A DNA stretch of 64,000 nt from Elusimicrobiota bacterium (GTDB taxonomy: Bacteria > Elusimicrobiota > UBA8919). The position numbers and the translations under genes are program-made. Below, piece after piece: positions 1 to 64,000 of the stretch (position 1 is the first letter of the stretch; every line of letters starts with the position of its first letter). The stretch is taken from contig JAQUMH010000003.1 of assembly GCA_028718185.1 (NCBI GenBank), positions 8,961 through 72,960 of the forward strand, read 5' to 3'. Under the pieces are notes generated by a model. The model was given only the letters and a program-made list of their open reading frames with translations. It had not been told where the DNA came from and ran no database searches.

Positions 1-2
1 AA

Positions 3-3000
3 TTTAATTTACACTCGTTACAGATAGCAGATTTCAACAAGGACGGACTTCCTGATATAGCGACGTCAAAAATGCATAATTCTATTCCCTCAGGGGTGTC
101 TGGAGTTGGAGATGTAATGGTATATTACCAGTATCCAAAAGGCACATTTAATCCGGCTAACAAACAAGTTATTTCAACAATGGGAACACACGAGATACAG
201 GCAGCTGATTTTGATAATGACGGTGATATAGATTTGTTCGGAGCCAATTGGAGGAACATCGGGACAATAGTAGTTGACTCCGAAGGAGCAGACATAAAGT
301 TATGGCGTAATACGATGACAACAAAACTAGCACTTAACGATTTCACATATAAGCAAGTAGATAATAACAGGGAAAGATATTTTTGCACAACGGCTGAAAG
401 CACAGGCGGTGGCAGCGGTACAAAATATTTTGGAACCGATGCTGCTGACTTCACAGGTGACGGCTATAAAGATATAGTTTCAGGAAAATATTTTTACAAG
501 AACCCGGGCACAGACATGATAGGCACATGGACGAGGACGACATTCCCTGTAAATGTAGACGGTTGCCTGGCGGTTGATGTTGATGCCGATGGTGTTCCGG
601 AAGTAATAGCGGAAGGATTATTTCAATCTGATGCAAGTCATGTCGGGGGAACAGCCGATCCCGGTGTATACTTATTAAAGAAAACAGGTAACACGGATAC
701 AACAGCAGACTGGACAGCTACAAAAATAATAGATGATACAGTTTTAGGTTCAACATTGCACGGTAACGGGCAGGGATATTTAGTAGCCGATATAGTGCGT
801 GGCGGAAAACCTGAAATACTGTTGGAAGGAAATGCGGCAATATATTGCGTAGAAATACCTAATTCAAATTATACTACACCGGCATCATGGATAACAAAAG
901 AGATAGCTGCTTGTAACGAGCAGGGGTTTGCGGTAGGCGATATAAATAAAGACGGGTTATTGGATGTAGTAGTCGGCGATTATACAAATCTTGCCAATGG
1001 TATATATTGGTGCAAGAATCCCGGAGCAGGAGCAGACGGGCATGTTCAACCGATTGCAAACTGGACAAGAAACGCAATAGGCAACACACAGCAGACAGGA
1101 ACAGGGGTATCAACAAGATACACTACTGACAGGATAAAAGTTGCAGATATAAATAATGACGGTCGGCTTGATGTAGTAGTGAGTAATGAATATTATCAAG
1201 GCGGAGTATGGCCGTCAGATGTAAAGACGTTCTGGTTTGAGCAGACTGCTGCCGGTGGTTGGACACAACATGTAATCTGCAGCGGACAATATTCTTCAAA
1301 CAGCATGGATGTGGCAGACATAGATTTAGACGGGCAGATAGAAGTGGTAACCGGCGAGATGGGTGACGGAGCTAATGCAAACAACGGAAAACACGTAAGG
1401 ATTTGGGATACAACTGATAATGGCGCTACTTGGACAGCGACAACGGCAGGAACAGCAGAAAGCCATTGCGGAGCAATGTTGTATGACATGGACAACGACG
1501 GCGATTTGGATATACTCAGTAATACTTGGGGACCGAACGGGACATATGTCGGTTATGAGAGTTATAAAAATTACCATTTATGGAGAAATAATGCGATAGG
1601 TATCGGTGGAGGTACACCATCCAATCTGCCGCCTACAGCAAGCATCACAGTTCCGACCTCAGGGCAAAATTACCCGGTAGCTCCGGCAAGTGTATCAATA
1701 ACAGCGACAGCAAGTGACCCGGATGATACAATAAGTAAAGTAATAATATCAGGAGATGCTACCCCGCTTACTACAATCAGCGGCGCACTGGCGTCATACA
1801 CATATACATGGACCGGTGTTCCGGCAGGGAACCATTCCATATCAGTAACAGCATATGACAGTTATAGTACACCGTCATCTCCGGTAACAAGGAGTATAAG
1901 TGTTGGTTCAGTATCAACATCAGCTGAGCCGAGATTCAAAGTAAAAGAGACAATAGGGTCTGGTAGCTTCAGCAGGGAAGACAAACCTGTAGAATTATCA
2001 ATTAATTTCACTTCATTGCTTGCTAATTCCAATATAGGAATTACAGGACTGGCGTTTAATGTTGATTCACTAAGAGTAAAAGAAGTAGATGGCAGTAATA
2101 ACGTAATAAACCCGAATGTGCCCTTCCAGTTTGACCAGGCGACAGGTTATAATGCCGTCACAAATGCATCCGGAAACTTAACATTGATAATGGCAGGTAA
2201 TACAGCAGCTAATACTGATAGATATTATGAAGTATATTTTGACACAAATCCGTTAGTATCGGCAGTAAGTGTCCCGGCACAGGTAGCAGTAACAGACGTA
2301 GCTAATTATGCGGGGCAGGATAGTTTAAAGATAGTAACAGTAAATGCAGATTATTACTATCATAAAACAGGTGGTGCTTTTGCCAGTATAATAGACAAGA
2401 ATAGTAATGACTGGGTAAGTTTTCATCATACCACAGGTTCCGGTGCAGGCGGAGAATATCGCGGATTACCTAACATTGGACCCTGTGCACATCCCGGATA
2501 TCCGGAAATGTCTACAACCGGACTTGGAGCAACTACAACAGTATTGGTCTCAGGTCCTATAAAAACAACGGTTAAATCAATAACAACTGATAACAATTGG
2601 GAATGGACATGGGATTTCTATCCAAAATATGCAACGATGACGCTATCTAAAAAGGATTCCACAAAGAATTATTGGTTCCTGTATGAAGGTACTCCGGGAG
2701 GCGGCGATTGTGTAAATTCAACTGACTACTTTTACAGGTCAAATGATACGACTCAGAAGAATTGTGGTTCATATACTAATTCAAGTAGTGCGACTAATTT
2801 AGCAGAAGATATACCTAATCCGGAATGGGTATATTTTGCAGATAGCACCTTAAATAGAAGTTTGTATCTTGTAAATCAGGAAGATGATAGTTATAATGAT
2901 AATTACTGGTCAATGACTGCTGTAGCAACTAACTATAAAATGACAGTATGGGGATTTGGCAGGGCAGCGAGTGGTAGTGGTAATAATACACTTATGACTA

Positions 3001-6000
3001 CAGTGCCGGCACATCTTACAATCGGACTCGCTGACAGCAGGGATAAAGCTACAACAGCAAATACAATAGAAAGTTCATGGAGACAGTTAGGTGCTATAAC
3101 TCAGTCAGCGCCGGAAGTAACAGTTCCGGGACCTTCAAATCAAGCGCCTACTGCAAGCATAACCGCACCATCAAACGCAGCATCATATAATTTAGGTGAT
3201 ACCGTAACAATAAATGCAACAGCAACCGACAGTGACGGAACGATAAGCAAAGTGGACTTTTATGCAGGTGTTACATTGGTCGGAACAGATACAACCTTAC
3301 CATACAGCTGTACATGGACACCGACAGTAGCAGGAAGTTATAATTTGACAGCAGTAGCGACAGATGACGGAAATGCAACCGGAACATCGTCTGTGATAGC
3401 AATAACAGTAAATTCGGCAGGTCCAATCCAGCAGGCATATCCTGCAGGAGTAGACTGGGCTATAGGCTCAGGGACAACAACGATACAGGTAGAAGATTAC
3501 GATATGATGACGAGTGGTAAAGGTGAGGGTACGGCATACCACGATACAACAGTCGGCAACAGTAGTACGGTGTATAGAACAAGCGAGAATGTAGATGTGC
3601 AAGCGTGCACCGATACAGGTGGTGGGTATAACGTAGGGTGGACAAAACCCGGGGAATGGCTGGAATACAGTGTGAATGTAAATGAAGGCGGAGAATACAA
3701 AATAATTCTGAGAGCAGCCATGTCAGGTTCAGCAAGTCCGTTACACCTTGAATTCGGTACGCATAATTTAACGCCATATTGTATAACACCCTCGGTGACC
3801 ATACCTAATACAGGTGGATGGCAGACATGGACTGATGTAACACTTTCAACCGGGGTAACACTTACCGCAGGCAACCAGATAATGAAGTTGGTCATGGATG
3901 CTAGTGCAATAACGGGTTGTGGTAATCTTAATTATATCAGTTTAATAAAAATGAGTGCAGATACGCCTAATGTAGTGGCAACACCGACAATCAGCCCGGC
4001 AGCAGGGTCATATGCAGATTCTGTTACAGTAACCTTAGGATGTGCAACCAATGCAGCAGAGATAAGATATACTACAAATGGAACAGACCCGACATCATCG
4101 TCAACATTATATAATTCACCATTTACATTAACAGCGAGTGCAACAGTCCGGGCACGTGCGTTCAAAGCTACTATGACCGATAGTTCTGTAAATAGTACGG
4201 TATATACAATAACAACCGTTTCAAACCAACAGTCATATGGAAATACTCCGGTAGGTACTCCTTGGCAGGTAGGAGCAGGGTCAACAACGGTACAAGCGGA
4301 GAATTACGATACAGTAATAACAGGTTCTGCGTCCGGTGAGACATACTTTGATACGACAGCCGGTAACACTGGCGGAGCATACAGGACAACCGAGAATGTA
4401 GATATACAGGCATGCACCGATACCGGTGGCGGGTATAGCTTAGGATATGTATACCCGACCGAATGGCTTGAATACAGCATAAATGTGAATCAGAGTGGTG
4501 ACTATAAAGTAATAATACGCGCAGCTAACGGCCAGGCAAGTGCCGGCAGCCCGATACACATTGAATTCGGTCCGCACAATGCAACAACTCTTTTAACACC
4601 GGCAGTAAGTGTTCCGGCAACAGGCGGGTGGCAGACCTGGACTGATGTAGTAGTTTCAACCGATATCGCACTTGCCGCAGGTGACCAGATAATGAAGTTA
4701 GTTATGAACTCTGGCGCGGGTTCTGCCGGCAATTTCAATTACATAACTCTAGTAAGACTAAGTGCCGATACAACACCGCCAACAATAAGCGCAGTAACAA
4801 CGCCAAGTATAACCGGTAGTGGAATAGTAATAACTTGGACAACTAACGAGCTCGCGACCAGTAAAGTGGAGTATGGCTTAACAACAAGTTATGGCAGTGA
4901 AACTCCGGTAACAGATACCGATGGAGTATACAACCACAGTGTTACGCTAAGCGGTCTTACTGAAAACACAGTCTATCATTACCGGATGGTGTCCGTAGAT
5001 ATGAATGGCAATCCAACAACAACAGGAGATTACAGTTTTACAACAATCTCTAATGATCCTAATCCGCCGGTAATAAGCAATGTAACAGCCGGCGTAACAC
5101 AAAATAGTGCAGTAATAACATGGACAACTGATGAGAACTCAGACTCACAGATAGCATATGGCCTCACAACAGATTTAGTGAACACAACTACATTAGATGC
5201 AACACCAACCAGGCTACACAGTGTTTTGCTTAGTGCATTAGATAAAGGCAAGACCTATTATTACAAGGTCTATAGCCGTGACTCGTCTAATAATCTTGCG
5301 ATATCAGCACAATACAGTTTCAAGACATATAACTTAAAACACAGAATATATACCTATTATTATGATGACGGGACAACTGCAACCAAGACAGGAGCATCTG
5401 CGACTGCAACTTTGAAGTTCAAGGTGCAGGTATATAATGTAGATGAAAATAGTATAGCAACTGATTATACAGGAACACTAACTCTTACAACGAAGAACAG
5501 CAATAGTAGTGTCCTGGATGCTGCAAATTCAACGTTAACTTTGGCAGATTCAGGTGAGAAGGAAGTCTCAATTCCGTTCCGCAGTGATATAAATACGGTA
5601 GAGTTAACGGGTGATACCACAGCTCCGGTAGTGATAAATTTCAATGATATGTATATCGCTAAGTTAGTAGGCTACCAGGGTGGTTCAATACGAGGCGCTA
5701 ACGGGCTAAAGATAATAATACCTACAGGCGTTTTGTCTGCGAACAAGTATCTTGCCTCAATAAAGACAAGTGCCGCACCTGCTGTCCAGAACACAATCAA
5801 ATATGTTAATACCAAAAATCCTATATGTTATGATTTTGGTGAGTTAACATTTAACAATAATGCGCCGGTATTGCAAAATCAGGTGTTTACAAGAGCAGTA
5901 AACATAACAATACCATATGCAGCAGCAGATATAGGGACACTAAATGAGGACGGACTTAGAATCTATTACTGGACCGGGACAGATTGGGATTTGGTTTCAG

Positions 6001-6377
6001 GAGTCCAGACAGTAGACAAAGTAAACAATACAATCACAGCGACAGTCAAACACTTCTCAACATACCGTATATTGGGTAGTTATGTATCTGTTGACATGAG
6101 TAATGTTAAAGTTTATCCTAACCCATTCAATCCTGACACAGCGGTACTGGGCAAATTGAAGATAATCAATTTACCGATGAACAGCAACATGAAGTTGTAT
6201 ACTGTAGCTGGACGGTTAGTCCGCGAGTTGAAAGAGGTTGACTTTGGCAATCTTGGCTGGCTCGAGTGGGATGGTAAGAATGACGATGGTGACAAAGTAG
6301 CCAGAGGAGTATATATTTATCAGTTAGAAGACGCTGCCGGTAACAAGAAAACCGGTAAAATTGGGCTAGTAAAATAG
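3..6377 (+). CDS. Giant secreted surface protein, 5'-truncated by the window edge. Contains FG-GAP/VCBS repeats, Ig-like domains, an unassigned ~400-aa module, 2 CBM6-like modules, a CHB_HEX_C-like domain, 2 Fn3, a conserved stalk and a FlgD-Ig/T9SS type-A-like C-terminal domain
   Basis: The frame is open from nt 3 to the listed Met at 72. The upstream codons read FNLHSLQIADFNKDGLPDIATSK, itself an FG-GAP-type DxNxDGxxD loop, so the true start lies outside the window. Repeated loops occur through aa ~45-500 (DFDNDGDIDL, DINKDGLLDV, DINNDGRLDV, DIDLDGQIEV, DMDNDGDLDI). CBM6-like 'IQVEDYD...GGYNVGWTKPGEWLEYSVNV' occurs twice. 'YTTNGTDPTSSSTLY' is CHB_HEX_C-like. The C-terminus 'VYPNPFNPDT...WDGKNDDGDKVARGVYIYQL...KIGLVK' is typical of FlgD-Ig/T9SS sorting domains. 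Confidence 0.9.
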   Translation, partial: FNLHSLQIADFNKDGLPDIATSKMHNSIPSGVSGVGDVMVYYQYPKGTFNPANKQVISTMGTHEIQAADFDNDGDIDLFGANWRNIGTIVVDSEGADIKLWRNTMTTKLALNDFTYKQVDNNRERYFCTTAESTGGGSGTKYFGTDAADFTGDGYKDIVSGKYFYKNPGTDMIGTWTRTTFPVNVDGCLAVDVDADGVPEVIAEGLFQSDASHVGGTADPGVYLLKKTGNTDTTADWTATKIIDDTVLGSTLHGNGQGYLVADIVRGGKPEILLEGNAAIYCVEIPNSNYTTPASWITKEIAACNEQGFAVGDINKDGLLDVVVGDYTNLANGIYWCKNPGAGADGHVQPIANWTRNAIGNTQQTGTGVSTRYTTDRIKVADINNDGRLDVVVSNEYYQGGVWPSDVKTFWFEQTAAGGWTQHVICSGQYSSNSMDVADIDLDGQIEVVTGEMGDGANANNGKHVRIWDTTDNGATWTATTAGTAESHCGAMLYDMDNDGDLDILSNTWGPNGTYVGYESYKNYHLWRNNAIGIGGGTPSNLPPTASITVPTSGQNYPVAPASVSITATASDPDDTISKVIISGDATPLTTISGALASYTYTWTGVPAGNHSISVTAYDSYSTPSSPVTRSISVGSVSTSAEPRFKVKETIGSGSFSREDKPVELSINFTSLLANSNIGITGLAFNVDSLRVKEVDGSNNVINPNVPFQFDQATGYNAVTNASGNLTLIMAGNTAANTDRYYEVYFDTNPLVSAVSVPAQVAVTDVANYAGQDSLKIVTVNADYYYHKTGGAFASIIDKNSNDWVSFHHTTGSGAGGEYRGLPNIGPCAHPGYPEMSTTGLGATTTVLVSGPIKTTVKSITTDNNWEWTWDFYPKYATMTLSKKDSTKNYWFLYEGTPGGGDCVNSTDYFYRSNDTTQKNCGSYTNSSSATNLAEDIPNPEWVYFADSTLNRSLYLVNQEDDSYNDNYWSMTAVATNYKMTVWGFGRAASGSGNNTLMTTVPAHLTIGLADSRDKATTANTIESSWRQLGAITQSAPEVTVPGPSNQAPTASITAPSNAASYNLGDTVTINATATDSDGTISKVDFYAGVTLVGTDTTLPYSCTWTPTVAGSYNLTAVATDDGNATGTSSVIAITVNSAGPIQQAYPAGVDWAIGSGTTTIQVEDYDMMTSGKGEGTAYHDTTVGNSSTVYRTSENVDVQACTDTGGGYNVGWTKPGEWLEYSVNVNEGGEYKIILRAAMSGSASPLHLEFGTHNLTPYCITPSVTIPNTGGWQTWTDVTLSTGVTLTAGNQIMKLVMDASAITGCGNLNYISLIKMSADTPNVVATPTISPAAGSYADSVTVTLGCATNAAEIRYTTNGTDPTSSSTLYNSPFTLTASATVRARAFKATMTDSSVNSTVYTITTVSNQQSYGNTPVGTPWQVGAGSTTVQAENYDTVITGSASGETYFDTTAGNTGGAYRTTENVDIQACTDTGGGYSLGYVYPTEWLEYSINVNQSGDYKVIIRAANGQASAGSPIHIEFGPHNATTLLTPAVSVPATGGWQTWTDVVVSTDIALAAGDQIMKLVMNSGAGSAGNFNYITLVRLSADTTPPTISAVTTPSITGSGIVITWTTNELATSKVEYGLTTSYGSETPVTDTDGVYNHSVTLSGLTENTVYHYRMVSVDMNGNPTTTGDYSFTTISNDPNPPVISNVTAGVTQNSAVITWTTDENSDSQIAYGLTTDLVNTTTLDATPTRLHSVLLSALDKGKTYYYKVYSRDSSNNLAISAQYSFKTYNLKHRIYTYYYDDGTTATKTGASATATLKFKVQVYNVDENSIATDYTGTLTLTTKNSNSSVLDAANSTLTLADSGEKEVSIPFRSDINTVELTGDTTAPVVINFNDMYIAKLVGYQGGSIRGANGLKIIIPTGVLSANKYLASIKTSAAPAVQNTIKYVNTKNPICYDFGELTFNNNAPVLQNQVFTRAVNITIPYAAADIGTLNEDGLRIYYWTGTDWDLVSGVQTVDKVNNTITATVKHFSTYRILGSYVSVDMSNVKVYPNPFNPDTAVLGKLKIINLPMNSNMKLYTVAGRLVRELKEVDFGNLGWLEWDGKNDDGDKVARGVYIYQLEDAAGNKKTGKIGLVK

Positions 6378-6637
6378 TGGATTAATGGATTAGAGAATTA
6401 GGGATTAGGTAGTTCAATGTCCAAATTCATAGTTGCAAAGCTCGCTTTACTGAATTAAAATATTGTGGGATTCTTGTCCGCCAAAGTATTAGCAAAAGAA
6501 CTATAGAAGGTGCAGAAATAAATTCTGCACCTTCTATTTTAAAGTAGATTATAACTATCGCACCATTGCGCTATCGCACCACCGCACCGTCTCATTATCG
6601 CACCGTCTCACAGTCGCACTGTTTCATTGGGGGGTAA

Positions 6638-9055
6638 ATGTCCATTCAAAAGTTGGTAAAAGTTGTATGCAATTTTGTCGTATGCATGTTTGTTGGCAGT
6701 TTTTTGTCAGGTGTAGCTGATACAACACCACCTGCAAAGATAGCGTATTTTGTAACTGCGTTTCCGACATCAAAGACCATAACACTCGTATGGCGGTCTG
6801 TCGGTGATGATGGTAATTCAGGCACAGCAACAAAATATGATATCAGGTACTCACTTTCACCTATAGCAACAGAATCAGCATGGAATTCTGCCACTAAGGT
6901 TAAATGTGATATTACCCCAAGTCCTGCAGGTTCTGCAGAATCGTTTATGATATCTGGTCTTTCACCTTTAAAAAAATACTACTTTGCAATCAAGTCCGGA
7001 GACGAAGTCCCGAACTGGTCACCATTATCTAAATCTCCGAGTGGGACAACACCTGCTATCACAGATACAATACCGCCCGGCAAGATAATTGACCTTACAA
7101 CAAGCGATCCGTCAGCTAACTCAATTACGCTTACCTGGACCGCCCCAGGTGATAACGGCAAAAAGACCATAGATGATATGTGGATACAACCTAAAGTAAA
7201 ATATTCCGCTACCGGTTTGGCTTCGAGATATATACCATATGATATAAGATATTCTTTGAAACCGATAACTGACGCTAACTGGGACTCTGCAACTAAAGTC
7301 CAGAGGACGCCAATAGCACAGGAACTGTCCAAACAGGAGAAATTTGCTGTTGCCGGTCTTTTGCCTTCTACAAAATATTATTTTGCAATAAAAACAGCAG
7401 ATGATGTTCCAAACTGGTCAGGTGTTTCAAATTGTCCCAGTGAAACCACAAGAGCCACCGGTATAAATACCCCGTATAAAGGAGTCCCGTCACAAATACC
7501 GGGTAAGATAGAAATAGAAGATTTTGATAATGGCGGACAAAGTGTAGCATATTATGATACAACACCAGGTAACTCGGGAAAGCAAAATCAATGTCGCACA
7601 AATGAAAGAGTAGATATCGGTATTTGCAATGATACAGCCGGAGGTTATTATATAGGCTGGGTAGATGCGGGTGAATGGTTAAAATATACAGTAAATGTTA
7701 AGACAGCAGGAACATATACAATAGAAATCCGGGTAGCTTGTCTTGGTTCAGGAGGAACTTTTCATATAGAGTTCGACGATATAGACAAGACAGGACCAAT
7801 GCTAGTCCCTGACACAGCCGGATGGGCAAGTTGGCAGACAATAACAAAGACAGGAGTAATTTTAACTGCAGGAAAACACGTAATGAAGTTGGCAATGGAC
7901 AGTATCGGTTCTAATTCCACCGGTAATTTTAATTATATAAATATTATACCGGAAGCTCAACAAAAACCAAATATTACAGCAAATGCTATGACAACAAATT
8001 CTACTAATCAGCCAAATGATAAGTTACTTTTTCACGAAGGAGTATTATTCCCGGATCCTAATCTGGCACCTATAAAAACACCATATTTAATTTCGTGGCG
8101 CGCTGGTCCCGGTGAACAGCCCCATGAAACAGAAAATACTTTTGGCTATACACCGTCTATTAGACCAAGGCACGATGAAATGGTAGCAAAAGGTAAACTC
8201 CCGATACCATGGTCAGGTGCAGCACATGATGACCCTTCAAAAAGTGCGAATCCAAATTATCTTGACACTGAAGAAAAGATGTACGATAGATACTTGAAGA
8301 TTGCGGAGGAAGGATATTTTGGTATAGAAATTGACGAATACTCTTCTTATGATACTGATAATCGGGTACAAGAGTCACTCAGTGCGCTAAGACGTGTTAA
8401 GAAACAATATCCAAGTATGATAATGGCCGCCGGTATTGCCGGTGCTGCGATTGATAAACCGATATCGGACGGGGCTGACGTGATAAATTTATATGAACCG
8501 GAAATATACATTTATCCGGGAACCAGGTACTACAAAACATTTATCAAGAGATGTACTGACAGTGTGAAATATTACGGGCTTGAAGCAAAAACCATAGGTA
8601 TCTTTTCTGGTGGAGATGCTTACAAAGGCAACCCGGCGGATGTTGATTTATGGATAAAATATTTGAGAGCTGAATCGCCTAAGATGGCTAGTATTGGAAT
8701 AGGAATATATAAACTCTATAATTCAAGTACTGAAGAAAGAGCAGTATTTGACAAAGTAATGGATGATGATTTTTTTAAATTGTCGCCGACTGTTTCTATA
8801 ACTGCACCTGCAAACAACACAAAATTAAGCGGGACAGTTAAAATAACTGTAATCGCTAAGAAAAATTTCGAGACAGATAATCCTGTTGTGTCTTATCGCT
8901 ATTTCATTGATAACAAACTAATAAAAATATCATCAAGCCCTGAATATCAATGGAATACTGCCGGTTATCCAAAAGGCAAACATATAATAACGGTTCATGC
9001 AGTAGCAGATGATTATCTCGCCGGTGTAAGTCAGGTAAATGTGACAACAAAGTAG
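6638..9055 (+). CDS. Secreted protein with 2 Fn3-like domains, a CBM6-like module, an unassigned hydrolase-like C-terminal region and an Ig-like domain. Paralog of 25241..27844
   Basis: A GGGGGG Shine-Dalgarno lies just upstream and the N-terminus is hydrophobic. 'WRSVGDDGNSGTATKYDIRYS' and 'WTAPGDNG...YDIRYS' are Fn3-like. 'IEIEDFDNGGQSVAYYD...GYYIGWVDAGEWLKYTVNV' is CBM6-like. The ~330-aa region containing 'GYFGIEIDEY' has no family I can name. Confidence 0.85.
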   Translation: MSIQKLVKVVCNFVVCMFVGSFLSGVADTTPPAKIAYFVTAFPTSKTITLVWRSVGDDGNSGTATKYDIRYSLSPIATESAWNSATKVKCDITPSPAGSAESFMISGLSPLKKYYFAIKSGDEVPNWSPLSKSPSGTTPAITDTIPPGKIIDLTTSDPSANSITLTWTAPGDNGKKTIDDMWIQPKVKYSATGLASRYIPYDIRYSLKPITDANWDSATKVQRTPIAQELSKQEKFAVAGLLPSTKYYFAIKTADDVPNWSGVSNCPSETTRATGINTPYKGVPSQIPGKIEIEDFDNGGQSVAYYDTTPGNSGKQNQCRTNERVDIGICNDTAGGYYIGWVDAGEWLKYTVNVKTAGTYTIEIRVACLGSGGTFHIEFDDIDKTGPMLVPDTAGWASWQTITKTGVILTAGKHVMKLAMDSIGSNSTGNFNYINIIPEAQQKPNITANAMTTNSTNQPNDKLLFHEGVLFPDPNLAPIKTPYLISWRAGPGEQPHETENTFGYTPSIRPRHDEMVAKGKLPIPWSGAAHDDPSKSANPNYLDTEEKMYDRYLKIAEEGYFGIEIDEYSSYDTDNRVQESLSALRRVKKQYPSMIMAAGIAGAAIDKPISDGADVINLYEPEIYIYPGTRYYKTFIKRCTDSVKYYGLEAKTIGIFSGGDAYKGNPADVDLWIKYLRAESPKMASIGIGIYKLYNSSTEERAVFDKVMDDDFFKLSPTVSITAPANNTKLSGTVKITVIAKKNFETDNPVVSYRYFIDNKLIKISSSPEYQWNTAGYPKGKHIITVHAVADDYLAGVSQVNVTTK

Positions 9056-9289
9056 TCAATAGTCAGACGACAGAAACAAGATGCAAGATGCAAGATAACA
9101 TCTTACTTCTGACTTCTGACTTCTGACCTCTGACTTCTTGCTTCTTGATTATTAGCCGTTCACAAAACTGAAGGTTAAGAATAGGGGTTGTTGTTGAAGT
9201 CAAGATCAGATTAGGTGAAGCAATCTCATAGTTTTTAAATAGAGATTGCCACGGGCTTGTCGCAAGGAGATTTATTTAAGGAGTTTGTC

Positions 9290-10375
9290 ATGGAATGTTT
9301 ATGGAAGCAGAATTGGCAGGAAACGAAAAAGCATTTTACGGATTGGTGGAACCGCAAAGGACTTATACTAGGGATGTGGGATGCATTTGATGCTGCAAAA
9401 CCGCATGAAATCGTATCAGACCCCGGTAAAACTGAATCAATAGAAGAATCTTATGTCAATCACGAGTTCAAGTCTAAAAAAAACCATTATTCTATATCAA
9501 AAAAATGTTTTGACGGGGATATTCTTCCAATTGCAAATGTTGATTTAGGTCCGGGTTCCCTTGCTCTTTTTCTTGGTTCGGAACCAGGTTTTTCTGAAAG
9601 AACTATATGGTTTAATCCCATTATGAAAGATGACGAGAATCCGGAAAACAGACCTGCGTTAAAGTTTAATCCCGAAAATAAGTGGTGGAAAATAACCGAA
9701 GCATTGCTAAGGGAATCTGTAAAACTTTCAAATCATAAATACATTGTAGGTTGTCATGACCTTATTGAGAATATCGATATTCTTGCTTCTTTACGCGGTA
9801 CTGAAACACTGCTTATGGATATGGTTGAACGACCGGACTGGGTAAAACGGAAATTGGATGAGATTAATCAGGTCTGGTTTGAAGCATACAGTCGTATATA
9901 TGACATTATAAAACTCGAAGACGATAGTAGTGCTTTTAGAGCATTTTATATTTGGGGACCTGGTAAAACAGCAAAAGTGCAGTGTGATGCCTCAGCCATG
10001 TTTTCACCAGCCATGTTTGAGCAGTTTGTTGTCCCTGCTTTAAGCAGGCAGTGTGAGTGGTTAGATTATTCCATGTTCCACCTTGATGGTCACCAATGTC
10101 TTGCGCATCTTGATAGTTTGCTTTCTATAAAAGGACTTGATGCGATTGAATGGACACCAGACCCCACCATACCTTCAGGGGGCAATAAAGAATGGTATAG
10201 TCTTTATAGAAAAATACTTGATGCTGGTAAATCGGTACAGGCGGTTGGTATTAGACATAAAGAAATAATTCCTTTGCTTGATGCAGTAGGCGGGAAAGGG
10301 ATGTATATTCATACTAGTTTTGATAATGAAAAAGAATTAGAAACACTTATTAAAAAAGTTGAACCATACAGGTAA
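9290..10375 (+). CDS. Cytoplasmic protein, possibly of the URO-D (uroporphyrinogen decarboxylase/MtaA-like) fold family
   Basis: The ORF track starts at TTG 9257. The in-frame ATG at 9290 follows AAGGAG (9278-9283) at 6-nt spacing and is preferred. 'FHLDGHQCLAHLDSLLSIKGLDAIEWTP' resembles the C-terminal barrel strands of URO-D-type enzymes. This is a by-eye assignment only. Confidence 0.6.
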   Translation: MECLWKQNWQETKKHFTDWWNRKGLILGMWDAFDAAKPHEIVSDPGKTESIEESYVNHEFKSKKNHYSISKKCFDGDILPIANVDLGPGSLALFLGSEPGFSERTIWFNPIMKDDENPENRPALKFNPENKWWKITEALLRESVKLSNHKYIVGCHDLIENIDILASLRGTETLLMDMVERPDWVKRKLDEINQVWFEAYSRIYDIIKLEDDSSAFRAFYIWGPGKTAKVQCDASAMFSPAMFEQFVVPALSRQCEWLDYSMFHLDGHQCLAHLDSLLSIKGLDAIEWTPDPTIPSGGNKEWYSLYRKILDAGKSVQAVGIRHKEIIPLLDAVGGKGMYIHTSFDNEKELETLIKKVEPYR

Positions 10376-10391
10376 GAGACGTAGTAAGGAA

Positions 10392-10470
10392 GAGTTATTG
10401 GGTTATAGCGTTATAGGGTTGTAGGGTTTAAACTCTATGAACTCTATAACTCTACAAACTCTAAAACTCT
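10392..10470 (+). repeat. Octamer-periodic palindrome of the TATAGRG family, followed by ATCCCACA direct octamers (10471-10530)
   Basis: GTTATAGCGTTATAGGGTTGTAGGGTTT pairs with AAACTCTATGAACTCTATAACTCTACAAACTC. It lies between convergent genes. Confidence 0.75.
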
Positions 10471-10537
10471 ACCATCCCACAATCCCACAATCCCGCTATC
10501 CCACGACCCCACCATTTCACTATCCTATATTTTATAG

Positions 10538-11320
10538 TTAAATTGTTTTTTTACGGAACTGGCCTGGTGGTGTGCCAAAATGGTTTTTGAATATCCTTGA
10601 AAACTGATACTCGTCAATAAATCCAACTTCTTTGGAAATAACTTTTAATGGTAAATCTGTTGTAAAAATCATATTTTTAGCAGTTTCAACACGAAGTATT
10701 CTTAAATCATCCATTGGCGTTAGTCCTGTAAGTTTCTTATATTTTCTTAAAAAATGATTTTTACTCATACCGGCATAACTAGCCAAATCTTCTAATGTCA
10801 AATGTTTTTTCAAATTGTCCGTTATAAAACTTCTTATATCACTAATAATAGGATGTTCTTCTTTAGATTTAGAAATTTCTATTAATTCAGCTAATATTAC
10901 TTCAAAAATTTTCTTTTGTAGTAGACTTCTGTGAAGGGAAAATGGTTGACTTTTTTGATGCACCCACTGGGCTAAAAACCGGATTTTTTGGTTTATGTCA
11001 TGAGTTAAAACAGGTATCTCCAACTTTCCCTTTTCTTTCCATATAAAATAAATAAATTCAGGTGGATTACTACTATCAGGATGTTCGTTGTGATTTACTC
11101 CTTCATGATAAAACAAAATATCACCGGTATTTGCACAAATATTTTTCTTCAATATTTTAACATACATTGAACCATTAAGAATAACTACCATTTCATGATA
11201 TGGATGGTAATGGTTATCTCCTCCCCAGTTAGGGTCTGGATCAGCATGTCCTATATAAAGTAATTTATTAGTTTTATTTATTTTTAAACCAAACTTTTTA
11301 CTATAATGTTCTATTTTCAT
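10538..11320 (-). CDS. AraC-family transcriptional regulator (cupin-like N-terminal domain plus AraC HTH)
   Basis: The C-terminus 'LTLEDLASYAGMSKNHFLRKYKKLTGLTPMDDLRILRVETAKNMI...GFIDEYQFSRIFKNHFGTPPGQFRK' is a canonical AraC/XylS double HTH. The gene is divergent from the giant gene at 11509. Close paralog of 17961..18734. Confidence 0.93.
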   Translation of the reverse strand: MKIEHYSKKFGLKINKTNKLLYIGHADPDPNWGGDNHYHPYHEMVVILNGSMYVKILKKNICANTGDILFYHEGVNHNEHPDSSNPPEFIYFIWKEKGKLEIPVLTHDINQKIRFLAQWVHQKSQPFSLHRSLLQKKIFEVILAELIEISKSKEEHPIISDIRSFITDNLKKHLTLEDLASYAGMSKNHFLRKYKKLTGLTPMDDLRILRVETAKNMIFTTDLPLKVISKEVGFIDEYQFSRIFKNHFGTPPGQFRKKTI

Positions 11321-11357
11321 AGTGCGATTTTTGACAAAAAAATAGCGATTTTAGCCA

Positions 11358-11386
11358 TTGACGGTTTTTACTTTATACATTATACT
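11358..11386 (+). promoter_or_regulatory. Candidate sigma70-type promoter for 11509..16005
   Basis: TTGACG (11358-11363), a 17-nt spacer, then TATACT (11381-11386), about 120 nt upstream of the start codon. Confidence 0.4.
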
Positions 11387-11508
11387 TTAGTTAGAAGGAA
11401 CAAGAAAGAACATAAATACTATACAGATAAAATTTAAATTTGTCAATATCAATTTTTTAGATGAATTTAAAATTCATTATACATAACACAGTAAGACAGG
11501 AGTAAAAT

Positions 11509-14500
11509 ATGATTAAAACTTTTAAGCAGGTATTATTAGTTGCAGGGCTAACATTAACATTTAGCACAGTAGTAACTTCAGAACCGATAAAGCTTCATCC
11601 TGACAACAATCGTTACTTCATTTATAAAGGCAAGCCCACAGTCCTTATTACCTCTAATGAACATTACGGTGCAGTATTGAATAAAGATTTTGACTATATC
11701 GCATATTTGGATGAGCTCAAGAACAAGGGGCTTAATTATACTCTTATATTTACCGGAACTTATATTGAGCCGGCTGAGAATATAGCTACGGACACATTTA
11801 GGTGGTGGAATATTGATAATAATACTCTTGGTCCAACTAACAACAACTTTCTCTGTCCTTGGGCAAGAAGTACTACTCAAAAAGGATTTGCTGGGGATCC
11901 GAACAGTTACAAGTTTGACCTATCCAAGTGGGATGATGCAGGCACACCGGCTAATTCATATTTTCCCCGTCTAAGAGATTTTATTAAGCAAGCTGATGAT
12001 AGAGGTATAGCGGTAGTAATTGTCTTTTTCCTTCCTTTTAATGAGGCAAGTTTTGGTAAAATGTGGGAACGCTCTCCTATGAATGGTGGTAGTGGAATTA
12101 AAAATGGTCTCCCTGGTGTAGGTAATGATATTGACGGTATAAGTAATAATGTTAACAATGCAGGAAACATTGCGTATTTAACTTCCACTGGCGACGATAG
12201 TATTTGGGATATTCGCGATAATGGTTTGCATAATGACGGTTTGACGGTCTATATGTCTTCTATGGTTACTAAAATAGTTCAGGAATTGAATGAATTTGAC
12301 AATGTCATTTATCAGTCGATTGGAGAGTCTTGGTTTGGTGGTGGTACTAGGGGAATTGAATTTGATAATTACATCATCTCTAAATTTGTCACGACAGAGG
12401 CAGCACTTCCGAAAAAACACCTTATTTGTCAAGCCAGAGATATAGGTTGGGCACCAAATTTTAACATCAATCCGAATGCGTCTCTTTTTTTCTACTCTGG
12501 TCCTCCACTTAATACTATAGTAAAAAATTACTTCCATAATATCCCTATAGGGGTTGATGAGATTACATATCTGGGCATAGCCGATGTTTCATATCGTTGT
12601 TTTGGATGGAAATGGATAATGGCTGGCGGTGCAGTATATGCCGTGCTTGACTTAACATTTACTCCGGGTCCGGGAGGTGGTTCAGGTTTAAAGGTTCTAC
12701 CTTACTATACCTCCCGCTACGATTACTTCACCAACAAATCGCTCTCGTTCACCATAGGAGGCGGAGGTCCGGCATTACGTACTCAAATGGGGGTTTTGAA
12801 GAGTTTTATGGATAGTTTTGATTTTGTAAACATGCACCCTGATAATTCAATTATAACAGGAGCTCTTCCATCTGGAACAACTGCGTGGGCGTTGGTTCAG
12901 GATGGCAAACAATATGCTATTTATATACAAGGGAACATACCATCTCTTAATGTTAATCTACAAGGAGTCACAGGCACCTATAAAGTAGAATGGATTAATA
13001 CTAAAACAGGGAACATAGATAAAACAGAGACATTTTCACACACCGGAGGTACAAAAGTACTGACTCCACCGAGTTATACTGAGGATATAGCATTACGGAT
13101 ACTGAGTAATGTTACACCAAATACTGCCCCAACAGTAAATTTGCAAAAACCTACAAATGGACAATCCTTCACTACTGGTTCAAATATATTAATAGAAGCA
13201 ACAGCATCTGATGATGGTGCTGTTACAAAAGTAGATTTTTATAATGGCTCTAATTTTTTAGGAACAGATAATAGTTCACCATATAATTATACATGGAATA
13301 GTGTTTCAAAAGGTAATTATACCATAAGTGTGGTAGCAACCGACAATGGTAGTCCAGCATTAACAGGGACTGCACAGGTTAGTATTGTAGTCACAGATTC
13401 TGGTAATGCATCGCCTACAGCAAGTATAACCGCACCATCAAATGGAGCAACATATAAGATAGGTGATTTAGTAACGATAAGTGGAACTGCGTATGACAGT
13501 GATGGAACAATAACCAATGTAAAAATTTATGCAGGTAGTTCCTTGATTGGGATAATTAACGTTTCACCATATACCATAACATGGTCAACGACAGCAGCGG
13601 CTAATTACAGTCTAACAGCAGTAGCAACGGATGACAAGGGAGCAACTGGAACATCACCAGCAGTAACAATAACCGTAACACCTGAGGGGAAAATAAATTT
13701 AGCATTAGGAAAGACAGCGACAGCATCATCAGTAGAAACAGGATGGGGCAATGATAATGCAAGTTACGCAGTAGACGGAGATATGGGAACTCGATGGGCA
13801 TCACAATATCCGTATAGTGATACAGAATGGATATATGTAGATTTAGGAGCAACCTATAACATAACAGAAGTAATATTAAAATGGGAAGCAGCATATGGAG
13901 CAAATTACCAGATACAAGTATCAGACAATCATACAGACTGGACAACAATAGCTACAAAGACAGGAGGAACGGGAGGAACAGATGATATTATACCATCAAT
14001 AAGTGGCAGTGGAAGATATGTCCGTATGAATGGTATAGCAAGAGGACCTTACGGATATTCGTTATATGAGTTTGAGATATATGGTACTTTGGTAGGAGGG
14101 AATAGACCGCCAACAACAAGCATAACCGCACCAACAAACGGAGCTACATATAACACAGGTACTTTAGTAACTATAAGTGGAACTGCAAATGACACTGATG
14201 GAACGATAAGCAATGTAAAGTTTTATGCCGGTACTACATTACTCGGAACAGACACCAGTTCACCATATTCCATAACATGGACACCGACAGTAGCATCAAG
14301 TTACAATTTAACAGCAGTAGCAACAGACAATGGTAATGCAACAGGAACATCATCTGTTGTAACTATAACAGTCACAAATCCTGCTAATGCATCACCTACA
14401 GCAAGTATAACTGCACCAACAAACGGAACAACGTATAACACGGGTGATTTAGTAACAATAAGTGGTAGTGCGAATGACAGTGATGGAACGATAGCCAATG

Positions 14501-16005
14501 TAAAGTTTTATGCAGGCAGTACTTTGATTGGTACAGACAACGTTTCTCCATATACCATAACATGGACACCGACAGTAGCAGCTAGTTACAATTTAACAAC
14601 AGTAGCAACAGACAATGGTAATGCAACAGGAACATCATCAGTTGTAACTATAACGGTAAGTGCCGATACAACATCACCCGTAATAAGTGGAGTAACACCA
14701 ACTACCATAACCGGTAATGAAGCAGTGATAATCTGGACAACAAATGAGCCATCAGATTCACAGGTAGCATATGGACTAACAACTGCAATGGGGAGCACAA
14801 CCACATTAAATGCGGCACTTTTAACCAACCACAACGTTACCCTTAGCAATTTGAAAAAAGGGAAGACCTATTATTACAGAATTTACAGCCGTGACTCATC
14901 TGGTAACCTCGCAACATCGTCACAGTATAGTTTTAAGACATCTAACAACATAAGGCAAAGCATATATACCTATTACTACGATGATGGAACAACCACAGTA
15001 GCGACCAAGGTAGGTGCATCACCATCTATGAGCTTGAAGTTCAAGTTACAGGTATATAATTTAGATTTAGGTGAGAACATCATAGCAACGGATTACACTG
15101 GCACCATAACACTTAAAACAAAGAACAGCAATGGCGAAGAATTGGATACAGTTGATACGACGTTAATTGAGACAGATGCAGGAGAGAAAGAGGTCAGTGT
15201 CCCGTTCAATAGTAATATAAATACAGTAGAGCTTACAGGTGACGTAACAGCGCCGATATTGATAAAGTTCAGTGATATGTATATAGCAAAGTTAGTGGGC
15301 TACCAGGGTGGTTCAATACGGGGAGCTAACGGATTAAAGATAATAATACCTACAGGTGTCCTGTCCGCGAACAAATATCTTGCCTCAATACGAACGAGTG
15401 CAGTGCCGTCAGCAAATAATACAATGAAATATGTTAACACAGTAAATCCCATATGTTATGATTTTGGCGAGTTAACATTTAATAATAATACTCCAATGCT
15501 GCTAAACCAGAATTTTACAAGAGCAGTTAACATAACAATACCTTATGCATCAGCGGATATAGGTACGTTAAAGGAAGATGGACTTAGAATCTACTATTGG
15601 ACTGGTTCAGATTGGGAGATAGTAACAGGAGTGCAGACAGTAGATAAAACAAACAAAACAGTAACAGCGAAAGTAAACCATTTTTCAACATACCGGATAT
15701 TAGGTAGTTATTTATCTGTTGATTTAAGTAATGTCCGGGTGTATCCGAATCCATATAATTTTACTACAGCAGTTCAAGGTAAATTAAAGGTGATAAATCT
15801 TCCAATAAATAGTATAATGAAACTGTATAGCGTAGATGGTGAATTAGTTAGAGAGCTCAAAGAGCTCGATTATGGTAACCTTGGTCGGATAGAGTGGGAT
15901 GGCAAAGATGGTAATGGTGACAAAGTAGGCAGAGGAGTGTATATCTACCAGGTAGAAGACGCTGCCGGAAAAAAGAAGACAGGGAAGATAGGATTAGTCA
16001 AATAG
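11509..16005 (+). CDS. Giant secreted protein with a glycoside-hydrolase-like N-terminal region (family unassigned), 5 Ig-like domains, a discoidin (F5/8 type C) domain, Fn3, a conserved stalk and a FlgD-Ig/T9SS type-A-like CTD
   Basis: AGGAG RBS and a signal peptide (LLVAGLTLTFSTVVTS). 'NLALGKTATASS...AVDGDMGTRWAS...WIYVDLG...YEFEIYG' is a discoidin/CBM32-type domain. Repeated 'ASITAPxNGxTYxxGxLVTISGxAxDxDGTIxNVKFYAG...SPYxITW' units are Ig-like modules. The last ~360 aa are near-identical to the ends of 3..6377 and 29730..39326. Confidence 0.92.
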   Translation: MIKTFKQVLLVAGLTLTFSTVVTSEPIKLHPDNNRYFIYKGKPTVLITSNEHYGAVLNKDFDYIAYLDELKNKGLNYTLIFTGTYIEPAENIATDTFRWWNIDNNTLGPTNNNFLCPWARSTTQKGFAGDPNSYKFDLSKWDDAGTPANSYFPRLRDFIKQADDRGIAVVIVFFLPFNEASFGKMWERSPMNGGSGIKNGLPGVGNDIDGISNNVNNAGNIAYLTSTGDDSIWDIRDNGLHNDGLTVYMSSMVTKIVQELNEFDNVIYQSIGESWFGGGTRGIEFDNYIISKFVTTEAALPKKHLICQARDIGWAPNFNINPNASLFFYSGPPLNTIVKNYFHNIPIGVDEITYLGIADVSYRCFGWKWIMAGGAVYAVLDLTFTPGPGGGSGLKVLPYYTSRYDYFTNKSLSFTIGGGGPALRTQMGVLKSFMDSFDFVNMHPDNSIITGALPSGTTAWALVQDGKQYAIYIQGNIPSLNVNLQGVTGTYKVEWINTKTGNIDKTETFSHTGGTKVLTPPSYTEDIALRILSNVTPNTAPTVNLQKPTNGQSFTTGSNILIEATASDDGAVTKVDFYNGSNFLGTDNSSPYNYTWNSVSKGNYTISVVATDNGSPALTGTAQVSIVVTDSGNASPTASITAPSNGATYKIGDLVTISGTAYDSDGTITNVKIYAGSSLIGIINVSPYTITWSTTAAANYSLTAVATDDKGATGTSPAVTITVTPEGKINLALGKTATASSVETGWGNDNASYAVDGDMGTRWASQYPYSDTEWIYVDLGATYNITEVILKWEAAYGANYQIQVSDNHTDWTTIATKTGGTGGTDDIIPSISGSGRYVRMNGIARGPYGYSLYEFEIYGTLVGGNRPPTTSITAPTNGATYNTGTLVTISGTANDTDGTISNVKFYAGTTLLGTDTSSPYSITWTPTVASSYNLTAVATDNGNATGTSSVVTITVTNPANASPTASITAPTNGTTYNTGDLVTISGSANDSDGTIANVKFYAGSTLIGTDNVSPYTITWTPTVAASYNLTTVATDNGNATGTSSVVTITVSADTTSPVISGVTPTTITGNEAVIIWTTNEPSDSQVAYGLTTAMGSTTTLNAALLTNHNVTLSNLKKGKTYYYRIYSRDSSGNLATSSQYSFKTSNNIRQSIYTYYYDDGTTTVATKVGASPSMSLKFKLQVYNLDLGENIIATDYTGTITLKTKNSNGEELDTVDTTLIETDAGEKEVSVPFNSNINTVELTGDVTAPILIKFSDMYIAKLVGYQGGSIRGANGLKIIIPTGVLSANKYLASIRTSAVPSANNTMKYVNTVNPICYDFGELTFNNNTPMLLNQNFTRAVNITIPYASADIGTLKEDGLRIYYWTGSDWEIVTGVQTVDKTNKTVTAKVNHFSTYRILGSYLSVDLSNVRVYPNPYNFTTAVQGKLKVINLPINSIMKLYSVDGELVRELKELDYGNLGRIEWDGKDGNGDKVGRGVYIYQVEDAAGKKKTGKIGLVK

Positions 16006-16119
16006 TCCTTGGTCAAAAGTTCAATGTCAGATAAAGATTAATATTGAGATTAAGATTAAGAACATAAGAGCATAAGAACATGGGGACGTAAGAACATTAT
16101 ATTAAATGGAGGATGGATT

Positions 16120-17889
16120 ATGAAATGGAAAGGTTTTTTGAGAGTAGCATTATTAATAACTGTGGCTATTGGTTTTTTGGTAAATGTTTCTACGGCAGCA
16201 GTAATGTATGATGCTTTTGTGGAAAACTCATTGGTAAGTATATACCGGGATAAAGTATTTACCGGTAAAACTAAATCCATGGAATTATATGCAGCGAAAG
16301 ACGAATATGAACCAGCACAAATAGTTATAATACCAAAAGGCAAAGAAGACCTGAAAGGTATAAAGATTGAATTTACAGACCTTAACGGTAAATTACCGGA
16401 TAATACACCAATTAAAATAAGTAAGGCTAATTTTGAATATCATCCTGCGGCATGGATAAATATAGATGAAGCAAAGTATGGTTTTCGTGACTGGAGTGAA
16501 GGACAAAAACAATCGTTCCTAAACGCACGGCGTCTTAAGGGGATAGATGAAGTTACCGGATTGCGTTCTGACCCGTTAAGATTAGACAAAGTATTTGATG
16601 CACATCCTGATAAAAATAATATAGTTTGGCTTACTTTATATGTGCCGAAAGATACGGTAGCAGGAACATATACAGGGACAGTTTCTATTATTCCCAAAAA
16701 TGGAAAACGGACAGAAGTAAAGGTTTCATTAAAAGTATGGGATTTTGTTTTAATGAAAGAATGTCCTGTAGGACTAATTCCTTGGGGCGGAGATTATGGA
16801 AATGGTGCCAAAGCCGTAGGGATATCTGATTATGAATATGCAAAGATAATAGCAAAACACATGGTTAAACTTCATCGCGGAAATTCATATTTGGCGTGGA
16901 GTCCGCCATACGAAGGTCCTTATGATACTTTTAACAAGCAGACAGAAGAACTTATGCAACTCGGGATGAATAAGTTTTGGATTTTTATAGATATGCGGTA
17001 TTTTTACCCTGCAGGACCGCTTCGTATTAAAAACAATGATGAACGCATGGGACCGGAACGCCAGGCAATACTTAAAAAATTATATAATTATTTAAAAGAG
17101 AAAAGCTGGTTGGATAATTTTATGTTAGTAACATGGGACGAACCCGACTTTCTAAAAACAGGCATTCTTGAGAAGTGGCAGCAATCACAACAAGAGATAA
17201 AAGATGCCGGATTTACTAATTTTCAATCAGATTTTACCGGTCGTGCTTTAGGATGTCTTGATAAAATGATAGGCTACGCCGGTATATGGACCGCTCATAT
17301 GGGACTTTGGGAAGGCGAGATAACAAATTTTTTACTAGCACGTAAAAAAGCAGGCGATAGAATAGGCTGGTATTGGGGTGCCACTTTAGTTGCTCCCGGT
17401 TATATGATGCATCATCTTTTAATAGAACAGAGAAACATTTATTGGCTTGCTTATAAATATAATATTGATTTATTTGCTATTTGGAATTATGACCAGGGAT
17501 TTAGAGGATATGACTATGGTGAGCGGGACGGTGTGAAGACTTTTTGGAAAACCAATGAAGAGTCATTCCCGATAACTACTCTGACAAGAAATTATGTTTA
17601 TCCCAACCCCACGCTGGATAAAAACAATCCTATTTTAAGTTCAATACGGGAAGAAGTCTTGCGTGACGGCAGAGAAGACAATTGTTATCTGTATATGTTA
17701 GGCCGGTTAATTGAGAAGCATAAAAAAGATGGAAATACACAACTTGCAAAAGAAGGAGAGGATGTTCTTACCGAAAGCATGAACATGGTTGCTAAAAGTG
17801 CAACTGATTACTCTACAAATCCTTCTGATATATATCAAGCGAAAAAAATGGTAGCAGAAGCTATTTTAAAACTTTCAAATAAAAAATAA
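16120..17889 (+). CDS. Secreted protein, possibly DUF4091/GH123-like glycoside hydrolase
   Basis: GGAGGA RBS and a signal peptide. 'YAAKDEYEPAQIVIIPKG' and 'LVTWDEPD' resemble motifs I associate with DUF4091-type enzymes. Family assignment is tentative. Confidence 0.8.
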   Translation: MKWKGFLRVALLITVAIGFLVNVSTAAVMYDAFVENSLVSIYRDKVFTGKTKSMELYAAKDEYEPAQIVIIPKGKEDLKGIKIEFTDLNGKLPDNTPIKISKANFEYHPAAWINIDEAKYGFRDWSEGQKQSFLNARRLKGIDEVTGLRSDPLRLDKVFDAHPDKNNIVWLTLYVPKDTVAGTYTGTVSIIPKNGKRTEVKVSLKVWDFVLMKECPVGLIPWGGDYGNGAKAVGISDYEYAKIIAKHMVKLHRGNSYLAWSPPYEGPYDTFNKQTEELMQLGMNKFWIFIDMRYFYPAGPLRIKNNDERMGPERQAILKKLYNYLKEKSWLDNFMLVTWDEPDFLKTGILEKWQQSQQEIKDAGFTNFQSDFTGRALGCLDKMIGYAGIWTAHMGLWEGEITNFLLARKKAGDRIGWYWGATLVAPGYMMHHLLIEQRNIYWLAYKYNIDLFAIWNYDQGFRGYDYGERDGVKTFWKTNEESFPITTLTRNYVYPNPTLDKNNPILSSIREEVLRDGREDNCYLYMLGRLIEKHKKDGNTQLAKEGEDVLTESMNMVAKSATDYSTNPSDIYQAKKMVAEAILKLSNKK

Positions 17890-17960
17890 TTTAATTTTAA
17901 CTATCTGATGTTCTCGGTTCGTAGTAATGCCCCTTGAAGTTAAGGGTCAGTTACATTTTG

Positions 17961-18734
17961 TTAAAGGTAAGATGCCTTTTTACGGAACTGGCCTGGAGGT
18001 GTTCCAAAATGATTTCTAAATATTCTTGAAAGGTGATGTTCGTTAGCAAAACCTACTCCCTTAGAAATTGTTTTTAATGACAAATCTGTTGAAAATATCA
18101 TATCTTTGGCAGTTTCAACACGAATTATTCTTAAATCATCCATCGGTGTTTGTCCCGTAAGTTTTTTATATTTTTTTAAAAAATGATATTTACTCATACC
18201 GGCATGCTTAGCTAAATTTTCTAATGTCAAGTGTTCCTTTAAGTGTTCTTTCATAAAACTTCTTACCTTATCAATAATAGTATGCGGTTCTTTGGATTTA
18301 GAATTTTTTATTAACTCAGCTAATATAACTTCAAATATTTTACCTTGCAATATGCTCTTGTAAGGAGAACTTGTTTTTCTTTCTTCATATGCCCATTTAG
18401 CTAAAAGACGTATTCTTTTACTTATATCGTGGGTTAAAATAGGAACCTCAAGCTTTCGTTTTTCTTTCCATGCAAAAACAATAATTTCAGCAGGAGTAGT
18501 GCTGGTAAGGCGTTCTCTGTGATTTAATCCTGCAGGATAAAGCAGGACATCACCGGGGCTTGCATGAATATCTTTTTTTGATATTTTAACACATATTGAG
18601 CCCTTAATAAGAACTACCATTTCATGGAATGGATGATAATGTTTTTGTATTTTACGGTCAGGGTATGGATCAATACACCCTACATAAATTAATTTATTGG
18701 TTTTTTTTTCTTTCAAACTGTAATCTAGTTTCAT
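17961..18734 (-). CDS. AraC-family transcriptional regulator, paralog of 10538..11320
   Basis: Collinear with 10538..11320 over the whole length, with the same cupin-like 'HYHPFHEMVV' core and AraC HTH tail 'GFANEHHLSRIFRNHFGTPPGQFRKK'. Confidence 0.93.
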   Translation of the reverse strand: MKLDYSLKEKKTNKLIYVGCIDPYPDRKIQKHYHPFHEMVVLIKGSICVKISKKDIHASPGDVLLYPAGLNHRERLTSTTPAEIIVFAWKEKRKLEVPILTHDISKRIRLLAKWAYEERKTSSPYKSILQGKIFEVILAELIKNSKSKEPHTIIDKVRSFMKEHLKEHLTLENLAKHAGMSKYHFLKKYKKLTGQTPMDDLRIIRVETAKDMIFSTDLSLKTISKGVGFANEHHLSRIFRNHFGTPPGQFRKKASYL

Positions 18735-18815
18735 ATAAAAGTTTTTGACAAAATAACAACGATTTCTAATATTATATAAAAAGATTAAAATATTGCAATA
18801 GCGATTTTTTTAATC

Positions 18816-18844
18816 TTGAAAATATCAAAAGTATGTTATATAAT
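18816..18844 (+). promoter_or_regulatory. Candidate promoter for the AraC gene 18880..19776
   Basis: TTGAAA (18816-18821), a 17-nt spacer, then TATAAT (18839-18844). It shares the CAAAAGTATGTTATA block with the candidate promoters at 19781 and 28036. Confidence 0.4.
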
Positions 18845-18879
18845 AACAGATAGTAAGAAGATAAGTAGAGGATATTTAT

Positions 18880-19776
18880 ATGAATAAAAATTCGCCTGTA
18901 AATGATAATGATTGGTATCCTGTTCCATTTTCAGTAAAAGATTTTCCTTTTGCAATAGCCACTACAGTTGATCTTGCTGTGCGTAGTAAGTATTATCATT
19001 TTCATCCCTTTGCTATGGAGTTTCAATATATCCGTTCCGGTAAAGGTTTTTACTTTATTAACGATAAATCAAATACTTTTAAAGATAAATCAATATTTAT
19101 TATTCATGGGCGGGATATTCATACCTATATAAAAGGAAAAAATCCTTCTCGGGTAAATAAGACCACTCTATATTTTAAAAAATCCTTTTTTAAGGATTCT
19201 CTTTCACATCAGCCTTTTATAAAAAGTATTTTCGATTGTAATAAAAACTTCCCGCATCAGATATGTTTTAGTGAAAAAGAAGCAGACGATATAGAGTTAA
19301 TTTTACATATGCTTGAGAAAGAGTGGGAAAGGAAGGGAGAGAATTTCCGTGAGGTAATAAAATCTTTACTTACAACGTTTTTAGTGCTAATAAAAAGAAG
19401 TATGTCTAACAAGGAAAAAAATATCAGTTCTCTTAAAGAACATAATCCGATAATTGACGAAGTATTAGATTATATAGACAAACACTTCAAAGAACACATA
19501 ACGCTTCCTGATTTATCAAAGCAAGTGGGATATTCTTCTTATCATATAAGCCGGTTGTTTAAAAAATTTACCGGATTAAGTTTTAGGGAATTAGTAGATA
19601 ATAAAAGAGTAATAGAGGCAAAGCGTATTTTGGAAACAGACAATAGTAAGAAAGTTATTTCTATTGCATATGAAGTAGGTTTTTCAGATTTGAGCGCTTT
19701 TAATCGCAATTTTAAGCGTCTTACCAGCACAATCCCCTCTCTATACCGCAAGATTTGCGCACCCATTAACAAATAA
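18880..19776 (+). CDS. AraC-family transcriptional regulator (third, more divergent copy)
   Basis: The C-terminal 'ITLPDLSKQVGYSSYHISRLFKKFTGLSFRELVDNKRVIEAKRIL...GFSDLSAFNRNFKRL' is an AraC HTH. Confidence 0.9.
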   Translation: MNKNSPVNDNDWYPVPFSVKDFPFAIATTVDLAVRSKYYHFHPFAMEFQYIRSGKGFYFINDKSNTFKDKSIFIIHGRDIHTYIKGKNPSRVNKTTLYFKKSFFKDSLSHQPFIKSIFDCNKNFPHQICFSEKEADDIELILHMLEKEWERKGENFREVIKSLLTTFLVLIKRSMSNKEKNISSLKEHNPIIDEVLDYIDKHFKEHITLPDLSKQVGYSSYHISRLFKKFTGLSFRELVDNKRVIEAKRILETDNSKKVISIAYEVGFSDLSAFNRNFKRLTSTIPSLYRKICAPINK

Positions 19777-20323
19777 ATCCAAGACAAAAAATCAAAAGTG
19801 TGTTATAAGTATAGTAACAAGATAGTCCGAAGTCCTTGCTTGCCAACGACTTCTTGCCCGCCAAAGATTCAGTGGAGGGCGAAGTTCAATGTCCTATATC
19901 GTAGTCGCACCGTCTTACGGTGCCAATGAATCAATTGATAATTTCATTACACAATAGACACAAGAGAAGCTAAAAGCAAAATATTCTATGTTGTTTACCC
20001 CGCATACTGCGGGGTCATGTGCTCATCCGGTGCAGTTGCTCCGGATTCCGCGCATAGAATCCGAAAAGGCTGCTCCCGCGAAAGCGGGATGAGTTCGCAA
20101 AACCAAGGGCTAAGATAGATAACGCCAACAGGTTGCCGATAAGAGACAAATAAAGACAACGAACCACAAGCGGGTTACGCTCTTGTGGCGAGACCCAAAC
20201 TATCAAGCCAGCAAGGTTATCGAAAACAGAAGAAGTAGATTAGTGAATTAGTAGATTAGCGAATTAGGTTGAAAAAACTTAATTAACTGATATCTAGTTA
20301 ACTATAAGCTTCTTTTTTTATTC
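19748..20323 (+). ncRNA. Conserved structured leader/unknown RNA element, copy A, upstream of 20389..23577
   Basis: About 575 nt collinear with 28003..28580. Candidate promoter: AAGACA 19781-19786, 17 nt, TATAAG 19804-19809. An 82-nt near-identical core lies at 20061-20142. The hairpin CCCGC-GAAA-GCGGG here corresponds to CCCGA-GAAA-TCGGG in copy B, a compensatory pair change. No convincing ORF is present. Confidence 0.6.
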
Positions 20324-20388
20324 ACGGGATAGTTCTGAATTCTGAATCCTGTTTGCTGAATACTGAATTCTGTTACCCGGACAATTTT

Positions 20389-23300
20389 ATGACTAAACCT
20401 ATTAAATTATTTTTATTATTAACATTGTTGGTATTAACAAGCATGATAACTGCAAAGACATTATCTGCGGTATTGAGTTTCAAAAGGGGAGTTATACATC
20501 TCTGGAATGATATGTCTCAACTAAGCTCCAGCCTTGATAATGCGGCATACTATGGTGCAGATGCCTTACAAACCGGAATAATTCCTACCTATATATCCGG
20601 TGTTAAAGGTGGGAAACATGATTATATAGGTGACGGCATCACTTATGCACATACAAAAGGTATAAAAATATTTCTTTTGATGGACATGAGCAATTATGCC
20701 GATGCCGATTGGGAAGCCTTTAAAAACAATACTTCTATACAGGGCCAATTTCTTTCAGACATGGATTGGATATTGCAAAGATATCCTACACTTGACGGTA
20801 TAGAATTAGAAGAGCCGCACGCTCATATTATACAGACTGATGGTGGTGCCTCATGGCGTATATTTACAAACGATTTTTTTACTAAGTGCAAAAATATTAT
20901 TTCCAAATATAGACCTACTGACCAGCCTGAAACCTTTTTATGGTCGTTTAATTGTGCCAGCAATTCTAAGGAAGGTGTTTGGGCGAATGGAATTGATACA
21001 GCCTATATCAATACGAACAAATTATTCAACGCATATGGAATTCAAAATGCCGCCACTACTCTTAACGATTACATGTACAATATTACAATATGGCAGTCAA
21101 GGTTTCCAAATCTTGAAATTTTTTCGGGTACACTTTTGACATGGTCAGGCCTTATTGACGGTTGTGCGTCCCAGTATCCAAGTTGGGACAGTCCAAAATG
21201 CTGGAGTCCGGCATTCTTTGACCAACTTAAATGGGCTAATTCTGTCGATCATTCTGTGCAGATATTTACATTACCTAGATTGGCTGAGTCCGCCTCAATG
21301 TGGCCGAACGACACTACACCGGGCACAACAGCCGGTGATAAAGTAATATATATATGGGGCGGCGTTCAGCAGGCATATCCTGCAGGAATTCCTTGGGTAA
21401 TATCATCCGACACAATTACCCCGACAACAATACAAGTGGAGGACTTTGATATGATGACCGCTGGCTTGGGTCAAGGAGAAGCATACAAAGATACAGAATC
21501 CGCTAATCAAGGTGGTGTATACAGGACAGCAGATGGAGTAGACATAGAAACTTTCCCGGGAGGATACGATATCGGCTGGACAAAACCCGGAGAATGGCTT
21601 GAATACAGCATAAACGTCCAGCAAAGTGGAGAATATAACATATCATTAAAAGTAGCAGGCGGTGCAGGTGTTCATGGACCCGTGCATCTTGAATTTGGAC
21701 CGCATCATGGCACACCATATGTCGTTACTAATTCAACCGCCATATATAATACTGGTGGATGGTATTCATGGACAACATTCACATTCACAGGTGTATCGCT
21801 TACTAGCGGCATACAGGTTATGAAATTAGTAATGGATAATGGAACGGCATCTGACTGTGGCAATTTTGACAACATAAGTATAGTAAAGATATTAGATGCG
21901 CTACCGCCGTCATCAGTAGGCAATTTGACAACCGGTAATCTGACAGGTGGAACAATAGTGTTAAATTGGACCTCAGTAGGAGACAACGGTAATAGTGGAA
22001 CAGCAAGTGTATACGATATCCGATATTCCAATGTAAGTATAAATGAAAATAATTGGGGAAGTGCGACACAATGTAATGATGAGCCAACCCCTTTAGTATC
22101 AGGAACTACACAGAGTTATACTGTGCAAGGATTAAGTCCAAATACAAATTATTATTTTGCTATGAAGGTAGGCGATGAAGTGCCTAACTGGTCAGGGATA
22201 TTAAATAGTCCTACTGGTAAAACGAATGCTAACACAGCACCGGTCTTAATTTGGACAGGTGAGTTAGGATATACCGGTGATGGATTAAATCCCGATACAG
22301 GAATAATAACTACAAGTTATGTATATAGAGTGAAATATTTCGATATAGATGATAACGCGCCGAAAGCGGGGTATCCTAAAATACACATCAAGAAAGGCGG
22401 AGTCGAGATAGCAGGCAGTCCGTTTGTAATGACTACAACAGACACAAGTTCATATAGTAGTGGTCGCATATATAGTTATACAAAACAACTGGCAGAGACA
22501 GATAAAGATTATAGTTATTATTTTGAAGCAAAAGATATAAATGATGGAATAGCGACAGGTTTACCTACAGCAACAATAGATGCACCGGATGTAAATGTAA
22601 TAACATACGGCATCAAAGGCAATGTGCAAGTATATAAGAGCAGTAGCGGGATAAGCGGAGTAACAATGAATTTAAGTGGTAAATCAAACAGCGATTTGAC
22701 TACCGGAGAAGAAGGCAGTTATGAGTTTGTTGGGTTGGAGAGTGGGAATTATATTATAAAACCTGTAAGTTCTAATTGGCGATTCTGGCCCAATGAGATG
22801 TCCTACACAAACTTAAGCAATGATATGGTGGAACAGAATTATGTTTGCAAGCCGTTAAGTGTGACAAAGATAGTGAGTCCGCAGATACAGATATCAAGCG
22901 GGATGGCAGTAACGCCAATAAGTGAGAATAGCAGTGTGGATAGCGAGATAAGTGTTACGGTACCGATAGGTGCGTTTTCTACTACGGCTAATTTAACGTT
23001 GAAAGCGATAGAAGTACCTGTGAGTGATAGGCGTACAATGAAGGTAGTTGGTTATGGAATAGAAATGGTAAATGACAAGAACCTGCAGCCAAAAGAAATG
23101 CTGATAACGATAAGTTATGATGACAGTTCAATAGCTGGTTATAATGAGAGTAAGTTAGTAGTAGGCTGGTATGATGAAAATAACAAGAGGTGGGAAGCAT
23201 TACCGTCAACAGTATACTCAAGTTATAATAAGGTGATAGCCAAAAGTAATCATTTAAGTAAGTTTGCGTTGCTGGAATCAATACCGATAACTGATTTTAG

Positions 23301-23577
23301 CAATATAAAAATCTATCCTAATCCATATAATCCGGATACAGCGGTAAGTGGTAAATTGAAGATAATCAATTTACCAATGAATAGTATAGCGAAATTATAT
23401 AGTGTGACAGGTGAGATAGTGAGAGAACTAAAAGAGATAGATTTTGGTAACCTTGGCTGGCTCGAGTGGGATGGTAAAAATGACGATGGTGACAAAGTCG
23501 GTAAAGCAGTTTATATTTATCAAATAGAAGACGGTACTGGTAAGAAAAAGACTGGAAAAATAGGATTAATTAAATAA
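20389..23577 (+). CDS. Secreted multidomain protein with a hydrolase-like N-terminal region, CBM6-like module, Fn3, carboxypeptidase-regulatory-like domain and FlgD-Ig/T9SS type-A-like CTD
   Basis: The ORF track starts at TTG 20353. The in-frame ATG at 20389 gives a typical signal peptide (MTKPIKLFLLLTLLVLTSMITA). 'IQVEDFDMMTAG...GYDIGWTKPGEWLEYSINV' is CBM6-like. 'GIKGNVQVY...GVTMNLSG...TTGEEGSYEFVGLESGNYII' is CarboxypepD_reg-like. The C-terminus is 'IYPNPYNPDT...WDGKNDDGDKVGKAVYIYQI'. Confidence 0.9.
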   Translation: MTKPIKLFLLLTLLVLTSMITAKTLSAVLSFKRGVIHLWNDMSQLSSSLDNAAYYGADALQTGIIPTYISGVKGGKHDYIGDGITYAHTKGIKIFLLMDMSNYADADWEAFKNNTSIQGQFLSDMDWILQRYPTLDGIELEEPHAHIIQTDGGASWRIFTNDFFTKCKNIISKYRPTDQPETFLWSFNCASNSKEGVWANGIDTAYINTNKLFNAYGIQNAATTLNDYMYNITIWQSRFPNLEIFSGTLLTWSGLIDGCASQYPSWDSPKCWSPAFFDQLKWANSVDHSVQIFTLPRLAESASMWPNDTTPGTTAGDKVIYIWGGVQQAYPAGIPWVISSDTITPTTIQVEDFDMMTAGLGQGEAYKDTESANQGGVYRTADGVDIETFPGGYDIGWTKPGEWLEYSINVQQSGEYNISLKVAGGAGVHGPVHLEFGPHHGTPYVVTNSTAIYNTGGWYSWTTFTFTGVSLTSGIQVMKLVMDNGTASDCGNFDNISIVKILDALPPSSVGNLTTGNLTGGTIVLNWTSVGDNGNSGTASVYDIRYSNVSINENNWGSATQCNDEPTPLVSGTTQSYTVQGLSPNTNYYFAMKVGDEVPNWSGILNSPTGKTNANTAPVLIWTGELGYTGDGLNPDTGIITTSYVYRVKYFDIDDNAPKAGYPKIHIKKGGVEIAGSPFVMTTTDTSSYSSGRIYSYTKQLAETDKDYSYYFEAKDINDGIATGLPTATIDAPDVNVITYGIKGNVQVYKSSSGISGVTMNLSGKSNSDLTTGEEGSYEFVGLESGNYIIKPVSSNWRFWPNEMSYTNLSNDMVEQNYVCKPLSVTKIVSPQIQISSGMAVTPISENSSVDSEISVTVPIGAFSTTANLTLKAIEVPVSDRRTMKVVGYGIEMVNDKNLQPKEMLITISYDDSSIAGYNESKLVVGWYDENNKRWEALPSTVYSSYNKVIAKSNHLSKFALLESIPITDFSNIKIYPNPYNPDTAVSGKLKIINLPMNSIAKLYSVTGEIVRELKEIDFGNLGWLEWDGKNDDGDKVGKAVYIYQIEDGTGKKKTGKIGLIK

Positions 23578-23665
23578 GTATGATTAATAAAATAAAAGAG
23601 TGTTATAGAGTTATTGGGTTATAGCGTTTGTAGAGTAAAAATTCTAAGAGAGGAGGAAATGGAAT

Positions 23666-25093
23666 ATGTACAGTGTTAATGTAAGACAGCCGGTGCTTAA
23701 TTTTTTAGATTCAAAAGAGCTTGACGGAATTCACTATGCCAGTTTGGAACTATTGGAGAGGACCGGATTAAAGATTCATAATAGAGAGTGTTGCGACCTT
23801 CTTTATAATGCCGGTGCCTATGTTGAAAATAACCAGCTTGTAAGAATTCCATCTGCATTAGTAAAAAGATGTTTGTCTACTGCTCCGGAAAAAGTAACCC
23901 TGGCTAGCCGGAAAGGCGATAGGGTTATGTTTCTTGAAGACAATAGGGTTTATTTCGGTACCGGTTCAGATTTGGAATTCACTCTTGACAATAAAACTAA
24001 AGAACACCGTATGACAAAATTAGAAGATGTTAAAGATGCTTCAATAGTAAGTGATTATCTGGAAAATATAGATTTTATAATGTCCTATGGTTTAGCTAAT
24101 GATGTTGATCCTAAAGAACAGGATATTCATCAATTTCTAACCATGGTTAAGAATACTACTAAGCCGTTAATCTTAACTTCACTTTCAGGGAAAGAGAATT
24201 TGGAAAAGATTTATAAGATATCATGTGCGATTACCGGTGGCGAAGATAAGTTCAAACACAATCCCTTTTGGATAATGTATGGACAATTTGTTTCACCGTT
24301 TCAACATAACGAAGACGCTCTTGAACGGTTAATTTTTTGCGCTGATAGGCATATTCCAATTATATATGTACCTACAGTTATGAGTGGGGCATCAGGACCG
24401 GTAACAATGGCTGGTTCTTTGGCTCTTGGAAATGCGGAAGTTTTAGGCGGTTTAGTTATTCACCAACTGCGGTCCCCGGGAGCACCTTTTATATACGGGG
24501 GTTGTATAACTCCTTTTGATATGCGGACAAGCAACATACCTTACGGAGCTCCTGAATGGCATATGGGTAGTGCAATAATGGCTCAGCTTTCCCGCCGTTA
24601 TAATCTGCCTATTTTCGGAACAGGAGGATGCTCAGATTCAAAATTGATAGATGAGCAAGCGGTGTCTGAGGCTACTTCTTCACTTCTTTTAGAGGCGCTT
24701 TCAGGTCTAAATTTAATACATGATGTAGGTTATCTTGAATCAGGTCTTTGCGGTTCTCTTGATTTTTTGGTTATTTGTAATGAGGTAATTGCTATGACTA
24801 AGAGAATCTTAAAAAACTTTCAAATAAATTCGGATACTTTAGCTATTGATTTAATAAATGAAGTGGGTCCGGGCGGACACTTTATGGATAAAGACCACAC
24901 GTTAAAACATTTTAAAGACGGGATATGGTATCCGGAATTATTTGACCGGAATAAGCGTCAACAGTGGTCAAATGAAGGGTCAACAACTATGTGTGATAGA
25001 GCACATCTTAAATTAAATAAAATACTAAGTGAACATAAAGTAGAATCGCTAGATTCAGCCGTAGAAAAAGAGATAAACAAAATAATCAAATAG
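23666..25093 (+). CDS. Trimethylamine methyltransferase (MttB) superfamily protein, non-pyrrolysine type
   Basis: GAGGAGG RBS. The N-terminus 'LDGIHYASLELLERTGLKIHNRECCDLLYNAGAYVENNQLVRIPSALVKRCLSTAPEKV' and overall length match MttB-family proteins. The frame is uninterrupted with no in-frame TAG. Confidence 0.85.
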   Translation: MYSVNVRQPVLNFLDSKELDGIHYASLELLERTGLKIHNRECCDLLYNAGAYVENNQLVRIPSALVKRCLSTAPEKVTLASRKGDRVMFLEDNRVYFGTGSDLEFTLDNKTKEHRMTKLEDVKDASIVSDYLENIDFIMSYGLANDVDPKEQDIHQFLTMVKNTTKPLILTSLSGKENLEKIYKISCAITGGEDKFKHNPFWIMYGQFVSPFQHNEDALERLIFCADRHIPIIYVPTVMSGASGPVTMAGSLALGNAEVLGGLVIHQLRSPGAPFIYGGCITPFDMRTSNIPYGAPEWHMGSAIMAQLSRRYNLPIFGTGGCSDSKLIDEQAVSEATSSLLLEALSGLNLIHDVGYLESGLCGSLDFLVICNEVIAMTKRILKNFQINSDTLAIDLINEVGPGGHFMDKDHTLKHFKDGIWYPELFDRNKRQQWSNEGSTTMCDRAHLKLNKILSEHKVESLDSAVEKEINKIIK

Positions 25094-25240
25094 ATGGTAT
25101 AATATTAAAGATTGAGATTTATAGAGGCGTCCGAGGTCCTTAGTCCAAAGTCCGATGTCAAGAACATAATGAAAAAACAGTTAACTATCGCACTATCGCA
25201 CCATCGCACTATCACACTGTTCCATTGGGGGGGTATTTAA

Positions 25241-27844
25241 ATGTTCAGAAAAAAGCTAGTAAAAATATTTAGTATTTTTGTAGTATGCATTTTTGTGAGT
25301 ATCAGTATTTTGTCAGGTGTAACTGACACAACACCACCTGGTAAAATAATGTATTTCGTGACTGCGTTTCCGACTTCCAAGACAGTCACGCTTGTATGGC
25401 GTGCTACTGGTGATGATGGTAATTCAGGCAAAGCAACAAAATATGATATCAGGTATTCGCCTGCTCCAATAACGACAGAAACATCATGGAACTCAGCTAC
25501 TAAAGTTAAATTTGATATGATTCCAAATTCTGCGGGTTCTGCGGAATCGTTGATGGTTTTTGGACTTTCACCTTCGACCAAATACTACTTTGCAATCAGG
25601 GCAGGAGACGAAGTCACTAACTGGTCACCATTATCTAAATCACCAAGCGCTACAACACCTGCTCTTACAGATACAACACCACCTGCCAAAATAACAGATC
25701 TTGCAATAACCAACATAGCAGCAAAATCAGTTACGCTTACTTGGACTTCTCCCGGCGACGATGGTAACACAGGTCTGGCTTCAAGATATATACCATATGA
25801 TATAAGATACTCATTGTCACCGATAACGGATGCCAACTGGGATTCTGCAACTAAAGCTGAAGGTGCACCAACAGCACAAGAAACATTTAGACAAGAGACA
25901 TTCACTGTTCCCGAGCTTTCACCTTCAACCAAATATTATTTTGCAATAAAAACACCGGATGAAGTTCCAAACTGGTCAAAAGTATCTAATAATCCTACTG
26001 GTACTACTAAAATCGTAGGTGTATCTGTCCCATATAAGGGAGTACCATTTCAGGTACCTGGTAAGATAGAATTAGAAGATTATGATAAAGGCGGGGCTGA
26101 AACATCATATTACGATACATCAACAGGTAACGCAGGAAATGCATACCGTACAACAGAAGATGTAGATGTTGAAACTTGCAGTGATGCAAACGGAGGATAT
26201 AGTGTAGGCTGGGCTATGACCGGAGAATGGTTGAAATATACAATAAATGTAAAGACAGCGGGAACATACACAATAGAGGTGCGAGTAGCATGTGGTGGTC
26301 CCGGAGGAACTTTTCATATAGAATTTGACGATATAAATAAGACAGGTTCAATGACAGTCCCTGACACAGGTGGCTGGCAGACTTGGCAAACAATAAAGAA
26401 GACAGGAGTCCGTTTAAGTGCCGGAAAACATATAATGAAGTTAACAATGGATACTATCGGTGCTATTGCAACAGGCAATTTTAATTACATAAACATAATA
26501 AATGAAGGACAATTAAAACCGGGTATAACAGTAACAGTTCCAAATGGCGGTGAGAATTGGATAGCAAATAGTCAACAGATAATAGCTTGGTCTAGTCAGG
26601 GAATAGTGGGCAATGTTAATATAGATTTATCGACAGATGGAGGAACTAACTGGATAAAATTAGTGTCAAATATACCGAATGATGGCAGCGAGACGATAAC
26701 AATCCCGAATAAAGCGAGTAATACTTGCAAGATACGGGTACGAGATATAAATGGCATTCCAGGTGATTCATCAGATACTAACTTCAAGATTTCTTTTATC
26801 CAGCCAAACGACAAGTTGTTTTTCCATGAAGGAGCAGTATTCCCGAATCCTAATCTTGCACCTATTAGTACGCCATATATAATCGCGTGGTTTGCCGGTG
26901 ATGGTGAGCAACCTCACGAAACCACAAACGTTCATGGTTATTTATGGGCTAGTAAGGCATGGCACGATGAAATGATAGCGAAAGGAAAACTGCCTATACC
27001 ATATAGTTATGCTGAAAGGGATAATGACCAAAGTCCAAGTCCATGGAAGCTTAATAACGAAGAGAGTATGTATGAAAACTACTTAAAGGCTGCACAAGAA
27101 GGATATTATGGTATAGAAATTGACGAATATGCTGCCTGGGATTATGATTCACGGGCACAAGAATCTATTAATGCACTCAGGCGGGTTAAAAAACAATACC
27201 CAAATTTTTTCATAACTGCTGCTTTTTATGGAGATGGTATTGATGAAACAATATCAAATGGAGCGGATGTATTAAGTCTTTATGAGCCTGAGATATACAT
27301 TTATCGTGGAATCATGGACTACAGAACATATATTAAAAAATGGACTGATTGGGTAAAGTACTACGGACTTGAAGGAAAAACAAATGCTATTTTTAGCGGT
27401 CAAAATGACTTTGTCGGTCTTCCGGAGGATGTTGATTTGTGGATAAAATACTTGAGGGCAGAATCACCTCAAATGGCTGGTCTTGGTATAAGAATATTTA
27501 AACTCTATTCATTAAACACAGAAGAAAGGGCAAAATTTGATAAGGTAATGGATGATAACTTCTTCAAACTATCGCCGTCTGTTTCCATAACTGCACCGGT
27601 AAAAAATACATCAGTAAACGGGACAGTAAAGATTGCGGTTAGTTCTGCTAAAAATCCCGAGACAGACAGACTTGTTGTTTCTTATCGTTATTTCATAGAT
27701 ACCAAACTTGTCAAGATATCATCAAGCCCTGAGTACTTGTGGAACACTGCCGGCTATTCAAAAGGCAAACATATAATAACAGTTCATGCAGTAGCAGATG
27801 ATTATCTTGCCGGTGTAAGCCAATTAAATTTAACGGTAAAATAA
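25241..27844 (+). CDS. Secreted protein with 2 Fn3-like domains, a CBM6-like module, an extra small beta-sandwich insert, an unassigned hydrolase-like region and an Ig-like domain. Paralog of 6638..9055
   Basis: Collinear with 6638..9055, including the 5' UTR and the GGGGGGG RBS. It carries an additional 'GITVTVPNGGENWIANSQQIIAWSS...DLSTDGGTNWIKL' insert. The shared motif is 'GYYGIEIDEY'. Confidence 0.88.
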   Translation: MFRKKLVKIFSIFVVCIFVSISILSGVTDTTPPGKIMYFVTAFPTSKTVTLVWRATGDDGNSGKATKYDIRYSPAPITTETSWNSATKVKFDMIPNSAGSAESLMVFGLSPSTKYYFAIRAGDEVTNWSPLSKSPSATTPALTDTTPPAKITDLAITNIAAKSVTLTWTSPGDDGNTGLASRYIPYDIRYSLSPITDANWDSATKAEGAPTAQETFRQETFTVPELSPSTKYYFAIKTPDEVPNWSKVSNNPTGTTKIVGVSVPYKGVPFQVPGKIELEDYDKGGAETSYYDTSTGNAGNAYRTTEDVDVETCSDANGGYSVGWAMTGEWLKYTINVKTAGTYTIEVRVACGGPGGTFHIEFDDINKTGSMTVPDTGGWQTWQTIKKTGVRLSAGKHIMKLTMDTIGAIATGNFNYINIINEGQLKPGITVTVPNGGENWIANSQQIIAWSSQGIVGNVNIDLSTDGGTNWIKLVSNIPNDGSETITIPNKASNTCKIRVRDINGIPGDSSDTNFKISFIQPNDKLFFHEGAVFPNPNLAPISTPYIIAWFAGDGEQPHETTNVHGYLWASKAWHDEMIAKGKLPIPYSYAERDNDQSPSPWKLNNEESMYENYLKAAQEGYYGIEIDEYAAWDYDSRAQESINALRRVKKQYPNFFITAAFYGDGIDETISNGADVLSLYEPEIYIYRGIMDYRTYIKKWTDWVKYYGLEGKTNAIFSGQNDFVGLPEDVDLWIKYLRAESPQMAGLGIRIFKLYSLNTEERAKFDKVMDDNFFKLSPSVSITAPVKNTSVNGTVKIAVSSAKNPETDRLVVSYRYFIDTKLVKISSSPEYLWNTAGYSKGKHIITVHAVADDYLAGVSQLNLTVK

Positions 27845-28002
27845 TCCGTAGTCCGGTGTAGTCGCGGTGCTGATGTTGTGTGGTGATGAGTTTTTTGTCC
27901 GCTAAAGTAATAGTACTTAGTTAAACACTAAGCCCCGACAGCATTAAATAAAAGTTAAAGAAGTGTTCTTGCGGAAATGCCACGGTGGAGTATTATTGAA
28001 CA

Positions 28003-28580
28003 GCAAAATTTGCCTACCTATTGACAAGTAAATCCAAGACAAAAACCCAAAAGTATGTTATATATATAGTAAAGAGCAAGTAATGATTACCCATTAGCAA
28101 GTCATGAGTATTCAATAATAAAACATTATACATTTGAATAAGGAGCTAAAAGAAATACATGTTGTTTTACCCCGCTTAATGCGGGATTGTGTTCCCACGA
28201 TTAACATCGGGGTTATGTTCTCGTTCGGTCCAGTAGGTCCGAACTCCGAGCATTAACTCGCTCGGTCCAGTGGGTCCGAGCTCCGAGCACTAACCCGAAA
28301 AGGCTGCTCCCGAGAAATCGGGATGAGTTCGCAAAACCAAGGGCTAAGATAGTGAAAGCCAACAGGTTGCCGATAAACGACAATTAAGTAAAAATAGGTT
28401 CTTCGTAAAGTAAAGGTAAAGGTAGAGAGATAAGACAATTACGAAGACCAAACTATCAAGCTAGCTAGGTTACCGAAAATAAAGAAGTTAATTAGAGAAT
28501 TAGTTGATTAGTAAATTAGGTTGAATAAACTTAATTCGCTAAATTAACCAACTAAATATCTATTGAACTTCTTTTTATTT
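28003..28580 (+). ncRNA. Conserved structured leader/unknown RNA element, copy B, upstream of the PorV-like gene
   Basis: Collinear with 19748..20323. Candidate promoter: AAGACA 28036-28041, 17 nt, TATATA 28059-28064. The core lies at 28295-28376. A variable hairpin (TTCTTCGTAA...TTACGAAGA) sits where copy A has CCACAAG...CTTGTGG. A long AATTAG-octamer hairpin lies at ~28480-28575. Confidence 0.6.
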
Positions 28581-28682
28581 TGGTAGTTTCATGACACATC
28601 ACACATCACACATTACACAATTTTAAGGAAAGTTTTTATGAAAAACGTAATAGACGAAATTAAGAAGAACAAGGGGGTTAAT

Positions 28683-29630
28683 ATGCGCAAGATGTTAAGT
28701 GCAGTAACGTTAGCAGTAATGGTTGTATGTACTATATGTACAAGTAATGTACAAGCCGGTGTCGGCAGTTCAGCAATGCAGTTTTTAAAGGTAGGAGTAG
28801 GCGCCAAGCAGGAAGGTATGGGTGGCGCACAGGTAGCAGTAGCAGAAGATGTAAATAGCGTATACTGGAATCCTGCGGGATTAGGTTCAGTAAGTGCAAC
28901 GGAATTATCATTTATGCATTTATCATATTTTGAAGGAATAAGTTACGAATATTTAGCGATAGGCCATCCAGTAAATGAGAGTTCCACAATAGGCCTGCAA
29001 GTAATGTACCTTAATTATGGCAATATAGACAAAACATTAGAAGATGTCAATGGCGCATATGATACGGTAGGCAGCGTAGGTACTTTTGGTGCAAAAGATA
29101 TAGGTGGCGCGATAAGTTATGGCAAACAGGTAGATGAAACAATAAATGTAGGTGGCAGTTTAAAGATGGCGAGCCAGAAGATAGACACAGACAACACATC
29201 CGGATTTGGGATAGATTTAGGAGTAGAGTATGTTCCTGTAAAAGGCGGATTACAATTAGGCTTAGCAGTCCAGAACATAGGCAGTAAAGTAGGCAGTGAT
29301 AATTTACCCGGGAATATAAAAGCTGGATTAGGCAAGAAGCTCTCAGCATTTGAAGGTGAGAACAATTTGACGGTAGCAGCAGATGTCAATTATGGATTAG
29401 ACAGTGCGACAACAAGAGAGAACATAGGTTTAGAGTTAGTGATAGCCGAGATGATAGGAATCCGAGCAGGTTACAAGATAGGTTATGATGAAGAGACATA
29501 CACATTAGGCGGCGGTTTTAAGATAGCCGGCGAAAGTTCAACATTTAATATAGATTATGCATTTGTCCCGACAAAAGATTTAGGCGACACACACAGGATA
29601 TCGTTAGGAATAAGGTTTGGAAATAAATAA
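28683..29630 (+). CDS. PorV/PorQ-family-like outer-membrane beta-barrel protein
   Basis: The ORF track starts at 28638. The ATG at 28683 follows AAGGGGG and gives signal peptide MRKMLSAVTLAVMVVCTICTSNVQA. 'SSAMQFLKVGVGAKQEGMGGAQVAVAEDVNSVYWNPAGLG' is the N-terminal signature I associate with PorV-type barrels. The remainder has alternating beta-strand character. Confidence 0.8.
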   Translation: MRKMLSAVTLAVMVVCTICTSNVQAGVGSSAMQFLKVGVGAKQEGMGGAQVAVAEDVNSVYWNPAGLGSVSATELSFMHLSYFEGISYEYLAIGHPVNESSTIGLQVMYLNYGNIDKTLEDVNGAYDTVGSVGTFGAKDIGGAISYGKQVDETINVGGSLKMASQKIDTDNTSGFGIDLGVEYVPVKGGLQLGLAVQNIGSKVGSDNLPGNIKAGLGKKLSAFEGENNLTVAADVNYGLDSATTRENIGLELVIAEMIGIRAGYKIGYDEETYTLGGGFKIAGESSTFNIDYAFVPTKDLGDTHRISLGIRFGNK

Positions 29631-29710
29631 TAGAAATTAGAAATATATAGAAATTAATAGAAATAAAACAACAAATTTCAACAAATTTCAATAAGTTTCA
29701 ATAAATTTCA
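29631..29710 (+). repeat. Octamer-periodic palindrome (AGAAATTA and TAATTTCA-type units) between the PorV-like gene and the 3198-aa gene
   Basis: TAGAAATTAGAAATATATAGAAATTAATAGAAAT ... ATTTCAACAAATTTCAATAAGTTTCAATAAATTTCA. Confidence 0.7.
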
Positions 29711-29729
29711 GGAAATTGGAGGTAAAGTT

Positions 29730-32700
29730 ATGGGTAGGATTATCAGATGCTGTATGATGTTTGCAGTTGTAATGATAGGGTTAAGTGTGGTATCGCAGTC
29801 GGCAATTGGTCCGGGCGATATATTTAAAGAAACATATGTTTGGGTATCACCTCCGGGATCTAATTGTAGTAATCTATGGTACAGGGTAACAGATCCTAAT
29901 GCAACATATACACCTATAGCAGGTTTATGTAATGACCCCACAGATTTCCCAAACAATGCACAGTATTTTAGCGGTGTTGATTTAGTTGGAGCAACGAGGG
30001 CAGAGTTAGTAGTAGAGATGTGGGGTGGACATATAGGAACCAGCGGCAAACAAATAAAGGTAAATAATAATACATGGATACCGATACCGGAAAACACAGA
30101 TATATCAAGTCCTGAGTGTTATCTTAATTTTAGATATCCTGCAGTTGCTATACCGCTTAATCAGTTAGTAAGTGGAACTAATAGAATAGATGTTACTGCC
30201 GGTCCGCAGATATGTGGTAGCTTTGGCTGGGGACAATTTGCACACTATGGATTAAAGTTAAGAATATATTATGATGCTAGTAAAACCCATCCGACAGGCA
30301 GTATAACCTCTCCGACTGCCAGTTCAACAATAAATGATAATCCAACAATATCAGCCACGGTAAATACATATTCCGGAGGGATAAACCGGGTAGATTTTAT
30401 AGGATATTATGATGATTTTGACGAGGATGGTAATGGTATATATTCACAATGGCATTATAGGTATGTATTACGTAATGGAGCGTTTTTAGGTCACATAGGG
30501 ACAGCTATATCATCACCATATTCAAAGACATGGGACACATCATGGGTTCCAGACCAGGCGGCATCATCAGTAAAGTTTATGGCAGTTATCGTAGGTAATG
30601 ATGGAATGTGTTATGCGACACCCGAAGTGGCAGGTATAACTCTTGCACGCACTACCACTTCTGTTAAGATGTATAAACCGTCCAATGTACCTCAAGGTTT
30701 TTCTGTAACATCTGGTGCTAGTCCTAGTTCGAAATTTTGCGATGTTGTAATCCCATCAAACGCATCTACGGTTACCGGTGCCAGAATGTCAGTTGTTACA
30801 TGGAATGGTGCTGAAGGTGGTTTAACTCAGTCAGTAACATTAGCAGGCACTGAGATAGCAACTTCTTTTCCTAATGCAGTGGATCACGAATATGGTTATA
30901 GTAACATAACAGTATCAAATAGTTTGATAACAGCTGGAACCAAAGAATTTAGAGTAACCGCTTATCATCCGAGTAATACTTCTTGGACTCACGGACCGGA
31001 AATAATCTGGCCGGGACCTGTTTTGTTTGTACAATATAATACCGGTGGAATACAATCGGTGGCAGACCCTGCAATAAATCCTAACGGTGGAACATATAGC
31101 AGCGCCCAGACAGTAAGTATAACTTGCGCAACGGGTGGAGCAATAATAAAGTATACAACCAACGGCAGCGACCCATCCTCAACAAACGGTAATGTATATT
31201 CCGGTCCAATAACATTATCCAGTGACACTACATTAAAAGCAATAGCAACAAAATCAGGTAGTTTGGACAGCAACGTAGTAACCGCAAACTTTACAATAAC
31301 AGCAGCTACAACAGGTGACCCTATATATTATGTGCCGGTAAATGTGGCGGTTGGCAGTTATGCAAGGTATGATAAACCGGTAGAAGTAGCAGTTAATTTT
31401 ACACAGTATCTTACAGCCCTTGGAGTTGGCGGCAGTTTAAATGACCAATCATTAAGAGTAAGAGAGACAGACAGCACAGGCACAACAGTAATAAATGACA
31501 ATGTAGTATTCCAGTTTGACGAAGATTCTGCATATAATGCTTCAAACAATGCAATAGGCACAGTAACATTTATAATGAGTGGCACAACAAATGCGAGTGC
31601 AACGAGATATTTCAGGATATTTTTTGATGTAGATCCAACAATAACAAAAGTTAATTTTACAAAGCAGGTAACCTTAACAGATAATGTAGATGATGAGGGA
31701 CAGTCAAGTTACAAAATAGAGACAGTAAATGCGACCTATTATTATCACAAGCAAGGCGGTGGTTTTTCCAGTATGGTCGACACTCAAAACAACGACTGGT
31801 TAGGTTATCATGCTACGGGCGGTTCAGCGGGTAATTATCGCGGAATACCTAACATGGTATATCCCGCTTCTTATTTTCATCCTGGATTTGTAAATAGCAG
31901 CAGCAGTATATTAAATCAGGGACCAATAAAGATTAAATATAAGACAGATAGTATTGATGGTTTATGGTCATGCACCTGGGAAATATTTCCTAAATATGCA
32001 AGGATGACAGTAACAAAAAAGAACAGTGCATACTGGTTTTTATATGAAGGCACCCCTGGCGGAAATTTAGATGTAACCGGCACCCAGGATTATTTCTACA
32101 GGTCAAACGATACAAGCCCGCAACTTTGCGGGTCATATCCTTCAAGCAATATATTAAACGGCGATATCCCGGCACCTGAATGGGTATATTTTGCAGATGG
32201 GACAATAAACAGGAGTATATATTTAATTAACCATCAGGATGATTCATCAAACGATTCATATTACCAGATGGAAAACAATATGACAGTATTCGGATTTGGC
32301 AGAACTGGTGTAAATTCATCTTTAAATCCTGTTGTTCCTGCATACTATACAATAGGATTTGCCGACAGCCGTGATTTGACAACAACCAAAAACACGATAG
32401 AATCATCATGGCGGGATTTGACAGAAACCATAGGAACACCCGGTAGTTCTTCAGGTCCAGTTAAAGTGGCGACACCGCAATTTAGTTTGCCGGCAGGTTC
32501 TTATTCAGGTACACAGTTAGTAATAATAACCTGTGGGACAAGTGGAGCAACTATAAAATATACAACCAATGGAAGTGACCCATCAACAAGCGGAACTTCA
32601 GGCACCTCTCCACAGGTAGCAACAATATCTGTTTCAGGCACATTAAGAGTAATCGCAGTTAAGTCAGGTAGTGAAGACAGTTATGAAAATACAGCAGTAT

Positions 32701-35700
32701 ATACAATAACACCGTCAGCCTCACCGGTTGGCTTTACGAAATATTCAAGTAAAGACGGGTATTTATCTTTACCCGGCACGTCAGGTTCTGAATATGTAGA
32801 TAGTTTAATCTGTGATATAGATAATGATGGCTTAAATGATTTTGTAATAATGAAAAGAGGGGTAGCTCCCGGATTAGTGTGGTACAAGAAAAATGGTAAT
32901 AACTGGGACCAAAAATCTATAGACCCTGATCTTTTAAAACTCGGGTGTTTTAGTCAACCTATAGACATGGACAATGATGGCGATATGGATATAGTAAATA
33001 TGGGAGATTATAATGAGCCCCGTGGATATTGGTGGGAGAACCCGGGTCCTCAAGCAGTAGTCACAACGACCAGATGGACTAAGCACATAATAAAAGACGA
33101 CAGCACAGGATTGTCAGTAACCTGGCATGATGCTTGTTTAGGTGATTTTGACGGTGATGGTGCTTTAGAGTTGGCAGCGTGGGGACGAGTGTATGCGTCT
33201 GGTGTAACAAGATTATATTTATGGGACGTACCCGCAGATGTAAAAACCCGTACTACAATATGGCCAAATCCTGCTACAATATATACAAAATCAAGTGCAC
33301 CCGAATGTGAAGGAATGGCAATTACCGATATAGATTTAGACGGCAAAGTGGATATAGTCGGCGGCGGCGGTTGGTTCAAACATGTAAGCGGAACGACATA
33401 TCAATTTAATTCAATAGAACCACTTGAAAGCGCCGTAAGAGGTAAATGCGCGGTTGGACAAATAATAAAAGGCGGCAGACCCGAAGTAGCTTTTTCAGCC
33501 GGTGATTTCACCGGTTTTGCAGCATGGTATGAATCTACAAATGCTGCCGCAACCACATGGACAAAGCATATAATAGATAGCAATGTAGTGCAGGCACATA
33601 GTCTTAAAATAGGTGATTTAGATACAGATGGCGATAATGATATATTTATAGCAGAAATGAGCCGCGTGGGGACTAATAGCTATCCCGCTGCAAGAATGAC
33701 GGTATACAAGAATGACGGTGCAGCAAGCCCAACATTTACAGCAACCATACTTACAACAGGACAAAACAACCACGAAGATGCGATAGGTGATTTAAATGGT
33801 GATGGCCGTCTTGACATATTACAGAAGAGTTATTCCGACCCTGGTAATGAAGATAATGAAATAGCGGTATGGATACAGACCGGTGGTGGGAAAAGAGGTC
33901 TAACGGATTGGACATATAAAGAGTTAGATGTAACCCGGGCACTTTATGGTGGTTGGTTTGAATGGTTTGGTTTAGCAGCAGTTGATTTAAATAATGACGG
34001 CTACAAAGATTTATTATCAGGAAAGTACAGCTACAAAAACCCTGGTGGTGATATGACCGGGACATGGACAAGAACAACGTTTCCTGTAAATGTAGATGCC
34101 AGTTTGGTTACTGATGTAGATGGCGATGCATATCCTGATGTAATAGGTTTTGGACTTACTGCAGCTTACACTCCTAATCCCGGTGTATACTGGTTAGAAA
34201 AAACAGGTGCAGGAGACACGACAGGCGACTGGACAGCTACAAAGGTAGCAGTCATACCGCCGACTCTACATTCACAATCACAGGGAATGAGGATGGCACA
34301 AATAGTTCCCGGTGGCAGGGAAGAGATAGTATGTACCGGTGATTTGCCTTATTCAGGCGATGGAGCCAGTAGCGGAAAATTGTATTACATCCAGATACCG
34401 TTAGTAAGTCCTCAAAACGGCAATTGGCCTGTTACACAGATAAGCAATAGTGTAAGCAATAGTTCAAACAATCAAGGAATCGCAGTAGGCGATATAGACA
34501 AAGATGGCGATTTAGATATAGCAGGAGTGCTGGGTAATAATAGTACAGTAGTATGGTATGAAAACCCCGGTGTTGCCGGACAAGGGAATTGGACAGTGCA
34601 TACCGTAGGCAACGCGACCCCGATAAATAACGTTACAAGTGCTGATGGACCTGACCGTGTCCAGTTGGCAGATTTGAACGACGATGGACGGCTTGACATA
34701 ATACTGACAGATGAGATATGGGATGGAACAAATCCACTTCGTGCGGAAAGCCGTACATATTGGTTTAATTGTCCTGCTACTCCAAAGACAGTAGCCAACT
34801 GGGGTACCTCAACAACGATAGTAAAGCAACAGTCAACTAACTCACTGGATGTAGCCGATATGGATTTTGATGGCGACATAGATGTAGTAACCGGCGAGCA
34901 TAAAGGTGCAAAAGAGACAGCTATCTGGGAAAACGACGGTAGTGCTACACCAAGTTTTACACAACATATAATATCATCAGGAAAAGAAAGTCATAACTCA
35001 GCATATTTATCTGATTTAGATGGCGATGGCGATTTAGACTTAGTAAGTATTACATGGGACGATTTCTTTTCTACGACCGGCGGTTTGATGTATATCTTGC
35101 GTAATAACAATACCTTTGGCGGTGGCGGTGGCAATCCTGTAGTAGCAATTACAAAACCAACCAATGGTCAGCAATTTGATCAAGGTTCTAATATATTAAT
35201 AGAAGCAACGGCAGTTGATGATGTTTCCGTTGCAAAAGTAGAATTTTATAATGGCACCACAAAACTTGGAGAAGACACCAGTTCGCCGTATAGTTACACA
35301 TGGAATAGTGTTCCATCAGGCGATTTTAACATAAGAGCGGTAGTAACAGACAATATCGGTTTAACAGGCAGTGCCCAGGTTACTATTAGTGTCAAAAACA
35401 CAGGCCAGCCTACTCTTCCTGTCGGTAAATGGGACATGGAAGGCACATCAGGCAGTTCAACAGTGAGTGATACATCCGGTAATAATAATAATGGAACATT
35501 GACCGGTATGGATACCAGTACTTGCTGGATTTCCGGTGAGGTAGGCACCGGTTTAAAATTTGACGGAGTAAACGATTATGTCAGCGTCCCTAATTCAACA
35601 TCGTTAGATATAAATGGTAGTCAGCTAACATTAATAGCCTGGGTTAGGGTGGACGCCATAGACCCCACGGATGTTAACGCACATCAAATATTTATAGCGA

Positions 35701-38700
35701 AACCGGCAGCAGACGGTAATCATACTGCACCGTATTTTGCATATTCCTTGCATGGTGTACGTGCCAGTGCAACGGAATTAACACCAAGGTTATGGTTGGA
35801 TATAGGCGGAACAGGAGTAAGTGTAGCAGCCACCCAGAACATAGGTATTGGTACCTGGTATCATTTGGCTGCTGTATATAATGGCGCTACAATGAAGATA
35901 TATGTAGATGGCGTAGAAAGTAACAGTTCTGCACAAACCGGTAATATAGCGGCACTTGGTACCGCGTTAAGGTTAGGTGCTAATGGCGGAGGAACAGAAA
36001 CTTTCAATGGAGCTATGGATGGAGTTAAGATATATAATATAGCGCTAACCGGCAGTGAGATATTAGCTGATAAGAATTTAACATCACAACCGCCGACAAT
36101 AAGCATAAGCACAATAGCGATAACAAATGGTAGTAATCCGCCTGCGACGGTCCGGATAGACGCGACAGCATCCGACAGTGACGGAACAGTAAGCAAAGTA
36201 GAATTTTTCAATGGTACCACTTTAATTGGAACAGACACCAGTTCTCCATATAGTTATACATGGAACCCTGTGCCTGCCGGGACTTACAGTATAACCGCGA
36301 CAGCGACTGATAATAGCGGAGCGACAGCGATAACAGCAGCGCAAATAGTAATAATAACCAACGGTTCCGCTTCACCGCAGCAGGCATATCCTACAGGTGT
36401 TGCTTGGTTGATAGATTCAGGAACGACAACAATACAGGCAGAAGATTACGATATGGTAACAAGCGGTTCTGCCTCCGGTGAGACATATTTTGATACAACA
36501 GTCGGCAATAGTGGTAATGAATACAGAACAGATGATGTAGATGTCCGGGCATGTATTGATACAGGTGCCGGATATCAGGTAGGCTGGACAAAACCTGGCG
36601 AATGGTTGGAATACAGTGTAAATGTTAATCAAGGTGGTGAATACAAAATAATACTAAGGGGTGCCAATGGGGATAAAAACGATGGCGGTCTTATGCATCT
36701 TGAATTTGGTACACATAATTCAGCACCATATAGGACAACACCATCAGTAAGCATACCGCCAACAGGCAGTTACGATACATGGGCTGATGTAGAAATTACA
36801 TCCAATGTTGTGCTTACCGCAGGTAACCAGATAATGAAGTTAGTTATGGAGAATAGTACAGCAATTGGCAATGGTGATTTTAATTATATTTCCTTAATAA
36901 AAATAGGTGCAGATACACCTAATGTAGTTTCAATACCGACAATAACCCCTGGAGCAGGGACATATTCAGGTTCTGTTACTGTAACAATTGATTGTGCAAC
37001 CAATGGAGCAACAAAAAGATATACAACGGATGGAACAGACCCGACATCATCGTCAACACTATATTCCGCACCTTTTACATTAACTGCAAGTGCAACAGTA
37101 AAAGCCCGTGCGTTCAAAGATACTATGACCGATAGTTCAGTAAATAGCGTGGCATATATAGTAACAAGCGTTTCACCGCAGCAGTCATATGGAAACATTC
37201 CGTCAGGTACTCCATGGCATATAGGAATAGGAACAACAACAATAGAAGTAGAAAATTATGATGAGGCAACTACTGGTCTGTCTGATGGTGAGACATATTA
37301 TGATACAACCCCCGGTAATCAAGGTGGAGCATACAGAACAAGTGAAGCAGTGGATATAGAGGCAGTCGTTGGAGCCAGTAATGGTTACGATATCGGATAT
37401 GTAGAACCTGGTGAGTGGTTAGAATACAGTATAAACGTAAATGAGAGTGGCAACTACAAAATAATAGTAAGCGCAGGCATATTAGGCACAGCAAATCCAT
37501 TCCACCTTGAATTTGGTCCACACGGTGCAACAAGTCTTGTAACACCATCAGTAACCGTACCTAATACCGGTGGATGGACGACTTTTACAGATGTAACAGT
37601 TGCAGATTCTGTAACGCTTGCTGCAGGCAACCAGATAATGAAGTTAGTTATGGAAAGCGGTAGTGTATCTAATAATGGTAATTTTGATTGCATCAAAATA
37701 GTAAGACTAACTGCGGATACAACCCCGCCGGTAGTAAGTGCTGTAACACCGGCAAACATATCCGGCAGTGGAACAGTGATAACATGGACGACAAATGAGC
37801 TTGCGAACAGTAAGGTAGAGTATGGTTTAACAACAAGTTATGGCAGTGCAACTCCGGTAACTGATGCTAATGGAGTATACTCACACAGTGTTACTCTAAC
37901 TGGTCTTACTGAGAGCACAGGCTATCATTACAGGATGGTGTCCGTAGATATGAACGGCAATACAACAACAAGCAGTGATTACAGTTTTACAACAATTCTT
38001 AATGACCCTAATCCGCCGGTGATAAGCAATGTATCAGCCGGAGTATCAATCAACACGGCAGTAATAACCTGGAATACCGATGAAAATTCCGACACACAGG
38101 TAGCGTATGGAACTACAACGGCGTTGGGCACCACAACTACGTTAGATGCGACACCAACCAGATTACACAGTGTCTCCATTAACGGGTTACAGAAAGGAAA
38201 GATTTATTATTACAGGGTCTATAGCCGAGACTCATCTAATAATCTTGCAACATCATCGCAGTATAGTTTTAAGACATATAACCTTAAGCACAAGATATAT
38301 ACCTATTACTACGATGACGGAACAACAACAACAAAGGTAGGAGCATCAGCAGCTGCGAGTTTGAAATTCAAGGTTCAGGTATATAATGTAGATGAGAACA
38401 GTATAGCAACTGACTATACCGGAACTTTAACTCTTACAACGAAAAACAGCAAGGGTACAGAACTGGATACAACAGATTCGACATTAGTCACAACAGATGC
38501 AGGTGAGAAGGAAGTCGCTATCCCGTTCCGTAGTGATATAAACACAGTAGAATTAAGTGGTGACACGACAGCGCCGGTAGTAATAAGCTTCAATGATATG
38601 TATATAGCAAAGTTAGTAGGATATCAAGGTGGAACAATACGTGGCGCCAACGGGTTAAAGATATTAATACCTACTGGAGTCTTGTCAGCAAACAAGTATC

Positions 38701-39326
38701 TTGCTTCAATAAAGACAAGTGCATCACCGGAAGTAAAGAACACAATGAAATATGTTAACACAGTTAATCCGATATGTTATGATTTTGGCGAATTAACATT
38801 TAACAATAATGCTCCGGTATTGGAGAACCAGATATTCACAAGAGCAGTAAACATAACAATACCATACACAACGGCAGATATAGGGATATTAAACGAAGAT
38901 GGACTTAGAATCTACTACTGGACAGGGACAGAGTGGGAATTGGTAACAGGAGTTCAGGCAGTAGACAAATCAAACAACACAATAACCGCAACCGTCAAAC
39001 ATTTCTCAACATATCGCGTATTGGGTAGCTATGTATCTTCAGATATGAGTAATGTTAAAGTTTACCCTAACCCATATAATCCCGCAACAGCGGTATTGGG
39101 TAAATTAAAGTTGATAAATCTGCCGATAAATAGTATAATAAAATTGTATAGCGTAACAGGTGAGCTCGTCCGTGAACTCAAAGAGACAGATTTTGGTAAC
39201 CTTGGTTGGCTCGAGTGGGATGGCAAGAATGATAATGGTGACAAAGTAGGTAAAGGAGTGTATATATACCAGATACAAGACGCTGCCGGTAACAAGAAGA
39301 CAGGGAAAATAGGACTGATAAAGTAA
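29730..39326 (+). CDS. Giant (3198 aa) secreted surface protein. Contains an N-terminal unassigned domain, Ig-like domains, 4 CHB_HEX_C-like domains, an unassigned ~380-aa module, a long FG-GAP/VCBS region, LamG/concanavalin-like domain, 2 CBM6-like modules, 2 Fn3, a stalk and a FlgD-Ig/T9SS type-A-like CTD
   Basis: GGAGG RBS and a signal peptide. There are many DxDxDGxxD loops (DIDNDGLNDF, DMDNDGDMDI, DLDTDGDNDI, DLNGDGRLDI and others). 'LKFDGVNDYVSVPNS...WYHLAAVYNGATMKIYVDG' is Laminin_G_3-like. The CBM6/CHB_HEX/Fn3 block and the last ~355 aa are collinear with 3..6377. Confidence 0.93.
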   Translation: MGRIIRCCMMFAVVMIGLSVVSQSAIGPGDIFKETYVWVSPPGSNCSNLWYRVTDPNATYTPIAGLCNDPTDFPNNAQYFSGVDLVGATRAELVVEMWGGHIGTSGKQIKVNNNTWIPIPENTDISSPECYLNFRYPAVAIPLNQLVSGTNRIDVTAGPQICGSFGWGQFAHYGLKLRIYYDASKTHPTGSITSPTASSTINDNPTISATVNTYSGGINRVDFIGYYDDFDEDGNGIYSQWHYRYVLRNGAFLGHIGTAISSPYSKTWDTSWVPDQAASSVKFMAVIVGNDGMCYATPEVAGITLARTTTSVKMYKPSNVPQGFSVTSGASPSSKFCDVVIPSNASTVTGARMSVVTWNGAEGGLTQSVTLAGTEIATSFPNAVDHEYGYSNITVSNSLITAGTKEFRVTAYHPSNTSWTHGPEIIWPGPVLFVQYNTGGIQSVADPAINPNGGTYSSAQTVSITCATGGAIIKYTTNGSDPSSTNGNVYSGPITLSSDTTLKAIATKSGSLDSNVVTANFTITAATTGDPIYYVPVNVAVGSYARYDKPVEVAVNFTQYLTALGVGGSLNDQSLRVRETDSTGTTVINDNVVFQFDEDSAYNASNNAIGTVTFIMSGTTNASATRYFRIFFDVDPTITKVNFTKQVTLTDNVDDEGQSSYKIETVNATYYYHKQGGGFSSMVDTQNNDWLGYHATGGSAGNYRGIPNMVYPASYFHPGFVNSSSSILNQGPIKIKYKTDSIDGLWSCTWEIFPKYARMTVTKKNSAYWFLYEGTPGGNLDVTGTQDYFYRSNDTSPQLCGSYPSSNILNGDIPAPEWVYFADGTINRSIYLINHQDDSSNDSYYQMENNMTVFGFGRTGVNSSLNPVVPAYYTIGFADSRDLTTTKNTIESSWRDLTETIGTPGSSSGPVKVATPQFSLPAGSYSGTQLVIITCGTSGATIKYTTNGSDPSTSGTSGTSPQVATISVSGTLRVIAVKSGSEDSYENTAVYTITPSASPVGFTKYSSKDGYLSLPGTSGSEYVDSLICDIDNDGLNDFVIMKRGVAPGLVWYKKNGNNWDQKSIDPDLLKLGCFSQPIDMDNDGDMDIVNMGDYNEPRGYWWENPGPQAVVTTTRWTKHIIKDDSTGLSVTWHDACLGDFDGDGALELAAWGRVYASGVTRLYLWDVPADVKTRTTIWPNPATIYTKSSAPECEGMAITDIDLDGKVDIVGGGGWFKHVSGTTYQFNSIEPLESAVRGKCAVGQIIKGGRPEVAFSAGDFTGFAAWYESTNAAATTWTKHIIDSNVVQAHSLKIGDLDTDGDNDIFIAEMSRVGTNSYPAARMTVYKNDGAASPTFTATILTTGQNNHEDAIGDLNGDGRLDILQKSYSDPGNEDNEIAVWIQTGGGKRGLTDWTYKELDVTRALYGGWFEWFGLAAVDLNNDGYKDLLSGKYSYKNPGGDMTGTWTRTTFPVNVDASLVTDVDGDAYPDVIGFGLTAAYTPNPGVYWLEKTGAGDTTGDWTATKVAVIPPTLHSQSQGMRMAQIVPGGREEIVCTGDLPYSGDGASSGKLYYIQIPLVSPQNGNWPVTQISNSVSNSSNNQGIAVGDIDKDGDLDIAGVLGNNSTVVWYENPGVAGQGNWTVHTVGNATPINNVTSADGPDRVQLADLNDDGRLDIILTDEIWDGTNPLRAESRTYWFNCPATPKTVANWGTSTTIVKQQSTNSLDVADMDFDGDIDVVTGEHKGAKETAIWENDGSATPSFTQHIISSGKESHNSAYLSDLDGDGDLDLVSITWDDFFSTTGGLMYILRNNNTFGGGGGNPVVAITKPTNGQQFDQGSNILIEATAVDDVSVAKVEFYNGTTKLGEDTSSPYSYTWNSVPSGDFNIRAVVTDNIGLTGSAQVTISVKNTGQPTLPVGKWDMEGTSGSSTVSDTSGNNNNGTLTGMDTSTCWISGEVGTGLKFDGVNDYVSVPNSTSLDINGSQLTLIAWVRVDAIDPTDVNAHQIFIAKPAADGNHTAPYFAYSLHGVRASATELTPRLWLDIGGTGVSVAATQNIGIGTWYHLAAVYNGATMKIYVDGVESNSSAQTGNIAALGTALRLGANGGGTETFNGAMDGVKIYNIALTGSEILADKNLTSQPPTISISTIAITNGSNPPATVRIDATASDSDGTVSKVEFFNGTTLIGTDTSSPYSYTWNPVPAGTYSITATATDNSGATAITAAQIVIITNGSASPQQAYPTGVAWLIDSGTTTIQAEDYDMVTSGSASGETYFDTTVGNSGNEYRTDDVDVRACIDTGAGYQVGWTKPGEWLEYSVNVNQGGEYKIILRGANGDKNDGGLMHLEFGTHNSAPYRTTPSVSIPPTGSYDTWADVEITSNVVLTAGNQIMKLVMENSTAIGNGDFNYISLIKIGADTPNVVSIPTITPGAGTYSGSVTVTIDCATNGATKRYTTDGTDPTSSSTLYSAPFTLTASATVKARAFKDTMTDSSVNSVAYIVTSVSPQQSYGNIPSGTPWHIGIGTTTIEVENYDEATTGLSDGETYYDTTPGNQGGAYRTSEAVDIEAVVGASNGYDIGYVEPGEWLEYSINVNESGNYKIIVSAGILGTANPFHLEFGPHGATSLVTPSVTVPNTGGWTTFTDVTVADSVTLAAGNQIMKLVMESGSVSNNGNFDCIKIVRLTADTTPPVVSAVTPANISGSGTVITWTTNELANSKVEYGLTTSYGSATPVTDANGVYSHSVTLTGLTESTGYHYRMVSVDMNGNTTTSSDYSFTTILNDPNPPVISNVSAGVSINTAVITWNTDENSDTQVAYGTTTALGTTTTLDATPTRLHSVSINGLQKGKIYYYRVYSRDSSNNLATSSQYSFKTYNLKHKIYTYYYDDGTTTTKVGASAAASLKFKVQVYNVDENSIATDYTGTLTLTTKNSKGTELDTTDSTLVTTDAGEKEVAIPFRSDINTVELSGDTTAPVVISFNDMYIAKLVGYQGGTIRGANGLKILIPTGVLSANKYLASIKTSASPEVKNTMKYVNTVNPICYDFGELTFNNNAPVLENQIFTRAVNITIPYTTADIGILNEDGLRIYYWTGTEWELVTGVQAVDKSNNTITATVKHFSTYRVLGSYVSSDMSNVKVYPNPYNPATAVLGKLKLINLPINSIIKLYSVTGELVRELKETDFGNLGWLEWDGKNDNGDKVGKGVYIYQIQDAAGNKKTGKIGLIK

Positions 39327-39333
39327 GAGAATT

Positions 39334-39420
39334 GTTATAGAGTTAATAAGGTTATGGGGTTATAGAGTTATAGGGTTTTAGGGTTTAAACTCTAAAACTC
39401 TATAAACGCTATAACTCTAC
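39334..39420 (+). repeat. Octamer-periodic palindrome (TTATAGAG/TTATAGGG/TTTTAGGG units and their complement) just after the stop of the 3198-aa gene
   Basis: The left arm GGTTATAGAGTTATAGGGTTTTAGGGTTT pairs with the right arm AAACTCTAAAACTCTATAAACGCTATAACTC. Mismatches are G-T, which is wobble-compatible in + strand RNA. Confidence 0.8.
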
Positions 39421-39439
39421 GACGAGGAGGTAGTTTAAG

Positions 39440-40516
39440 ATGAGGAACTGGATAGTTTTGGGATTAGTGTTTGGGATTTGTTTGACTTGCACAGGGCAAG
39501 TTGAGGCGAAGAAGAAAGTTATCAGTAAAAAAGTTACTACTACTAAGAAAAGTGACGATAAGGCAGGTAAAACTGCTGCTAAAAATAAATCTTCTGTCCA
39601 GGATATAAAGATTGAAGCAGAAGATTTTGATAAGGGCGGGGAAGGCGTGGGATATCACGATAAAGAAGCAAGAAATCTTGGAGATCAATATCGTACTGAT
39701 GAAGGAGTAGATGTTGAAGCTAATACTACTGCCGGCGGTTATGATGTCGGCTGGGCTTTTGCAGGTGAATGGTTAAAATATACAGTAGATATAAAGACAG
39801 CGGGAACATATACAATGCAAGTGCAAGCAGGAGCAGGCGGTAAGGGTGGGGTTTTTCACATAGAGTTAGATGATGTAGATAAAACAGGACCAATAACGGT
39901 GCCTGATACAGGTGGTTGGCAAACTTGGCAAACCATAACAAAGACAGGGGTAAGTTTAAGTGCCGGAAAACATATAATGAAGTTAGTTATGGATACTAAT
40001 GGTACTATGGTTGAAGCGGCTGTAGGTAATTTTGATTATATAATTTTAAAATACGAAGGTGCACAAAGCGATGCTGGTGCAGAAGAAAAACCGGTTAAAA
40101 CTGCTACTAAAAAACAAGCTAGTATTACCGGTAATATTGCTAAAGGGAAACCGGTTACAGTATACTCAACAGAAGACGGAACTGGCAATGTGGCGAGTAA
40201 CGCAGTAGATGGTGATACATCAACGCGATGGTCATCAGCATATAGTGACCCGCAATGGATACGAGTAGACCTTGGTGGTATTTATGATATTAAAAAAGTA
40301 GTTTTGAGCTGGGATCCTGCCTATGCTAAGTACTACGAAATACAAGTATCAAATAATGATACTGACTGGAAAACAATATATACAAAGACAGACGGTATGG
40401 GTGGTACAGAAGAAATACCATTAAGCGGAAGTGGCAGATATGTGCGTATGTATGGGACTGAGAGAGCTACAGAATGGGGATATTCATTATGGGAGTTTGA
40501 GGTATATTGTAAATAG
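39440..40516 (+). CDS. Secreted protein with a CBM6-like module plus a discoidin (F5/8 type C) domain
   Basis: GAGGAGG RBS, a signal peptide and a Lys-rich linker. 'IKIEAEDFDKGGEGVGYHD...GYDVGWAFAGEWLKYTVDI' is CBM6-like. 'AVDGDTSTRWSS...WIRVDLG...LWEFEVY' is discoidin. Confidence 0.88.
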   Translation: MRNWIVLGLVFGICLTCTGQVEAKKKVISKKVTTTKKSDDKAGKTAAKNKSSVQDIKIEAEDFDKGGEGVGYHDKEARNLGDQYRTDEGVDVEANTTAGGYDVGWAFAGEWLKYTVDIKTAGTYTMQVQAGAGGKGGVFHIELDDVDKTGPITVPDTGGWQTWQTITKTGVSLSAGKHIMKLVMDTNGTMVEAAVGNFDYIILKYEGAQSDAGAEEKPVKTATKKQASITGNIAKGKPVTVYSTEDGTGNVASNAVDGDTSTRWSSAYSDPQWIRVDLGGIYDIKKVVLSWDPAYAKYYEIQVSNNDTDWKTIYTKTDGMGGTEEIPLSGSGRYVRMYGTERATEWGYSLWEFEVYCK

Positions 40517-40858
40517 AGAAGTAAAGATAGATGTAAGAAGCGTCCGATGTCCGAAGTCCAAAGTTAAAGTAGCCGCAGAGTCCCGCACAACAAATATGCG
40601 TGATAAACTCCGCTCTGCTTTTGTAAAGAATTAATAAAGAGTTGTCGAGTTTGTAGAGTCATTGAGTTAATATAGTTTTAGAATTGTAACGTCATAGGCA
40701 ATAAAACGTTAAGAATTATGATTCCGACAGCACATTACAAGTCCCGTAGAAGCATAAAAAACGCTATTTGAAGCAAGTGCTTAATTTATAACTTAGGGGT
40801 TTTAATGGCATAAAATAGATGCATTTTTGAAAAAACTTGAAAATATTGAAAAAAGTAC

Positions 40859-40887
40859 TTGACAAAACGTGAAAAATACTTTATAAA
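40859..40887 (+). promoter_or_regulatory. Sigma70-type promoter driving the riboswitch-led operon
   Basis: TTGACA (40859-40864), an exactly 17-nt spacer, then TATAAA (40882-40887). The aptamer begins ~10 nt downstream. Confidence 0.6.
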
Positions 40888-40896
40888 TATAGTGTA

Positions 40897-40977
40897 AGCG
40901 ATAAAGGCAAATGCCGATTAAAATCGGCAGACGCAAAGCCATAATCCCGCGTCGGGCGGGATGCCGGGTTACCGAAA
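40897..40977 (+). promoter_or_regulatory. c-di-GMP-I (GEMM-I) riboswitch aptamer
   Basis: The sequence is AAGGCAAA-[TGCCGAT TAAA ATCGGCA]-GACGCAAAGCC-ATAA-[TCCCGC GTCG GCGGGA]-TGCCGGGTTACCGAAA. The GGCAAA, GACGCAAAGCC and GGGUUACCGA blocks and the two hairpins match the GEMM-I consensus as in Vc2. Confidence 0.85.
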
Positions 40978-41056
40978 TTAGATACAATTTTTAAACAGAT
41001 ATTACTGCCGTGCATTAGATGGCAGTGATAAGTTGTCTGTTTAGGTTATAACTAAT

Positions 41057-41090
41057 CCGAGTTTCGGTATCCCCGTTAGCTCGGTTTTTT
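41057..41090 (+). terminator. Candidate intrinsic terminator/expression platform of the riboswitch
   Basis: CCGAG (41057-41061) ... CTCGG (41080-41084) is followed by TTTTTT (41085-41090). The loop segment CGGTATCCCCG can alternatively pair with the aptamer 3' strand CGGGTTACCG. The stem is short, so this is moderate at best. Confidence 0.45.
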
Positions 41091-41122
41091 GTTGTAAAGG
41101 TAATTAAGCAATAGAGGCAGCT

Positions 41123-42787
41123 ATGAAAAAAATCAATTACCAGATATTAAATACAGTCCAATGTCCGAGGTCCAATGTCCTGGGTCAACGGCTTATATTT
41201 ATATTTTTTGTTTTAGTATTGACCTTGGACCTCGGACTTCGGACCTCGGACAGTCTCTACGCTGCCTCTTCCGGCGGTCAGGTAGGTCAGTTCCTTTCCT
41301 GGGGTGCCGGTGCAAGGGCGCTTGCTATGGGTAAAGCGTTTTTAGCGATTTCAGATGATGCAACTGCTACATATTGGAACCCTGCAGGGTTAACTCAAAT
41401 TGAGCGTAAGGAATTTACCGGACTTTACGCTAAGTTGTGGTATGACACGACTTATAGTTTTATTTCGTATGTTCATCCGACAACAAAATCAGGAGTCTTC
41501 GGTGTTTCACTCGTATCCCTTACATCTTCTAAGTTTGAAAAAGTTTCAATTGAAAGAAATGCTCAAAATGATGTTGTTGATTTTAAAGTTTTAGGAACAT
41601 TTGATGACACGCAGACGGCAATAACCGGTTCATTTGCCAAAGACCTCTCCAAAAAACTTGCGTTTGGTGCTAATGCAAAGTATGTTTCTCATGTAATTGA
41701 TGTTTACACGGTTGCGTTTATAACATCTGACGTAGCTATTATGATGAAAGATGTTTATCCGAAACTAAAACTTGCAATAAATATACAGAATATGATATCG
41801 CTAAAGTTAGGTGATACTGATGATGATTTCCCGATTGTTTTGAAATTAGGTGCTGCTTACAGGGCGTTAAAAGATAAATTAATAGTTGCGCTTGATGTTG
41901 AAAAGGGTATGAAATCTAACATAAATTATCATATTGGAACCGAATATTGGGCAATGGATTATATCGCTGCAAGATTCGGATTTGATGTCGGTGATACCGG
42001 AATAAGAGAAACAACAGCAGGTATGGGCGGAAGATATAAAGATTATTCTCTTGATTTAGCAATGGCGTTTCATGAATTAGGGGCTTCTACAAGAGTCTCT
42101 GCAAGCTGGAAATTTGGTAAATCTTCCAGGACCGGCAAATTTGAAGAAATGGCAAAATATTTCAAAGAAGGAATGGAAGCATATAAAGTCGGAGAATATC
42201 TTGTTTCTATGGATCGTCTTTCAAAAGCGTATAGTATTGACCCGACAAATGAAGACCTTTCAAGAGCGATTCCGAGAATCCAGGTTGTTTCAACTTGGAT
42301 AAATGCTGAAAAAGGAACTTCCGTAGAAGCAGAAGCAACCAGGACAGGTATTGCTTATTATATTGAAAATGATATAAATAACGCGATTATGGCAATGAGA
42401 CATGCATATTCTTTACAGCCACAGAATGAAAATTTAAGACGTTTATTAAACGAAGTTGAAAAAGAAGCAGGGCAGACACTTACGCCGATTTCAGGTATTA
42501 AATCCACATCAGCTCCGGCACTCAGTTTAATTGAACAAAAACAGGAAAAAGCAAGAGAATATTTCTCAAAGAAACAATATGATGCTGCTATCAATGAATG
42601 TCAGGAAATCCTTATTATTGACTCAAAGAATTTATTAGCATTAAAGAGAATGGGTTCCTGTTATTACCAGATGGGTCTTAAAGATAAAGCGATTGCAACC
42701 TGGAAAAAAGTACTTGAAATTGATCCTACTGATAAAGATGTTCTGGATATTTTAAGAATGTTCGGAGGAGAAGGAGAACAAAAATGA
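41123..42787 (+). CDS. PorV-like outer-membrane barrel fused to C-terminal TPR repeats
   Basis: 'GQFLSWGAGARALAMGKAFLAISDDATATYWNPAGLT' matches the PorV-type N-terminal signature, as in 28683 and 51044. The C-terminal ~200 aa hold TPR-like repeats (e.g. 'YDAAINECQEILIIDSKNLLALKRMGSCYYQMGLKDKAIATWKKVLEIDP'). The stop overlaps the next start in ATGA. Confidence 0.8.
   Translation: MKKINYQILNTVQCPRSNVLGQRLIFIFFVLVLTLDLGLRTSDSLYAASSGGQVGQFLSWGAGARALAMGKAFLAISDDATATYWNPAGLTQIERKEFTGLYAKLWYDTTYSFISYVHPTTKSGVFGVSLVSLTSSKFEKVSIERNAQNDVVDFKVLGTFDDTQTAITGSFAKDLSKKLAFGANAKYVSHVIDVYTVAFITSDVAIMMKDVYPKLKLAINIQNMISLKLGDTDDDFPIVLKLGAAYRALKDKLIVALDVEKGMKSNINYHIGTEYWAMDYIAARFGFDVGDTGIRETTAGMGGRYKDYSLDLAMAFHELGASTRVSASWKFGKSSRTGKFEEMAKYFKEGMEAYKVGEYLVSMDRLSKAYSIDPTNEDLSRAIPRIQVVSTWINAEKGTSVEAEATRTGIAYYIENDINNAIMAMRHAYSLQPQNENLRRLLNEVEKEAGQTLTPISGIKSTSAPALSLIEQKQEKAREYFSKKQYDAAINECQEILIIDSKNLLALKRMGSCYYQMGLKDKAIATWKKVLEIDPTDKDVLDILRMFGGEGEQK
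41154..41253 (+). repeat. Heptamer-periodic palindrome (GTCCAAT/GTCCGAG units) embedded in the 5' end of CDS 41123..42787
   Basis: The left arm CAGTCCAATGTCCGAGGTCCAATGTCCTGGGTCAA (41154-41188) pairs with the right arm TTGACCTTGGACCTCGGACTTCGGACCTCGGACAG (41219-41253). A T-rich 30-nt loop encodes the hydrophobic core of the predicted signal peptide. Confidence 0.75.
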
Positions 42788-44742
42788 GAAAAGTAGTTAA
42801 GCTATTAAGTAATCAGGCGGTAGAGTGGGTTTTATTTGTTGTTTTACTACTATACCATTTTACCGCTATAATTTATGCTGAAACCGAATATTCCTCACTT
42901 CTGCAGGAAAAAATGAAGATTGAAAAAGAATATGAGAAAAGGATTATAGATATTGTAGAAAAAATTGTCGGTTCCGGAAAATCAGTTGTTTTTGTTTCAG
43001 CAGAATTACAGATTGTTAAAGCAACATCTCAGAAAAATCAGAGAGAGGGAAATGCCAGTCAAACGAATCCTTTTTCCGGGTTAAAATCCAAGCCGCAGGT
43101 TCTTCCGGGATTTGATGAAGACAGCGCAGCACCTGTTCAGCAAGCTTCTCCCGGTTCAGAAAAATCAGCAGGGTTAAGTCAGAGTATTGAACAAACTGTT
43201 ATTCCGACCATACTTAAGTTATTAAAAGTTACAATTCTTATTGACAAAGGTGTTCAGGAAGCCAAAAAGACTATTATTAAGGAAGCAATTAAGCAATCGA
43301 TTAGTTCTGACATAGGTGCGGATAAGCTTGTACTTGAAATAAAAGAAGCACCATTTTCGTCAGAAGCTTTTTGGGCACCTTTTATTAAACCAACTGTTTT
43401 AGTCCCGCTTATTTTAGGAGTAATATTTCTTATTGTTTTAATGGGACCGCTTCAGAGTGTACTTTTATCGTTTGCCTCAGCAATTAGAGAAGGTAAAAGT
43501 GGCGGTGATTTCACCGTTTTTTCAAAGACTGAATCAAAAGGTGAAACAAGTGGAACTGCGGGTGGCGGTGCAGGCGGTGGTGTTGCAGGCGGCGCGGGTG
43601 GAGTTGCAGATGCAGGTGGTGTTGGCGGTGAATCAATAACAGAATTAATGGAAAAGGAGGATAAGAAAGTGAAAAAGAAAGAAAAACCATTTGCATTTAT
43701 TACGAAAGATAACCTAAAAAATCTTATTTATCTTATACAGGAAGAGCCTCCGGAAGTGATTGCGTTGATTGTTACCTATCTTGAACCTGAACTGTCTGCG
43801 GATGTAGTTGCATCGCTTTCTTCTGATTTACAGCTTCAGACGGCAATATGTATTGCAAATGTGAAACTCAGTTCTGAGGAAGATGTATATAAAATCCATG
43901 AAAAGATTAAGGGCAAAATTGATTTTCTTGTCGGTGGTATAGATGTCTTCATAAAGATTATTGAACAAGTTGATAACAAGGTCAGGAAAGAAATGTCGGA
44001 TACCCTTGAAAAACAGTCACCAAGACTTGCAAGAAAAGTTCGTGAAAGTATTTTCATGTTTGAAGATTTGGCAAAACTGCCCGACCAGACAGTTCAGTTT
44101 ATTTTAAGGGAAATAAAAACTGATCAGATAGCAATTGCCTTAAAAGGTACCGGTGTTGAAGCGGTTATGCAAAAAGTTCTGGCAAATATGTCCGAAGGTG
44201 GTAGAGTTTTACTGAAAGAAGAAATGGATTTTGGTAAACCATACAGCCAGCAGCAAATCGGTGAGGTCCAGCGTGAAATAGAAAAAACAGTTAAAAAAAT
44301 GGAAAAAGATAAGAAAATTGTTTTAAGACAAGATGATGAATCAGAGAAACAAGGAGTTGAGGTTGAAGGTCGTCTTCAGAAACTGAATATTGGTGAAGAA
44401 TATAGAACAGTACAGCCACAGCAATCACAACAATCACAGCAGTCCCAACAATCTCAAAAAACTACCGAGTCGCCTCAAAGAGCAATTGAATACTACAATG
44501 CCGGTATTACTTCATATTCTTCCGGTAAAATCGACGATGCAATACATTATTTCCAGCGTTCGGTTGAATATAATCAGAATTTTTGGCAGGCTTGGCAATA
44601 TCTCGGGAGCTGTCTCTACTCAAAGGGAAGAATTGACGACGCTATAAAAGCATACGAGAAATCATTATCAGCAAACCCGTCAAACACGCAACTCCGTGAC
44701 TGGCTCCAGGGAGAAAAACAGAAAAGAGCAGCAGCAAAATAG
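42784..44742 (+). CDS. Two-TM membrane protein with a FliF/SctJ-like periplasmic segment, Gly-rich linker, FliG-like middle and C-terminal domains, Q/S linker and TPR repeats
   Basis: TM1 is at aa ~14-32 and TM2 at aa ~200-222. Aa ~300-510 read 'PPEVIALIVTYLEPELSADVVASLSSDLQ...VGGIDVFIKIIEQVDNKVRKEMSDTLEKQSPRLARKVRESIFMFEDLAKLPDQTVQFILREIKTDQIAIALKGTGVEAVMQKVLANMSEGGRVLLKEEMD'. This tracks FliG (cf. MFVFEDI/L, LALALKGA, NMSKRAA..L+DEL in characterised FliGs). The periplasmic 'IVGSGKSVVFVSAEL' and 'VTILIDKG' recall FliF/SctJ ring-building motifs. Confidence 0.75.
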   Translation: MRKVVKLLSNQAVEWVLFVVLLLYHFTAIIYAETEYSSLLQEKMKIEKEYEKRIIDIVEKIVGSGKSVVFVSAELQIVKATSQKNQREGNASQTNPFSGLKSKPQVLPGFDEDSAAPVQQASPGSEKSAGLSQSIEQTVIPTILKLLKVTILIDKGVQEAKKTIIKEAIKQSISSDIGADKLVLEIKEAPFSSEAFWAPFIKPTVLVPLILGVIFLIVLMGPLQSVLLSFASAIREGKSGGDFTVFSKTESKGETSGTAGGGAGGGVAGGAGGVADAGGVGGESITELMEKEDKKVKKKEKPFAFITKDNLKNLIYLIQEEPPEVIALIVTYLEPELSADVVASLSSDLQLQTAICIANVKLSSEEDVYKIHEKIKGKIDFLVGGIDVFIKIIEQVDNKVRKEMSDTLEKQSPRLARKVRESIFMFEDLAKLPDQTVQFILREIKTDQIAIALKGTGVEAVMQKVLANMSEGGRVLLKEEMDFGKPYSQQQIGEVQREIEKTVKKMEKDKKIVLRQDDESEKQGVEVEGRLQKLNIGEEYRTVQPQQSQQSQQSQQSQKTTESPQRAIEYYNAGITSYSSGKIDDAIHYFQRSVEYNQNFWQAWQYLGSCLYSKGRIDDAIKAYEKSLSANPSNTQLRDWLQGEKQKRAAAK

Positions 44743-44754
44743 GAGAGTAGAGCT

Positions 44755-44857
44755 CTTAGCGTTATAGAGTTTTAGAGTTCGTAGGGTTTTAGAGTTTATT
44801 GATTCAAATTCTTAACCCTAAAACCCTAAAACCCTATAACTCTATAACCCTATAACA
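44755..44857 (+). repeat. Octamer-periodic palindrome of the TATAGRG family, after the FliG-like gene
   Basis: The left arm is GTTATAGAGTTTTAGAGTTCGTAGGGTTTTAGAGTTTA and the right arm is TTAACCCTAAAACCCTAAAACCCTATAACTCTATAACCCTATAAC. Confidence 0.75.
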
Positions 44858-44875
44858 CGTACGGGAGGTTTTAAA

Positions 44876-47800
44876 ATGAGCGAAGAAAAAAAAGATGTTT
44901 TCGGAGGAGGGTTCCCGCCATTTCCACAGGAAAACAATTCAATGCCGTCTGCACTGGATTTACCACCATCATCTCAGGGTATGCCGCCTATGATTCCCAA
45001 TGCACCTTTCTCATCTCAGAATGTTTCTCCTTCGTCTAGCTCGTCGTCCGTTGATTATTCGAAAAAATTTCAGGAGATGGAACAGACATATATGAATATG
45101 GCGAAAATGCTTGAAGAAGTGAAAGAAAAACATGAAAAAGAAAAACATCTCTGGGAAGAAAAAATAAATTCCCTTCAAAAGGATTCACAGGAAGCATTAG
45201 ATGAATTTGCCGTTCGCCAGTTAAAAGAAGAAGAAGAAAGAACAAAAAAAGAGTCAGAAATCCGTGAAGAGAAATTGAAACTTGAAATGTCATTAAAAGA
45301 ACTTGGAAATAAATTAGAGGAGGCACGGGAAAAAACATTTCTTCAGGCACTTAAGTCAAAAGAAGATGAAGCAACTTCAGTGCGACTCGAAGCTGCTATG
45401 AAAGACGTGCAGTTAAAAAGCGTTCAGGAAAATGCATCACGCGAAATAGAAGCAGTTAAAATAAATTTAGGGGCAGCTTTATCGGAAAGGCTTGTAGCCT
45501 TACAAAAACAATATGAAAATAAACTTACCGATATTTATATAAAATCGTCCCAGAAGGAAAAGGAACTAATAGGCAAACTTGATGCTTTACAAACAGAAAA
45601 AGAGGCACTTTTAAAAAAAGCAGAACACGAGAAAAATCATCTTAATAGCGACTTTAATGATAAGATTTTAAAGAAACAAAATGAAATAAATCTAATCACA
45701 TCAAAATTAGATAATGTAAAAGATAATTACAATAAAATTCTTGGTTCACTCGAGAATGACCTGTCTTCTGCTAAAGCCAATATACTTATGGAAGTTGCAA
45801 AAACTAAATCAGAATACGAAGAAAAACTAAACCAGCTGAAAACAGAATATTCTGTGGTAGAGGGTCAAAAAATAACACTCAATGCACAATTAGAAGCAGA
45901 AAGGAAGATTTCAGCTGAAAAATTAAAAAATAAGGAAGACGAAATCGGCTCGCTGTATAAACAATTTACTGAAAGAGAAAACTTGTTAAAGGCTGATTTT
46001 GAAAAGCAAATTTCACAAAATATTGAAGATAAGAAACGGCTTGAAGGGGAATTCCGCCAGACAGTAGAAAAAACAAGTGAACGGGATGACGAATGGCGTT
46101 CAAAAATGGATGGCTTAAAAGTCGAATATGAAAATAAACTTAAAGATAAAGATTTACAATTACAAAAAGTTGAAATGGGTTTCAATAATAAACTTGCAGA
46201 ACTGAATAATATCCACCAGCAAAACGTTGACCAGTTAAAAGAAAATATTAACCAGCAAAACCAGCTGTTATTACAGGAAAGGACGAGATTAGAAAAACTA
46301 ATTTCAGAAAAAGACAAGGAAATGCTGGAAGTCAAAACCTCCCTTCAGGAGGAACTAAGAAAACAAAAAGATTTTTACGAAGAAGTGCTTTTAGAAAGGG
46401 AAGAAAAGATTTCCAGTATTAATGCAGATTTTGAAAAAAAAGAGGCAGCCATTCGTGCTGATTCTGACAAACGACTTGCTGATGCGTTGAATGAAAATCT
46501 GAAACTGGAAATGAAATTTAGAAATGAAATAGAAGTTTTAACCAACGAATATACTAAAAGACTTTCGGTATCACTTGATGAGAAAAAAAATATTGAGCAG
46601 GAATACCAATCTCGGCTAAGTTTTATTGAAAAAGAGCACTTGAGGGAAATGGATTTATTGAAGGAAAGGCAAATAACCGAAATTGAAAAACAGAAACAGG
46701 AATTCCAGAAAAAATTAGAAGCCGAAGGTGCTTCTAAAAATGAACTTGAGAAAAACCACCAGATTACTATAGAAAAAAAGGTGTCAGAATTTGAAAAAAG
46801 TTTAAGAGTCAGAGATGATGAGTGGCGATTAAAATATGAAGGGACAAAAAATGAATATGACGGCAAAATCAGGCAAATTGAATCAGAAAAAGCGTTACTG
46901 CAGCAGGGGATGTCGAAACAACTTGAAGAAATGAATAACAACTGGCTCAAAAAAATTCATTCTGAAAAATCATATATGGAAGAAAAAGTTGCAGCTCTTT
47001 CTTCCGAACTTAGTTCAAAGGAAAAGCGGTGGTCTGAAGAGAATGAAAAATACAAATTGCTAATGTCAGCTAAGGAAAACGATATTTTGTCGGTTAAAAG
47101 TCAGTACGAAAACCGTATTTCTGAAATGACAAAGACGGAGAATAATCTTAAGACGATGATTGAGAAAGTATCGGCAGATTTGGTTAATGAACGTGCAAGA
47201 TTTTCAAAAGAGATTTCTACCAAAACAAAAGAATATGAAGAAAAAATGCAAGACTATATCAAAAGTAAAGAAAACGAAATTTCAACCATTAAGATGGAAA
47301 CAGAAAATATCCGCAATAAATGGTTTGAAGAAAAACAACAATGGGTAGATGAACTGACAAAAAAGACAACATTTCCAGCTGAAGAATTAAAAACAATTAA
47401 TCTTAAAAAAGCAGAACTGGAAGCGATGGAACTTAAATTAAAACTCAGTCAAAGCGTATTAGATGAGCGTATTAATATGGAAAAACTTAAATATGATAAT
47501 ATGATTGTGATAAAAGATGACCAGTTGGAATCTCTTAAGAAGCAGTTGCAAAATGCAGAAATAGATATGGAAGGGAAAATAAAATCAGCATACCAGAAGA
47601 ATATGTTAGATAAAAAAATATTAGAAGAAAAAGAAATAAGCAGTTTGAACGACCAGTTGGAATCTACAAAGAGGCGGTTACAAAATGCAGAAGACAATGT
47701 AGATGAGAAAGTAAAATCTGCATATCAGAAGGACTCGTTAGATAAAAAAATGTTGGAAGAAAAAGAAAGAGAAATACGCAATTTAAATGGCCAGTTGGAA

Positions 47801-48367
47801 TCTCTTAAAACTCAATTAAAAAATACAGAAAAGGAGATAGAAGAAAAAACAGAAATGATGTTTCAAAATGCTTCAATAGATAAGTCAATGCTAAAAGAAA
47901 AAGATACGGAACTGAATAAACTAAAAGATAGCATTCAAAATATCAAACTGGTTAAACAACAATTTGAAAAAGAACTTGCCGGAATACAGGCAGAAAATAA
48001 GAGAAAAGAGGAAGAAATTTTAATGCTTCAAAAAAATGTGGAAAACAAACTGATTTCACAGAAAGAAAAAATGGAATCGGAATTTTCTGAGAAAATGACC
48101 GTTATCGTTGAAAAATACGAGCAGGAAAAGAAAGTAATTGAGGAATCATTCCTGAATGCAAATGCACAAAATTTATCAGAAATAGAAATATTGAAAAGTG
48201 AAATTGAAACTTTTAAGAATGCACAGGCATTCCAAAAAGCAATTCTTGATTCCAGAGATACTATCATGCATCCCGAATCACCTGTTGATGTTGAAACCGG
48301 GCAATCTGATAAAAAGAAAGATTCTGTATTGGGGAAAATACTGAATTGGCTTAATTCCCCTATATAA
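44876..48367 (+). CDS. 1163-aa coiled-coil protein with a Pro/Ser-rich N-terminus and no signal peptide or TM segment
   Basis: GGGAGG RBS. The composition is K/E/L/Q-rich with heptad character almost throughout. Three ~43-aa tandem repeats (QLESLKKQLQNAE...KSAYQK..LDKK.LEEKE) are encoded at ~47520-47900. Confidence 0.85.
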   Translation: MSEEKKDVFGGGFPPFPQENNSMPSALDLPPSSQGMPPMIPNAPFSSQNVSPSSSSSSVDYSKKFQEMEQTYMNMAKMLEEVKEKHEKEKHLWEEKINSLQKDSQEALDEFAVRQLKEEEERTKKESEIREEKLKLEMSLKELGNKLEEAREKTFLQALKSKEDEATSVRLEAAMKDVQLKSVQENASREIEAVKINLGAALSERLVALQKQYENKLTDIYIKSSQKEKELIGKLDALQTEKEALLKKAEHEKNHLNSDFNDKILKKQNEINLITSKLDNVKDNYNKILGSLENDLSSAKANILMEVAKTKSEYEEKLNQLKTEYSVVEGQKITLNAQLEAERKISAEKLKNKEDEIGSLYKQFTERENLLKADFEKQISQNIEDKKRLEGEFRQTVEKTSERDDEWRSKMDGLKVEYENKLKDKDLQLQKVEMGFNNKLAELNNIHQQNVDQLKENINQQNQLLLQERTRLEKLISEKDKEMLEVKTSLQEELRKQKDFYEEVLLEREEKISSINADFEKKEAAIRADSDKRLADALNENLKLEMKFRNEIEVLTNEYTKRLSVSLDEKKNIEQEYQSRLSFIEKEHLREMDLLKERQITEIEKQKQEFQKKLEAEGASKNELEKNHQITIEKKVSEFEKSLRVRDDEWRLKYEGTKNEYDGKIRQIESEKALLQQGMSKQLEEMNNNWLKKIHSEKSYMEEKVAALSSELSSKEKRWSEENEKYKLLMSAKENDILSVKSQYENRISEMTKTENNLKTMIEKVSADLVNERARFSKEISTKTKEYEEKMQDYIKSKENEISTIKMETENIRNKWFEEKQQWVDELTKKTTFPAEELKTINLKKAELEAMELKLKLSQSVLDERINMEKLKYDNMIVIKDDQLESLKKQLQNAEIDMEGKIKSAYQKNMLDKKILEEKEISSLNDQLESTKRRLQNAEDNVDEKVKSAYQKDSLDKKMLEEKEREIRNLNGQLESLKTQLKNTEKEIEEKTEMMFQNASIDKSMLKEKDTELNKLKDSIQNIKLVKQQFEKELAGIQAENKRKEEEILMLQKNVENKLISQKEKMESEFSEKMTVIVEKYEQEKKVIEESFLNANAQNLSEIEILKSEIETFKNAQAFQKAILDSRDTIMHPESPVDVETGQSDKKKDSVLGKILNWLNSPI

Positions 48368-48485
48368 GATTATGTAATAATTGTAGTAGCACGCCCTTGG
48401 CGTGCGTCGTTATGGTAAGGCAATGCATTTTCAGCATGTTATATAAAACCTCAGAAATTACCAGATTGCGACCCTGACAGCATAT

Positions 48486-50849
48486 ATGATAGAACTAAAT
48501 TTTTTAAAAAATTATAAATTTAAGTGGTTAAGACTAAGTTTGCTATTAACTTGTCTGCTTACCTGCTTATCTTCTGTTCTTCGTTCTATTGATTTAGCTC
48601 TACCCGCCGGCATATCAGATCTTATTGCTTTAGGTGGCGATAATGAAGGGGAAGTCAGACTTATATGGACAGCTCCGGGTGATGATGAACTTGCCGGGAA
48701 AATTACCGGATATCTTATTAAATATGATGAGGTTCCGATAAGAACAGATCCCTGGTTTCTTGAAGAAGGACATAAAGAATATATTTATAATTGGGAAGGT
48801 GTAGATATTGTAGGTCCTGGTGAGAAACAGACAATAACATTAACAGCACTTACTTCATATGTTGGCAAAAGACTTTATTTTGCGGTTAAAGGTTATGATG
48901 AAAATTCTAATTTCGGTGTTTGGAATTCAACACTGGATGTAGCGGGTATTAACTCCAATAGTTCCTGTTATGTAAGACTTATACCACCTGCTCCGGTAGG
49001 TAATCTATCAGCTACAGCAAGTTATAAGAAGATATCTCTTGCATGGACAGCACCTGGTGATGATGGAAATATAAATGATATATCAGGCGGTATTTTTGAA
49101 ATAAGATGTTCAAAAACAGCACCAATTACAACTGAAACCGATTGGGATAATGTTTCGGCAGGATATCCGTATAGAATTATGATTCCAACTTCTACATCAC
49201 CCGGTGTCATGCAGCAATACCTGATAACCGGACTGGAAAACGATGTCAGTTATTATTTTGCAATAAAAACAAGAGATGAAAATATCTTGGGATGGTCAGA
49301 ATTAGACACGACATCGCCTGAACCATCAGGAACACCTTTTAATGCCTTGCCAGCTGCTTTTAATCTTATATCTCCTGCAGATAAAGCATTTGTACCAAAT
49401 ACAAAACCGTTTTTTGACTGGGAGGACACAATTGACCCTGATGGACAGGGAATTAACTCGTATGGGCTTCAAATTTCAGAGTTCAGTGATTTTCATTTTA
49501 TGGTTCAGGCGCCATCCAATCTTGTTTACTCGTCATACACATTCATTGAAGCGCTTGCTGATGATACAACATATTACTGGCGTGCAAAAGCGATAGATTC
49601 CGATGGTGGAATAACGTATACCGCAGCAAGAATGTTTTACATAAATACATCTAATCTACCTCCGACAAGTTTTGATTTACTATCACCGAACAGCGAAATT
49701 GTATTAAAAAAACCCTCTTTTTTATGGCAAGCATCAAGTGATCCTGATCCCCCCGGAAGAATAAAATATAAAATTTACTATTCGTCTTATTCTGATTTCT
49801 CCACATATTTAACTGTTTCCGGGTTGACAGATACCAGTTATACGCTTACTTCAAATCTTACTGAAAGCACGACATATTATTGGAAAGTTGAAGCATCAGA
49901 CGAATATCTTGTGCCGGCAAGTGTTTTTTCAAACCAGACATTTTCTTTTTATGTAAAACCTGTTTTGCCGTCATCCCCCGCAAATATAAAAATTACGAAT
50001 AATATAATTACATGGAGCCCTGTTTTGCTGGATGAAGACGGTACCGTAAGTACTGATTTTTCAAAATATAAAATATATCGTTCTACTGATATAAAAAACG
50101 CAGGAACAGCAGGGACATTTGCCGGTTATACAACACAGACATCAACACCGGCAGTTACCGGTTACTGGACAATTATCCGCGCTATTGATGTTTTTGGCAA
50201 TGAAAGCGCGAATTCTATTGCCGTGAACCCCGATGAATCAAAACAGATTTTTATTTCAAACGGCAGGGATTTAATTATAGAAATTCCGCAAACTGTACAA
50301 AGTTCGCTTGAAAATACAATTATATCAATTTCAAAATCAGGCAAAATCTATGACATAAAACCGTTGAAATCTGCGGATTTGACCGAAGTTACCAGTTTTA
50401 TATTTTCTGCACCTGTAAAAATTACATTTGAAACAGATGACGACTGTGTTTACTGGTACAACGGGATTGAATATGTTGCTCTTGGCGGTCAAAGGGGCAA
50501 CAGTATAACGGTTAAAACTACAAAACTCGGAAAATTTTATACCAGCAGTATCCAATCCTCTACTTTAAAGTTAGCATATTCATTCCCAACGAAAATATTT
50601 ACTCCGAATAATGACGGCATAAATGATGAAATAAATCTTACATTTACAGGAATGTCAGAAGAAGACGTTATTGCTGAGGTTTATGATTTTACGGGCAGGA
50701 AGATTTCAGAGATGACACGAAAAGATTTTTCATGGTTTGTGTGGGATGGTAAGGATTTTAATGGTAAAGTTGTACTGCCCGGTATCTATATCTATCAGGT
50801 AAGAAATGGCAAAAACATCTGTAACGGCACAGTAGTAGTCGCAAGATAA
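48486..50849 (+). CDS. Fn3-rich secreted protein ending in a T9SS type-B (CHU_C/gliding-motility-associated) C-terminal domain
   Basis: The N-terminus is hydrophobic. 'WTAPGDDG' Fn3-like modules and three 'LISP...FxWExxxDPD...YYWRAKA'-type modules are present. The C-terminus 'KIFTPNNDGINDEINLTF...VYDFTGRKI...WDGKDFNGKVVLPGIYIYQV...GTVVVAR' matches the type-B CTD pattern. Confidence 0.85.
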   Translation: MIELNFLKNYKFKWLRLSLLLTCLLTCLSSVLRSIDLALPAGISDLIALGGDNEGEVRLIWTAPGDDELAGKITGYLIKYDEVPIRTDPWFLEEGHKEYIYNWEGVDIVGPGEKQTITLTALTSYVGKRLYFAVKGYDENSNFGVWNSTLDVAGINSNSSCYVRLIPPAPVGNLSATASYKKISLAWTAPGDDGNINDISGGIFEIRCSKTAPITTETDWDNVSAGYPYRIMIPTSTSPGVMQQYLITGLENDVSYYFAIKTRDENILGWSELDTTSPEPSGTPFNALPAAFNLISPADKAFVPNTKPFFDWEDTIDPDGQGINSYGLQISEFSDFHFMVQAPSNLVYSSYTFIEALADDTTYYWRAKAIDSDGGITYTAARMFYINTSNLPPTSFDLLSPNSEIVLKKPSFLWQASSDPDPPGRIKYKIYYSSYSDFSTYLTVSGLTDTSYTLTSNLTESTTYYWKVEASDEYLVPASVFSNQTFSFYVKPVLPSSPANIKITNNIITWSPVLLDEDGTVSTDFSKYKIYRSTDIKNAGTAGTFAGYTTQTSTPAVTGYWTIIRAIDVFGNESANSIAVNPDESKQIFISNGRDLIIEIPQTVQSSLENTIISISKSGKIYDIKPLKSADLTEVTSFIFSAPVKITFETDDDCVYWYNGIEYVALGGQRGNSITVKTTKLGKFYTSSIQSSTLKLAYSFPTKIFTPNNDGINDEINLTFTGMSEEDVIAEVYDFTGRKISEMTRKDFSWFVWDGKDFNGKVVLPGIYIYQVRNGKNICNGTVVVAR

Positions 50850-51043
50850 GGAGAAATAGGTTGTATCATAACTTAAATTGTAGTTGCAGAGCGTTATCTC
50901 TGCTGAAACTTGACTTCCGTGAGAATGGCATATTCATCCCCTCAACTCTTTCTTCTCCCCATAGGGGAGAAGATGAAACCTGCCTACCGGCAGGCAGGGA
51001 TGAGGGGGATCATAAGATTCTTAGCTGATAGGTCTGAAAATTT

Positions 51044-52315
51044 ATGAATAAAAATTATTTTTACAAATTATTATTTATCTTTATCTTTTTTACCGGCTCG
51101 TTTGTATACCCGGCATTTGAAAATATATCTTCGGGTGCCCGTCCTTATGGTATGGGTAATGCATTTACCGGACTTGCTGATGATATCCAGGCAGTTTTTT
51201 ATAATCCGGCCGGGCTTACACAGATAAGATATAAAGAACTTATTACCTCATTTGGCAGACCTTTTTTAGGATTGGATGACAAAAGCAACATCTCGGACGG
51301 TTTTATCGGTTATTTGTATCCTATAAGAGGGCGCGAATCAATAGCAGTTTCAGTTACTGATTTAAGGCTTTCATCAATTTACAGCGAAAACGTTGCTACA
51401 TTAAGTTACGCTAAAGATATTAAAAAAAATGTTTCTTTCGGATTTAATTTAAAAGCATTAAGAATAAAATATGGTAGTGATTCTTACACTGAAATTGACC
51501 CTGTTTTTAATAGAGATTCACGGACATCTTTTTCGGGTGATGTGGGTTTGTTTATGAAATTTACAAAAAAGTTTTCAGCCGGATTTTCTGCATTTAATCT
51601 TAATGAACCGAATATTGGTATTGCTGAAGTTTTACCTCTGCCGTTAAAAATGCGGTTAGGCATAAGTTACCGGCCTGCTTTTGCAACAATATGTTTTGAT
51701 GTAGAAAAACAAAAAGACAATTATACATATTTCCTTGGGAGCGAAAAATTAATTTTCACCAATGATTTTTTTATAAGAGAAGGAGCTAGTTACAGCAAGA
51801 ATTTAATAAATATTTCTTTGGGTTTTTCATATTTACCCGACCCATTAAAAATCGATTATGCTTTTCAAATGCCCATTGTGGGGATAAAAAGTATTTTAGG
51901 CAGCCACCGCATTTCTATAACTTTTGAATTTGGTAAAGAGATCCACGATCCCTATACTAGTGATTTGGAAACTGAAATTGATAAATTAACCAAAGAAAAT
52001 GAGAAATTACAGAAGAATTTAAATACAACAACAGAGCAGCTTTCAAATACATCGTCAGATATGGAAAAGACAAAGGCACAGTTAGAGGAGATTCAAAAAC
52101 AAAAAGAGCAGCTTGAGGTTGAAAAACGCAGGTCCGAATACCGTCCTCCTGTAAAAAAAGTCACGTATCATACTGTTGAAAAAGGTGATACATTATCGTC
52201 TATTTCTCAGAAATATTACGGTACCTCTGACAAATGGCAGGATATTTATAATGCCAATAAAAATAAAATAGAAAGAGGAACACCCATAGTAGGAAGCCAA
52301 TTGATAATACCATAA
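51044..52315 (+). CDS. PorV-like outer-membrane barrel fused to a coiled-coil segment and a C-terminal LysM domain
   Basis: 'SSGARPYGMGNAFTGLADDIQAVFYNPAGLTQ' is the PorV-type signature. A coiled coil follows ('ETEIDKLTKENEKLQKNL...QLEEIQKQKEQLEVEK'). 'YHTVEKGDTLSSISQKYYGTSDKWQDIYNANKNKI...GSQLIIP' is a LysM motif. Confidence 0.8.
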   Translation: MNKNYFYKLLFIFIFFTGSFVYPAFENISSGARPYGMGNAFTGLADDIQAVFYNPAGLTQIRYKELITSFGRPFLGLDDKSNISDGFIGYLYPIRGRESIAVSVTDLRLSSIYSENVATLSYAKDIKKNVSFGFNLKALRIKYGSDSYTEIDPVFNRDSRTSFSGDVGLFMKFTKKFSAGFSAFNLNEPNIGIAEVLPLPLKMRLGISYRPAFATICFDVEKQKDNYTYFLGSEKLIFTNDFFIREGASYSKNLINISLGFSYLPDPLKIDYAFQMPIVGIKSILGSHRISITFEFGKEIHDPYTSDLETEIDKLTKENEKLQKNLNTTTEQLSNTSSDMEKTKAQLEEIQKQKEQLEVEKRRSEYRPPVKKVTYHTVEKGDTLSSISQKYYGTSDKWQDIYNANKNKIERGTPIVGSQLIIP

Positions 52316-52493
52316 CGATACGGAACTAGTCGTAGTTGTAGTCGCAGAGCTTGCTCTGCTGCTGTTGTCTCTTCGGCGGGCGATTAAAAGATTCAAAGAT
52401 TAAGGTTTAGGATTCATAGAACCGTAGAGTCGTAAATCCCTAAGACGCAAAGACCCTACGACTCTATGACCCTATGACGTCATTGGAGTTATT

Positions 52494-53453
52494 ATGAAAT
52501 CATTAACTGATTACTGGAGAACAAAATTTACTGAATTGCAGAAGCAATTTAGTGACGAAAAGAAAAACAATAATGTTGAAAAAAAGGAACAAAAAGATAA
52601 AATATTTGAACATCAGGTTACTATAAAAGAACTTCAGACAAAAATTACTGAACTTGAAAAAAACATTTCAGGAAAAGTCGCAGATATTGAACAACTTAAA
52701 AAAGAGAAAAAATCTTCAGCAGAAAAACAGGACCTTGAAAAACAAAATTTGGCAAACGAAATTATTGAAAACATTCATCTTACCGAAAAAAAGAAGAATA
52801 TTGAAATACAGGTTCTTATTTCCGAATTTGTTAGATTTTTGAGAAAAGATGTCGGTCATGTTAGCGGTCACGTAAGGGTTTTGACTGAAATCTGTAAAGA
52901 AAAAGAAGCCCAAGCGGTTATTAATGACCTTATTGAGTATACCGAATGGATGACGCTAATGGCAGAGGAACTTTCATGGTTTTCACAACCTTTTAAAAAA
53001 GAAAGCGGTACATCTAAAATAGATACTGCAATTGATGAGTTGCTACCGGATTTTAAGCGACCTATATCAAAAAATAATATTGAAATATCAAAAGATATAT
53101 CAGAAGGGATTCCCGATATACCGGTTTTTCAGGAACATTTGAAAACTGTATTTAGTGAAATAATGAAAAATTCTATTGACGCAATGCCTTCCGGTGGCTC
53201 AATCACTATAAAAGCATACGTGTCAGATAAAAATGTTGTTATAGAATTTAAAGATACCGGTCGCGGTATTCCTCTGCATCTAATAGAAAAAGTTACAAGA
53301 CCGTTTTTTTCGACCAAGAAAAAGATTGGTTTTGGATTTGGTACAACAAAAGCCCGTATAATTTTAGATACTTATGACAGTCATTTAGATATTAACAGTA
53401 TAGAAGGCGAAGGAACTGTTGTAAAAGTTGTAATACCCGTAACAATATCGTAA
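52494..53453 (+). CDS. Soluble histidine-kinase-like ATPase (coiled-coil N-terminus, atypical H-box region, HATPase_c)
   Basis: GGAG RBS. It has an N box 'EIMKNSIDA', G1 'KDTGRGIP' and G2 'GFGFGTT'. Candidate phospho-His lies in 'LRKDVGHVSGHVRVL'. No TM segment is present. Confidence 0.75.
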   Translation: MKSLTDYWRTKFTELQKQFSDEKKNNNVEKKEQKDKIFEHQVTIKELQTKITELEKNISGKVADIEQLKKEKKSSAEKQDLEKQNLANEIIENIHLTEKKKNIEIQVLISEFVRFLRKDVGHVSGHVRVLTEICKEKEAQAVINDLIEYTEWMTLMAEELSWFSQPFKKESGTSKIDTAIDELLPDFKRPISKNNIEISKDISEGIPDIPVFQEHLKTVFSEIMKNSIDAMPSGGSITIKAYVSDKNVVIEFKDTGRGIPLHLIEKVTRPFFSTKKKIGFGFGTTKARIILDTYDSHLDINSIEGEGTVVKVVIPVTIS

Positions 53454-53464
53454 CCAAGACATCT

Positions 53465-53625
53465 AGTTTAATGTCTATGAATTTCAATATTTATGCGGCT
53501 ACAATATCAATTGGTTTGTAGCTGCCCGCCAACGGTTCAGTGGCGGGCCTAACTTAATGTACAGGAATTTCAATGTTTGTAGTAGTCGTAGATTCTTGGC
53601 GTGTTTATCATCGTAGTGAAGGGTC
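53465..53625 (+). repeat. Short version of the composite linker and hairpin array seen at 57395-57810
   Basis: TGAATTTCAATA, TTTGTAGCTGCCCGCCAACGGTTCAGTGGCGGGCCTAACTTAATGTACAGGAATTTCAATGTTTGTAGTAGTCG. It has the same CCGCCAACGGTTCAGTGGCGG hairpin as at 57622. Confidence 0.7.
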
Positions 53626-53871
53626 TCGGTTGTTGGTGTACATAAATTACAGTTTTTTTGCGAACGGGCATGGATATCCTCTTCATTTTGAGGAAAATTC
53701 TTCGGGGGAAGAATATTGTTTATGTCTTAAGCTGCAAAGAACTTGAAAAACAGTACATGTCATCATAGGTATCTTATTCTCAAATAAGTGCCAGTTTTAC
53801 GAGACCCTTCACAGATCCAAAGTTTTTTTCCGAACGAACCTGCCTGACGGTAGGTAGGAGTGAGGTAAGTT

Positions 53872-54927
53872 GTGGATAAAATAAGAAATACTAATGCACA
53901 TTATTATCTTGCAAAAGCATATCATACTGCAGGTATGTTCTCCATGGCTATCGATGAATTTGATAAAGCATTAAAATTCTCACCTGAATATGCTAATATC
54001 CATTATGATTTAGCAAAAACATATGAAAAAATGGGGTTTTTTGGTAATGCTGCAAAAGAATATAAGATTGCCTTGGATATAAACTCACATTATGTTGATG
54101 CAAAAGAATCGCTTGCAAAACTTTTATCTAATAACCGCGACGAAAAACTGAAAATAAAGAAACAATTCAATATAAAAAAAATAATGAAATATTTACCTGC
54201 AGGGATAGCTACAGTTATAATTGTTTCAGTATGGTTTTTCCTTTATAAACCGGTACCGCCGACTATTGCATATTATTCCATTCCTTCTCTTCATCCTTCG
54301 GGAATTACGATTTCAGATAATGAAATATGGGTTTGTGACTGGTTTTCCCAGACACTTTATAAGCATAATCTTGATAATGTGCTGTCACTTGTTAAGTCGT
54401 ATAAACTTCAGGATATTCACCCTTCCAGTATTGCTTCCGGCAAGGATACTTTATGGGTTAGTGACGCATTTTCAAAGAAAATATTTCAGTTTGACAGGTA
54501 CACGCTGAAACTTATGGGAAGTTTTCCGGCTCCGGCAACAAGCCCGTCCGCCATATTCGATTCTAAAAATTTTTTGTGGACTTGTGATTCAGAAGATGAT
54601 AAGATATATAAGCATAAAAAGGACAAGGATTTAACGGTAATATTTTCAGCCCCGTTATCCAACCCTAACCCGGTCGGTCTTTACGTTAAAGGTAAAAATA
54701 TTTTTGTCGCTGATGCTGATACAGGTAAAGTTTATAGATATTTTTTAGATGAAAAACAGAAAAAAATAAGTCAGATTTCCATATATGACATCCCCGCTTT
54801 TGGTTCAAATGTAGCTTCAGGCAGAAAAATTTCAGGATTGAGTATGACCGCCGACACCTTATTTCTTACATCAGAGGGAACCGGTGAAGTATACAAAATC
54901 CCTTTTAAAATGTTAAAAGGAAAATAA
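53872..54927 (+). CDS. TPR, single TM and beta-propeller-like (NHL/YncE-like) protein
   Basis: GTG start preceded by GGAGTGAGG. The N-terminal TPRs read 'AHYYLAKAYHTAGMFSMAIDEFDKALKFSPEYANIHYDLAKTYEKMG'. The TM is 'LPAGIATVIIVSVWFFLY'. Repeated blade-like strings follow (IWVCDWFSQTLYKH, LWVSDAFSKKIFQF, LWTCDSEDDKIYKH, IFVADADTGKVYRY, LFLTSEGTGEVYKI). Confidence 0.75.
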   Translation: MDKIRNTNAHYYLAKAYHTAGMFSMAIDEFDKALKFSPEYANIHYDLAKTYEKMGFFGNAAKEYKIALDINSHYVDAKESLAKLLSNNRDEKLKIKKQFNIKKIMKYLPAGIATVIIVSVWFFLYKPVPPTIAYYSIPSLHPSGITISDNEIWVCDWFSQTLYKHNLDNVLSLVKSYKLQDIHPSSIASGKDTLWVSDAFSKKIFQFDRYTLKLMGSFPAPATSPSAIFDSKNFLWTCDSEDDKIYKHKKDKDLTVIFSAPLSNPNPVGLYVKGKNIFVADADTGKVYRYFLDEKQKKISQISIYDIPAFGSNVASGRKISGLSMTADTLFLTSEGTGEVYKIPFKMLKGK

Positions 54928-54933
54928 AATAAA

Positions 54934-55035
54934 AGAGTTATAGAGTTTGTAGAGTTTGTAGAGTTATAGAGTTTGTAGAGTTTAAACCCTAAAACCCTAA
55001 AACCCTATAACCCTATAACTCTATAACCCTATAAC
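54934..55035 (+). repeat. Octamer-periodic palindrome of the TATAGRG family, between the propeller gene and the REC-GGDEF gene
   Basis: (GTTATAGA/GTTTGTAGA) x6, then TTTAAACCC, then (TAAAACCC/TATAACCC/TATAACTC) x6. Confidence 0.8.
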
Positions 55036-55065
55036 GTTATTTCACATTTAGGAGCTTTTTCATTT

Positions 55066-55998
55066 ATGAAAAAAAGGATACTTGTTGTTGATGATGATGT
55101 GCCGACACTCGAATATCTTGATTTTCTGTTTACTACTTATGGATATACTGTAAAAGTAGCTTCTTCCGGGGAATTAGCATTAAAAAGCTTAGAGCTTGAA
55201 TTGCCGGACCTTGTTTTTCTTGATTTAATGATGCCGAAACTATCAGGTTATGAAGTATGTTGCCAGATAAGAGCAAATCCCAGAACGGCAAATGTCCCGA
55301 TAGTTTTATATACAGCTACTACTATTGTTCCTGATGATATAACGAAAGGTATAGAAATCGGTGCCGATGAGTTTTTAACAAAACCTTTCAATTTAAGCGA
55401 ATTAGAAGCATTATTATTGAAACTTTTTGCAAGGCAGAGCAATGAAATGGGATATAACCCGTTAACAAAACTACCCGGGAACATTTTTATAGAGAAAGAA
55501 TTAAAAAATCGTTCAAATAATAACATAAATTTTGCATTTTGTTATTTAAATATAGATAATTTTAAAGCATATAATAATTTTTATGGTTTTAAAGACGGCG
55601 ACAAAGTAATTTTGTTTGCAGCAAATATTTTAAAGGAAGCAATAAATGAATTAGGCAGCCGAAGTGATTTTATCGGACATATCGGAGGAGATAATTTTAT
55701 TTTTATAACTACTACCGATAAAGTAGATATTATTTGTGAACGAGTAACAAAGAAATTCGACGAGTTAATCCTTAAACATTACGATGAAGAAGATATTAAA
55801 AGGGGTTATATGATTGCCCGGGATAAGGACAGTAATTTAAAAGAATTCTCATTTATGGCAGCCTCAATAAGCGTTCTTACTAATGAGAAGCAGCCTTTTC
55901 CAAGTCTTCCTCTTATAATAGAGACTTTGATATCACTAAAATTAAAGGCAAAGAAAAACCCAAATAAACCCAAAGGCAGTTACATATCCAAATTTTAA
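55066..55998 (+). CDS. Response regulator: REC domain plus a GGDEF-family domain with the degenerate signature GGDNF
   Basis: The REC domain has 'ILVVDDD', the phospho-acceptor context 'VFLDLMMP' and 'LTKPF'. The GGDEF domain reads 'NPLTKLPGN...YLNIDNFKAYNNFYGFKDGDKVI...IGHIGGDNFIFI'. Confidence 0.85.
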   Translation: MKKRILVVDDDVPTLEYLDFLFTTYGYTVKVASSGELALKSLELELPDLVFLDLMMPKLSGYEVCCQIRANPRTANVPIVLYTATTIVPDDITKGIEIGADEFLTKPFNLSELEALLLKLFARQSNEMGYNPLTKLPGNIFIEKELKNRSNNNINFAFCYLNIDNFKAYNNFYGFKDGDKVILFAANILKEAINELGSRSDFIGHIGGDNFIFITTTDKVDIICERVTKKFDELILKHYDEEDIKRGYMIARDKDSNLKEFSFMAASISVLTNEKQPFPSLPLIIETLISLKLKAKKNPNKPKGSYISKF

Positions 55999-56266
55999 AG
56001 TAATCCACTCCCTTGAAGACTTTTATGTTTTAATCCAACCCAAAAATAAAAAAGGTAGCCGCAGGGTCTTACCCTGCTTCCATAGTTGTAGTCGCAGACC
56101 CTTCTTAGTCTGCTGATGTTGTGTCTTTGTTTCAGCAGATGTGCTGCACAATGGGGATTTTTTTATTGTGTTTTTAGGGAAATTATGTAAAATAAAATAT
56201 AGATTATAACTCCACCTTCGAATTTAGAAACATTTTATAAAATCAAAAACAAGAGGATTTTTGAAA

Positions 56267-57286
56267 ATGAATAATATAACTAAAACTGAATATGTATCAT
56301 TTCTTACTAAACTAAAGCAAGAAATTATATCTGCAAGGCAAAAAGCCTACCAGGCAGTAAACAGACAACTTGTGGAATTATATCTTAGTATGGGTAAAAA
56401 TATTTATGAAAAAGTTGAATTGGCAAAGTGGGGCGAAAGGATTATAGAAACCGTTGCTTCTGACTTGCAAAAAGAATTTCCTGATACAAGAGGTTTCTCA
56501 TCAAAGAATCTTTGGAGAATGAAACAGATTTACGAAACATATAAAGATAACGAAAAACTCTCAACACTGTTGAGAGAATTGCCTTGGTCCCATAATGTTC
56601 TAATACTTCATCAGACAAAAACTATAGAAGAAAAAGAATTTTATATAAAAACCTACATAAACGAGAAATGGAGTTTCAGAGAACTTGAAAGGCAAATAGA
56701 TTCATCTTTATATGAAAGATATATGCTTTCCCGTAAAACAGATAAACTTGTTCCCCACACAAAAGAGAAAGACAAAACACTACTGTTTAAAGATGAGTAT
56801 ATGCTTGATTTTCTTGGGTTGAAAGATAATTTTCCTGAGAAAAATTTACAAAAAGCAATAGTTTCAAATTTGAAGCAATTTTTTCTTGAATTTGGCAAAT
56901 ATTTTACCTTTGTTGGCGAAGAATATAAAATTACCGTTGGTGACCAGGATTTTAAAATAGATTTATTGTTTTATCACAGGGTGTTAAAATGTTTAGTTGC
57001 AGTAGAGTTGAAAATTGGCGACTTTAAGCCGGAATATGTCGGTAAGATGCAGTTCTATTTAACAGCACTTGATGAAAAGACTAAACTGAAAGATGAAAAT
57101 CCGTCCGTAGGATTGGTACTTTGTAAATCAAAAAATGATGAAGTTGTCCGGATAGCAATAAGTAAAGCAATCTCTCCGGTGAAAGTCGCAACTTACAAAA
57201 CGAAAATTATTGATAAAAACCTGCTTAAAAGGAAATTACATTCGCTTCCTATGCCTGAAAAATCAGAAAAAGAAAATAATGTTTGA
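56267..57286 (+). CDS. DUF1016/YhcG-family PD-(D/E)XK nuclease-like protein
   Basis: The ORF track starts at TTG 56261. The ATG at 56267 has better spacing to AAGAGG (56251-56256). 'ARQKAYQAVNRQLVELYLSMGKNI', 'LPWSHNVLIL', 'EKEFYIKTYINEKWSFRELERQI' and the nuclease core 'FKIDLLFYHRVLKCLVAVELKIGDFKPEYVGKMQFYL' are typical of this family. Confidence 0.85.
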   Translation: MNNITKTEYVSFLTKLKQEIISARQKAYQAVNRQLVELYLSMGKNIYEKVELAKWGERIIETVASDLQKEFPDTRGFSSKNLWRMKQIYETYKDNEKLSTLLRELPWSHNVLILHQTKTIEEKEFYIKTYINEKWSFRELERQIDSSLYERYMLSRKTDKLVPHTKEKDKTLLFKDEYMLDFLGLKDNFPEKNLQKAIVSNLKQFFLEFGKYFTFVGEEYKITVGDQDFKIDLLFYHRVLKCLVAVELKIGDFKPEYVGKMQFYLTALDEKTKLKDENPSVGLVLCKSKNDEVVRIAISKAISPVKVATYKTKIIDKNLLKRKLHSLPMPEKSEKENNV

Positions 57287-57394
57287 ACAACAACTTGTGT
57301 TTTAAACTTGTTTAACAGTCTGGTGTATTTTACAATTCCCAAAAATGAACTTGACAGTAGCTTAAAAAGTTATATAATAATTTAAAAGTAGGAT

Positions 57395-57810
57395 GCTTAA
57401 TTTGTTGTACCGGAATTTGAAAGATTTAGGCAGAGCAAGCCTGCCTAACGGTAGTCAGGCTCTGCCACTACAATGTTGATGTAGTTGCCGACTTGCTTGC
57501 CGATAGGGCCAAAGTATTAGTGGTGGAGTCGGCATTAACATGTTGTATAGGAATTTCAATGATATCACGCCAAAGGGCGTGAAACTACAACTGTTTTTGT
57601 TTAAAACCTACTTGGTAGTTGCCCGCCAACGGTTCAGTGGCGGGCTTAACTTAATGTATAAGAATTTCAATGTTATAGATTCCCGATTAAGACGCTCGGG
57701 AATGACAATCTTTCCGTGTGTGTCATTCCCGCGAAAGCGGGAATCTAACTCGGTGTATAGGAATTTCAATGTTTGTAGTTGCACGTCTTGGCGTGCCTAA
57801 CTTGTTTATA
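57395..57810 (+). repeat. Composite tandem array: a conserved ~27-nt linker (TTAAC..TGTATAGGAATTTCAATG) alternating with GTAGT-type hairpin modules
   Basis: Linker copies lie at 57395-57423, 57535-57561, 57646-57672 and 57745-57771, spaced 140/111/99 nt. The intervening segments are self-complementary hairpins, e.g. GCCCGCCAACGGTTCAGTGGCGGGC, TTCCCGCGAAAGCGGGAA and GCACGTCTTGGCGTGC. Confidence 0.8.
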
Positions 57811-57815
57811 TTATT

Positions 57816-59702
57816 ATGGCTAATGCATCGGAAAGACGTAAATTTAAAAGATTTTCTTTGATTGAAGGAATGGCTGAACCGGTTGAAGTGTTTTTTCCGC
57901 CACCATTCTATCAGGGACCGATTGTAGGTAAAATTGTTGATATTTCTTCGGGTGGCATAGGAATGATTACAAGTGAGCCTGTGCCGAAGTTCTTTATATT
58001 TTCACTGCATATCGGATTGTCCGGAATTCCGTCGTTTGATGTAAAAGGTAAAGTAGTTCGTCTTGAAAATAAAAATAGCCAGTATTATACAGGTATTTCA
58101 TTTACTGAAATTGACGGTAATACTGCCGAGGTGCTGAAAAATATTGCTGAAGATAACGATAAATGCGATAAAAAAAGAGCGGAAGGACAAAAAGATTTCT
58201 GTTTTGAAGAATGCAAGTTTGCTTCTTTATGCGGTAAAAAAGAGAAATTAACAAAACTGCAAAATGCAAAGCAAACAACATCTAAAATTGATTTAAAAGA
58301 TGTTAAGGAGCAGAAAATGGCTGAAAAAAATGAAGAGAAAAAGGTATCTTCAACTGAGGATACCGAGAAAACAGTATTGTTGCCTCCGGTTCCGGATGCT
58401 AAAGTAGAAAAGACACAAATATTATCACCTGAAGAAAAACCCAAAGCAACCCCGAAAGAATCTGTAGAAAAAACAGTTTTGCTGACTCCTGCTGAGTTGT
58501 TATCTGCAAGAGGTGCGAAATCAAAAGCCGATATTGTGCCTGAAAAAAAATCGTCATCAGATAACACTGAAAAAACCGTTCTATTAACTCCCAAAGAACT
58601 GTCATCTGCAAGAGGTGTACAATCAAAAGTCGGAATTGCGTCTGAAAAAACTGCATCAACTGAAGATGAAAGACCCGTTATATTGCCTCCAATGACAACT
58701 AAAAGCGTTAAAAGAAAAATTAATCCTGTTTTCTATGTTTTACTGGTTTTAATTTTTGTTGCGATAGCCGGATTTATATATAAGGGTAAGATAGCCGGAT
58801 TTATCGCTGCCGGTGCAGATAAAAAACTAAGTGCAGGTAATTACCAGGAAGCAATAAAAAACTATAAGATTGCACTTATGATTGAGCCTGAAAATATGAA
58901 TGTACGTGTAAAATTGGCAGAATCATACGCTATGATGAAAATGTATAACGAGTCAGAGACAGAGTATATCAAGATATTGAAAATTAATCCGGCTATGTTT
59001 GATGCTCTTCTTGGTTTTGGTAAATTATATGCCAATCTTAACCGTAATAGAGAAGCGATTGTATATCTTGAAAAAGCCAAATCCGCATCGCCCCAGGATT
59101 GGGACACAAAAATTAATTTAGGTATGTGTTATGAAAAAGAAAAAAAATATGATAAAGCGCTCATGGAATTTTCCGGTATTGTTGCAGGTTCAAAATTACC
59201 GGATGAAGCATATTTGTCTATCGCCAGGTGTTTGGGAATAACAGGGTTACCTAAACAAGCAATTCCATTTATGGGTAAAACGCTTTTGCCAAAAACTGCA
59301 ACTGAATATTTTGAAATGGGTATTGGTAAAAGTGAAAAAGAACCTGAAGAAGCAATTGTGCACTTTATAGAAGCGCTTGTAAAAAAGAATAATTTTGCAG
59401 AAGCATATGAATGGCTTGGGCTACTATACAAAAAGAAAAATTTAAACGATAGTTCGGTTAAGGCATATATTATTGCATCGGAAATAAATCCCAATTCAGC
59501 AAGAGTATGTTTTAAGCTTGCACAAATATATGCAACTAATAAAGATTCAGCAAACGCGATTGCACAACTTGGTAAAGCCATTTCTTTGGACACAACATAT
59601 GTTGAAACGGCAAAGAAAACAGCCGAATTCAGCGAATTGCAAAAGACCGCAGAATTTAAAAAACTATTGAAAGTTAAAAAAAGTAATGTCAAGAAAAAAT
59701 AA
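57816..59702 (+). CDS. PilZ-domain protein with a repeat-rich K/E/S linker, one TM segment and C-terminal TPR repeats
   Basis: 'RRKFKR' (RxxxR) plus 'DISSGGIG' (D/NxSxxG) is the canonical PilZ c-di-GMP binding pair. Tandem 'EKTVLLTP.EL.SARG..SK' repeats follow. The TM is 'VFYVLLVLIFVAIAGFIY'. At least 6 TPR-like repeats follow that. Confidence 0.85.
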   Translation: MANASERRKFKRFSLIEGMAEPVEVFFPPPFYQGPIVGKIVDISSGGIGMITSEPVPKFFIFSLHIGLSGIPSFDVKGKVVRLENKNSQYYTGISFTEIDGNTAEVLKNIAEDNDKCDKKRAEGQKDFCFEECKFASLCGKKEKLTKLQNAKQTTSKIDLKDVKEQKMAEKNEEKKVSSTEDTEKTVLLPPVPDAKVEKTQILSPEEKPKATPKESVEKTVLLTPAELLSARGAKSKADIVPEKKSSSDNTEKTVLLTPKELSSARGVQSKVGIASEKTASTEDERPVILPPMTTKSVKRKINPVFYVLLVLIFVAIAGFIYKGKIAGFIAAGADKKLSAGNYQEAIKNYKIALMIEPENMNVRVKLAESYAMMKMYNESETEYIKILKINPAMFDALLGFGKLYANLNRNREAIVYLEKAKSASPQDWDTKINLGMCYEKEKKYDKALMEFSGIVAGSKLPDEAYLSIARCLGITGLPKQAIPFMGKTLLPKTATEYFEMGIGKSEKEPEEAIVHFIEALVKKNNFAEAYEWLGLLYKKKNLNDSSVKAYIIASEINPNSARVCFKLAQIYATNKDSANAIAQLGKAISLDTTYVETAKKTAEFSELQKTAEFKKLLKVKKSNVKKK

Positions 59703-59746
59703 AAACTTTCGGTTTCCTAAAAAAATATCATCCATTAATAATTTAC

Positions 59747-59775
59747 TTGACAAACATTATGTTTTTTAGTTAAAT
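59747..59775 (+). promoter_or_regulatory. Candidate promoter for the antiporter-like gene cluster
   Basis: TTGACA (59747-59752), a 17-nt spacer, then TTAAAT (59770-59775). The -10 element is weak. Confidence 0.3.
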
Positions 59776-59866
59776 GTAAAACTTCTTTAACAGAATATTT
59801 GTTTTTACAAATTTTTTTAAATTCCCACAAAGCAAACTAACTGGTTAGATACTCTCTAAAGTAATT

Positions 59867-61312
59867 ATGAAAAACGAGTTTTTACTTTTTTGTATTGTTT
59901 TTGTTCCGGTGTTGGGTTCATTTATCTTACCGCTTGCCGGTAACTTCTCTCAAAAGATAAGAAACATACTTGCCTTAGTTTTTGTTTTAGTTTCCTTAAT
60001 ATTTTCAGCGATACTTTTACCGAAAGTTGCGTCCGGTGAAATCATTACAATAAATTATCCTTTATTATTAGGTATGAGTTTTATACTTCATGCCGATATG
60101 CTTGCTGTTTTCATGGCGATTGCATCATCGTTAATCGGTGCAGTAATAGTTCTTTACTCATTCGGTTATATAAGCCATTATAAAAATCAGAATGAATATT
60201 ATCTGATGGTTGTTCTGTTTCTCGGCTCAATGATGGGGCTTGTTTTTTCAGGTAATTTGATTTTCTTGTTCTTGTTCTGGGAGATTACTACAATAGCATG
60301 CTGGCGGTTAATAGGATTTTTCAGGGAGAGAATTCACGTCCTACGGGCTGACAAAGCTTTTTTAATAACAGTTTTCGGTGCTTTAATAATGCTTATCGGG
60401 TTTGTTATGTTATATAATGAAACAGGCTCATTTGATTTATTAGTTATTAAAGATGTCTTAAAAGGTAATCCGGTATCAAACATTGCTGTAATGTTGATTT
60501 TATTCGGCATACTTTCAAAATCGGCTACATTGCCGTTCCATACCTGGTTACCCGATGCCGGTGTAGCGCCTTCCCCTGTTACCGCATTACTCCATGCCGC
60601 AGTGTTGGTTAAAATCGGGGTATATGTTTTTGCCAGGTTATTCATTGCTACCTTTACATTAGATGTAATGTGGCATACGGTTGTTCCGGTAATAGCCGGG
60701 TTAAGCATGCTTATTTCAGCCGGTGCGGCATTTATTGAAACAGATTTAAAACGGATAATAGCATATTCAACAATCAGCCAGATTGGTTTTATTTTTCTCG
60801 GACTTTCAACAGGTAATGAAATAGGTATTGCAGGCGGTCTTCTATATATTCTCATGCATGGTTTGGCAAAAGGCGGCTTGTTTCTTTGTGCCGGTATAGT
60901 TGAACAGAATACCGGAACTAAAGATATCACAAAATTAGGCGGCTTAATGAAAGTTATGCCGATAACAGCGGTATCATTTCTGTTTTGTGCATTTTCTGTT
61001 ATGGGTATCCCGCCATTTGGCGGGTTTTTCAGTAAATATATGGTTATTACAGGCGCAGTCGTCAATAACCAGTTAGCGATTGCCCTGACTTTTTTTGCAG
61101 GAGCTATTCTAACAATATTATATCTTTTAAGAGTTTTTATGACGGTCTTTCTTGGTGATTTAAAAACTGATTTAGTAAAAGAAAAATCAGCTACTATGGT
61201 TTTCAGCGTAGCGTTTCTTGCATTCCTGTCGCTTGCAGGCGGTATTTTTATAAAATATCCGGCTGATTTTGTAGCATTAACAGTCCAGCAGATGTTAGGG
61301 ATTATTAAATGA
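59867..61312 (+). CDS. Proton-conducting membrane transporter subunit (complex I NuoM/N, Mrp MnhD, Hyf-type antiporter-like)
   Basis: Polytopic membrane protein. 'SKSATLPFHTWLPDAGVAPSPVTALLHAAVLVKIGVY' is the hallmark of the Proton_antipo_M family. The stop overlaps the next start in ATGA. Confidence 0.88.
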   Translation: MKNEFLLFCIVFVPVLGSFILPLAGNFSQKIRNILALVFVLVSLIFSAILLPKVASGEIITINYPLLLGMSFILHADMLAVFMAIASSLIGAVIVLYSFGYISHYKNQNEYYLMVVLFLGSMMGLVFSGNLIFLFLFWEITTIACWRLIGFFRERIHVLRADKAFLITVFGALIMLIGFVMLYNETGSFDLLVIKDVLKGNPVSNIAVMLILFGILSKSATLPFHTWLPDAGVAPSPVTALLHAAVLVKIGVYVFARLFIATFTLDVMWHTVVPVIAGLSMLISAGAAFIETDLKRIIAYSTISQIGFIFLGLSTGNEIGIAGGLLYILMHGLAKGGLFLCAGIVEQNTGTKDITKLGGLMKVMPITAVSFLFCAFSVMGIPPFGGFFSKYMVITGAVVNNQLAIALTFFAGAILTILYLLRVFMTVFLGDLKTDLVKEKSATMVFSVAFLAFLSLAGGIFIKYPADFVALTVQQMLGIIK

Positions 61313-63129
61313 TTAATATATTAATATTATTGCCTTTTATAGCAGGTTTACTGGTTTTTGCGATACCGAAGTCAATTCGCAAGACGTCCGGTTTCCTTGC
61401 ATTATTAGTAACATTAGTAGATCTTTATTTTACCATTATACTTTTTAAAACAAATATAATGTCCTCGGTTCCCTGGGCGGGTTTTGGTATAGAGTTCTCG
61501 TTAAGATTAGACCATTTCAGCAGTTTCATAATTCTTGCTGTTGCTTCATTCTGTGTTTTAGTTACTTTATATTCTATAACTTTCATGAAGGACAAGGACA
61601 ATTCAAGCCAGTTTTTTGCATACATGCTGATTTCGCTTGCTATGACAAACGGTGCTGTTCTTGCAAATAACCTTGTAGTAATGTTGTTCTTCTGGGAAGG
61701 TTTACTGGTTACATTATTTGCAATGATACTTATCGGAAGTAAAGCAGCATTCAAAACAGCAGTTAAAGCGCTTGTGCTGGTAGGTATTTCTGACTTATGT
61801 TTGATGATTGGTATAGGGCTTACCGGACACCTGTCGGGTACTTTAACAATGTCAAGCATTAAACTTAATTTAGATTCGCTTGGCGGGTTAGCGTTCATAT
61901 TTTTGATGATAGGAGCGATTTCCAAAGCGGGTTCCATGCCGTTCCATAGCTGGATTCCGGATGCCGCAGTAGATGCCCATCTTCCTTTCATGGCACTTCT
62001 GCCGGCAGCCCTTGAAAAATTGCTCGGCATATATTTTCTTGCCAGAATTTCGCTTGAAATGTTCAATCTTACGCCTTCTTCATGGATATCTGTGTTACTT
62101 ATGGTAATCGGCGGTATAACAATCCTATTTGCTGTTATGATGGCACTGATACAAAAAGATTATAAAAGATTATTGTCGTATCATGCAATAAGCCAGGTTG
62201 GTTATATGATTTTGGGTATTGGAACTGCCGTGCCTGTTGGTATTGTCGGCGGGTTGTTCCATATGATAAACCATGCAATGTATAAAAGCTGCTTGTTTCT
62301 TACAGGTGGTTCTGTAGAAAGACAGGCAGGTACAACAGATTTAAAGAAGCTTGGCGGATTAGGCTCGAAAATGCCTATTACTTTTGCTTGTTTTATTGTT
62401 GCAGCAGCAGCTATATCCGGTGTCCCGCCGTTTAACGGTTTCTTTTCCAAAGAACTGATTTACGACGGTGCGCTTGAAAGAGGACTTATATTCTATATTA
62501 TGGCTGTTGCCGGCTCGTTTTTCACTGCAGCATCGTTTTTAAAGTTAGGACATTCTGTTTATGCCGGTAAGATAAAAGATGAAAATAAAAATGTGAAAGA
62601 AGCGCCGTTAACAATGCTGATACCTATGATTGTTATCGCTTGTGTATGTATCCTGTTCGGTGTATATAATTCATTACCATTAAAGCATTTAATCCAGCCC
62701 ATTCTTGGCGAACGTTTGGAAGGCCATAGTTTTTCAGGTTGGCCGGCTAATATGACAATCGTGGTAGTTACAGTGATAGTGTTAATCGCTGCATTGTTAA
62801 ACCATCTTTTTGGTGTTAAAAAATCCGGCAGCGGCTTGGGTTCGGTTGACCATATACACTATGCTCCCGGGTTATCTTATATATATGCTCAAGCGGAAAA
62901 ACGATATTTTGACCCTTACGATATAGGACTAAAAATAGTAGGTTTTCTTTCTATAATATTATTCGGTTTGGATAGGATAATTAACTGGTTTTACGATGTG
63001 TTTGTTGTAAAGCTGACTTATTTCTTCACCGGAGTTATAAAAGCACTTCATAACGGAGATTATGCAATGTATCTTTCCTGGTCACTTATAGGAACGATAA
63101 TCATAATAATCTACATAGTTATGAGGTAA
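61309..63129 (+). CDS. Proton-conducting membrane transporter subunit (NuoL/MnhA-like, longer form)
   Basis: 'SKAGSMPFHSWIPDAAVDAHLPFMALLPAALEKLLGIY' and 'YHAISQVGYMILGIG' are present. At 606 aa it has a C-terminal extension, as in L-type subunits. Confidence 0.88.
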   Translation: MINILILLPFIAGLLVFAIPKSIRKTSGFLALLVTLVDLYFTIILFKTNIMSSVPWAGFGIEFSLRLDHFSSFIILAVASFCVLVTLYSITFMKDKDNSSQFFAYMLISLAMTNGAVLANNLVVMLFFWEGLLVTLFAMILIGSKAAFKTAVKALVLVGISDLCLMIGIGLTGHLSGTLTMSSIKLNLDSLGGLAFIFLMIGAISKAGSMPFHSWIPDAAVDAHLPFMALLPAALEKLLGIYFLARISLEMFNLTPSSWISVLLMVIGGITILFAVMMALIQKDYKRLLSYHAISQVGYMILGIGTAVPVGIVGGLFHMINHAMYKSCLFLTGGSVERQAGTTDLKKLGGLGSKMPITFACFIVAAAAISGVPPFNGFFSKELIYDGALERGLIFYIMAVAGSFFTAASFLKLGHSVYAGKIKDENKNVKEAPLTMLIPMIVIACVCILFGVYNSLPLKHLIQPILGERLEGHSFSGWPANMTIVVVTVIVLIAALLNHLFGVKKSGSGLGSVDHIHYAPGLSYIYAQAEKRYFDPYDIGLKIVGFLSIILFGLDRIINWFYDVFVVKLTYFFTGVIKALHNGDYAMYLSWSLIGTIIIIIYIVMR

Positions 63130-63132
63130 TTG

Positions 63133-63302
63133 TGTAGTAGCACCGCCTTGCGGTGCTGATATTTTTGTTTTGTATGTAGTGGCTTGCCCTTGGCAAGCCA
63201 GCCGTAGATTTTGACAAATAGTTGTAGTCGCAGAGCTTGCTCTGCTGCTGTTAGCCGCCTTGTAGTGCCATAATTAAGCACGCCAAGGGCGTGCACTACA
63301 AT
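63133..63302 (+). repeat. Cluster of four GTAGT-type REP-like hairpins between antiporter-like genes
   Basis: The four units are TGTAGTAGCACCGCCTTGCGGTGC, TGTAGTGGCTTGCCCTTGGCAAGCC, TTGTAGTCGCAGAGCTTGCTCTGCTGCTGTT (the 33-nt stretch at 63220-63252, which adds one upstream A, is identical to 52334-52366), and one inverted unit, GCACGCCAAGGGCGTGCACTACAA. Confidence 0.8.
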
Positions 63303-63326
63303 TACAAAGGAAAAAAGCAACCATTT

Positions 63327-64000
63327 ATGATAGCATTATTTATTTTAATACCATTAGTCAGTGTCCTGATACTAAATTTATGTCATTGCGATTTTGTTAA
63401 AAAAATAGCGTGCTGGTTTGGTATGTTATTGACATTGGTACAGATTTATTTTGTGTTGTTTGTTCCGATAGATATATTGAACAACCAGTCAGCGTTATTC
63501 GGGACAAATTTTGCTTTCAATCTTACCATTGATAGTTTATCTAAATTGATGCTGCTGGCAATAGGCATAGTTGTTTTTTCTGCTATTATGATCGGACAAT
63601 TTACTTATCATGATGAAGACCAGAAATTTAATTTTGCAAATTTAATTATGCTCACATTGGCAGGTATGAACGGTGTTGTAATGGTAACAGATATATTTTC
63701 ACTATATGTATTCATTGAAATTGTCGCAGTTTCTTCCTTCATATTAATATCAATATACAAAGATAAAGCGGCTTTGGAAAGCGCTTTTAAATATATAGTC
63801 CTTTCAGTTACAGCTACATTGTTTATACTTTTGTCAATTTCAATCTTTATGTTGATTTCCGGTGACACATCTTTTATAGCTATTAATAATGCAACCAAAA
63901 ATTCAGCAGGTAGTTTAAAGATTACAATTGCGATTTGTCTTTTTATCTGCGGTGCTTTTACCAAAGGCGGGCTTGTCCCGTTCCATAGCTGGCTGCCCGA
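63327..64000 (+). CDS. Third proton-conducting membrane transporter subunit, 3'-truncated by the window edge
   Basis: Not in the ORF track because no stop is reached. My own translation from ATG 63327 is open to the window end: MIALFILIPLVSVLILNL...LTLAGMNGVVMVTDIFSLYVFIEIVAVSSF...TKGGLVPFHSWLPD. The final PFHSWLPD is the family hallmark. The antisense ORF 63608..63964 is therefore spurious. Confidence 0.85.
   Translation, partial: MIALFILIPLVSVLILNLCHCDFVKKIACWFGMLLTLVQIYFVLFVPIDILNNQSALFGTNFAFNLTIDSLSKLMLLAIGIVVFSAIMIGQFTYHDEDQKFNFANLIMLTLAGMNGVVMVTDIFSLYVFIEIVAVSSFILISIYKDKAALESAFKYIVLSVTATLFILLSISIFMLISGDTSFIAINNATKNSAGSLKITIAICLFICGAFTKGGLVPFHSWLP

Follow-up and report, generated by a model that had tools for sequence, protein, structure and literature searches.

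Two duplicated leaders of surface-protein operons in an Elusimicrobiota genome probably carry diverged c-di-GMP-I riboswitches with an interrupted P2 helix

Results

The window analysed here, a 64,000-nucleotide stretch of contig JAQUMH010000003.1 from an Elusimicrobiota bacterium, contains two collinear, non-coding leaders, copy A (19745-20332) and copy B (28000-28586). Downstream of copy A lie CBM6/Fn3 adhesin-like genes; downstream of copy B lie a gene for a PorV/PorQ-like barrel and one for a 3198-aa protein with a match to the CHU_C type IX secretion signal. The adhesin-like CBM6/Fn3 proteins that follow the leaders have a ~286-nt 3' terminal repeat in common. PilZ+TPR, response-regulator-GGDEF-like, FliG-like and PorP/SprF proteins are encoded in the same window, and both copies occupy a cis position 5' of genes typical of c-di-GMP control.

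The first-pass annotation of this DNA had described two collinear segments that share similar promoters and an 82-nt near-identical core. Comparison of the copies bears this out: with blastn, 19745-19826 aligns to 28000-28081 (80% identity), 19988-20025 to 28159-28197 and, in the largest block, 20028-20284 to 28263-28536 (E 6e-42, on which chance similarity was rejected), and the core (20061-20142 and 28295-28376) is identical at 77 of 82 positions. Promoter, hairpins, core and a long terminal hairpin are common to both copies, and the DNA between the blocks is unalignable (blastn, with a MAFFT alignment of the two copies). The description of the segments as non-coding holds in that no open reading frame is conserved between them, but the start of copy A overlaps an AraC-family gene (18880-19776), whose last 12 codons cover the first ~30 nt of the leader; copy B retains a 12-codon relic of the same gene end. 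A leader peptide was rejected, since the ATG after a conserved AGCUAAAAG box opens 34 codons in A and 6 in B, and so was a mobile-element end, the REP-like insertion specific to copy A being all that is present. The features 5' of the core are as follows.

19781 to 19809, + strand: copy A candidate promoter, AAGACA (19781-19786), N17, TATAAG (19804-19809), read from the sequence
28036 to 28064, + strand: copy B candidate promoter, AAGACA (28036-28041), N17, TATATA (28059-28064)
19845 to 19935, + strand: copy A-specific REP-like hairpin insertion, with dispersed elements TTGCCCGCCAA..GGGCG and GTAGTCGC-ACCG..CGGT-GC
19968 to 19976, + strand: copy A conserved box AGCUAAAAG, preceding H1
28144 to 28152, + strand: copy B box AGCUAAAAG
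19997 to 20015, + strand: copy A hairpin H1, ACCCCGC-AUACU-GCGGGGU, within the conserved block 19988-20025 ~ 28159-28197
28171 to 28185, + strand: copy B hairpin H1, CCCGC-UUAAU-GCGGG
20025 to 20046, + strand: copy A hairpin H2, AUCCGG-U-GC-AGUU-GC-U-CCGGAU, adjoining the aptamer on its 5' side
28223 to 28281, + strand: copy B hairpin H2, a tandem duplicate of a 37-nt unit (H2a 28223-28244, H2b 28260-28281)

Both promoters have an extended -10 ('TGT'), with TG at 19801-19802 in copy A; a promoter-like module, CAAAAGTRTGTTATA, also lies 5' of the AraC gene at ~18826-18844. The elements of the REP-like insertion, which is absent from copy B, recur at 53520-53620 and 57440-57790, and for the GTAGTNGC-hairpin-TG family 6 matches were counted where 0.14 would be expected. 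H2 is confined to these three sites within the 64-kb window. All eight of its pairs are 100% paired in the three copies (A, B-a and B-b), and four of the eight are changed on both sides.

The first-pass annotation could match the RNA to no known family and proposed a search of Rfam. That search overturns the former statement: c-di-GMP-I (GEMM-I, RF01051) is the best and only relevant match for both cores, at 30.4 bits in copy A and 25.9 bits in copy B, each below the gathering score of 35 bits. Scans of 901 nt gave E-values of 7.6e-4 (A) and 9e-3 (B); over the 64 kb the values were 0.054 and 0.65. Matches of the two cores to other, related families of the clan scored lower and were suppressed. 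When the whole window was scanned with 4227 families, the only other c-di-GMP-I match was a bona fide element at 40896-40976 (44.7 bits), 12 kb downstream, which has the same promoter type and precedes another UPF0164/PorV-like gene.

20058 to 20118, + strand: copy A, 5' part of the aptamer (Rfam c-di-GMP-I alignment, residues hand-mapped to the Vc2 literature); in Vc2 numbering G20 is 20068, P1b with its GAAA loop 20074-20089, C44 20096 and A47 20099
28292 to 28352, + strand: copy B, 5' part of the aptamer (Rfam c-di-GMP-I, 25.9 bits); G20 is 28302, P1b with its GAAA loop 28308-28323, C44 28330 and A47 28333

Both copies keep G20, A47, C44 and the GAAA tetraloop, and their junction reads CGCAAA, with G20 and A47 in place. 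P1b is GNRA-capped, UCCCGC-GAAA-GCGGGA in A and UCCCGA-GAAA-UCGGGA in B, and the change from CCCGC/GCGGG to CCCGA/UCGGG is, as had been proposed, a true C-G to A-U double change. The family's P1 internal loop (GGC-AAA ... GAC-GC) is missing; both copies have GGC-UGCU ... AUGAGUU-C-GC, and RNAfold favours a shifted P1 register, GCU/AGU. The third of the ligand-contact nucleotides G20, A47 and C92 (PMC6140456) falls in the 3' strand of P2, for which each leader offers a proximal candidate (Y1) and a distal one (Y2). C92 is present in Y1 of both copies (20136 and 28370) and in Y2 of copy B (28473), and is a U in Y2 of copy A (20220); in Vc2, C92U weakens the response, which is still present (10.1101/617340).

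These departures raise the question of the ligand. A GEMM-I-type fold could have come to bind something else, for example another cyclic dinucleotide, with the rebuilt P1 loop and U92 of copy A accounting for the change; natural specificity variants of this fold are known, such as G20A, which senses 3'3'-cGAMP (PMC6140456), and the non-consensus P1 loop and sub-threshold scores fit such a history. Against it stand the combination of G20, A47 and C92 (Y1 of both copies, Y2 of B), which is that of c-di-GMP, the lower, suppressed scores of the same-clan families, and the presence of PilZ and GGDEF-like genes and a canonical c-di-GMP-I element at the same locus. We judge a different ligand highly improbable and infer that the molecule sensed is c-di-GMP.

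The two 3' strands, the 5' strand X with which they can pair, and the intervening hairpin are listed below.

20101 to 20118, + strand: copy A P2 5' strand X, including the receptor half CUAAG
28335 to 28352, + strand: copy B P2 5' strand X
20124 to 20142, + strand: copy A proximal 3'-strand mimic Y1, GCC-AA-C-A-GGUU-G-CC-GAUAA, the strand aligned by the Rfam model
28358 to 28376, + strand: copy B proximal mimic Y1, same sequence as in copy A
20164 to 20188, + strand: copy A variable insert hairpin, CCACAAG...CUUGUGG, within the 81-nt P2 insertion 20119-20199
28399 to 28447, + strand: copy B variable insert hairpin, UUCUUCGUAA...UUACGAAGA, within the 100-nt P2 insertion 28353-28452
20200 to 20228, + strand: copy A distal 3' strand Y2, CUAUC-AA-GCC-AG-C-AA-GGUU-A-U-CG-AAAA, paired with X in the MFE fold (G83 is 20211; position 92 is U, 20220)
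28453 to 28481, + strand: copy B distal strand Y2, CUAUC-AA-GCU-AG-C-UA-GGUU-A-C-CG-AAAA (G83 is 28464; C92 is 28473)

A long-range helix closing around an insert that differs in sequence and is a hairpin in both copies had been noticed earlier. Folding predicts the insert hairpins of both copies, and the helix, AACCAAGGGCUAAGAUAG with CUAUCAAGCC/U-AGC-A/U-AGGUU, appears in the MFE fold of A and of B (z -4.1 and -3.7). This helix is the P2 helix of c-di-GMP-I. The Rfam model cannot span the 81- or 100-nt insertion and therefore aligned Y1; Y2, which the model did not use, nevertheless matches the consensus 3' half independently (GccAGCnnGGUUaCCGAA, AG bulge included), and in copy A its length and bulge match Vc2 G79-C93 by hand mapping. 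The inter-helix pair C44-G83 is possible through the distal strand only. The receptor's 5' half, CUAAG, is present, and its 3' half reads CAA against the consensus UAU; with Y2, a receptor-like loop is predicted, C-UAA-G / C-AA-G, flanked by GGC/GCC(U) and GAUAG/CUAUC.

Either strand could complete the sensor. If the compact aptamer aligned by Rfam were the real one, Y2 would be an anti-aptamer strand that invades P2 in the absence of ligand. Y1 is identical at 19 of 19 positions between the copies, amid variable neighbouring sequence; its UGCCGA, C92 included, is canonical in both copies, where position 92 of Y2 varies; it is transcribed first; and a forced X:Y1 fold lies just ~2.7 kcal/mol above X:Y2. 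Yet Y1 lacks G83, because AA stands in place of AG, and with Y1 in use a 13-nt loop takes the place of the helix above the receptor; in Vc2, G83C abolishes binding (PMC11705072). A mere invader, moreover, needs no 2-nt bulge, exact Vc2 spacing or receptor-like loop, and Y2 has all three. Chimeras of X and Y2 with the insert deleted fold at -29.2 kcal/mol (z -4.6) for A and -26.2 kcal/mol (z -3.0) for B, and the Y1-based folds are weaker, at -24.0 (z -2.2) and -23.3 kcal/mol. The full-length MFE switches to X:Y1 plus an extended hairpin; for the 3' part of the leader, the ensemble probability of X:Y1 is low, at 0.02-0.08. We consider a sensor built on X:Y1 unlikely and favor X:Y2 as the probable binding fold.

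Downstream of Y2 both copies end, as had been described, in a long AATTAG-octamer hairpin of ~85 nt followed by a U-run, predicted by folding and here called T.

20228 to 20312, + strand: copy A AAUUAG-repeat hairpin T, followed by a U7 run (20313-20319); candidate intrinsic terminator from folding
28481 to 28571, + strand: copy B hairpin T, followed by a U5-A-U4 run (28572-28581); from folding, z -6.2
20328 to 20332, + strand: copy A post-terminator partner GAUAG, pairing with the Y2 tail UUAUC (20217-20221) in a single-sequence fold
28582 to 28586, + strand: copy B post-terminator partner GGUAG, pairing with the Y2 tail UUACC (28470-28474)

The length and AU-richness of its stem kept T of copy A from being called in a scan with a consensus terminator model. 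Constrained folds retain T throughout the modelled states, and a comparison by RNAduplex of all upstream RNA with both arms of T, in A and B, found no conserved antiterminator. What the Y2 tail, including position 92, can pair with instead lies just 3' of the U-run of T, and this pair is compensatory in RNAalifold (columns 9/120: U-A in A, C-G in B). Hairpins built from repeats occur widely between the genes of this genome, and T may therefore be of a generic kind.

Taken together, conservation between the copies is a mosaic, with a core at 94%, an invariant Y1 and spacers saturated with changes, and compensatory changes occur in P1b, in H2 (four of eight pairs) and in the helix between the tail and its post-terminator partner. 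This pattern argues for selection on the RNA fold and on ligand-contact positions, and upholds the earlier view of a functional leader RNA, structured, non-coding and cis-acting, with a real compensatory pair and a helix that closes around a variable insert; with only two paralogous copies, each covariation claim rests on one or few events. The same pattern weighs against a reading of the leaders as decaying or ligand-independent relics of a segmental duplication (AraC end, promoter and riboswitch), on whose UAG/AAUUAG-repeat hairpin proteins or RNases would act. The duplication does include 12 codons of the AraC gene end, copy A tolerates a REP-like insertion, and T is a generic repeat-type hairpin with no modelled ligand dependence, but saturated spacers beside a 94% identical core with structure-preserving changes make decay very unlikely.

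Searches elsewhere retrieved no further copies, and the covariation evidence is accordingly thin. No exact copy of the core 21-mer occurs in 185,579 species genomes, a degenerate form gave only two chance matches in JGI metagenomes, both in coding DNA, and two scans of viral contigs gave one chance match. All 83-94% identical relatives of the downstream PorV-like protein are paralogues in the same MAG (MDD5687362-MDD5688551). Genome loci from the protein search are at most 37% identical to it, and the best 15 (~128 kb) had no Rfam match; a JGI contig with a 90%-identical paralogue has no riboswitch within its 154 nt upstream. In SRR22315506, the Logan contigs with identical AraC and MttB genes break off within the leader. 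A literature search found no paper linking a c-di-GMP-I riboswitch to Elusimicrobia or to type IX secretion.

Discussion

Altogether these results lead us to propose that each copy forms the 5' leader of an operon for surface proteins and contains a diverged c-di-GMP-I riboswitch, an explanation that we hold, strand exchange included, to be probable as a whole. Transcription would start from the extended -10 promoter and run through a variable spacer, H1 and H2 into the aptamer, where the GAAA-capped P1b, the junction CGCAAA and the P2 5' strand X would emerge in that order. X could then pair with either of two look-alike 3' strands. X:Y2 would be the ligand-binding fold, a full GEMM-I P2 in which the bulged G83 pairs with C44 and a UAA/AA loop resembling a tetraloop receptor is topped by an apical helix of 5 bp; Y2 lies 81 nt (A) or 100 nt (B) downstream of X, and Y1, within the P2 insertion, would act as an internal competitor that holds X without ligand. 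In a second switch, the Y2 tail (UUA-N92-C and an A-rich run) could find another partner at the foot of T, namely G-R-UAG together with the U-run, so that the binding pocket and the base of the extended hairpin would be mutually exclusive. With c-di-GMP bound, X:Y2 would be fixed and the tail would be unavailable to the foot of T; the outcome would be altered termination or read-through at T, or an altered fate of the read-through RNA. The genes affected would be, for A, those of the adhesin-like CBM6/Fn3 proteins and, for B, those of the PorV/PorQ-like barrel and the 3198-aa protein. A c-di-GMP-dependent strand exchange thus likely controls read-through into these adhesin and PorV-like operons, read-through being our presumed output step; as to its direction, we lean slightly toward ON at high c-di-GMP.

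The leaders resemble the type c-di-GMP-I riboswitch, Vc2 of Vibrio cholerae (RF01051), in having two adjacent helices with GAAA on P1b. They also share with it the junction CGCAAA with A47, G20 5' of P1, C44, a P2 with the bulged A-G(83), the CUAAG receptor half and a 3' GGUUaCCGAA tail with C92, and a place in the 5' leaders of surface or behaviour genes. They differ from it in their sub-gathering scores, in a P1 internal loop of UGCU/AUGAGUU instead of AAA/GAC, in a P2 5' strand one nucleotide shorter, in a P2 apex that is an insertion with a conserved 3'-strand mimic, in the U92 of copy A's distal strand and in the ~250-280 nt that separate the aptamer from the predicted transcription start. 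The canonical element at 40896-40976 shares with them its promoter style (-10 then TATAGT), its switching tail GGUUACCGAAA and the PorV/UPF0164-like barrel gene downstream; unlike them it has a compact P2 with neither insertion nor mimic, and a non-GNRA P1b loop. The tail of that element has its alternative partner in a short GC-rich terminator, where it pairs with the loop and the 5' arm, a textbook OFF logic, whereas in copies A and B the partner of the tail lies 3' of the U-run.

Two further systems offer parallels. In Bc1 of the Bacillus cereus group (PMC11218506), a class I aptamer is likewise joined to a long multi-state expression platform, one terminator of which seemingly forms regardless of ligand; in Bc1, however, the aptamer is uninterrupted and the terminators are two, both short and conventional, where our leaders have a split aptamer and one long repeat-built hairpin. 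The Vc2-containing sRNAs of V. cholerae (10.1101/617340) also place a c-di-GMP-I aptamer far downstream of the promoter, and there ligand alters the fate of the RNA with no obvious terminator/antiterminator pair, to which our leaders may be likened; in that system a stabilised sRNA has the aptamer as its 3' end, and in ours the aptamer is followed by a predicted long hairpin and U-run. A bolder proposal, which we advance tentatively and regard as somewhat doubtful, is that the leaders embody a new kind of expression platform, in which the aptamer is split by an 80-100-nt P2 insertion with a conserved, binding-incompetent copy of its own 3' strand, each half of P2 has a 'parking' partner (X:Y1, and the Y2 tail with the foot of T), and c-di-GMP drives a three-way strand exchange; the UAG-octamer hairpin T might also serve as a recognition site for RNase III or an RNA-binding protein.

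The core is thus a known RNA class with an unusually interrupted sensor domain, and not a new family. The Rfam threshold misses aptamers whose P2 is interrupted, and other 'orphan' structured leaders may therefore be split known riboswitches. If the mimic strand truly competes, these leaders would be a compact, testable case of an alternative state built from a duplicate of the riboswitch's own sequence. For the biology of the organism, the proposed assignment would extend c-di-GMP-I riboswitches to an Elusimicrobiota lineage and would connect PorV/PorQ barrels of the type-IX-like kind, and giant surface proteins that bind glycans, directly with c-di-GMP.

Assignment of the duplicated leaders to the c-di-GMP-I class

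The two paralogous non-coding leaders, copies A and B, had been described as matching no known family. A scan of each leader region against all 4227 Rfam families overturns this, returning one relevant match, the c-di-GMP-I riboswitch (RF01051). Both scores fall under the gathering score of 35, so a default scan shows only a bona fide element further along the window.

20058-20140, c-di-GMP-I match in copy A (Rfam, 30.4 bits, E 7.6e-4)
28292-28374, c-di-GMP-I match in copy B (Rfam, 25.9 bits, E 9e-3)
40896-40976, bona fide c-di-GMP-I riboswitch (Rfam, 44.7 bits)
40859-40887, its promoter, TTGACA-N17-TATAAA
about 41064-41097, its terminator, CCGAG...CUCGG-U6
41123-42787, TPR/UPF0164 barrel gene downstream of it, a relative of the PorV-like gene that follows copy B
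42784-44742, downstream FliG-like+TPR gene

In the numbering of Vc2, the Vibrio cholerae type example, both cores keep G20 (20068 in A, 28302 in B), C44 (20096, 28330), A47 (20099, 28333), the G21-C46 and C22-G45 pairs, the GAAA tetraloop and the receptor half CUAAG. G20 and C92 recognize the two guanines of the ligand (PMC6140456); the tertiary contacts are two, GAAA/receptor and a C44-G83 pair, and binding is lost in G83C (PMC11705072). The P1 internal loop of both copies differs from the family consensus.

The long-range helix proposed by the first-pass annotation is P2 of the aptamer. It is present in the minimum free energy (MFE) folds of both leaders (z -4.1 and -3.7), as is the terminal AAUUAG-repeat hairpin, T, and each MFE fold contains that copy's own insert hairpin, unrelated to the other's. 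The Rfam model pairs the P2 5' strand, X (AACCAAGGGCUAAGAUAG), with a nearby 3' strand, Y1 (GCC-AA-C-A-GGUU-GCCGAUAA), which as aligned yields only 4+1+3 base pairs, a 13-nt loop and an A in place of G83. A distal strand, Y2, reads CUAUC-AA-GCC-AG-C-AA-GGUU-AUCGAAAA in copy A and CUAUC-AA-GCU-AG-C-UA-GGUU-ACCGAAAA in copy B. It equals Vc2 G79-C93 in length and supplies an AG bulge lying three pairs beneath a receptor-like UAA/AA loop, a 5-bp apical helix and a terminal (U/C)CGAAAA tail; since the Rfam model used none of these features, they support the family assignment independently. Position 92 in Y2 of copy A is U rather than the C of Vc2, a change that in Vc2 weakens the response without abolishing it (10.1101/617340).

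With the insert deleted, chimeras of X and Y2 take the GEMM shape of two hairpins, with energies of -29.2 and -26.2 kcal/mol (z -4.6 and -3.0); the corresponding Y1 constructs fold less stably (-24.0 and -23.3 kcal/mol, z -2.2). Y1 is nevertheless identical at 19 of 19 positions between copies inside an 81/100-nt insertion that is otherwise unrelated, which argues that it is under selection, and the sequences suggest most simply that it serves as an alternative partner of X. In context, the predicted folds of the two P2 states lie ~2.7 kcal/mol apart. On sequence grounds, the leaders belong to an established RNA class, c-di-GMP-I, and show an unusual split form predicted to bind the ligand, the structural claims being based on two paralogues and the canonical neighbour element. 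All attempts to retrieve further copies were unsuccessful or gave chance matches.

Extent and conservation of the duplication

The collinearity of the two segments is upheld, as three blastn blocks separated by unalignable DNA.

19745-19826 and 28000-28081, promoter region (80% identity)
19988-20025 and 28159-28197, second block
20028-20284 and 28263-28536, third block (E 6e-42)
28000-28035, start of copy B, remnant of an AraC gene end (12 codons)

The 82-nt core, described as near-identical, agrees at 77 of 82 positions, and the C-G to A-U double change in its GAAA-capped hairpin is present. The promoters are similar, as had been noted (AAGACA-N17-TATAAG in A, TATATA in B), each with an extended -10 TG. 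No ORF common to A and B was found when the copies were compared. At its 5' edge, the repeat takes in the final 12 codons of an AraC-family gene (copy A) or their relic (copy B), so the ancestral duplicated unit ran from the end of the regulator gene through the leader.

Hairpin H2, directly 5' of the aptamer and duplicated in copy B, has 8 pairs, 100% paired in three copies, with 4 of the 8 changed on both sides; the hairpin is absent from the rest of the 64-kb window. Upstream hairpin H1 and a AGCUAAAAG box are also conserved between A and B. Copy A carries a ~90-nt insertion of REP-like elements, which are dispersed in the genome, and the 5' spacer thus tolerates change.

Pairing of the tail and a model for switching

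The canonical element shares its promoter style with A and B, its -10 being followed by TATAGT. Its tail, UUACCGAAAUUAG, can pair alternatively with CUAAU..UUUCGGUA inside the terminator, engaging its 5' arm, which implies textbook OFF logic. The switching tail of A and B is the same, but its partner lies 3' of the U-run instead, and no conserved antiterminator against T was found in A and B. In the Y2 tail, UUA-N92-C forms a helix with G-R-UAG directly after the U-run.

20328-20332 (A) and 28582-28586 (B), tail partner G-R-UAG (single-sequence folds, z -3.1 and -6.2)

N92 and R are U/A in copy A and C/G in copy B, the sole compensatory pair in the RNAalifold consensus of the two. This pairing beyond the U-run sets the base of P2, together with position 92, in competition with the foot of the extended terminal hairpin, T-ext. 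The full-length MFE fold has X:Y1 plus T-ext when this partner is included and X:Y2 when it is not.

We envision that the ligand drives a strand exchange, switching the leader between two states. In the apo state, X would pair with Y1 and the tail would be held in T-ext; in the holo state, X would pair with Y2 around c-di-GMP, withdrawing the tail. The exchange would change either how strongly a weak-footed, A-tract-assisted terminator acts or what becomes of read-through RNA. The regulated step and its sign are our inference, and the adhesin-like cargo inclines us towards ON logic for A and B. Since repeat-built hairpins are common in intergenic regions here, T may have a generic role in processing or stability as well.

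Repeat-built and REP-like elements

Many intergenic regions are arrays of 7-8-nt tandem repeats, with units such as GTTATAGG, AAACTCTA, AACCCTAT, TATCGCAC, TTCTGAA and CATCACA.

9077-9145, 10394-10512, 16029-16097, 23602-23628, 25166-25234, 29625-29710, tandem-repeat arrays
39334-39419, 44748-44856, 52420-52486, 54934-55035, also 20333-20374 and 28590-28619, further arrays
27858-27885, 48385-48415, 50880-50905, 52338-52367, 56088-56115, 63134-63158, 63224-63250, + strand, REP-like elements
53448-53876 and 57280-57820, REP-like arrays

Neighbouring arrays are often complementary, allowing G-U pairs, which predicts long repeat-built RNA hairpins just 5' of ribosome-binding sites. The terminal hairpins of both leaders are of this type, and a composite GTTATAGG/AAACTCTA element is present in both orientations. 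REP-like elements (GTAGTNGC, a GC-rich hairpin, CTG) are found after many stop codons, on the + strand only (6 pattern matches, 0.14 expected). Tandem units, each a REP-like hairpin plus the motif TGTAYAGGAATTTCAATG, are contained in two long intergenic regions; the unit at 57729-57752 holds the hairpin UCCCGCGAAAGCGGGA, identical to P1b of copy A.

Surface-protein and signalling genes

Downstream of the leaders lie genes for CBM6/Fn3/SdrD-like and Big_7 surface proteins, a PorV/PorQ-like barrel and a 3198-aa FG-GAP/CBM/LamG protein. Four large surface-protein genes have in common a ~286-nt 3' terminal repeat encoding a C-terminal domain (74-79% identical), in which the 3198-aa protein shows a weak CHU_C type IX secretion signal match; large CBM6/Big_7 domain blocks are also duplicated among the four. 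The source genome, an Elusimicrobiota MAG, has at least 15 PorV/PorQ paralogues (83-94% identity).

6093-6378, 15721-16006, 23293-23578, 39042-39327, terminal repeats
10538-11320 (-), 17961-18734 (-), 18880-19776 (+), AraC-family regulator genes
23666-25093, MttB-family methyltransferase gene
24629-24728, PYLIS_3 match (35.0 bits, gathering score 38)
55066-55998, response-regulator-GGDEF protein
57816-59702, PilZ+TPR protein

The three AraC-family genes adjoin giant surface-protein genes, and two of them are 81% identical in DNA over 300 nt. A promoter module resembling that of the leaders (about 18816-18844) belongs to the gene at 18880. The uninterrupted MttB gene is oddly located between adhesin-like genes, and the match within it to PYLIS_3, the mttB pyrrolysine insertion element, probably reflects coding-sequence homology. 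Also encoded in the window are a histidine-kinase-like ATPase and PorP/SprF+LysM proteins.

The GGDEF protein is unlikely to be an active cyclase, its signature motif being degenerate (GGDNF). The PilZ+TPR and GGDEF proteins place c-di-GMP signalling components in the riboswitch locus. Against the literature searched, both this lineage and this gene context appear new for c-di-GMP-I.

Follow-up and report, generated by a model that had tools for sequence, protein, structure and literature searches.

A conserved c-di-GMP riboswitch-controlled locus of Elusimicrobiota joins parts of the flagellar rotor and stator to type IX secretion-like barrels and giant surface proteins

What kind of apparatus joins a flagellar rotor protein to an outer membrane barrel and a giant coiled coil under a c-di-GMP riboswitch? 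This question is raised by the window analyzed here, a stretch of 64,000 nt from an Elusimicrobiota bacterium (GCA_028718185.1, contig JAQUMH010000003.1, positions 8,961 to 72,960, forward strand). An earlier note on this DNA had proposed an envelope-spanning apparatus governed by c-di-GMP and of a kind not described before. Every feature that it listed was recovered in place when the window was rechecked, and its core interpretation is supported and passes the test of synteny; no such system was found in the literature searched.

The comparison set for the window consisted of 52 related loci, non-redundant and drawn from Elusimicrobiota and Firestonebacteria, in which identity to the central protein, g2, ranges from 25 to 74%. 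The gene arrangement recurs in these 52 loci and is far from chance. The number of evaluable loci differs for each count (46 for g1/g2 adjacency, 43 for the riboswitch, 41 for MotA, and 30 for the giant surface proteins), and one locus, L049, lies in the complete genome OZ218778.1. What is conserved is a machine under c-di-GMP riboswitch control, in which parts of the flagellar rotor and stator occur together with type IX secretion-like outer membrane barrels and giant surface proteins.

Riboswitch and conserved gene order

As had been proposed, a promoter and a c-di-GMP-I (GEMM-I) riboswitch head a run of same-strand genes, and an ATGA overlap joins g1 to g2 at 42784. The leader and the first three genes are as follows.

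40859..40887, + strand: sigma-70-type promoter, TTGACA-17-TATAAA, directly 5' of the aptamer (read from the sequence)
40896..40976, + strand: c-di-GMP-I (GEMM-I) riboswitch aptamer (RF01051, 44.7 bits; gathering score, 35)
41058..41090, + strand: expression platform, an intrinsic terminator, CCGAGUUUCGGUAUCCC...CUCGG then U6 (hairpin with U-run)
41123..42787, + strand: g1, 554 aa; signal peptide, 14-strand PorV-like outer membrane barrel, C-terminal periplasmic TPR (11 helices)
42784..44742, + strand: g2, 652 aa; FliF-RBM3-like/FliG_M/FliG_C/TPR fusion, candidate rotor
44876..48367, + strand: g3, 1163-aa cytoplasmic coiled coil; Pro-rich N terminus, conserved C-terminal WLNxP(I/V) tail

Our promoter scan misses the promoter at 40859, because its rule accepts only second hexamers that end in T. 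The linkage of riboswitch and operon is observed well beyond the window: of the 43 loci evaluable for it, 29 have homologous aptamers that pass Rfam's own thresholds 5' of the g1 homolog (8 of these 29 in tandem), and the Firestonebacteria loci are without both g1 and the riboswitch. The logic of the switch is inferred from folding prediction only. The 5' arm of the terminator (41062-41073) can alternatively pair with the 3' strand of the aptamer (40966-40977) in a duplex of -14.7 kcal/mol, and this antiterminator pairing is the state present in the unconstrained minimum-free-energy fold of the leader. The terminator/antiterminator design is kept in L007, L008, and L009. For four close relatives the prediction is an OFF platform, and for L012 and L005 it is sequestration of the ribosome-binding site. 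The riboswitch is predicted on these grounds to act as an OFF switch for the operon.

The core that is syntenic across Elusimicrobiota runs from the riboswitch through the barrel-TPR protein and the FliF/FliG fusion to a long helical protein, often with a giant gene 5'. The barrel protein g1 adjoins g2 in 40 of 46 evaluable loci and belongs to the PorV/PorQ family (NF033709, 122 bits; cutoff, 90); its AF2 model (pLDDT 83; 14 strands and 11 helices) finds as best Foldseek matches the PorV chains 8gl6_F (E 9.4e-13) and 6h3i_F. The coiled coil g3 has no transmembrane segment and reaches the cutoff of no Pfam family. It is rich in E (17%), K (15%; E plus K about 32%), and L (11%), with P at 0.1%, and its heptad contrast is significant (0.388 versus 0.274 +/- 0.015 in shuffles). 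Almost every locus has a long helical protein 3' of g2, with the terminal tail motif conserved.

The FliF/FliG fusion and its stator

The order of domains in g2 is a signal peptide or first transmembrane segment, a periplasmic FliF-RBM3-like domain, one transmembrane segment, a Gly-rich linker, cytoplasmic FliG_M and FliG_C domains, and a C-terminal TPR. Of the two transmembrane segments previously attributed to it, the first resembles a cleavable signal peptide. Pfam recognizes FliG_M (3.5e-11), FliG_C (8e-26), and TPR, and alignment with Thermotoga maritima FliG spans the full FliG MC region (E 4e-35); TIGR00207 covers g2 over profile positions 91 to 333 only, and FliG_N is missing. In an AF2 model of moderate confidence (pLDDT 66.8), Foldseek detects FliG MC (E 1.6e-10) and, weakly, the FliF RBM3/collar (E ~4e-4), and some g2 homologs carry PF08345 (YscJ_FliF_C). 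The FliF-RBM3-like domain has a disordered insert of ~50 aa, with P108 invariant and L107 nearly invariant. The acidic torque-helix pair E479/E480 is invariant across the family. The arginines that stand beside this pair in FliG have no conserved counterparts in register, and EEPPE takes the place of the FliM-binding motif EHPQR. A soluble FliG_MC-TPR paralog was also seen inside a parAB operon in L044.

No MotA, MotB, or FlbD gene is present in the 64-kb window, as the earlier note had remarked for MotAB, but this absence does not extend to the relatives. Flagellar-type flbD-motA-motB genes adjoin g2 in at least 19 related loci, and the stator therefore belongs to the system. A same-strand MotA gene lies 118 to 5501 bp downstream in 16 of 41 evaluable loci, minimal g2-motA-motB units occur in L054, L058, and L049, and further loci with a stator beside a g2-family gene are L058, the P0079 context, and L062. 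No stator is within reach in 22 of the 33 loci having at least 9 kb of downstream sequence. The MotA of the relatives matches solved flagellar MotA along its entire length (E 1e-52) and retains an Arg and a Glu eight residues apart, and their MotB2 retains the transmembrane Asp and the plug.

As FliG, the FliF-like domain, MotA, MotB, and FlbD are all flagellar families, and as a few Elusimicrobiota genomes encode complete flagella (Uzun et al., preprint), it could be argued that the locus is a remnant, divergent, or split conventional flagellar system. We consider this very improbable. The protein g2 is without FliG_N and has FliG fused to a reduced FliF; the genes are under clear purifying selection across the phylum, in an operon shared with a non-flagellar PorV-like barrel, a coiled coil, and giants with sorting domains. 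Genes for FliM, FliN, FlhA, FliI, rod, and hook are found neither in the window nor in any Pfam-annotated related locus, and export gate, rod, hook, filament, and C-ring genes are in none of the loci examined. Uzun et al. likewise report motAB, flbD, and fliG without flagellar structural genes in most free-living Elusimicrobiota, and name the genomes of L017 and L040; the absence of flagella rests on the KEGG-based survey of this one preprint and not on genome scans of our own.

There is another reading, in which the FliG-like domain is only an interaction module in a static envelope scaffold or signaling complex that anchors giant adhesins and senses the envelope or c-di-GMP state without generating force, with MotAB serving some other function. 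The divergence of the FliG arginines and the EHPQR motif would be compatible with this, as would the many loci without a stator within 10 kb, the nearby HATPase, REC, and PilZ genes, and the parAB-associated paralog, which suggests that a non-motor use is possible. We nevertheless think it unlikely, as flbD-motA-motB and g2-family genes are found tightly adjacent time and again, in at least 19 deeply divergent loci, minimal units included, and both the acidic torque-helix pair of g2 and the Arg/Glu pair of MotA are retained.

Surface proteins, anchors, and downstream regulators

The genes on either side of the core encode candidate cargo, anchors, and regulators.

28638..29630, + strand: PorP/SprF- and PorV-like outer membrane barrel, 330 aa (Pfam PorP_SprF, 25.7 bits; cutoff, 22.3)
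29730..39326, + strand: giant surface protein, 3198 aa; FG-GAP, CBM6, Big_7, LamG, and a type-A T9SS-like C-terminal sorting domain
48486..50849, + strand: g4, 787 aa; secreted Fn3/Ig-repeat protein with a type-B T9SS-like C-terminal sorting domain
51044..52315, + strand: g5, 423 aa; PorP/SprF-like outer membrane barrel, coiled coil, LysM peptidoglycan-binding domain
52494..53453, + strand: g6, 319 aa; soluble HATPase_c protein with an N-terminal coiled coil (Pfam HATPase_c, 1.6e-17)
53872..54927, + strand: g7, 351 aa; bitopic, with cytoplasmic TPR, one transmembrane segment, and periplasmic NHL/SGL-type beta-propeller (Pfam, transmembrane scan)
55066..55998, + strand: g8; REC and degenerate GGDEF domain (Pfam; motif GGDNF, from the translation)
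56261-57286: YhcG/DUF1016 PDDEXK nuclease gene, between g8 and g10
57816..59702, + strand: g10, 628 aa; PilZ, one transmembrane segment, TPR domain (Pfam)

The 3198-aa giant is a candidate for the cargo or adhesin of the machine. It sits where relatives have their giants, which 14 of the 30 evaluable loci carry 5' of the core and which are observed to have in common a sorting-type C-terminal region of ~250 aa; its own isolated C terminus matches TIGR04183 (Por_Secre_tail) with 31 bits against a cutoff of 23. The barrel encoded directly 5' of it, which shows weaker UPF0164 and PorV matches and 27% identity to the g1 barrel, is probably its anchor or partner.

For g4, CHU_C scores 29.9 bits with the whole protein and 36.6 bits with the isolated C terminus (cutoff, 27), and TIGR04131 stays below its cutoff (33.3 bits versus 35). 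Together with the PorV-like, FliF-RBM3-like, FliG_MC, and PorP-like assignments, the type-B sorting domain proposed earlier is upheld by profile and fold searches (Pfam, NCBIfam, Foldseek). Its probable anchor partner is g5, which had been described as a PorV-like barrel with LysM: LysM holds (32.3 bits; cutoff, 20.9), but the barrel is better called PorP/SprF-like (PorP_SprF, 33.3 bits; cutoff, 22.3), the NCBIfam PorV_fam and PorP_fam matches falling below cutoffs. No HisKA domain is recognizable in g6. The close relatives L004/L007, L008, and L009 retain all four genes from g4 to g7, with identities of 61 to 65% for g4 (33 to 34% in L024 and L029), 52 to 57% for g6, and 70 to 71% for g7. A REC-TM-propeller homolog of g7 stands beside a che operon just 5' of the riboswitch in L016 and L055, after the che operon in L016. 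Che operons beside the core (L003/L020, L042, L016, and L055) are a hint of motility.

These surface components also permit the reading that the locus serves T9SS-like secretion or surface attachment without motility, the FliF/FliG-MotAB unit replacing PorLM/GldLM as energizer for the export or anchoring, through PorV- and PorP-like barrels, of proteins with C-terminal sorting domains and the giants being static adhesins or glycan-binding enzymes. PorV- and PorP-like barrels are present with both type-A and type-B sorting domains, and at least five window proteins have such C termini and bear glycan-handling domains (CBM6, F5/8-C, and GH123-like); no GldKLMN/PorKLMN genes were seen, and secretion would therefore need another energizer. 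Against this reading, an SprA-like translocon and a PorU sortase are absent from the window and the related loci. The che linkage and predicted c-di-GMP OFF switch suit motility better than constitutive secretion, and a cytoplasmic coiled coil of 1000 to 2000 aa is not obviously needed for secretion. We keep this reading as a genuine, if clearly secondary, possibility.

Three layers of c-di-GMP control had been suggested, namely riboswitch, REC-GGDEF protein, and PilZ receptor. Only the riboswitch is conserved. No syntenic homolog of g8 occurs within 10 kb in any relative, and no counterpart of the PilZ-TPR protein g10 within 10 kb in any of 57 loci (L001-L057). The PilZ motifs of g10, RxxxR and DxSxxG, are intact; its gene has its own promoter, with a perfect sigma-70 consensus at 57351-57378 in the promoter scan, and is separated from g8 by the nuclease gene, which the earlier list of proteins had overlooked. 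A lineage-specific regulator (g8) and a lineage-specific c-di-GMP receptor (g10) may be encoded here, whose membership in the system is unsupported by synteny.

Proposed working of the machine

The explanation that we prefer, with slightly better than even confidence, is a non-flagellar motor, driven by stators, by which giant adhesins at the surface are moved or deployed. Free-living Elusimicrobiota would share a conserved envelope-spanning machine that reuses flagellar rotor and stator without a flagellum; the locus would be the version found in the window's lineage, and Firestonebacteria would have a simpler one. It can be hypothesized that g2 builds an inner membrane ring through its FliF-RBM3-like periplasmic domain, with the covalently joined FliG M and C domains facing the cytoplasm, and that proton-driven MotA/MotB stators of the flagellar type, with FlbD, push its torque helix. 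The stator genes, clustered with g2 in many relatives, are presumably elsewhere in the genome of the window. The coiled coil g3 may stand in place of the FliM/FliN C-ring and probably docks through its WLNxP tail on the cytoplasmic TPR of g2, and the periplasmic TPR of g1 could capture the disordered, motif-bearing loop of g2 and so couple the motor to the outer membrane. It had been suggested that the TPR modules of four components assemble together; not all of them can, because the TPR of g1 is periplasmic and that of g2 follows the cytoplasmic FliG domains. Ring, rotation, and TPR contacts remain inferences, as the present analysis holds no evidence for ring formation, rotation, or any protein contact, and the searches turned up neither a rod homolog nor one of any other periplasmic shaft.

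At the surface, giant proteins would be held by g1 through their T9SS-type C-terminal sorting domains, and g4 with its type-B sorting domain and g5 with its PorP-like barrel and LysM could provide a further cargo with its anchor, attached to peptidoglycan. The most likely output, again inferred, is gliding-type surface motility in which giant adhesins are moved or deployed, analogous to the GldLM-driven movement of SprB in Bacteroidota. Binding of c-di-GMP is predicted to terminate transcription, so that high c-di-GMP would turn the machine off, and some lineages add a che operon. The non-flagellar FliG-MotAB envelope machine may be a bacterial surface motor of a new kind.

Gene run and riboswitch leader

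The locus at 40859-59702 lies in a stretch of low G+C content (about 31-44% in 2-kb windows, about 33-38% over the locus) whose genes are nearly all on the + strand. An earlier note had counted nine genes in this run; the run itself is present, but the ORF list contains ten same-strand genes, of which g9 had gone unlisted. Otherwise, Pfam and NCBIfam scans uphold the domain assignments, the proposed topologies agree with the hydropathy profiles of the window proteins, and the ATGA start/stop overlap between g1 and g2 is as described, with a strong Shine-Dalgarno-like run upstream of it. Taken as a whole, the observation is confirmed and its central interpretation supported, with the corrections set out here.

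Genes of the locus, with domains from the Pfam and NCBIfam scans (g9, Pfam)
g1, 41123-42787 (+), PorV/PorQ-family barrel with TPR
g2, 42784-44742 (+), FliG_M, FliG_C, and TPR
g3, 44876-48367 (+), no family at its cutoff
g4, 48486-50849 (+), fn3 and CHU_C
g5, 51044-52315 (+), PorP_SprF and LysM
g6, 52494-53453 (+), HATPase_c
g7, 53872-54927 (+), TPR and NHL
g8, 55066-55998 (+), REC and GGDEF
g9, 56261-57286 (+), YhcG/DUF1016 PDDEXK nuclease with a TTG start, between g8 and g10
g10, 57816-59702 (+), PilZ and TPR

The promoter and GEMM-I riboswitch proposed for the head of the run are recovered, with a c-di-GMP-I aptamer (RF01051) at 40896-40976 as the single element of the whole window above its Rfam gathering score (44.7 bits against 35). 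It is flanked on its 5' side by a TTGACA-17-TATAAA promoter at 40859 and on its 3' side by a hairpin and U-run ahead of the first ATG. A second riboswitch-like match at 20052-20146 (15 bits, E 0.58) is absent from the Rfam results and was set aside as noise. Aptamers occupy the same position in four of the seven relatives first tested with Rfam, and a covariance model built from those relatives' aptamers and then run on all loci identifies 31 non-redundant loci with a + strand aptamer a short way 5' of the g1 homolog. When only loci with enough flanking sequence are counted, as for the other counts of evaluable loci given here, the riboswitch is present in 29 of 43, eight of them as tandem pairs. 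The relatives' aptamers score 37-92 bits, and every re-checked match is above the Rfam thresholds. Tandem mixed pairs, combining RF01051 with the GGC variant RF03167, are found in L024 (7348-7725), L055 (7303-7650), and L052 (5072-5466), and such mixed-class tandems may provide two-input or two-ligand control.

The 3' strand of the aptamer, GGGUUACCGAA, can base-pair with the 5' arm of a terminator conserved in the window and in three close relatives (L007, L008, and L009). This pairing, an antiterminator, is used in the unconstrained minimum-free-energy fold of the leader, and both it and the terminator, which are mutually exclusive, are kept in the same relatives. A ligand-stabilized aptamer would release the terminator, and the riboswitch of the window and these relatives is therefore predicted to be an OFF switch, a prediction from folding alone without binding or termination data. 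In L012 and L005, the start codon comes right after the aptamer and the 5' flank is the pairing partner of the purine-rich ribosome-binding site, so that folding again predicts OFF. A comparable arrangement is that of Clostridioides difficile Cd1, a c-di-GMP-I riboswitch upstream of the flgB flagellar operon in which an aptamer is followed by a terminator and which is likewise predicted to be an OFF switch. The likeness extends to a GEMM-I aptamer and terminator heading a large motor operon, with predicted OFF at high c-di-GMP; unlike Cd1, the operon controlled here is not flagellar, and many relatives have tandem aptamers, including the RF01051/RF03167 mixes.

Three layers of c-di-GMP control had been inferred for the locus, of which only the riboswitch is conserved. 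The cyclase-like g8 reads GGDNF at its active-site motif and does not meet the GG(D/E)EF criterion of an intact diguanylate cyclase, and its GGDEF match in Pfam is limited to positions 4-116 of 161. In g10, the PilZ motifs RRKFKR and DISSGG, read from the translation, meet the RxxxR and (D/N)xSxxG criterion (PilZ, 35.4 bits against a cutoff of 22.5 in Pfam), without binding data. Neither g8 nor g10 has a counterpart in 57 related loci (L001-L057). In two close relatives, tRNA genes come next after g7, joined in one of the two by a resolvase gene. The nuclease gene g9 is probably an unrelated insertion marking the end of the conserved block, and a perfect sigma-70 promoter (TTGACA-16-TATAAT, 12/12 matches) at 57351-57378 (+), upstream of g10, suggests a separate transcription unit comprising g10 and an 86-aa ORF without Pfam match at 57540-57800. 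As g8 and g10 lack counterparts in relatives, other genes follow g7 in two of these, and g10 has its own promoter, we treat g8 to g10 as lineage-specific neighbors. Directly 3' of g10 are two genes for Proton_antipo_M (Mrp/NuoL-like) antiporter subunits (59867-63129, +).

A fused rotor candidate and the stators of its relatives

The proposed FliF/FliG-like nature of g2 was assessed with an alignment of 18 full-length homologs and a predicted structure (pLDDT 66.8). The model starts with a hydrophobic helix, probably a signal peptide because it ends in AxA-like sites in the homologs, followed by a periplasmic domain of the order alpha-beta-beta-(disordered insert of ~50 aa)-beta-beta-alpha-beta, a single transmembrane helix, a Gly-rich linker, helical FliG_M and FliG_C domains, a second linker, and the TPR. 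In Foldseek against the PDB, the best matches are FliG MC structures (1lkv, E 1.6e-10); after them come the RBM3/collar S-ring region of FliF (6scn, 6sd1, and 7cg7; E ~4e-4, TM on target 0.5-0.57) and, in third place, TPRs. The sequence alignment of residues 281-520 to T. maritima FliG MC runs from one end to the other (E 4e-35), and the acidic pair E479/E480 of the torque helix is retained and invariant across the homologs. The torque-helix arginines equivalent to R281 and R297 of E. coli FliG are shifted or lost, and the FliM-binding EHPQ motif has become EEPPE. FliG_N was not found in g2, with TIGR00207 covering only profile positions 91-333 (120 bits, cutoff 226.7), and the FliF-like part amounts to a single RBM3-like domain, fused to FliG, so that the RBM1/RBM2/RBM3 criterion for FliF is not met. 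The FliF/FliG-like assignment is thus backed by profile, sequence, and fold matches, the FliF-like match by its fold at E ~4e-4 only, for which our confidence is no more than moderate. On the basis of the FliF-like fold, the FliG_MC alignment, the missing FliG_N, and the added TPR, g2 is a natural fusion of a reduced FliF and FliG_MC with a TPR added. Engineered FliF-FliG fusions are reported to form rings (PMC10941966, PMC11481574).

The fused architecture represents a sizeable family. In an exhaustive search with the full-length g2 profile, generic TPR proteins swamped the counts and only single-stretch matches were usable; among the best 150 representatives at 50% identity, ~36 have the full-length fusion and ~33 a version without TPR. 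The named relatives without TPR are from Elusimicrobiota too; one such representative lies on a 2.7-kb contig, where gene context is uninformative, and the context of another reads giant surface protein gene, g1, g2, and convergent motA-motB-motB. A second g2-like match in the MAG of L024, locus L044, was considered as a flagellar operon and rejected, as it is a soluble FliG_MC-TPR protein gene between parA and parB. This paralog (L044 9120-11909, MGVE01000015.1) has 346 aa with FliG_M, FliG_C, and TPR but no membrane part, and its neighbors are a ParA-type ATPase gene and parB.

The earlier remark that no MotAB is visible is correct for the window, where tblastn detects no MotA, MotB, or FlbD in the 64 kb, but does not extend to the system, as flagellar-type stator genes adjoin g2-family genes in at least 19 related loci. 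A same-strand MotA gene lies 118-5501 bp downstream in 16 of 41 evaluable loci, normally together with FlbD and one or two MotB genes. Searching from MotA homologs adds two g2-flbD-motA-motB units (L058 and a further context, P0079) and one stand-alone flbD-motAB. Solved flagellar MotA and the relatives' MotA align along the entire length of the latter (E 1e-52), which retains an Arg and a Glu at a spacing of eight residues. Of the MotB proteins, one has both the transmembrane Asp and the plug, with an OmpA-like domain, and in a second paralog the Asp is missing. Behind MotA are tandem MotB paralogs in L001 (15680-17051), L005 (15479-16858), and L062 (11589-13054), and the L001 pair illustrates the distinction, with one member keeping the transmembrane Asp and the other losing it (SYTGMA for SDITT). 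Judged from these sequences, the stator of the relatives is of the flagellar type. In several lineages, a pyruvate phosphate dikinase gene is found a few genes or less 3' of motB, a conserved neighborhood: it comes immediately after motB in L001 and L005 and is two to six genes farther along for L058 and the P0079 context.

Outer-membrane parts, surface proteins, and gene order

The outer-membrane assignments are supported as well. The PorV-like barrel with TPRs described for g1 scores 122 bits against a cutoff of 90 for the PorV/PorQ family (NCBIfam NF033709), meeting the PorV-family criterion of the type IX secretion system (T9SS), and its model (pLDDT 83) has 14 strands followed by 11 helices. 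The top Foldseek matches are the PorV chains 8gl6_F and 6h3i_F of Flavobacterium johnsoniae T9SS translocon complexes, ahead of FadL and TodX. Likewise, the type-B T9SS C-terminal domain claimed for the Fn3 protein g4 is found, as its isolated C-terminus matches CHU_C at 36.6 bits (cutoff 27, Pfam). Directly downstream, g5 matches PorP_SprF at 33.3 bits (cutoff 22.3, Pfam), satisfying the criterion of a PorP/SprF-like gene beside a type-B cargo gene, with NCBIfam TIGR03519 below its cutoff (39 against 90.6 bits). In Bacteroidota, type-B cargo is typically encoded beside a PorP-like partner, and the order of g4 and g5 corresponds to this arrangement.

The sorting-domain cargo criterion of T9SS is met by g4 (type-B) together with a 3198-aa giant encoded just upstream of the locus, whose C-terminus matches the type-A domain TIGR04183 at 31 bits (cutoff 23). 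Three more large window proteins have the same C-terminus.

Large surface proteins of the window with CBM6, FG-GAP, Big_7, and F5/8-C domains and a type-A-like C-terminus
72-6377
11509-16005
20353-23577
29730-39326

These four C-termini are near-identical (VYPNPYNP...GKIGLIK), with about 50-80% identity over aligned stretches of 140-600 C-terminal residues, and the window is a dense island of sorting-domain cargo and glycan-binding domains. Among the giant genes upstream of the locus are also three AraC-family regulator genes (10538-11320, -; 17961-18734, -; 18880-19776, +), a GH123-like glycosidase gene (16120-17889, +), and an MttB-family methyltransferase gene (23666-25093, +).

In 14 of 30 evaluable related loci, the core of riboswitch, g1, g2, and long helical protein gene has an ORF of 1500 aa or more immediately before it on the same strand. 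Gene calls reach 18,879 aa (L004 1-7838) and 14,454 aa (L001 1-7823), which places these giants among the largest bacterial proteins. All-against-all BLAST identifies a common conserved C-terminal region of ~250 aa ending in a FlgD_ig/T9SS-like Ig domain. Pfam finds no family in the last 1000 aa of the giants of L001, L004, and L005, and that of L049 has only a weak FlgD_ig match below cutoff (23.8 against 27 bits). A protein of 144-161 aa consisting mostly of a FlgD_ig-type domain is encoded between the riboswitch and the g1 homolog in L011 (1343-1777) and L016 (7853-8338).

The description of g3 as a cytoplasmic coiled coil is a fair one, since the protein has no transmembrane segment, an E/K-rich and Pro-poor composition (17% E, 15% K, 11% L, 0.1% P), and a heptad a/d contrast of 0.388 in a best-register test against 0.274 +/- 0.015 in shuffled controls; a simple 3.5-residue Fourier test for heptad periodicity was not significant. 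In related loci, the gene directly 3' of g2 nearly always encodes a protein of 580-2100 aa rich in E, K, and L and poor in Pro and Gly; common to the window-type members are a Pro-rich N-terminus and, at the C-terminus, a WLNxP(I/V) tail.

Conservation of gene order had been named in the earlier note as a check, and the core passes it. A scan of species-representative genomes for g2 yielded 51 loci at 25-74% identity, with homologs almost all from Elusimicrobiota MAGs and some from Firestonebacteria. These were probed by tblastn with the window proteins and one relative's stator proteins. As g1 lies directly upstream of g2 in 40 of 46 evaluable loci and the riboswitch is present in 29 of 43, the alternative that these genes are chance neighbors is rejected. 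Further out, the close relatives L004/L007, L008, and L009 have g4 to g7 together as a conserved block, and some Endomicrobiales loci have g4-like genes again at their margin. In L016 and L055, a g7 homolog in which a CheY-like receiver replaces the TPR (REC-TM-propeller) is encoded after a che operon and before the riboswitch. Firestonebacteria loci have a che operon beside g2 and the coiled-coil gene, without g1 and without the riboswitch. Inside the che operon preceding the riboswitch and core of L016, from an Endomicrobiales MAG, is a gene for a 743-aa FtsA/MreB/PilM-like actin-fold protein (1769-4000).

Relation to known machines and possible function

The statement that the locus is neither flagellar nor a canonical T9SS locus is well founded. 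Genes for FliM, FliN, the export gate (FlhA/B, FliPQR, and FliI), rod, hook, and filament are found neither in the window nor in the Pfam-annotated loci L001-L006, L058, L060, and L062, and no match to GldK/L/M/N (PorK/L/M/N), the SprA translocon, or the PorU sortase was obtained in the scanned proteins of the window or of the annotated related loci. Absence of flagellar genes from whole genomes rests on the literature and not on genome scans made here: Uzun et al. (bioRxiv 10.1101/2022.07.08.499144) surveyed the phylum and report motAB, flbD, and fliG for most free-living Elusimicrobiota, which are without the structural genes of a flagellum, and L017 and L040 are from genomes named there. 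Apart from a passing remark in that work, we found no published description of the operon or its riboswitch link, nor of the fusion protein and its PorV-like partner.

The system nevertheless borrows defining parts of both machines while failing membership of either. With the flagellar basal body it shares the FliG middle and C-terminal domains with their acidic torque pair, an RBM3/collar-like domain of FliF, and, in relatives, FlbD, MotA with its Arg/Glu pair, and MotB with plug, Asp, and OmpA-like domain adjoining the g2 gene. It differs in that FliF and FliG are naturally fused and followed by a TPR, FliG_N is missing, a disordered insert replaces the ordered collar of the single RBM-like domain, the remaining flagellar parts are not found in the window or annotated loci, and the partners are instead a PorV-like barrel, a giant coiled coil, and sorting-domain surface proteins. 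With T9SS and gliding of Bacteroidota it shares the 14-strand PorV-family barrel, best matched by PorV in the SprA translocon, a PorP/SprF-like barrel beside a type-B protein, as SprF is beside SprB, giant repetitive surface proteins with C-terminal sorting domains, and an ion-driven inner-membrane motor linked to outer-membrane parts, a link that is inferred here. Here, however, the motor is MotAB/FliG and not GldLM, the GldK/N ring, SprA, and PorU are not found in the window and related loci, the barrel is fused to a TPR, control is by a c-di-GMP riboswitch, and the phylum is outside the FCB group. Agl-Glt focal-adhesion gliding in Myxococcus combines a MotAB/TolQR-family motor, TPR-rich periplasmic connectors, outer-membrane barrels, the long cytoplasmic coiled coil AglZ, and a surface adhesin. 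The resemblance is one of overall logic only, an analogy without any homology to Glt proteins seen, and the motor here is of flagellar type with a FliG-like partner, whereas the Agl motor is not known to have a FliG.

The best-supported reading is that of a non-flagellar stator-driven machine, in which ring formation, rotation, and contacts are inferred without evidence for them. It can be envisaged that g2 forms an inner-membrane ring presenting FliG_C to MotAB, that the coiled-coil protein replaces the C-ring on the cytoplasmic side, and that the periplasmic TPR of g1 could grasp the conserved disordered loop of g2, with the giant surface proteins, held via their C-terminal sorting domains, as the working end. 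The main weaknesses of this motor reading are the lack of a stator gene in the window, the moderate FliF-like match, and the diverged FliG arginines. A serious rival is that the output is purely one of secretion, against which stand the links to che operons, the OFF logic predicted for c-di-GMP, and the fact that the phylum has magnetotactic members without flagella; for these same reasons we favor a motility-type output. It is a tentative proposal, and one that may well prove wrong, that free-living Elusimicrobiota possess an unrecognized rotary nanomachine, in which a minimal fused FliF-FliG rotor and flagellar-type MotAB, without export apparatus, rod, hook, or filament, are coupled through the PorV-like barrel-TPR protein to giant adhesins.

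To our knowledge, no role outside the flagellum has been described for FliG or flagellar-type MotAB, and the motility of the phylum Elusimicrobiota is unknown. An operon conserved across the phylum, in genomes reportedly without flagella, that joins FliG/MotAB to giant adhesins and to T9SS-like parts of the outer membrane is of interest in this context. If the proposal is true, it would offer a living example of a flagellar rotor and stator outside the flagellum, bearing on the origin or co-option of the flagellar motor, and its minimal natural rotor (FliF-RBM3 and FliG_MC) would serve structural and evolutionary work on flagellar motor modularity. It would also mean that sorting domains of the T9SS type and PorV/PorP barrels can function in a phylum outside the FCB group, powered by another energizer, and, with its tandem and mixed-class aptamers, would be among the most consistently riboswitch-controlled machines known. 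As a new class of envelope-spanning motor and a new bacterial mechanism of surface motility, it would supply a specific candidate, at the molecular level, for motility in the phylum and could explain the movement of its flagellum-less magnetotactic members.

Follow-up and report, generated by a model that had tools for sequence, protein, structure and literature searches.

The operon and its leader

The DNA analysed here (the window) is a 64,000-nucleotide stretch of a contig from an uncultivated Elusimicrobiota bacterium. A leader RNA on its forward strand precedes five genes of an operon, and two more genes, between 52494 and 54927, probably form the distal end of the same operon. The features discussed below are:

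40859..40887, + strand: sigma-70-type promoter (-35 TTGACA at 40859-64, 17-nt spacer, -10 TATAAA at 40882-87)
40896..40976, + strand: c-di-GMP-I (GEMM-I) aptamer according to RF01051 and model R1
40912..40929, + strand: P1a hairpin of the aptamer, UGCCGAU-UAAA-AUCGGCA, 40912-18 paired with 40923-29 (7 bp)
40937..40970, + strand: P2 (P1b) helix of the aptamer, with outer stem 40937-40/40967-70 and inner hairpin 40944-50/40956-62
40965..40979, + strand: predicted switching strand: 3' strand of the aptamer, comprising C92, the P1 side and part of P2, and at the same time 5' arm of the antiterminator
40990..41045, + strand: long spacer hairpin of 56 nt (-24.3 kcal/mol, z -6.05; none of 200 shuffles is as stable)
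41057..41090, + strand: predicted intrinsic terminator (-12.8 kcal/mol, z -4.6)
41113..41125, + strand: ribosome-binding site AGAGG (41113-17) and ATG of the first gene (41123-25)
41123..42787, + strand: gene 1, PorV/PorQ-family outer-membrane beta-barrel with C-terminal TPR, 554 aa (NCBIfam, Pfam)
42784..44742, + strand: gene 2, predicted FliF(RBM3/collar)-TM-Gly-rich linker-FliG(middle and C-terminal)-TPR fusion, 652 aa (Pfam, PDB, AF2/Foldseek)
44876..48367, + strand: gene 3, coiled-coil-rich protein, 1163 aa (sequence)
48486..50849, + strand: gene 4, fn3/Ig-repeat protein with a T9SS type-B (CHU_C) C-terminal tail (Pfam)
51044..52315, + strand: gene 5, PorP/SprF- or PorV-like barrel with coiled coil and LysM (Pfam)
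52494..53453, + strand: HATPase_c histidine-kinase-like protein, putative distal operon gene (Pfam)
53872..54927, + strand: TPR/NHL protein, putative distal operon gene (Pfam)

An earlier note on this DNA had called this a PorV-like/FliG-like operon, and family searches with the first two products bear out both descriptions. Gene 1 scores 122.3 bits against the NCBIfam PorV/PorQ family NF033709 (cutoff 90) and reaches none of the cutoffs set for the more specific equivalog models PorV, PorQ and PorV2. In Pfam it matches TPR families and, weakly, UPF0164, FadL and PorV. It is 42% identical (E 3e-144) to the first gene of the related locus L011, and its N-terminus, MK..NYQIL, is common to the orthologues.

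Gene 2 matches FliG_M at 3.5e-11 and FliG_C at 8.2e-26 (PF14841, 43.6 bits against 25; PF01706, 90.8 against 23.3), as well as the middle and C-terminal domains of Thermotoga maritima FliG (PDB entries 3ajc and 1lkv, both at 1e-34). Against the full-length FliG model TIGR00207, it reaches 120 bits where the cutoff is 226.7, and covers profile positions 91-333 only. A PDB sequence search with its N-terminal 241 aa gave no match, and a likeness to FliF emerged only by fold comparison: with Foldseek, the AF2 model retrieves FliG 1lkv (3.9e-11) and the RBM3/collar of FliF, 6sd1_A (2.4e-4, TM 0.52). As modelled, the protein is thus a FliF(RBM3/collar)-TM-FliG(MC)-TPR fusion, which refines the earlier description. 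An exact-protein look-up found no record of it, and a scan of metagenome contigs with an alignment of the FliG-like proteins returned one irrelevant TPR match only.

No Pfam or NCBIfam family was found for gene 3, of which the N-terminal 350 aa or so resemble the third gene of L011 (27% identity, E 2e-17). Gene 4 contains fn3 and matches CHU_C in Pfam (29.9 bits against 27), with TIGR04131 under its cutoff (27.6 against 35). Gene 5 matches PorP_SprF (33.3 bits against 22.3) and LysM, and NCBIfam PorV_fam at 63 bits, under the cutoff. The HATPase_c and TPR/NHL genes follow the operon in the same order in L001, L002, L003 and L008. In the distant relatives L011 and L013, flbD, motA and two motB-like genes are found inside the operon. 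Upstream, a gene codes for a giant repeat protein, in which a CHU_C tail is weakly recognised.

The signals expected of a leader are all present on the coding strand, in the order promoter, aptamer, terminator, ribosome-binding site and ATG, an arrangement kept in nine loci. The promoter, which the earlier note had called near-consensus, agrees with the consensus at 11 of 12 positions, and 8 nt separate the end of its -10 box from the aptamer match. The one deviation is an A in place of the final T of the -10 box, a base that is normally invariant, and this explains why a consensus promoter scan did not list the promoter. At the same place, L001, L002, L003, L008 and L009 have a perfect TTGACA-17-TATAAT. 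Transcription would start at about 40894-96. The public sequencing runs that hold this DNA come from landfill and peat metagenomes and are catalogued as probable DNA, with no RNA run among them.

Two hairpins, a long one at about 40993-41042 and one followed by U6 at 41057-41090, had also been proposed. The former is present, with somewhat wider limits on folding (40990-41045), and may serve for spacing or timing. At this position, L001, L002, L003, L008 and L009 likewise have a long hairpin, one that differs from that of the window in sequence and length. The latter is found exactly as placed, and has the form of an intrinsic terminator: CCGAGTT (41057-63) is predicted to pair with AGCTCGG (41078-84) and an inner CGG with CCG (41065-67/41073-75), giving a G+C-rich 7 + 3 bp stem followed directly by T6 (41085-90). 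A consensus terminator scan missed it because the outer stem encloses 14 nt, whereas the rule asks for a loop of 3-8 nt. Terminators made of a hairpin and T5-T8 lie at the equivalent place in eight further loci, that is, nine with the window.

Identity and structure of the aptamer

GEMM-I is among the best-studied riboswitch classes, and the leader studied here is a further copy of this well-known kind of RNA, one that Rfam finds. Judged by its sequence, the segment 40896-40976 (+) belongs to a genuine class-I c-di-GMP riboswitch, of which it constitutes the aptamer. A search with RF01051 (c-di-GMP-I), suggested earlier as a check, matches it over the entire model (1-87 of 87) at 44.7 bits, the gathering score being 35, with an E value of 1.7e-5 that refers to the whole window, both strands and 4227 Rfam families. 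This is the sole gathering-level match to these families in the window, with a modest margin of 9.7 bits. A second, independent covariance model specific to the clade, R1, also detects the element, at 77.9 bits, the window having belonged to its training set.

The three GEMM-I blocks announced by the earlier note are all there: GGCAAA (40906-40911), GACGCAAAGCC (40930-40940) and GGGTTACCGA (40966-40975). The core pattern, CGCAAAGC followed after a gap of 20-50 nt by GGGTTRCCGA, occurs once in the window and in none of 100 shuffles. Both supporting hairpins, P1a and P2, lie where they had been placed, according to the Rfam alignment and to folding, and GC at 40907-08 pairs with GC at 40933-34.

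With Vc2 of Vibrio cholerae, the reference aptamer of RF01051, the window aptamer shares the arrangement of two hairpins about a three-way junction, the blocks GGCAAA, GACGCAAAGCC and GGGUUACCGA, and the residues G20, A47 and C92. Unlike Vc2, the window aptamer begins a few nucleotides from the inferred transcript start, has a P1a loop (UAAA/UUAAAA) that is not a GNRA tetraloop, with no obvious receptor, and carries two A-C mismatches at the base of P2, where the Rfam register sets 40943-44 against 40964-65. The tetraloop and its receptor are a feature of type 1 members that membership in the class does not require; we take the window aptamer to be of the 'type 2' form in the classification of Sudarsan et al. 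2008. P1a loops of GAAA or GUAA are found in L010, L011 and L013. Given the modest score, the non-GNRA loop and the two mismatches, the affinity of the aptamer could be below that of model riboswitches.

The helices are supported by covariation among nine orthologues. MAFFT alignments of the aptamers were structurally inconsistent, in P1a for L001 and L009 and in the inner part of P2, and we therefore confined the modelling to 12 unambiguous pairs, with sequences realigned by Infernal. In this alignment, which was fitted to the model structure, standard pairs are found in 108 of 108 modelled cells, against 81% in shuffles and 25 to 56% in slid controls. Changes on both sides of a pair occur in 19 cells, against 6.5 +/- 1.7 in shuffles, and none of 500 shuffles reaches 19. 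Five of the six pairs of P1a are compensatory and none is unpaired; the four outer pairs of P2 are standard in all nine orthologues, and the mismatched base of P2 is itself conserved in six sequences. Lengths among orthologues span 16-110 nt for P1a and 30-111 nt for P2, and both always fold as hairpins.

The same leader in related genomes

The earlier note had placed the riboswitch over the downstream operon, and synteny in addition to proximity now supports this: 10 Elusimicrobiota loci have the same leader ahead of the orthologous operon, with FliG-like proteins that share only 38 to 70% identity. GEMM-I aptamers lie before the orthologous first gene in L001 (37.5 bits), L010 (76.1), L011 (61), L013 (61.9) and L015 (66.7). 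In L002 and L003 the element contains large insertions and scores below threshold, and L008, L009 and the 5'-truncated L014 likewise carry it. Model R1, built from five sequences, recovers the untrained L001, L009, L002 and L003 at 59 to 41 bits.

Some of these aptamers are best matched by RF03167, the c-di-GMP-I-GGC variant, which shares the Rfam clan CL00126 with RF01051. It is the best model for L013 and L015 (61.9 and 66.7 bits, gathering score 59), and for L002 and L003. The core reads GACGCGAA in the RF03167 consensus and GACGCAAA in that of RF01051, and the window and all relatives have A at the distinguishing position, 47. We therefore reject these matches as evidence of the GGC variant, and attribute them most likely to competition between related models. 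For the window itself, RF01051 is the best model.

The expression platform is not uniform across these leaders. L010 and L014 lack a terminator, and 8-25 nt separate the end of their aptamer from the start codon, so that translational control exists among the orthologues. In the distant L011, L013 and L015, complementarity between aptamer and terminator, narrowly defined, is not above that of shuffles.

Apart from the leader of this operon, the window contains two further, divergent GEMM-like leaders, at 20058-20142 and 28292-28376.

Alternative folds and a predicted OFF switch

The aptamer 3' strand can pair with the terminator. The pairing of CGGUAUCCCCG with CGGGUUACCG, proposed in the earlier note, is real and reaches 5 bp further, into the 5' stem of the terminator. 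The segment involved had been described as the terminator loop; the pairing stands, and the label does not, since the segment comprises the 5' stem together with the inner stem-loop. The antiterminator so formed joins 40965-79 to 41060-75, its 3' arm lying within the terminator, and belongs to the minimum-free-energy fold of the whole leader (-72.7 kcal/mol). The fold that combines aptamer and terminator, at -69.9 kcal/mol, is only 2.8 higher.

For growing transcripts, the minimum-free-energy fold is the aptamer up to 40990, and the antiterminator takes over once transcription is at 41075, although such thermodynamic folds do not model co-transcriptional kinetics. In the window, the duplex that would join the 3' strand of the aptamer to the 5' half of the terminator has an energy of -14.6 kcal/mol, reached by 4 of 500 shuffles. 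Equivalent duplexes are predicted in all six members of the window's clade, at -12 to -22 kcal/mol (reached by 0 to 17 of 500 shuffles). Fold energies and clade-wide complementarity thus bear out the earlier idea of mutually exclusive folds.

A similar arrangement is known in Clostridioides difficile, where Cd1 is a c-di-GMP-I transcriptional OFF switch acting on flagellar gene expression (PMC9262584). As in Cd1, the predicted folds of the window allow aptamer and terminator to coexist, and the antiterminator is made of the aptamer 3' strand and terminator sequence. By the logic of Cd1 (PMC9262584), ligand binding should then favour termination and repress a motility-type operon. Unlike Cd1, the window has the 56-nt hairpin between aptamer and terminator, and its operon is not flagellar: it encodes a lone FliF-FliG fusion with PorV- and PorP-like outer-membrane proteins.

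The leader architecture is thus most likely, on the basis of these models, that of a transcriptional OFF switch, in which transcription of the operon would stop at high c-di-GMP. The aptamer would be transcribed first and fold, the spacer hairpin would emerge next, and then the terminator 5' half (41057-75), for which two pairings would be possible. At low c-di-GMP, this half would pair with the aptamer 3' strand at 40965-79, forming the antiterminator and allowing read-through into the operon. At high c-di-GMP, the ligand would lock the aptamer 3' strand into P2, P1 and the C92 contact, such that the terminator 5' half would pair with its own 3' half (41073-84) and transcription would stop at the U6 of 41085-90. 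The earlier note gave no polarity; the OFF prediction comes from the architecture. Being off at high c-di-GMP is the polarity typical of motility systems.

Ligand and alternative explanations

The positions equivalent to the ligand contacts of Vc2 are canonical, with G20 at 40906, A47 at 40935 and C92 at 40972, the latter placed by reading the alignment as the first C of ACCGA. These residues are the ones described as contacting the ligand (PMC6140456), and the predicted ligand is therefore c-di-GMP. The window also encodes a PilZ-TPR protein and a REC-GGDEF protein, 3-7 kb downstream.

The ligand could instead be 3',3'-cGAMP, or both cGAMP and c-di-GMP, an eventuality we consider unlikely. 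An adenine at position 20 is the change that defines the cGAMP-binding or bispecific GEMM-Ib riboswitches (PMC6140456), and 6 of the 10 orthologous leaders have it (L001, L002, L003, L008, L009 and L010), including all five of the closest relatives of the window. The GEMM-Ib riboswitches, such as Geobacter Gs1761 and pilM, share the fold and core of the window aptamer. The window, however, has G20, and wild-type G20 aptamers discriminate against cGAMP (PMC6140456). The nearby REC-GGDEF protein is no Hypr (cGAMP-making) enzyme either, with Asp where the marker Ser348 would stand, though its GGDNF motif looks degenerate anyway. A c-di-GMP riboswitch with another output, that is, an ON switch or a control of translation or RNA stability in place of termination, appears just as improbable. 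The polarity rests on predicted folds, L010 and L014 present a platform without terminator, and a further layer of regulation could come from a hairpin of high stability (-44 kcal/mol) shortly after the first gene begins. Against this, the terminator of the window is clear of the aptamer, as in the OFF arrangement of Cd1, whereas in ON switches such as pilM aptamer and terminator exclude each other (PMC9262584). Moreover, the ribosome-binding site, 23 nt past the U tract, takes part in neither alternative fold.

It is very unlikely that the leader is a decaying, non-functional relic whose downstream hairpins are unrelated repeats or an ordinary constitutive attenuator. Its modest Rfam score, the lack of a tetraloop-receptor pair and the two A-C mismatches in P2 would be expected of such a relic, as would the repeat-like insertions seen in the leaders of relatives. 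However, neither the core blocks nor any of the three ligand-contact positions are damaged, the helices covary across nine orthologues, in which no pair is broken, the mismatched P2 base is conserved, and the antiterminator complementarity is kept across the clade. As for a chance resemblance to GEMM-I, nothing but the modest bit score speaks for it, and its probability is negligible: given the E value for the whole window, the absence of the core pattern from shuffles and the occurrence of the element at the orthologous position in ten loci, conservation already refutes it. We therefore hold it probable, as far as predicted structures allow, that a GEMM-I aptamer at the 5' end of the mRNA, behind a sigma-70-type promoter, serves as a transcriptional OFF switch for the operon.

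The regulated apparatus

What is unusual at this locus is the regulated apparatus, not the riboswitch. Gene 2 resembles the flagellar MS-ring and C-ring proteins FliF and FliG, in that it combines an RBM3/collar-like periplasmic domain, a TM helix, and the middle and C-terminal domains of FliG. Unlike FliG, it is devoid of the FliG N-terminal domain, as can be understood if FliF and FliG are covalently fused. In an alignment to T. maritima FliG, the FliM-binding motif EHPQ reads EPPE, and 3 of 5 torque-helix charges are kept; the roles of these residues are assumed to be those of E. coli FliG. Genes 1, 4 and 5 recall the outer-membrane set of the Bacteroidota T9SS and gliding machinery, gene 1 being close to PorV/PorQ, gene 4 to cargo with a type-B tail such as SprB, and gene 5 to PorP/SprF. 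Among the genes of the window, we found no other flagellar gene, and neither GldKLMN nor PorKLMN. Together, the products of the operon look like a non-flagellar, envelope-spanning and possibly rotary surface apparatus.

Most free-living non-flagellated Elusimicrobiota keep fliG, motAB and flbD, for which no explanation has been offered (preprint, bioRxiv 10.1101/2022.07.08.499144). This remark on orphan genes was all that our literature search found on the apparatus or on GEMM in Elusimicrobia. The riboswitch, ordinary in itself, is thus of value as a pointer: it indicates an orphan fliG-containing cluster that would be wired directly to cyclic-dinucleotide signalling.

More tentatively, the GEMM-I leader may mark a previously undescribed envelope machine of non-flagellated Elusimicrobiota under second-messenger control, a reading we regard as possible rather than likely. 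Its rotor would be the FliF-FliG fusion, driven by MotAB with FlbD (encoded in the operon in L011 and L013) and coupled to PorV- and PorP-like barrels, cargo with T9SS tails and giant adhesins, so that flagellar and T9SS parts would together make up a system for gliding or for rotation at the surface. The same reading supposes that the two other GEMM-like leaders of the window tie neighbouring adhesin operons into the same regulon, and that the riboswitch has swapped G20 and A20 more than once. If such swaps did occur, the same machine would answer to c-di-GMP, to 3',3'-cGAMP or to both, depending on the sister lineage. Since the orthologous leaders vary at the one nucleotide by which c-di-GMP and cGAMP aptamers are told apart, they form a natural test set for the evolution of riboswitch ligand specificity while the regulated genes stay the same.

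Aptamer and leader

An Rfam 15 scan that covered the whole window gave a sole gathering-level match, to RF01051 (c-di-GMP-I) at 40896-40976 (+), at 44.7 bits (gathering score 35, E 1.7e-5, model 1-87 of 87). The earlier note, written from the sequence alone, had called this aptamer, and the cmsearch with RF01051 is in agreement; its three aptamer blocks, two hairpins, promoter, long hairpin and hairpin-plus-U6 (40897-41090) are all present. The blocks are GGCAAA (40906-11), GACGCAAAGCC (40930-40) and GGGTTACCGA (40966-75), and a core pattern is found at a single site in the window and in none of 100 shuffles. These features place the element in the c-di-GMP-I family, and it is almost certainly a GEMM-I riboswitch.

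Features of the leader
40859-64 and 40882-87, +, promoter (sequence): -35 TTGACA, 17 nt, -10 TATAAA
40912-18/40923-29, +, P1a hairpin
40944-50/40956-62, +, inner hairpin of P2, with outer closing stem 40937-40/40967-70
40990-41045, +, long (spacer) hairpin, -24.3 kcal/mol, z -6.05
41057-41090, +, terminator-like hairpin and U6, -12.8 kcal/mol, z -4.6
41113-17, +, ribosome-binding site AGAGG, then ATG at 41123

The promoter is separated from the aptamer match by 8 nt and agrees with the consensus at 11 of 12 positions. It was unlisted by a consensus scan because the sole mismatch is the final T of the -10 box; five close relatives of the window have a perfect TTGACA-17-TATAAT at the equivalent site. 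The riboswitch class is already well known. What is unusual is the regulated FliF-FliG/PorV-like operon, a G20/A20 difference among relatives and two divergent GEMM-like leaders, and the genomic context, rather than the RNA class, is the part worth pursuing.

Conservation and covariation

The FliG-like protein of the window is 62 to 70% identical to proteins of Elusimicrobiota MAGs, and the window DNA is present in a landfill metagenome run. We took the orthologous locus from 11 further contigs (handles beginning with L), and wherever the leader is present, a GEMM-I-clan aptamer lies 5' of the first operon gene.

Aptamers of orthologous loci, with position 20 where it is A
L001, RF01051 37.5 bits; A at 8037
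L002, under Rfam threshold; A at 7875
L003, under Rfam threshold; A at 5485
L008, identified by sequence; A at 7961
L009, identified by sequence; A at 8130
L010, RF01051 76.1 bits; A at 1253
L011, RF01051 61 bits
L013, 61.9 bits, best model RF03167
L014, 5' end cut off
L015, 66.7 bits, best model RF03167

A covariance model, R1, was built from five orthologous sequences with annotation limited to 12 unambiguous pairs, and it finds four sequences outside its training set (41 to 59 bits). In a nine-sequence alignment made with R1, which is model-fitted and hence biased toward the structure, 108 of 108 pair cells are standard, against 81% in column shuffles and 25 to 56% in slid registers. Both sides change at five of the six P1a pairs, and compensatory cells number 19 against 6.5 +/- 1.7 in shuffles, a value reached by 0 of 500. 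An independent count on hand-delimited helices agrees (0 of 60 cells non-canonical, nine distinct helices in 10 sequences). The aptamer is thus a real, selected RNA structure and no chance match.

The orthologues differ in helix length (P1a 16 to 110 nt, P2 30 to 111 nt), and both helices fold as hairpins throughout. Large insertions are tolerated: P1a reaches 110 nt and P2 111 nt in L008 (7951-8205), and expanded aptamers are also found in L002 (7865-7991) and L003 (5475-5615). Insertions in both helices account for the scores of L002 and L003, and leave all three aptamers below the Rfam gathering score or invisible to Rfam; routine annotation would miss such expanded forms.

Proposed switching mechanism

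In its minimum-free-energy fold, 40894-41092 retains P1a and the inner hairpin of P2, and forms an antiterminator (40970-79/41060-69 and 40965-68/41072-75) that encloses the spacer hairpin. The pairing between terminator loop and aptamer 3' strand proposed in the earlier note is contained in this fold, and runs five bp further into the terminator stem. The mutually exclusive folds that the note suggested are likewise borne out: with upstream pairing imposed on the aptamer 3' strand, aptamer, spacer hairpin and terminator form together at -69.9 kcal/mol, the antiterminator fold being at -72.7. In stepwise folding of successively longer transcripts, the aptamer fold is best up to 40990, and the antiterminator replaces it once the transcript reaches 41075. 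Without ligand, the emerging 5' half of the terminator would capture the aptamer 3' strand and polymerase would read through; with ligand, P2, P1 and the C92 contact would retain that strand, allowing the terminator to form and transcription to stop at U6.

The fold alternatives and their order point to OFF-switch logic. Two known systems bear on the polarity. In Cd1, the Clostridioides difficile OFF switch, the aptamer can form alongside the terminator, and an antiterminator competes with the two, as in the window; in the Geobacter pilM cGAMP ON switch, unlike the window, aptamer and terminator are mutually exclusive (PMC9262584). We regard a transcriptional OFF switch as the reasonably probable reading, polarity and ligand response being read from predicted folds. 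The duplex between aptamer 3' strand and terminator 5' half recurs in six of six window-clade members at -12 to -22 kcal/mol, energies reached by just 0 to 17 of 500 shuffles, and terminators with T5-T8 tracts are found in nine loci. Under a narrow definition, aptamer-terminator complementarity is not significant against shuffles in L011, L013 and L015. L010 and L014 have no terminator, the aptamer adjoining the start codon, and members of the family thus differ in expression platform.

Ligand and position 20

In the numbering of Vc2, the Vibrio cholerae reference aptamer, the window has G at 40906 (G20), A at 40935 (A47, which we take to be a third ligand-contact position) and C at 40972 (C92). 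With these bases c-di-GMP is the predicted and likely ligand. In Vc2, G20 and C92 each recognise one of the two guanines of c-di-GMP; cGAMP riboswitches have A in place of G20, the Vc2 G20A mutant binds both ligands, and several natural A20 aptamers are bispecific (PMC6140456). The window has G20 and is thus set apart from GEMM-Ib (cGAMP), and its A47 from the GGC variant (RF03167). The RF03167 assignment of some relatives carries no meaning, since all of them have A at position 47. Taken as a whole, a GEMM-I element that binds c-di-GMP and acts as an OFF switch is likely.

A20, which marks 3',3'-cGAMP or bispecific GEMM-Ib aptamers, is present in six of the ten orthologous leaders, among them those of the five relatives closest to the window; L011, L013 and L015 share G20 with the window. 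The specificity-determining base therefore varies among orthologous leaders of one operon, and ligand specificity may differ between lineages with the same operon downstream.

The regulated operon

Genes of the operon
41123-42787, gene 1, PorV/PorQ-family barrel with C-terminal TPR domain (NF033709 122 bits, cutoff 90)
42784-44742, +, gene 2, FliG middle and C-terminal domains, C-terminal TPR (Pfam; T. maritima FliG 1e-34)
44876-48367, gene 3, long coiled-coil protein, conserved in L011
48486-50849, gene 4, fn3 repeats and CHU_C type-B T9SS tail
51044-52315, gene 5, PorP/SprF-like with LysM domain

The labels "PorV-like" and "FliG-like" first given to genes 1 and 2 hold, by NF033709 and by the FliG domains, respectively; the gene 2 product scores under the NCBIfam FliG cutoff. 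Its AlphaFold model (mean pLDDT 68, single domains 75 to 94) runs from an N-terminal helix through an alpha/beta domain, a transmembrane helix and a disordered Gly-rich linker to FliG MC and TPR. The alpha/beta domain resembles the RBM3/collar of the FliF MS-ring (Foldseek 6sd1_A, E 2.4e-4, target TM 0.52), and weak YscJ_FliF_C matches are on record for relatives. Taken with FliG MC, this match makes the protein a natural FliF-FliG fusion without the FliG N-terminal domain, with a predicted RBM3/collar-like periplasmic part. Compared with FliG, the EHPQ motif reads EPPE, and three of five torque-helix charges are kept (K264, D288 and D289 equivalents; R281 is G and R297 is S); from E. coli FliG, we take EHPQ to bind FliM and these charges to mark the torque helix. 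In a database of 5.8 billion proteins, this family numbers only some 25 members, found in Elusimicrobiota and in a single Firestonebacteria MAG.

Beyond gene 5 lie a histidine-kinase-like gene and a TPR/NHL gene, in an order shared with relatives. In the distant relatives L011, L012 and L013, flbD, motA and two motB-like genes follow directly 3' of gene 3 in the same operon. According to a preprint, free-living, non-flagellated Elusimicrobiota retain fliG, motAB and flbD, in a role called 'enigmatic' (bioRxiv 10.1101/2022.07.08.499144); our literature search found no description of this operon or its riboswitch. We infer a rotary surface or motility apparatus, and a motility-type function would suit repression at high c-di-GMP.

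About 30 nt past the gene 1 ATG, in its signal-peptide-coding start, lies a very stable inverted repeat (41156-41251, +; -44.1 kcal/mol, z -6.1). The region is variable among orthologues, with small in-frame insertions in the window, and other leaders contain similar GTCCGA/TCGGAC-type hairpins (28220-28290; L003 5740-5860). Either a repeat element or an extra regulatory structure may be present here.

Two divergent GEMM-like leaders

Scanned permissively against Rfam, the whole window gave two extra RF01051 matches, both in intergenic leaders and both below the gathering score.

~20058-20142, +, GEMM-like element 1: RF01051 30.4 bits (20058-20140), R1 27.6 bits; leader of gene 20353-23577, which encodes a 1074-aa CBM6/fn3/SdrD_B surface protein
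~28292-28376, +, GEMM-like element 2: RF01051 25.9 bits (28292-28374), R1 29.6 bits; precedes a PorV/PorQ-family gene (28638-29630) and the gene of a 3198-aa giant protein (29730-39326)

Rough R1 E-values over 279 kb are 5e-6 and 1e-6, respectively. The two leaders are paralogous, with a nearly identical aptamer-like core, diverged flanks and, in P1a, a compensatory change from C-G to A-U. In contrast to the canonical GEMM-I junction, GGCAAA is replaced by GGCUGC and GACGCAAAGCC by GAGUUCGCAAAACC in both; the first has a GAAA tetraloop and a GGCUAAG receptor-like motif. The P2 3' strand is duplicated in each leader: its second copy, AGGUUAYCGAAAA (AGGTTAYCGAAAA; ~20216-28 and ~28467-79), lies distally and is the partner of the P2 5' strand in the minimum-free-energy fold, which suggests that two modes of closing the aptamer compete.

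Neighbouring genes

Just downstream of the operon, 55066-55998 (+) and 57816-59702 (+) encode a REC-GGDEF and a PilZ-TPR protein, separated by a DUF1016/YhcG nuclease gene; genes for c-di-GMP signalling proteins thus group with those under riboswitch control. The REC-GGDEF protein has the active-site motif GGDNF, with Asp at the Hypr Ser348 position, and is probably not catalytic.

A pyrrolysine signal was considered for a PYLIS_3 (mttB pyrrolysine insertion sequence) near-match at 24629-24728 (+; 35 bits, gathering 38). It is inside an MttB-family methyltransferase gene (23666-25093) with no in-frame stop codon, and therefore probably reflects coding-sequence homology.

In most loci, a giant repeat protein is encoded immediately upstream of the operon (3198 aa with a weak CHU_C tail in the window, 6,700 to 14,454 aa in relatives). 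Most of the first 40 kb (72-39326, +) encodes very large secreted repeat proteins with FG-GAP, Big_7, CBM6/CBM35, fn3, laminin-G and F5/8 type C domains, and between them three AraC-type regulators and one GH123-like hydrolase; this is a surface-adhesin/glycan-binding island adjoining the riboswitch-controlled operon.
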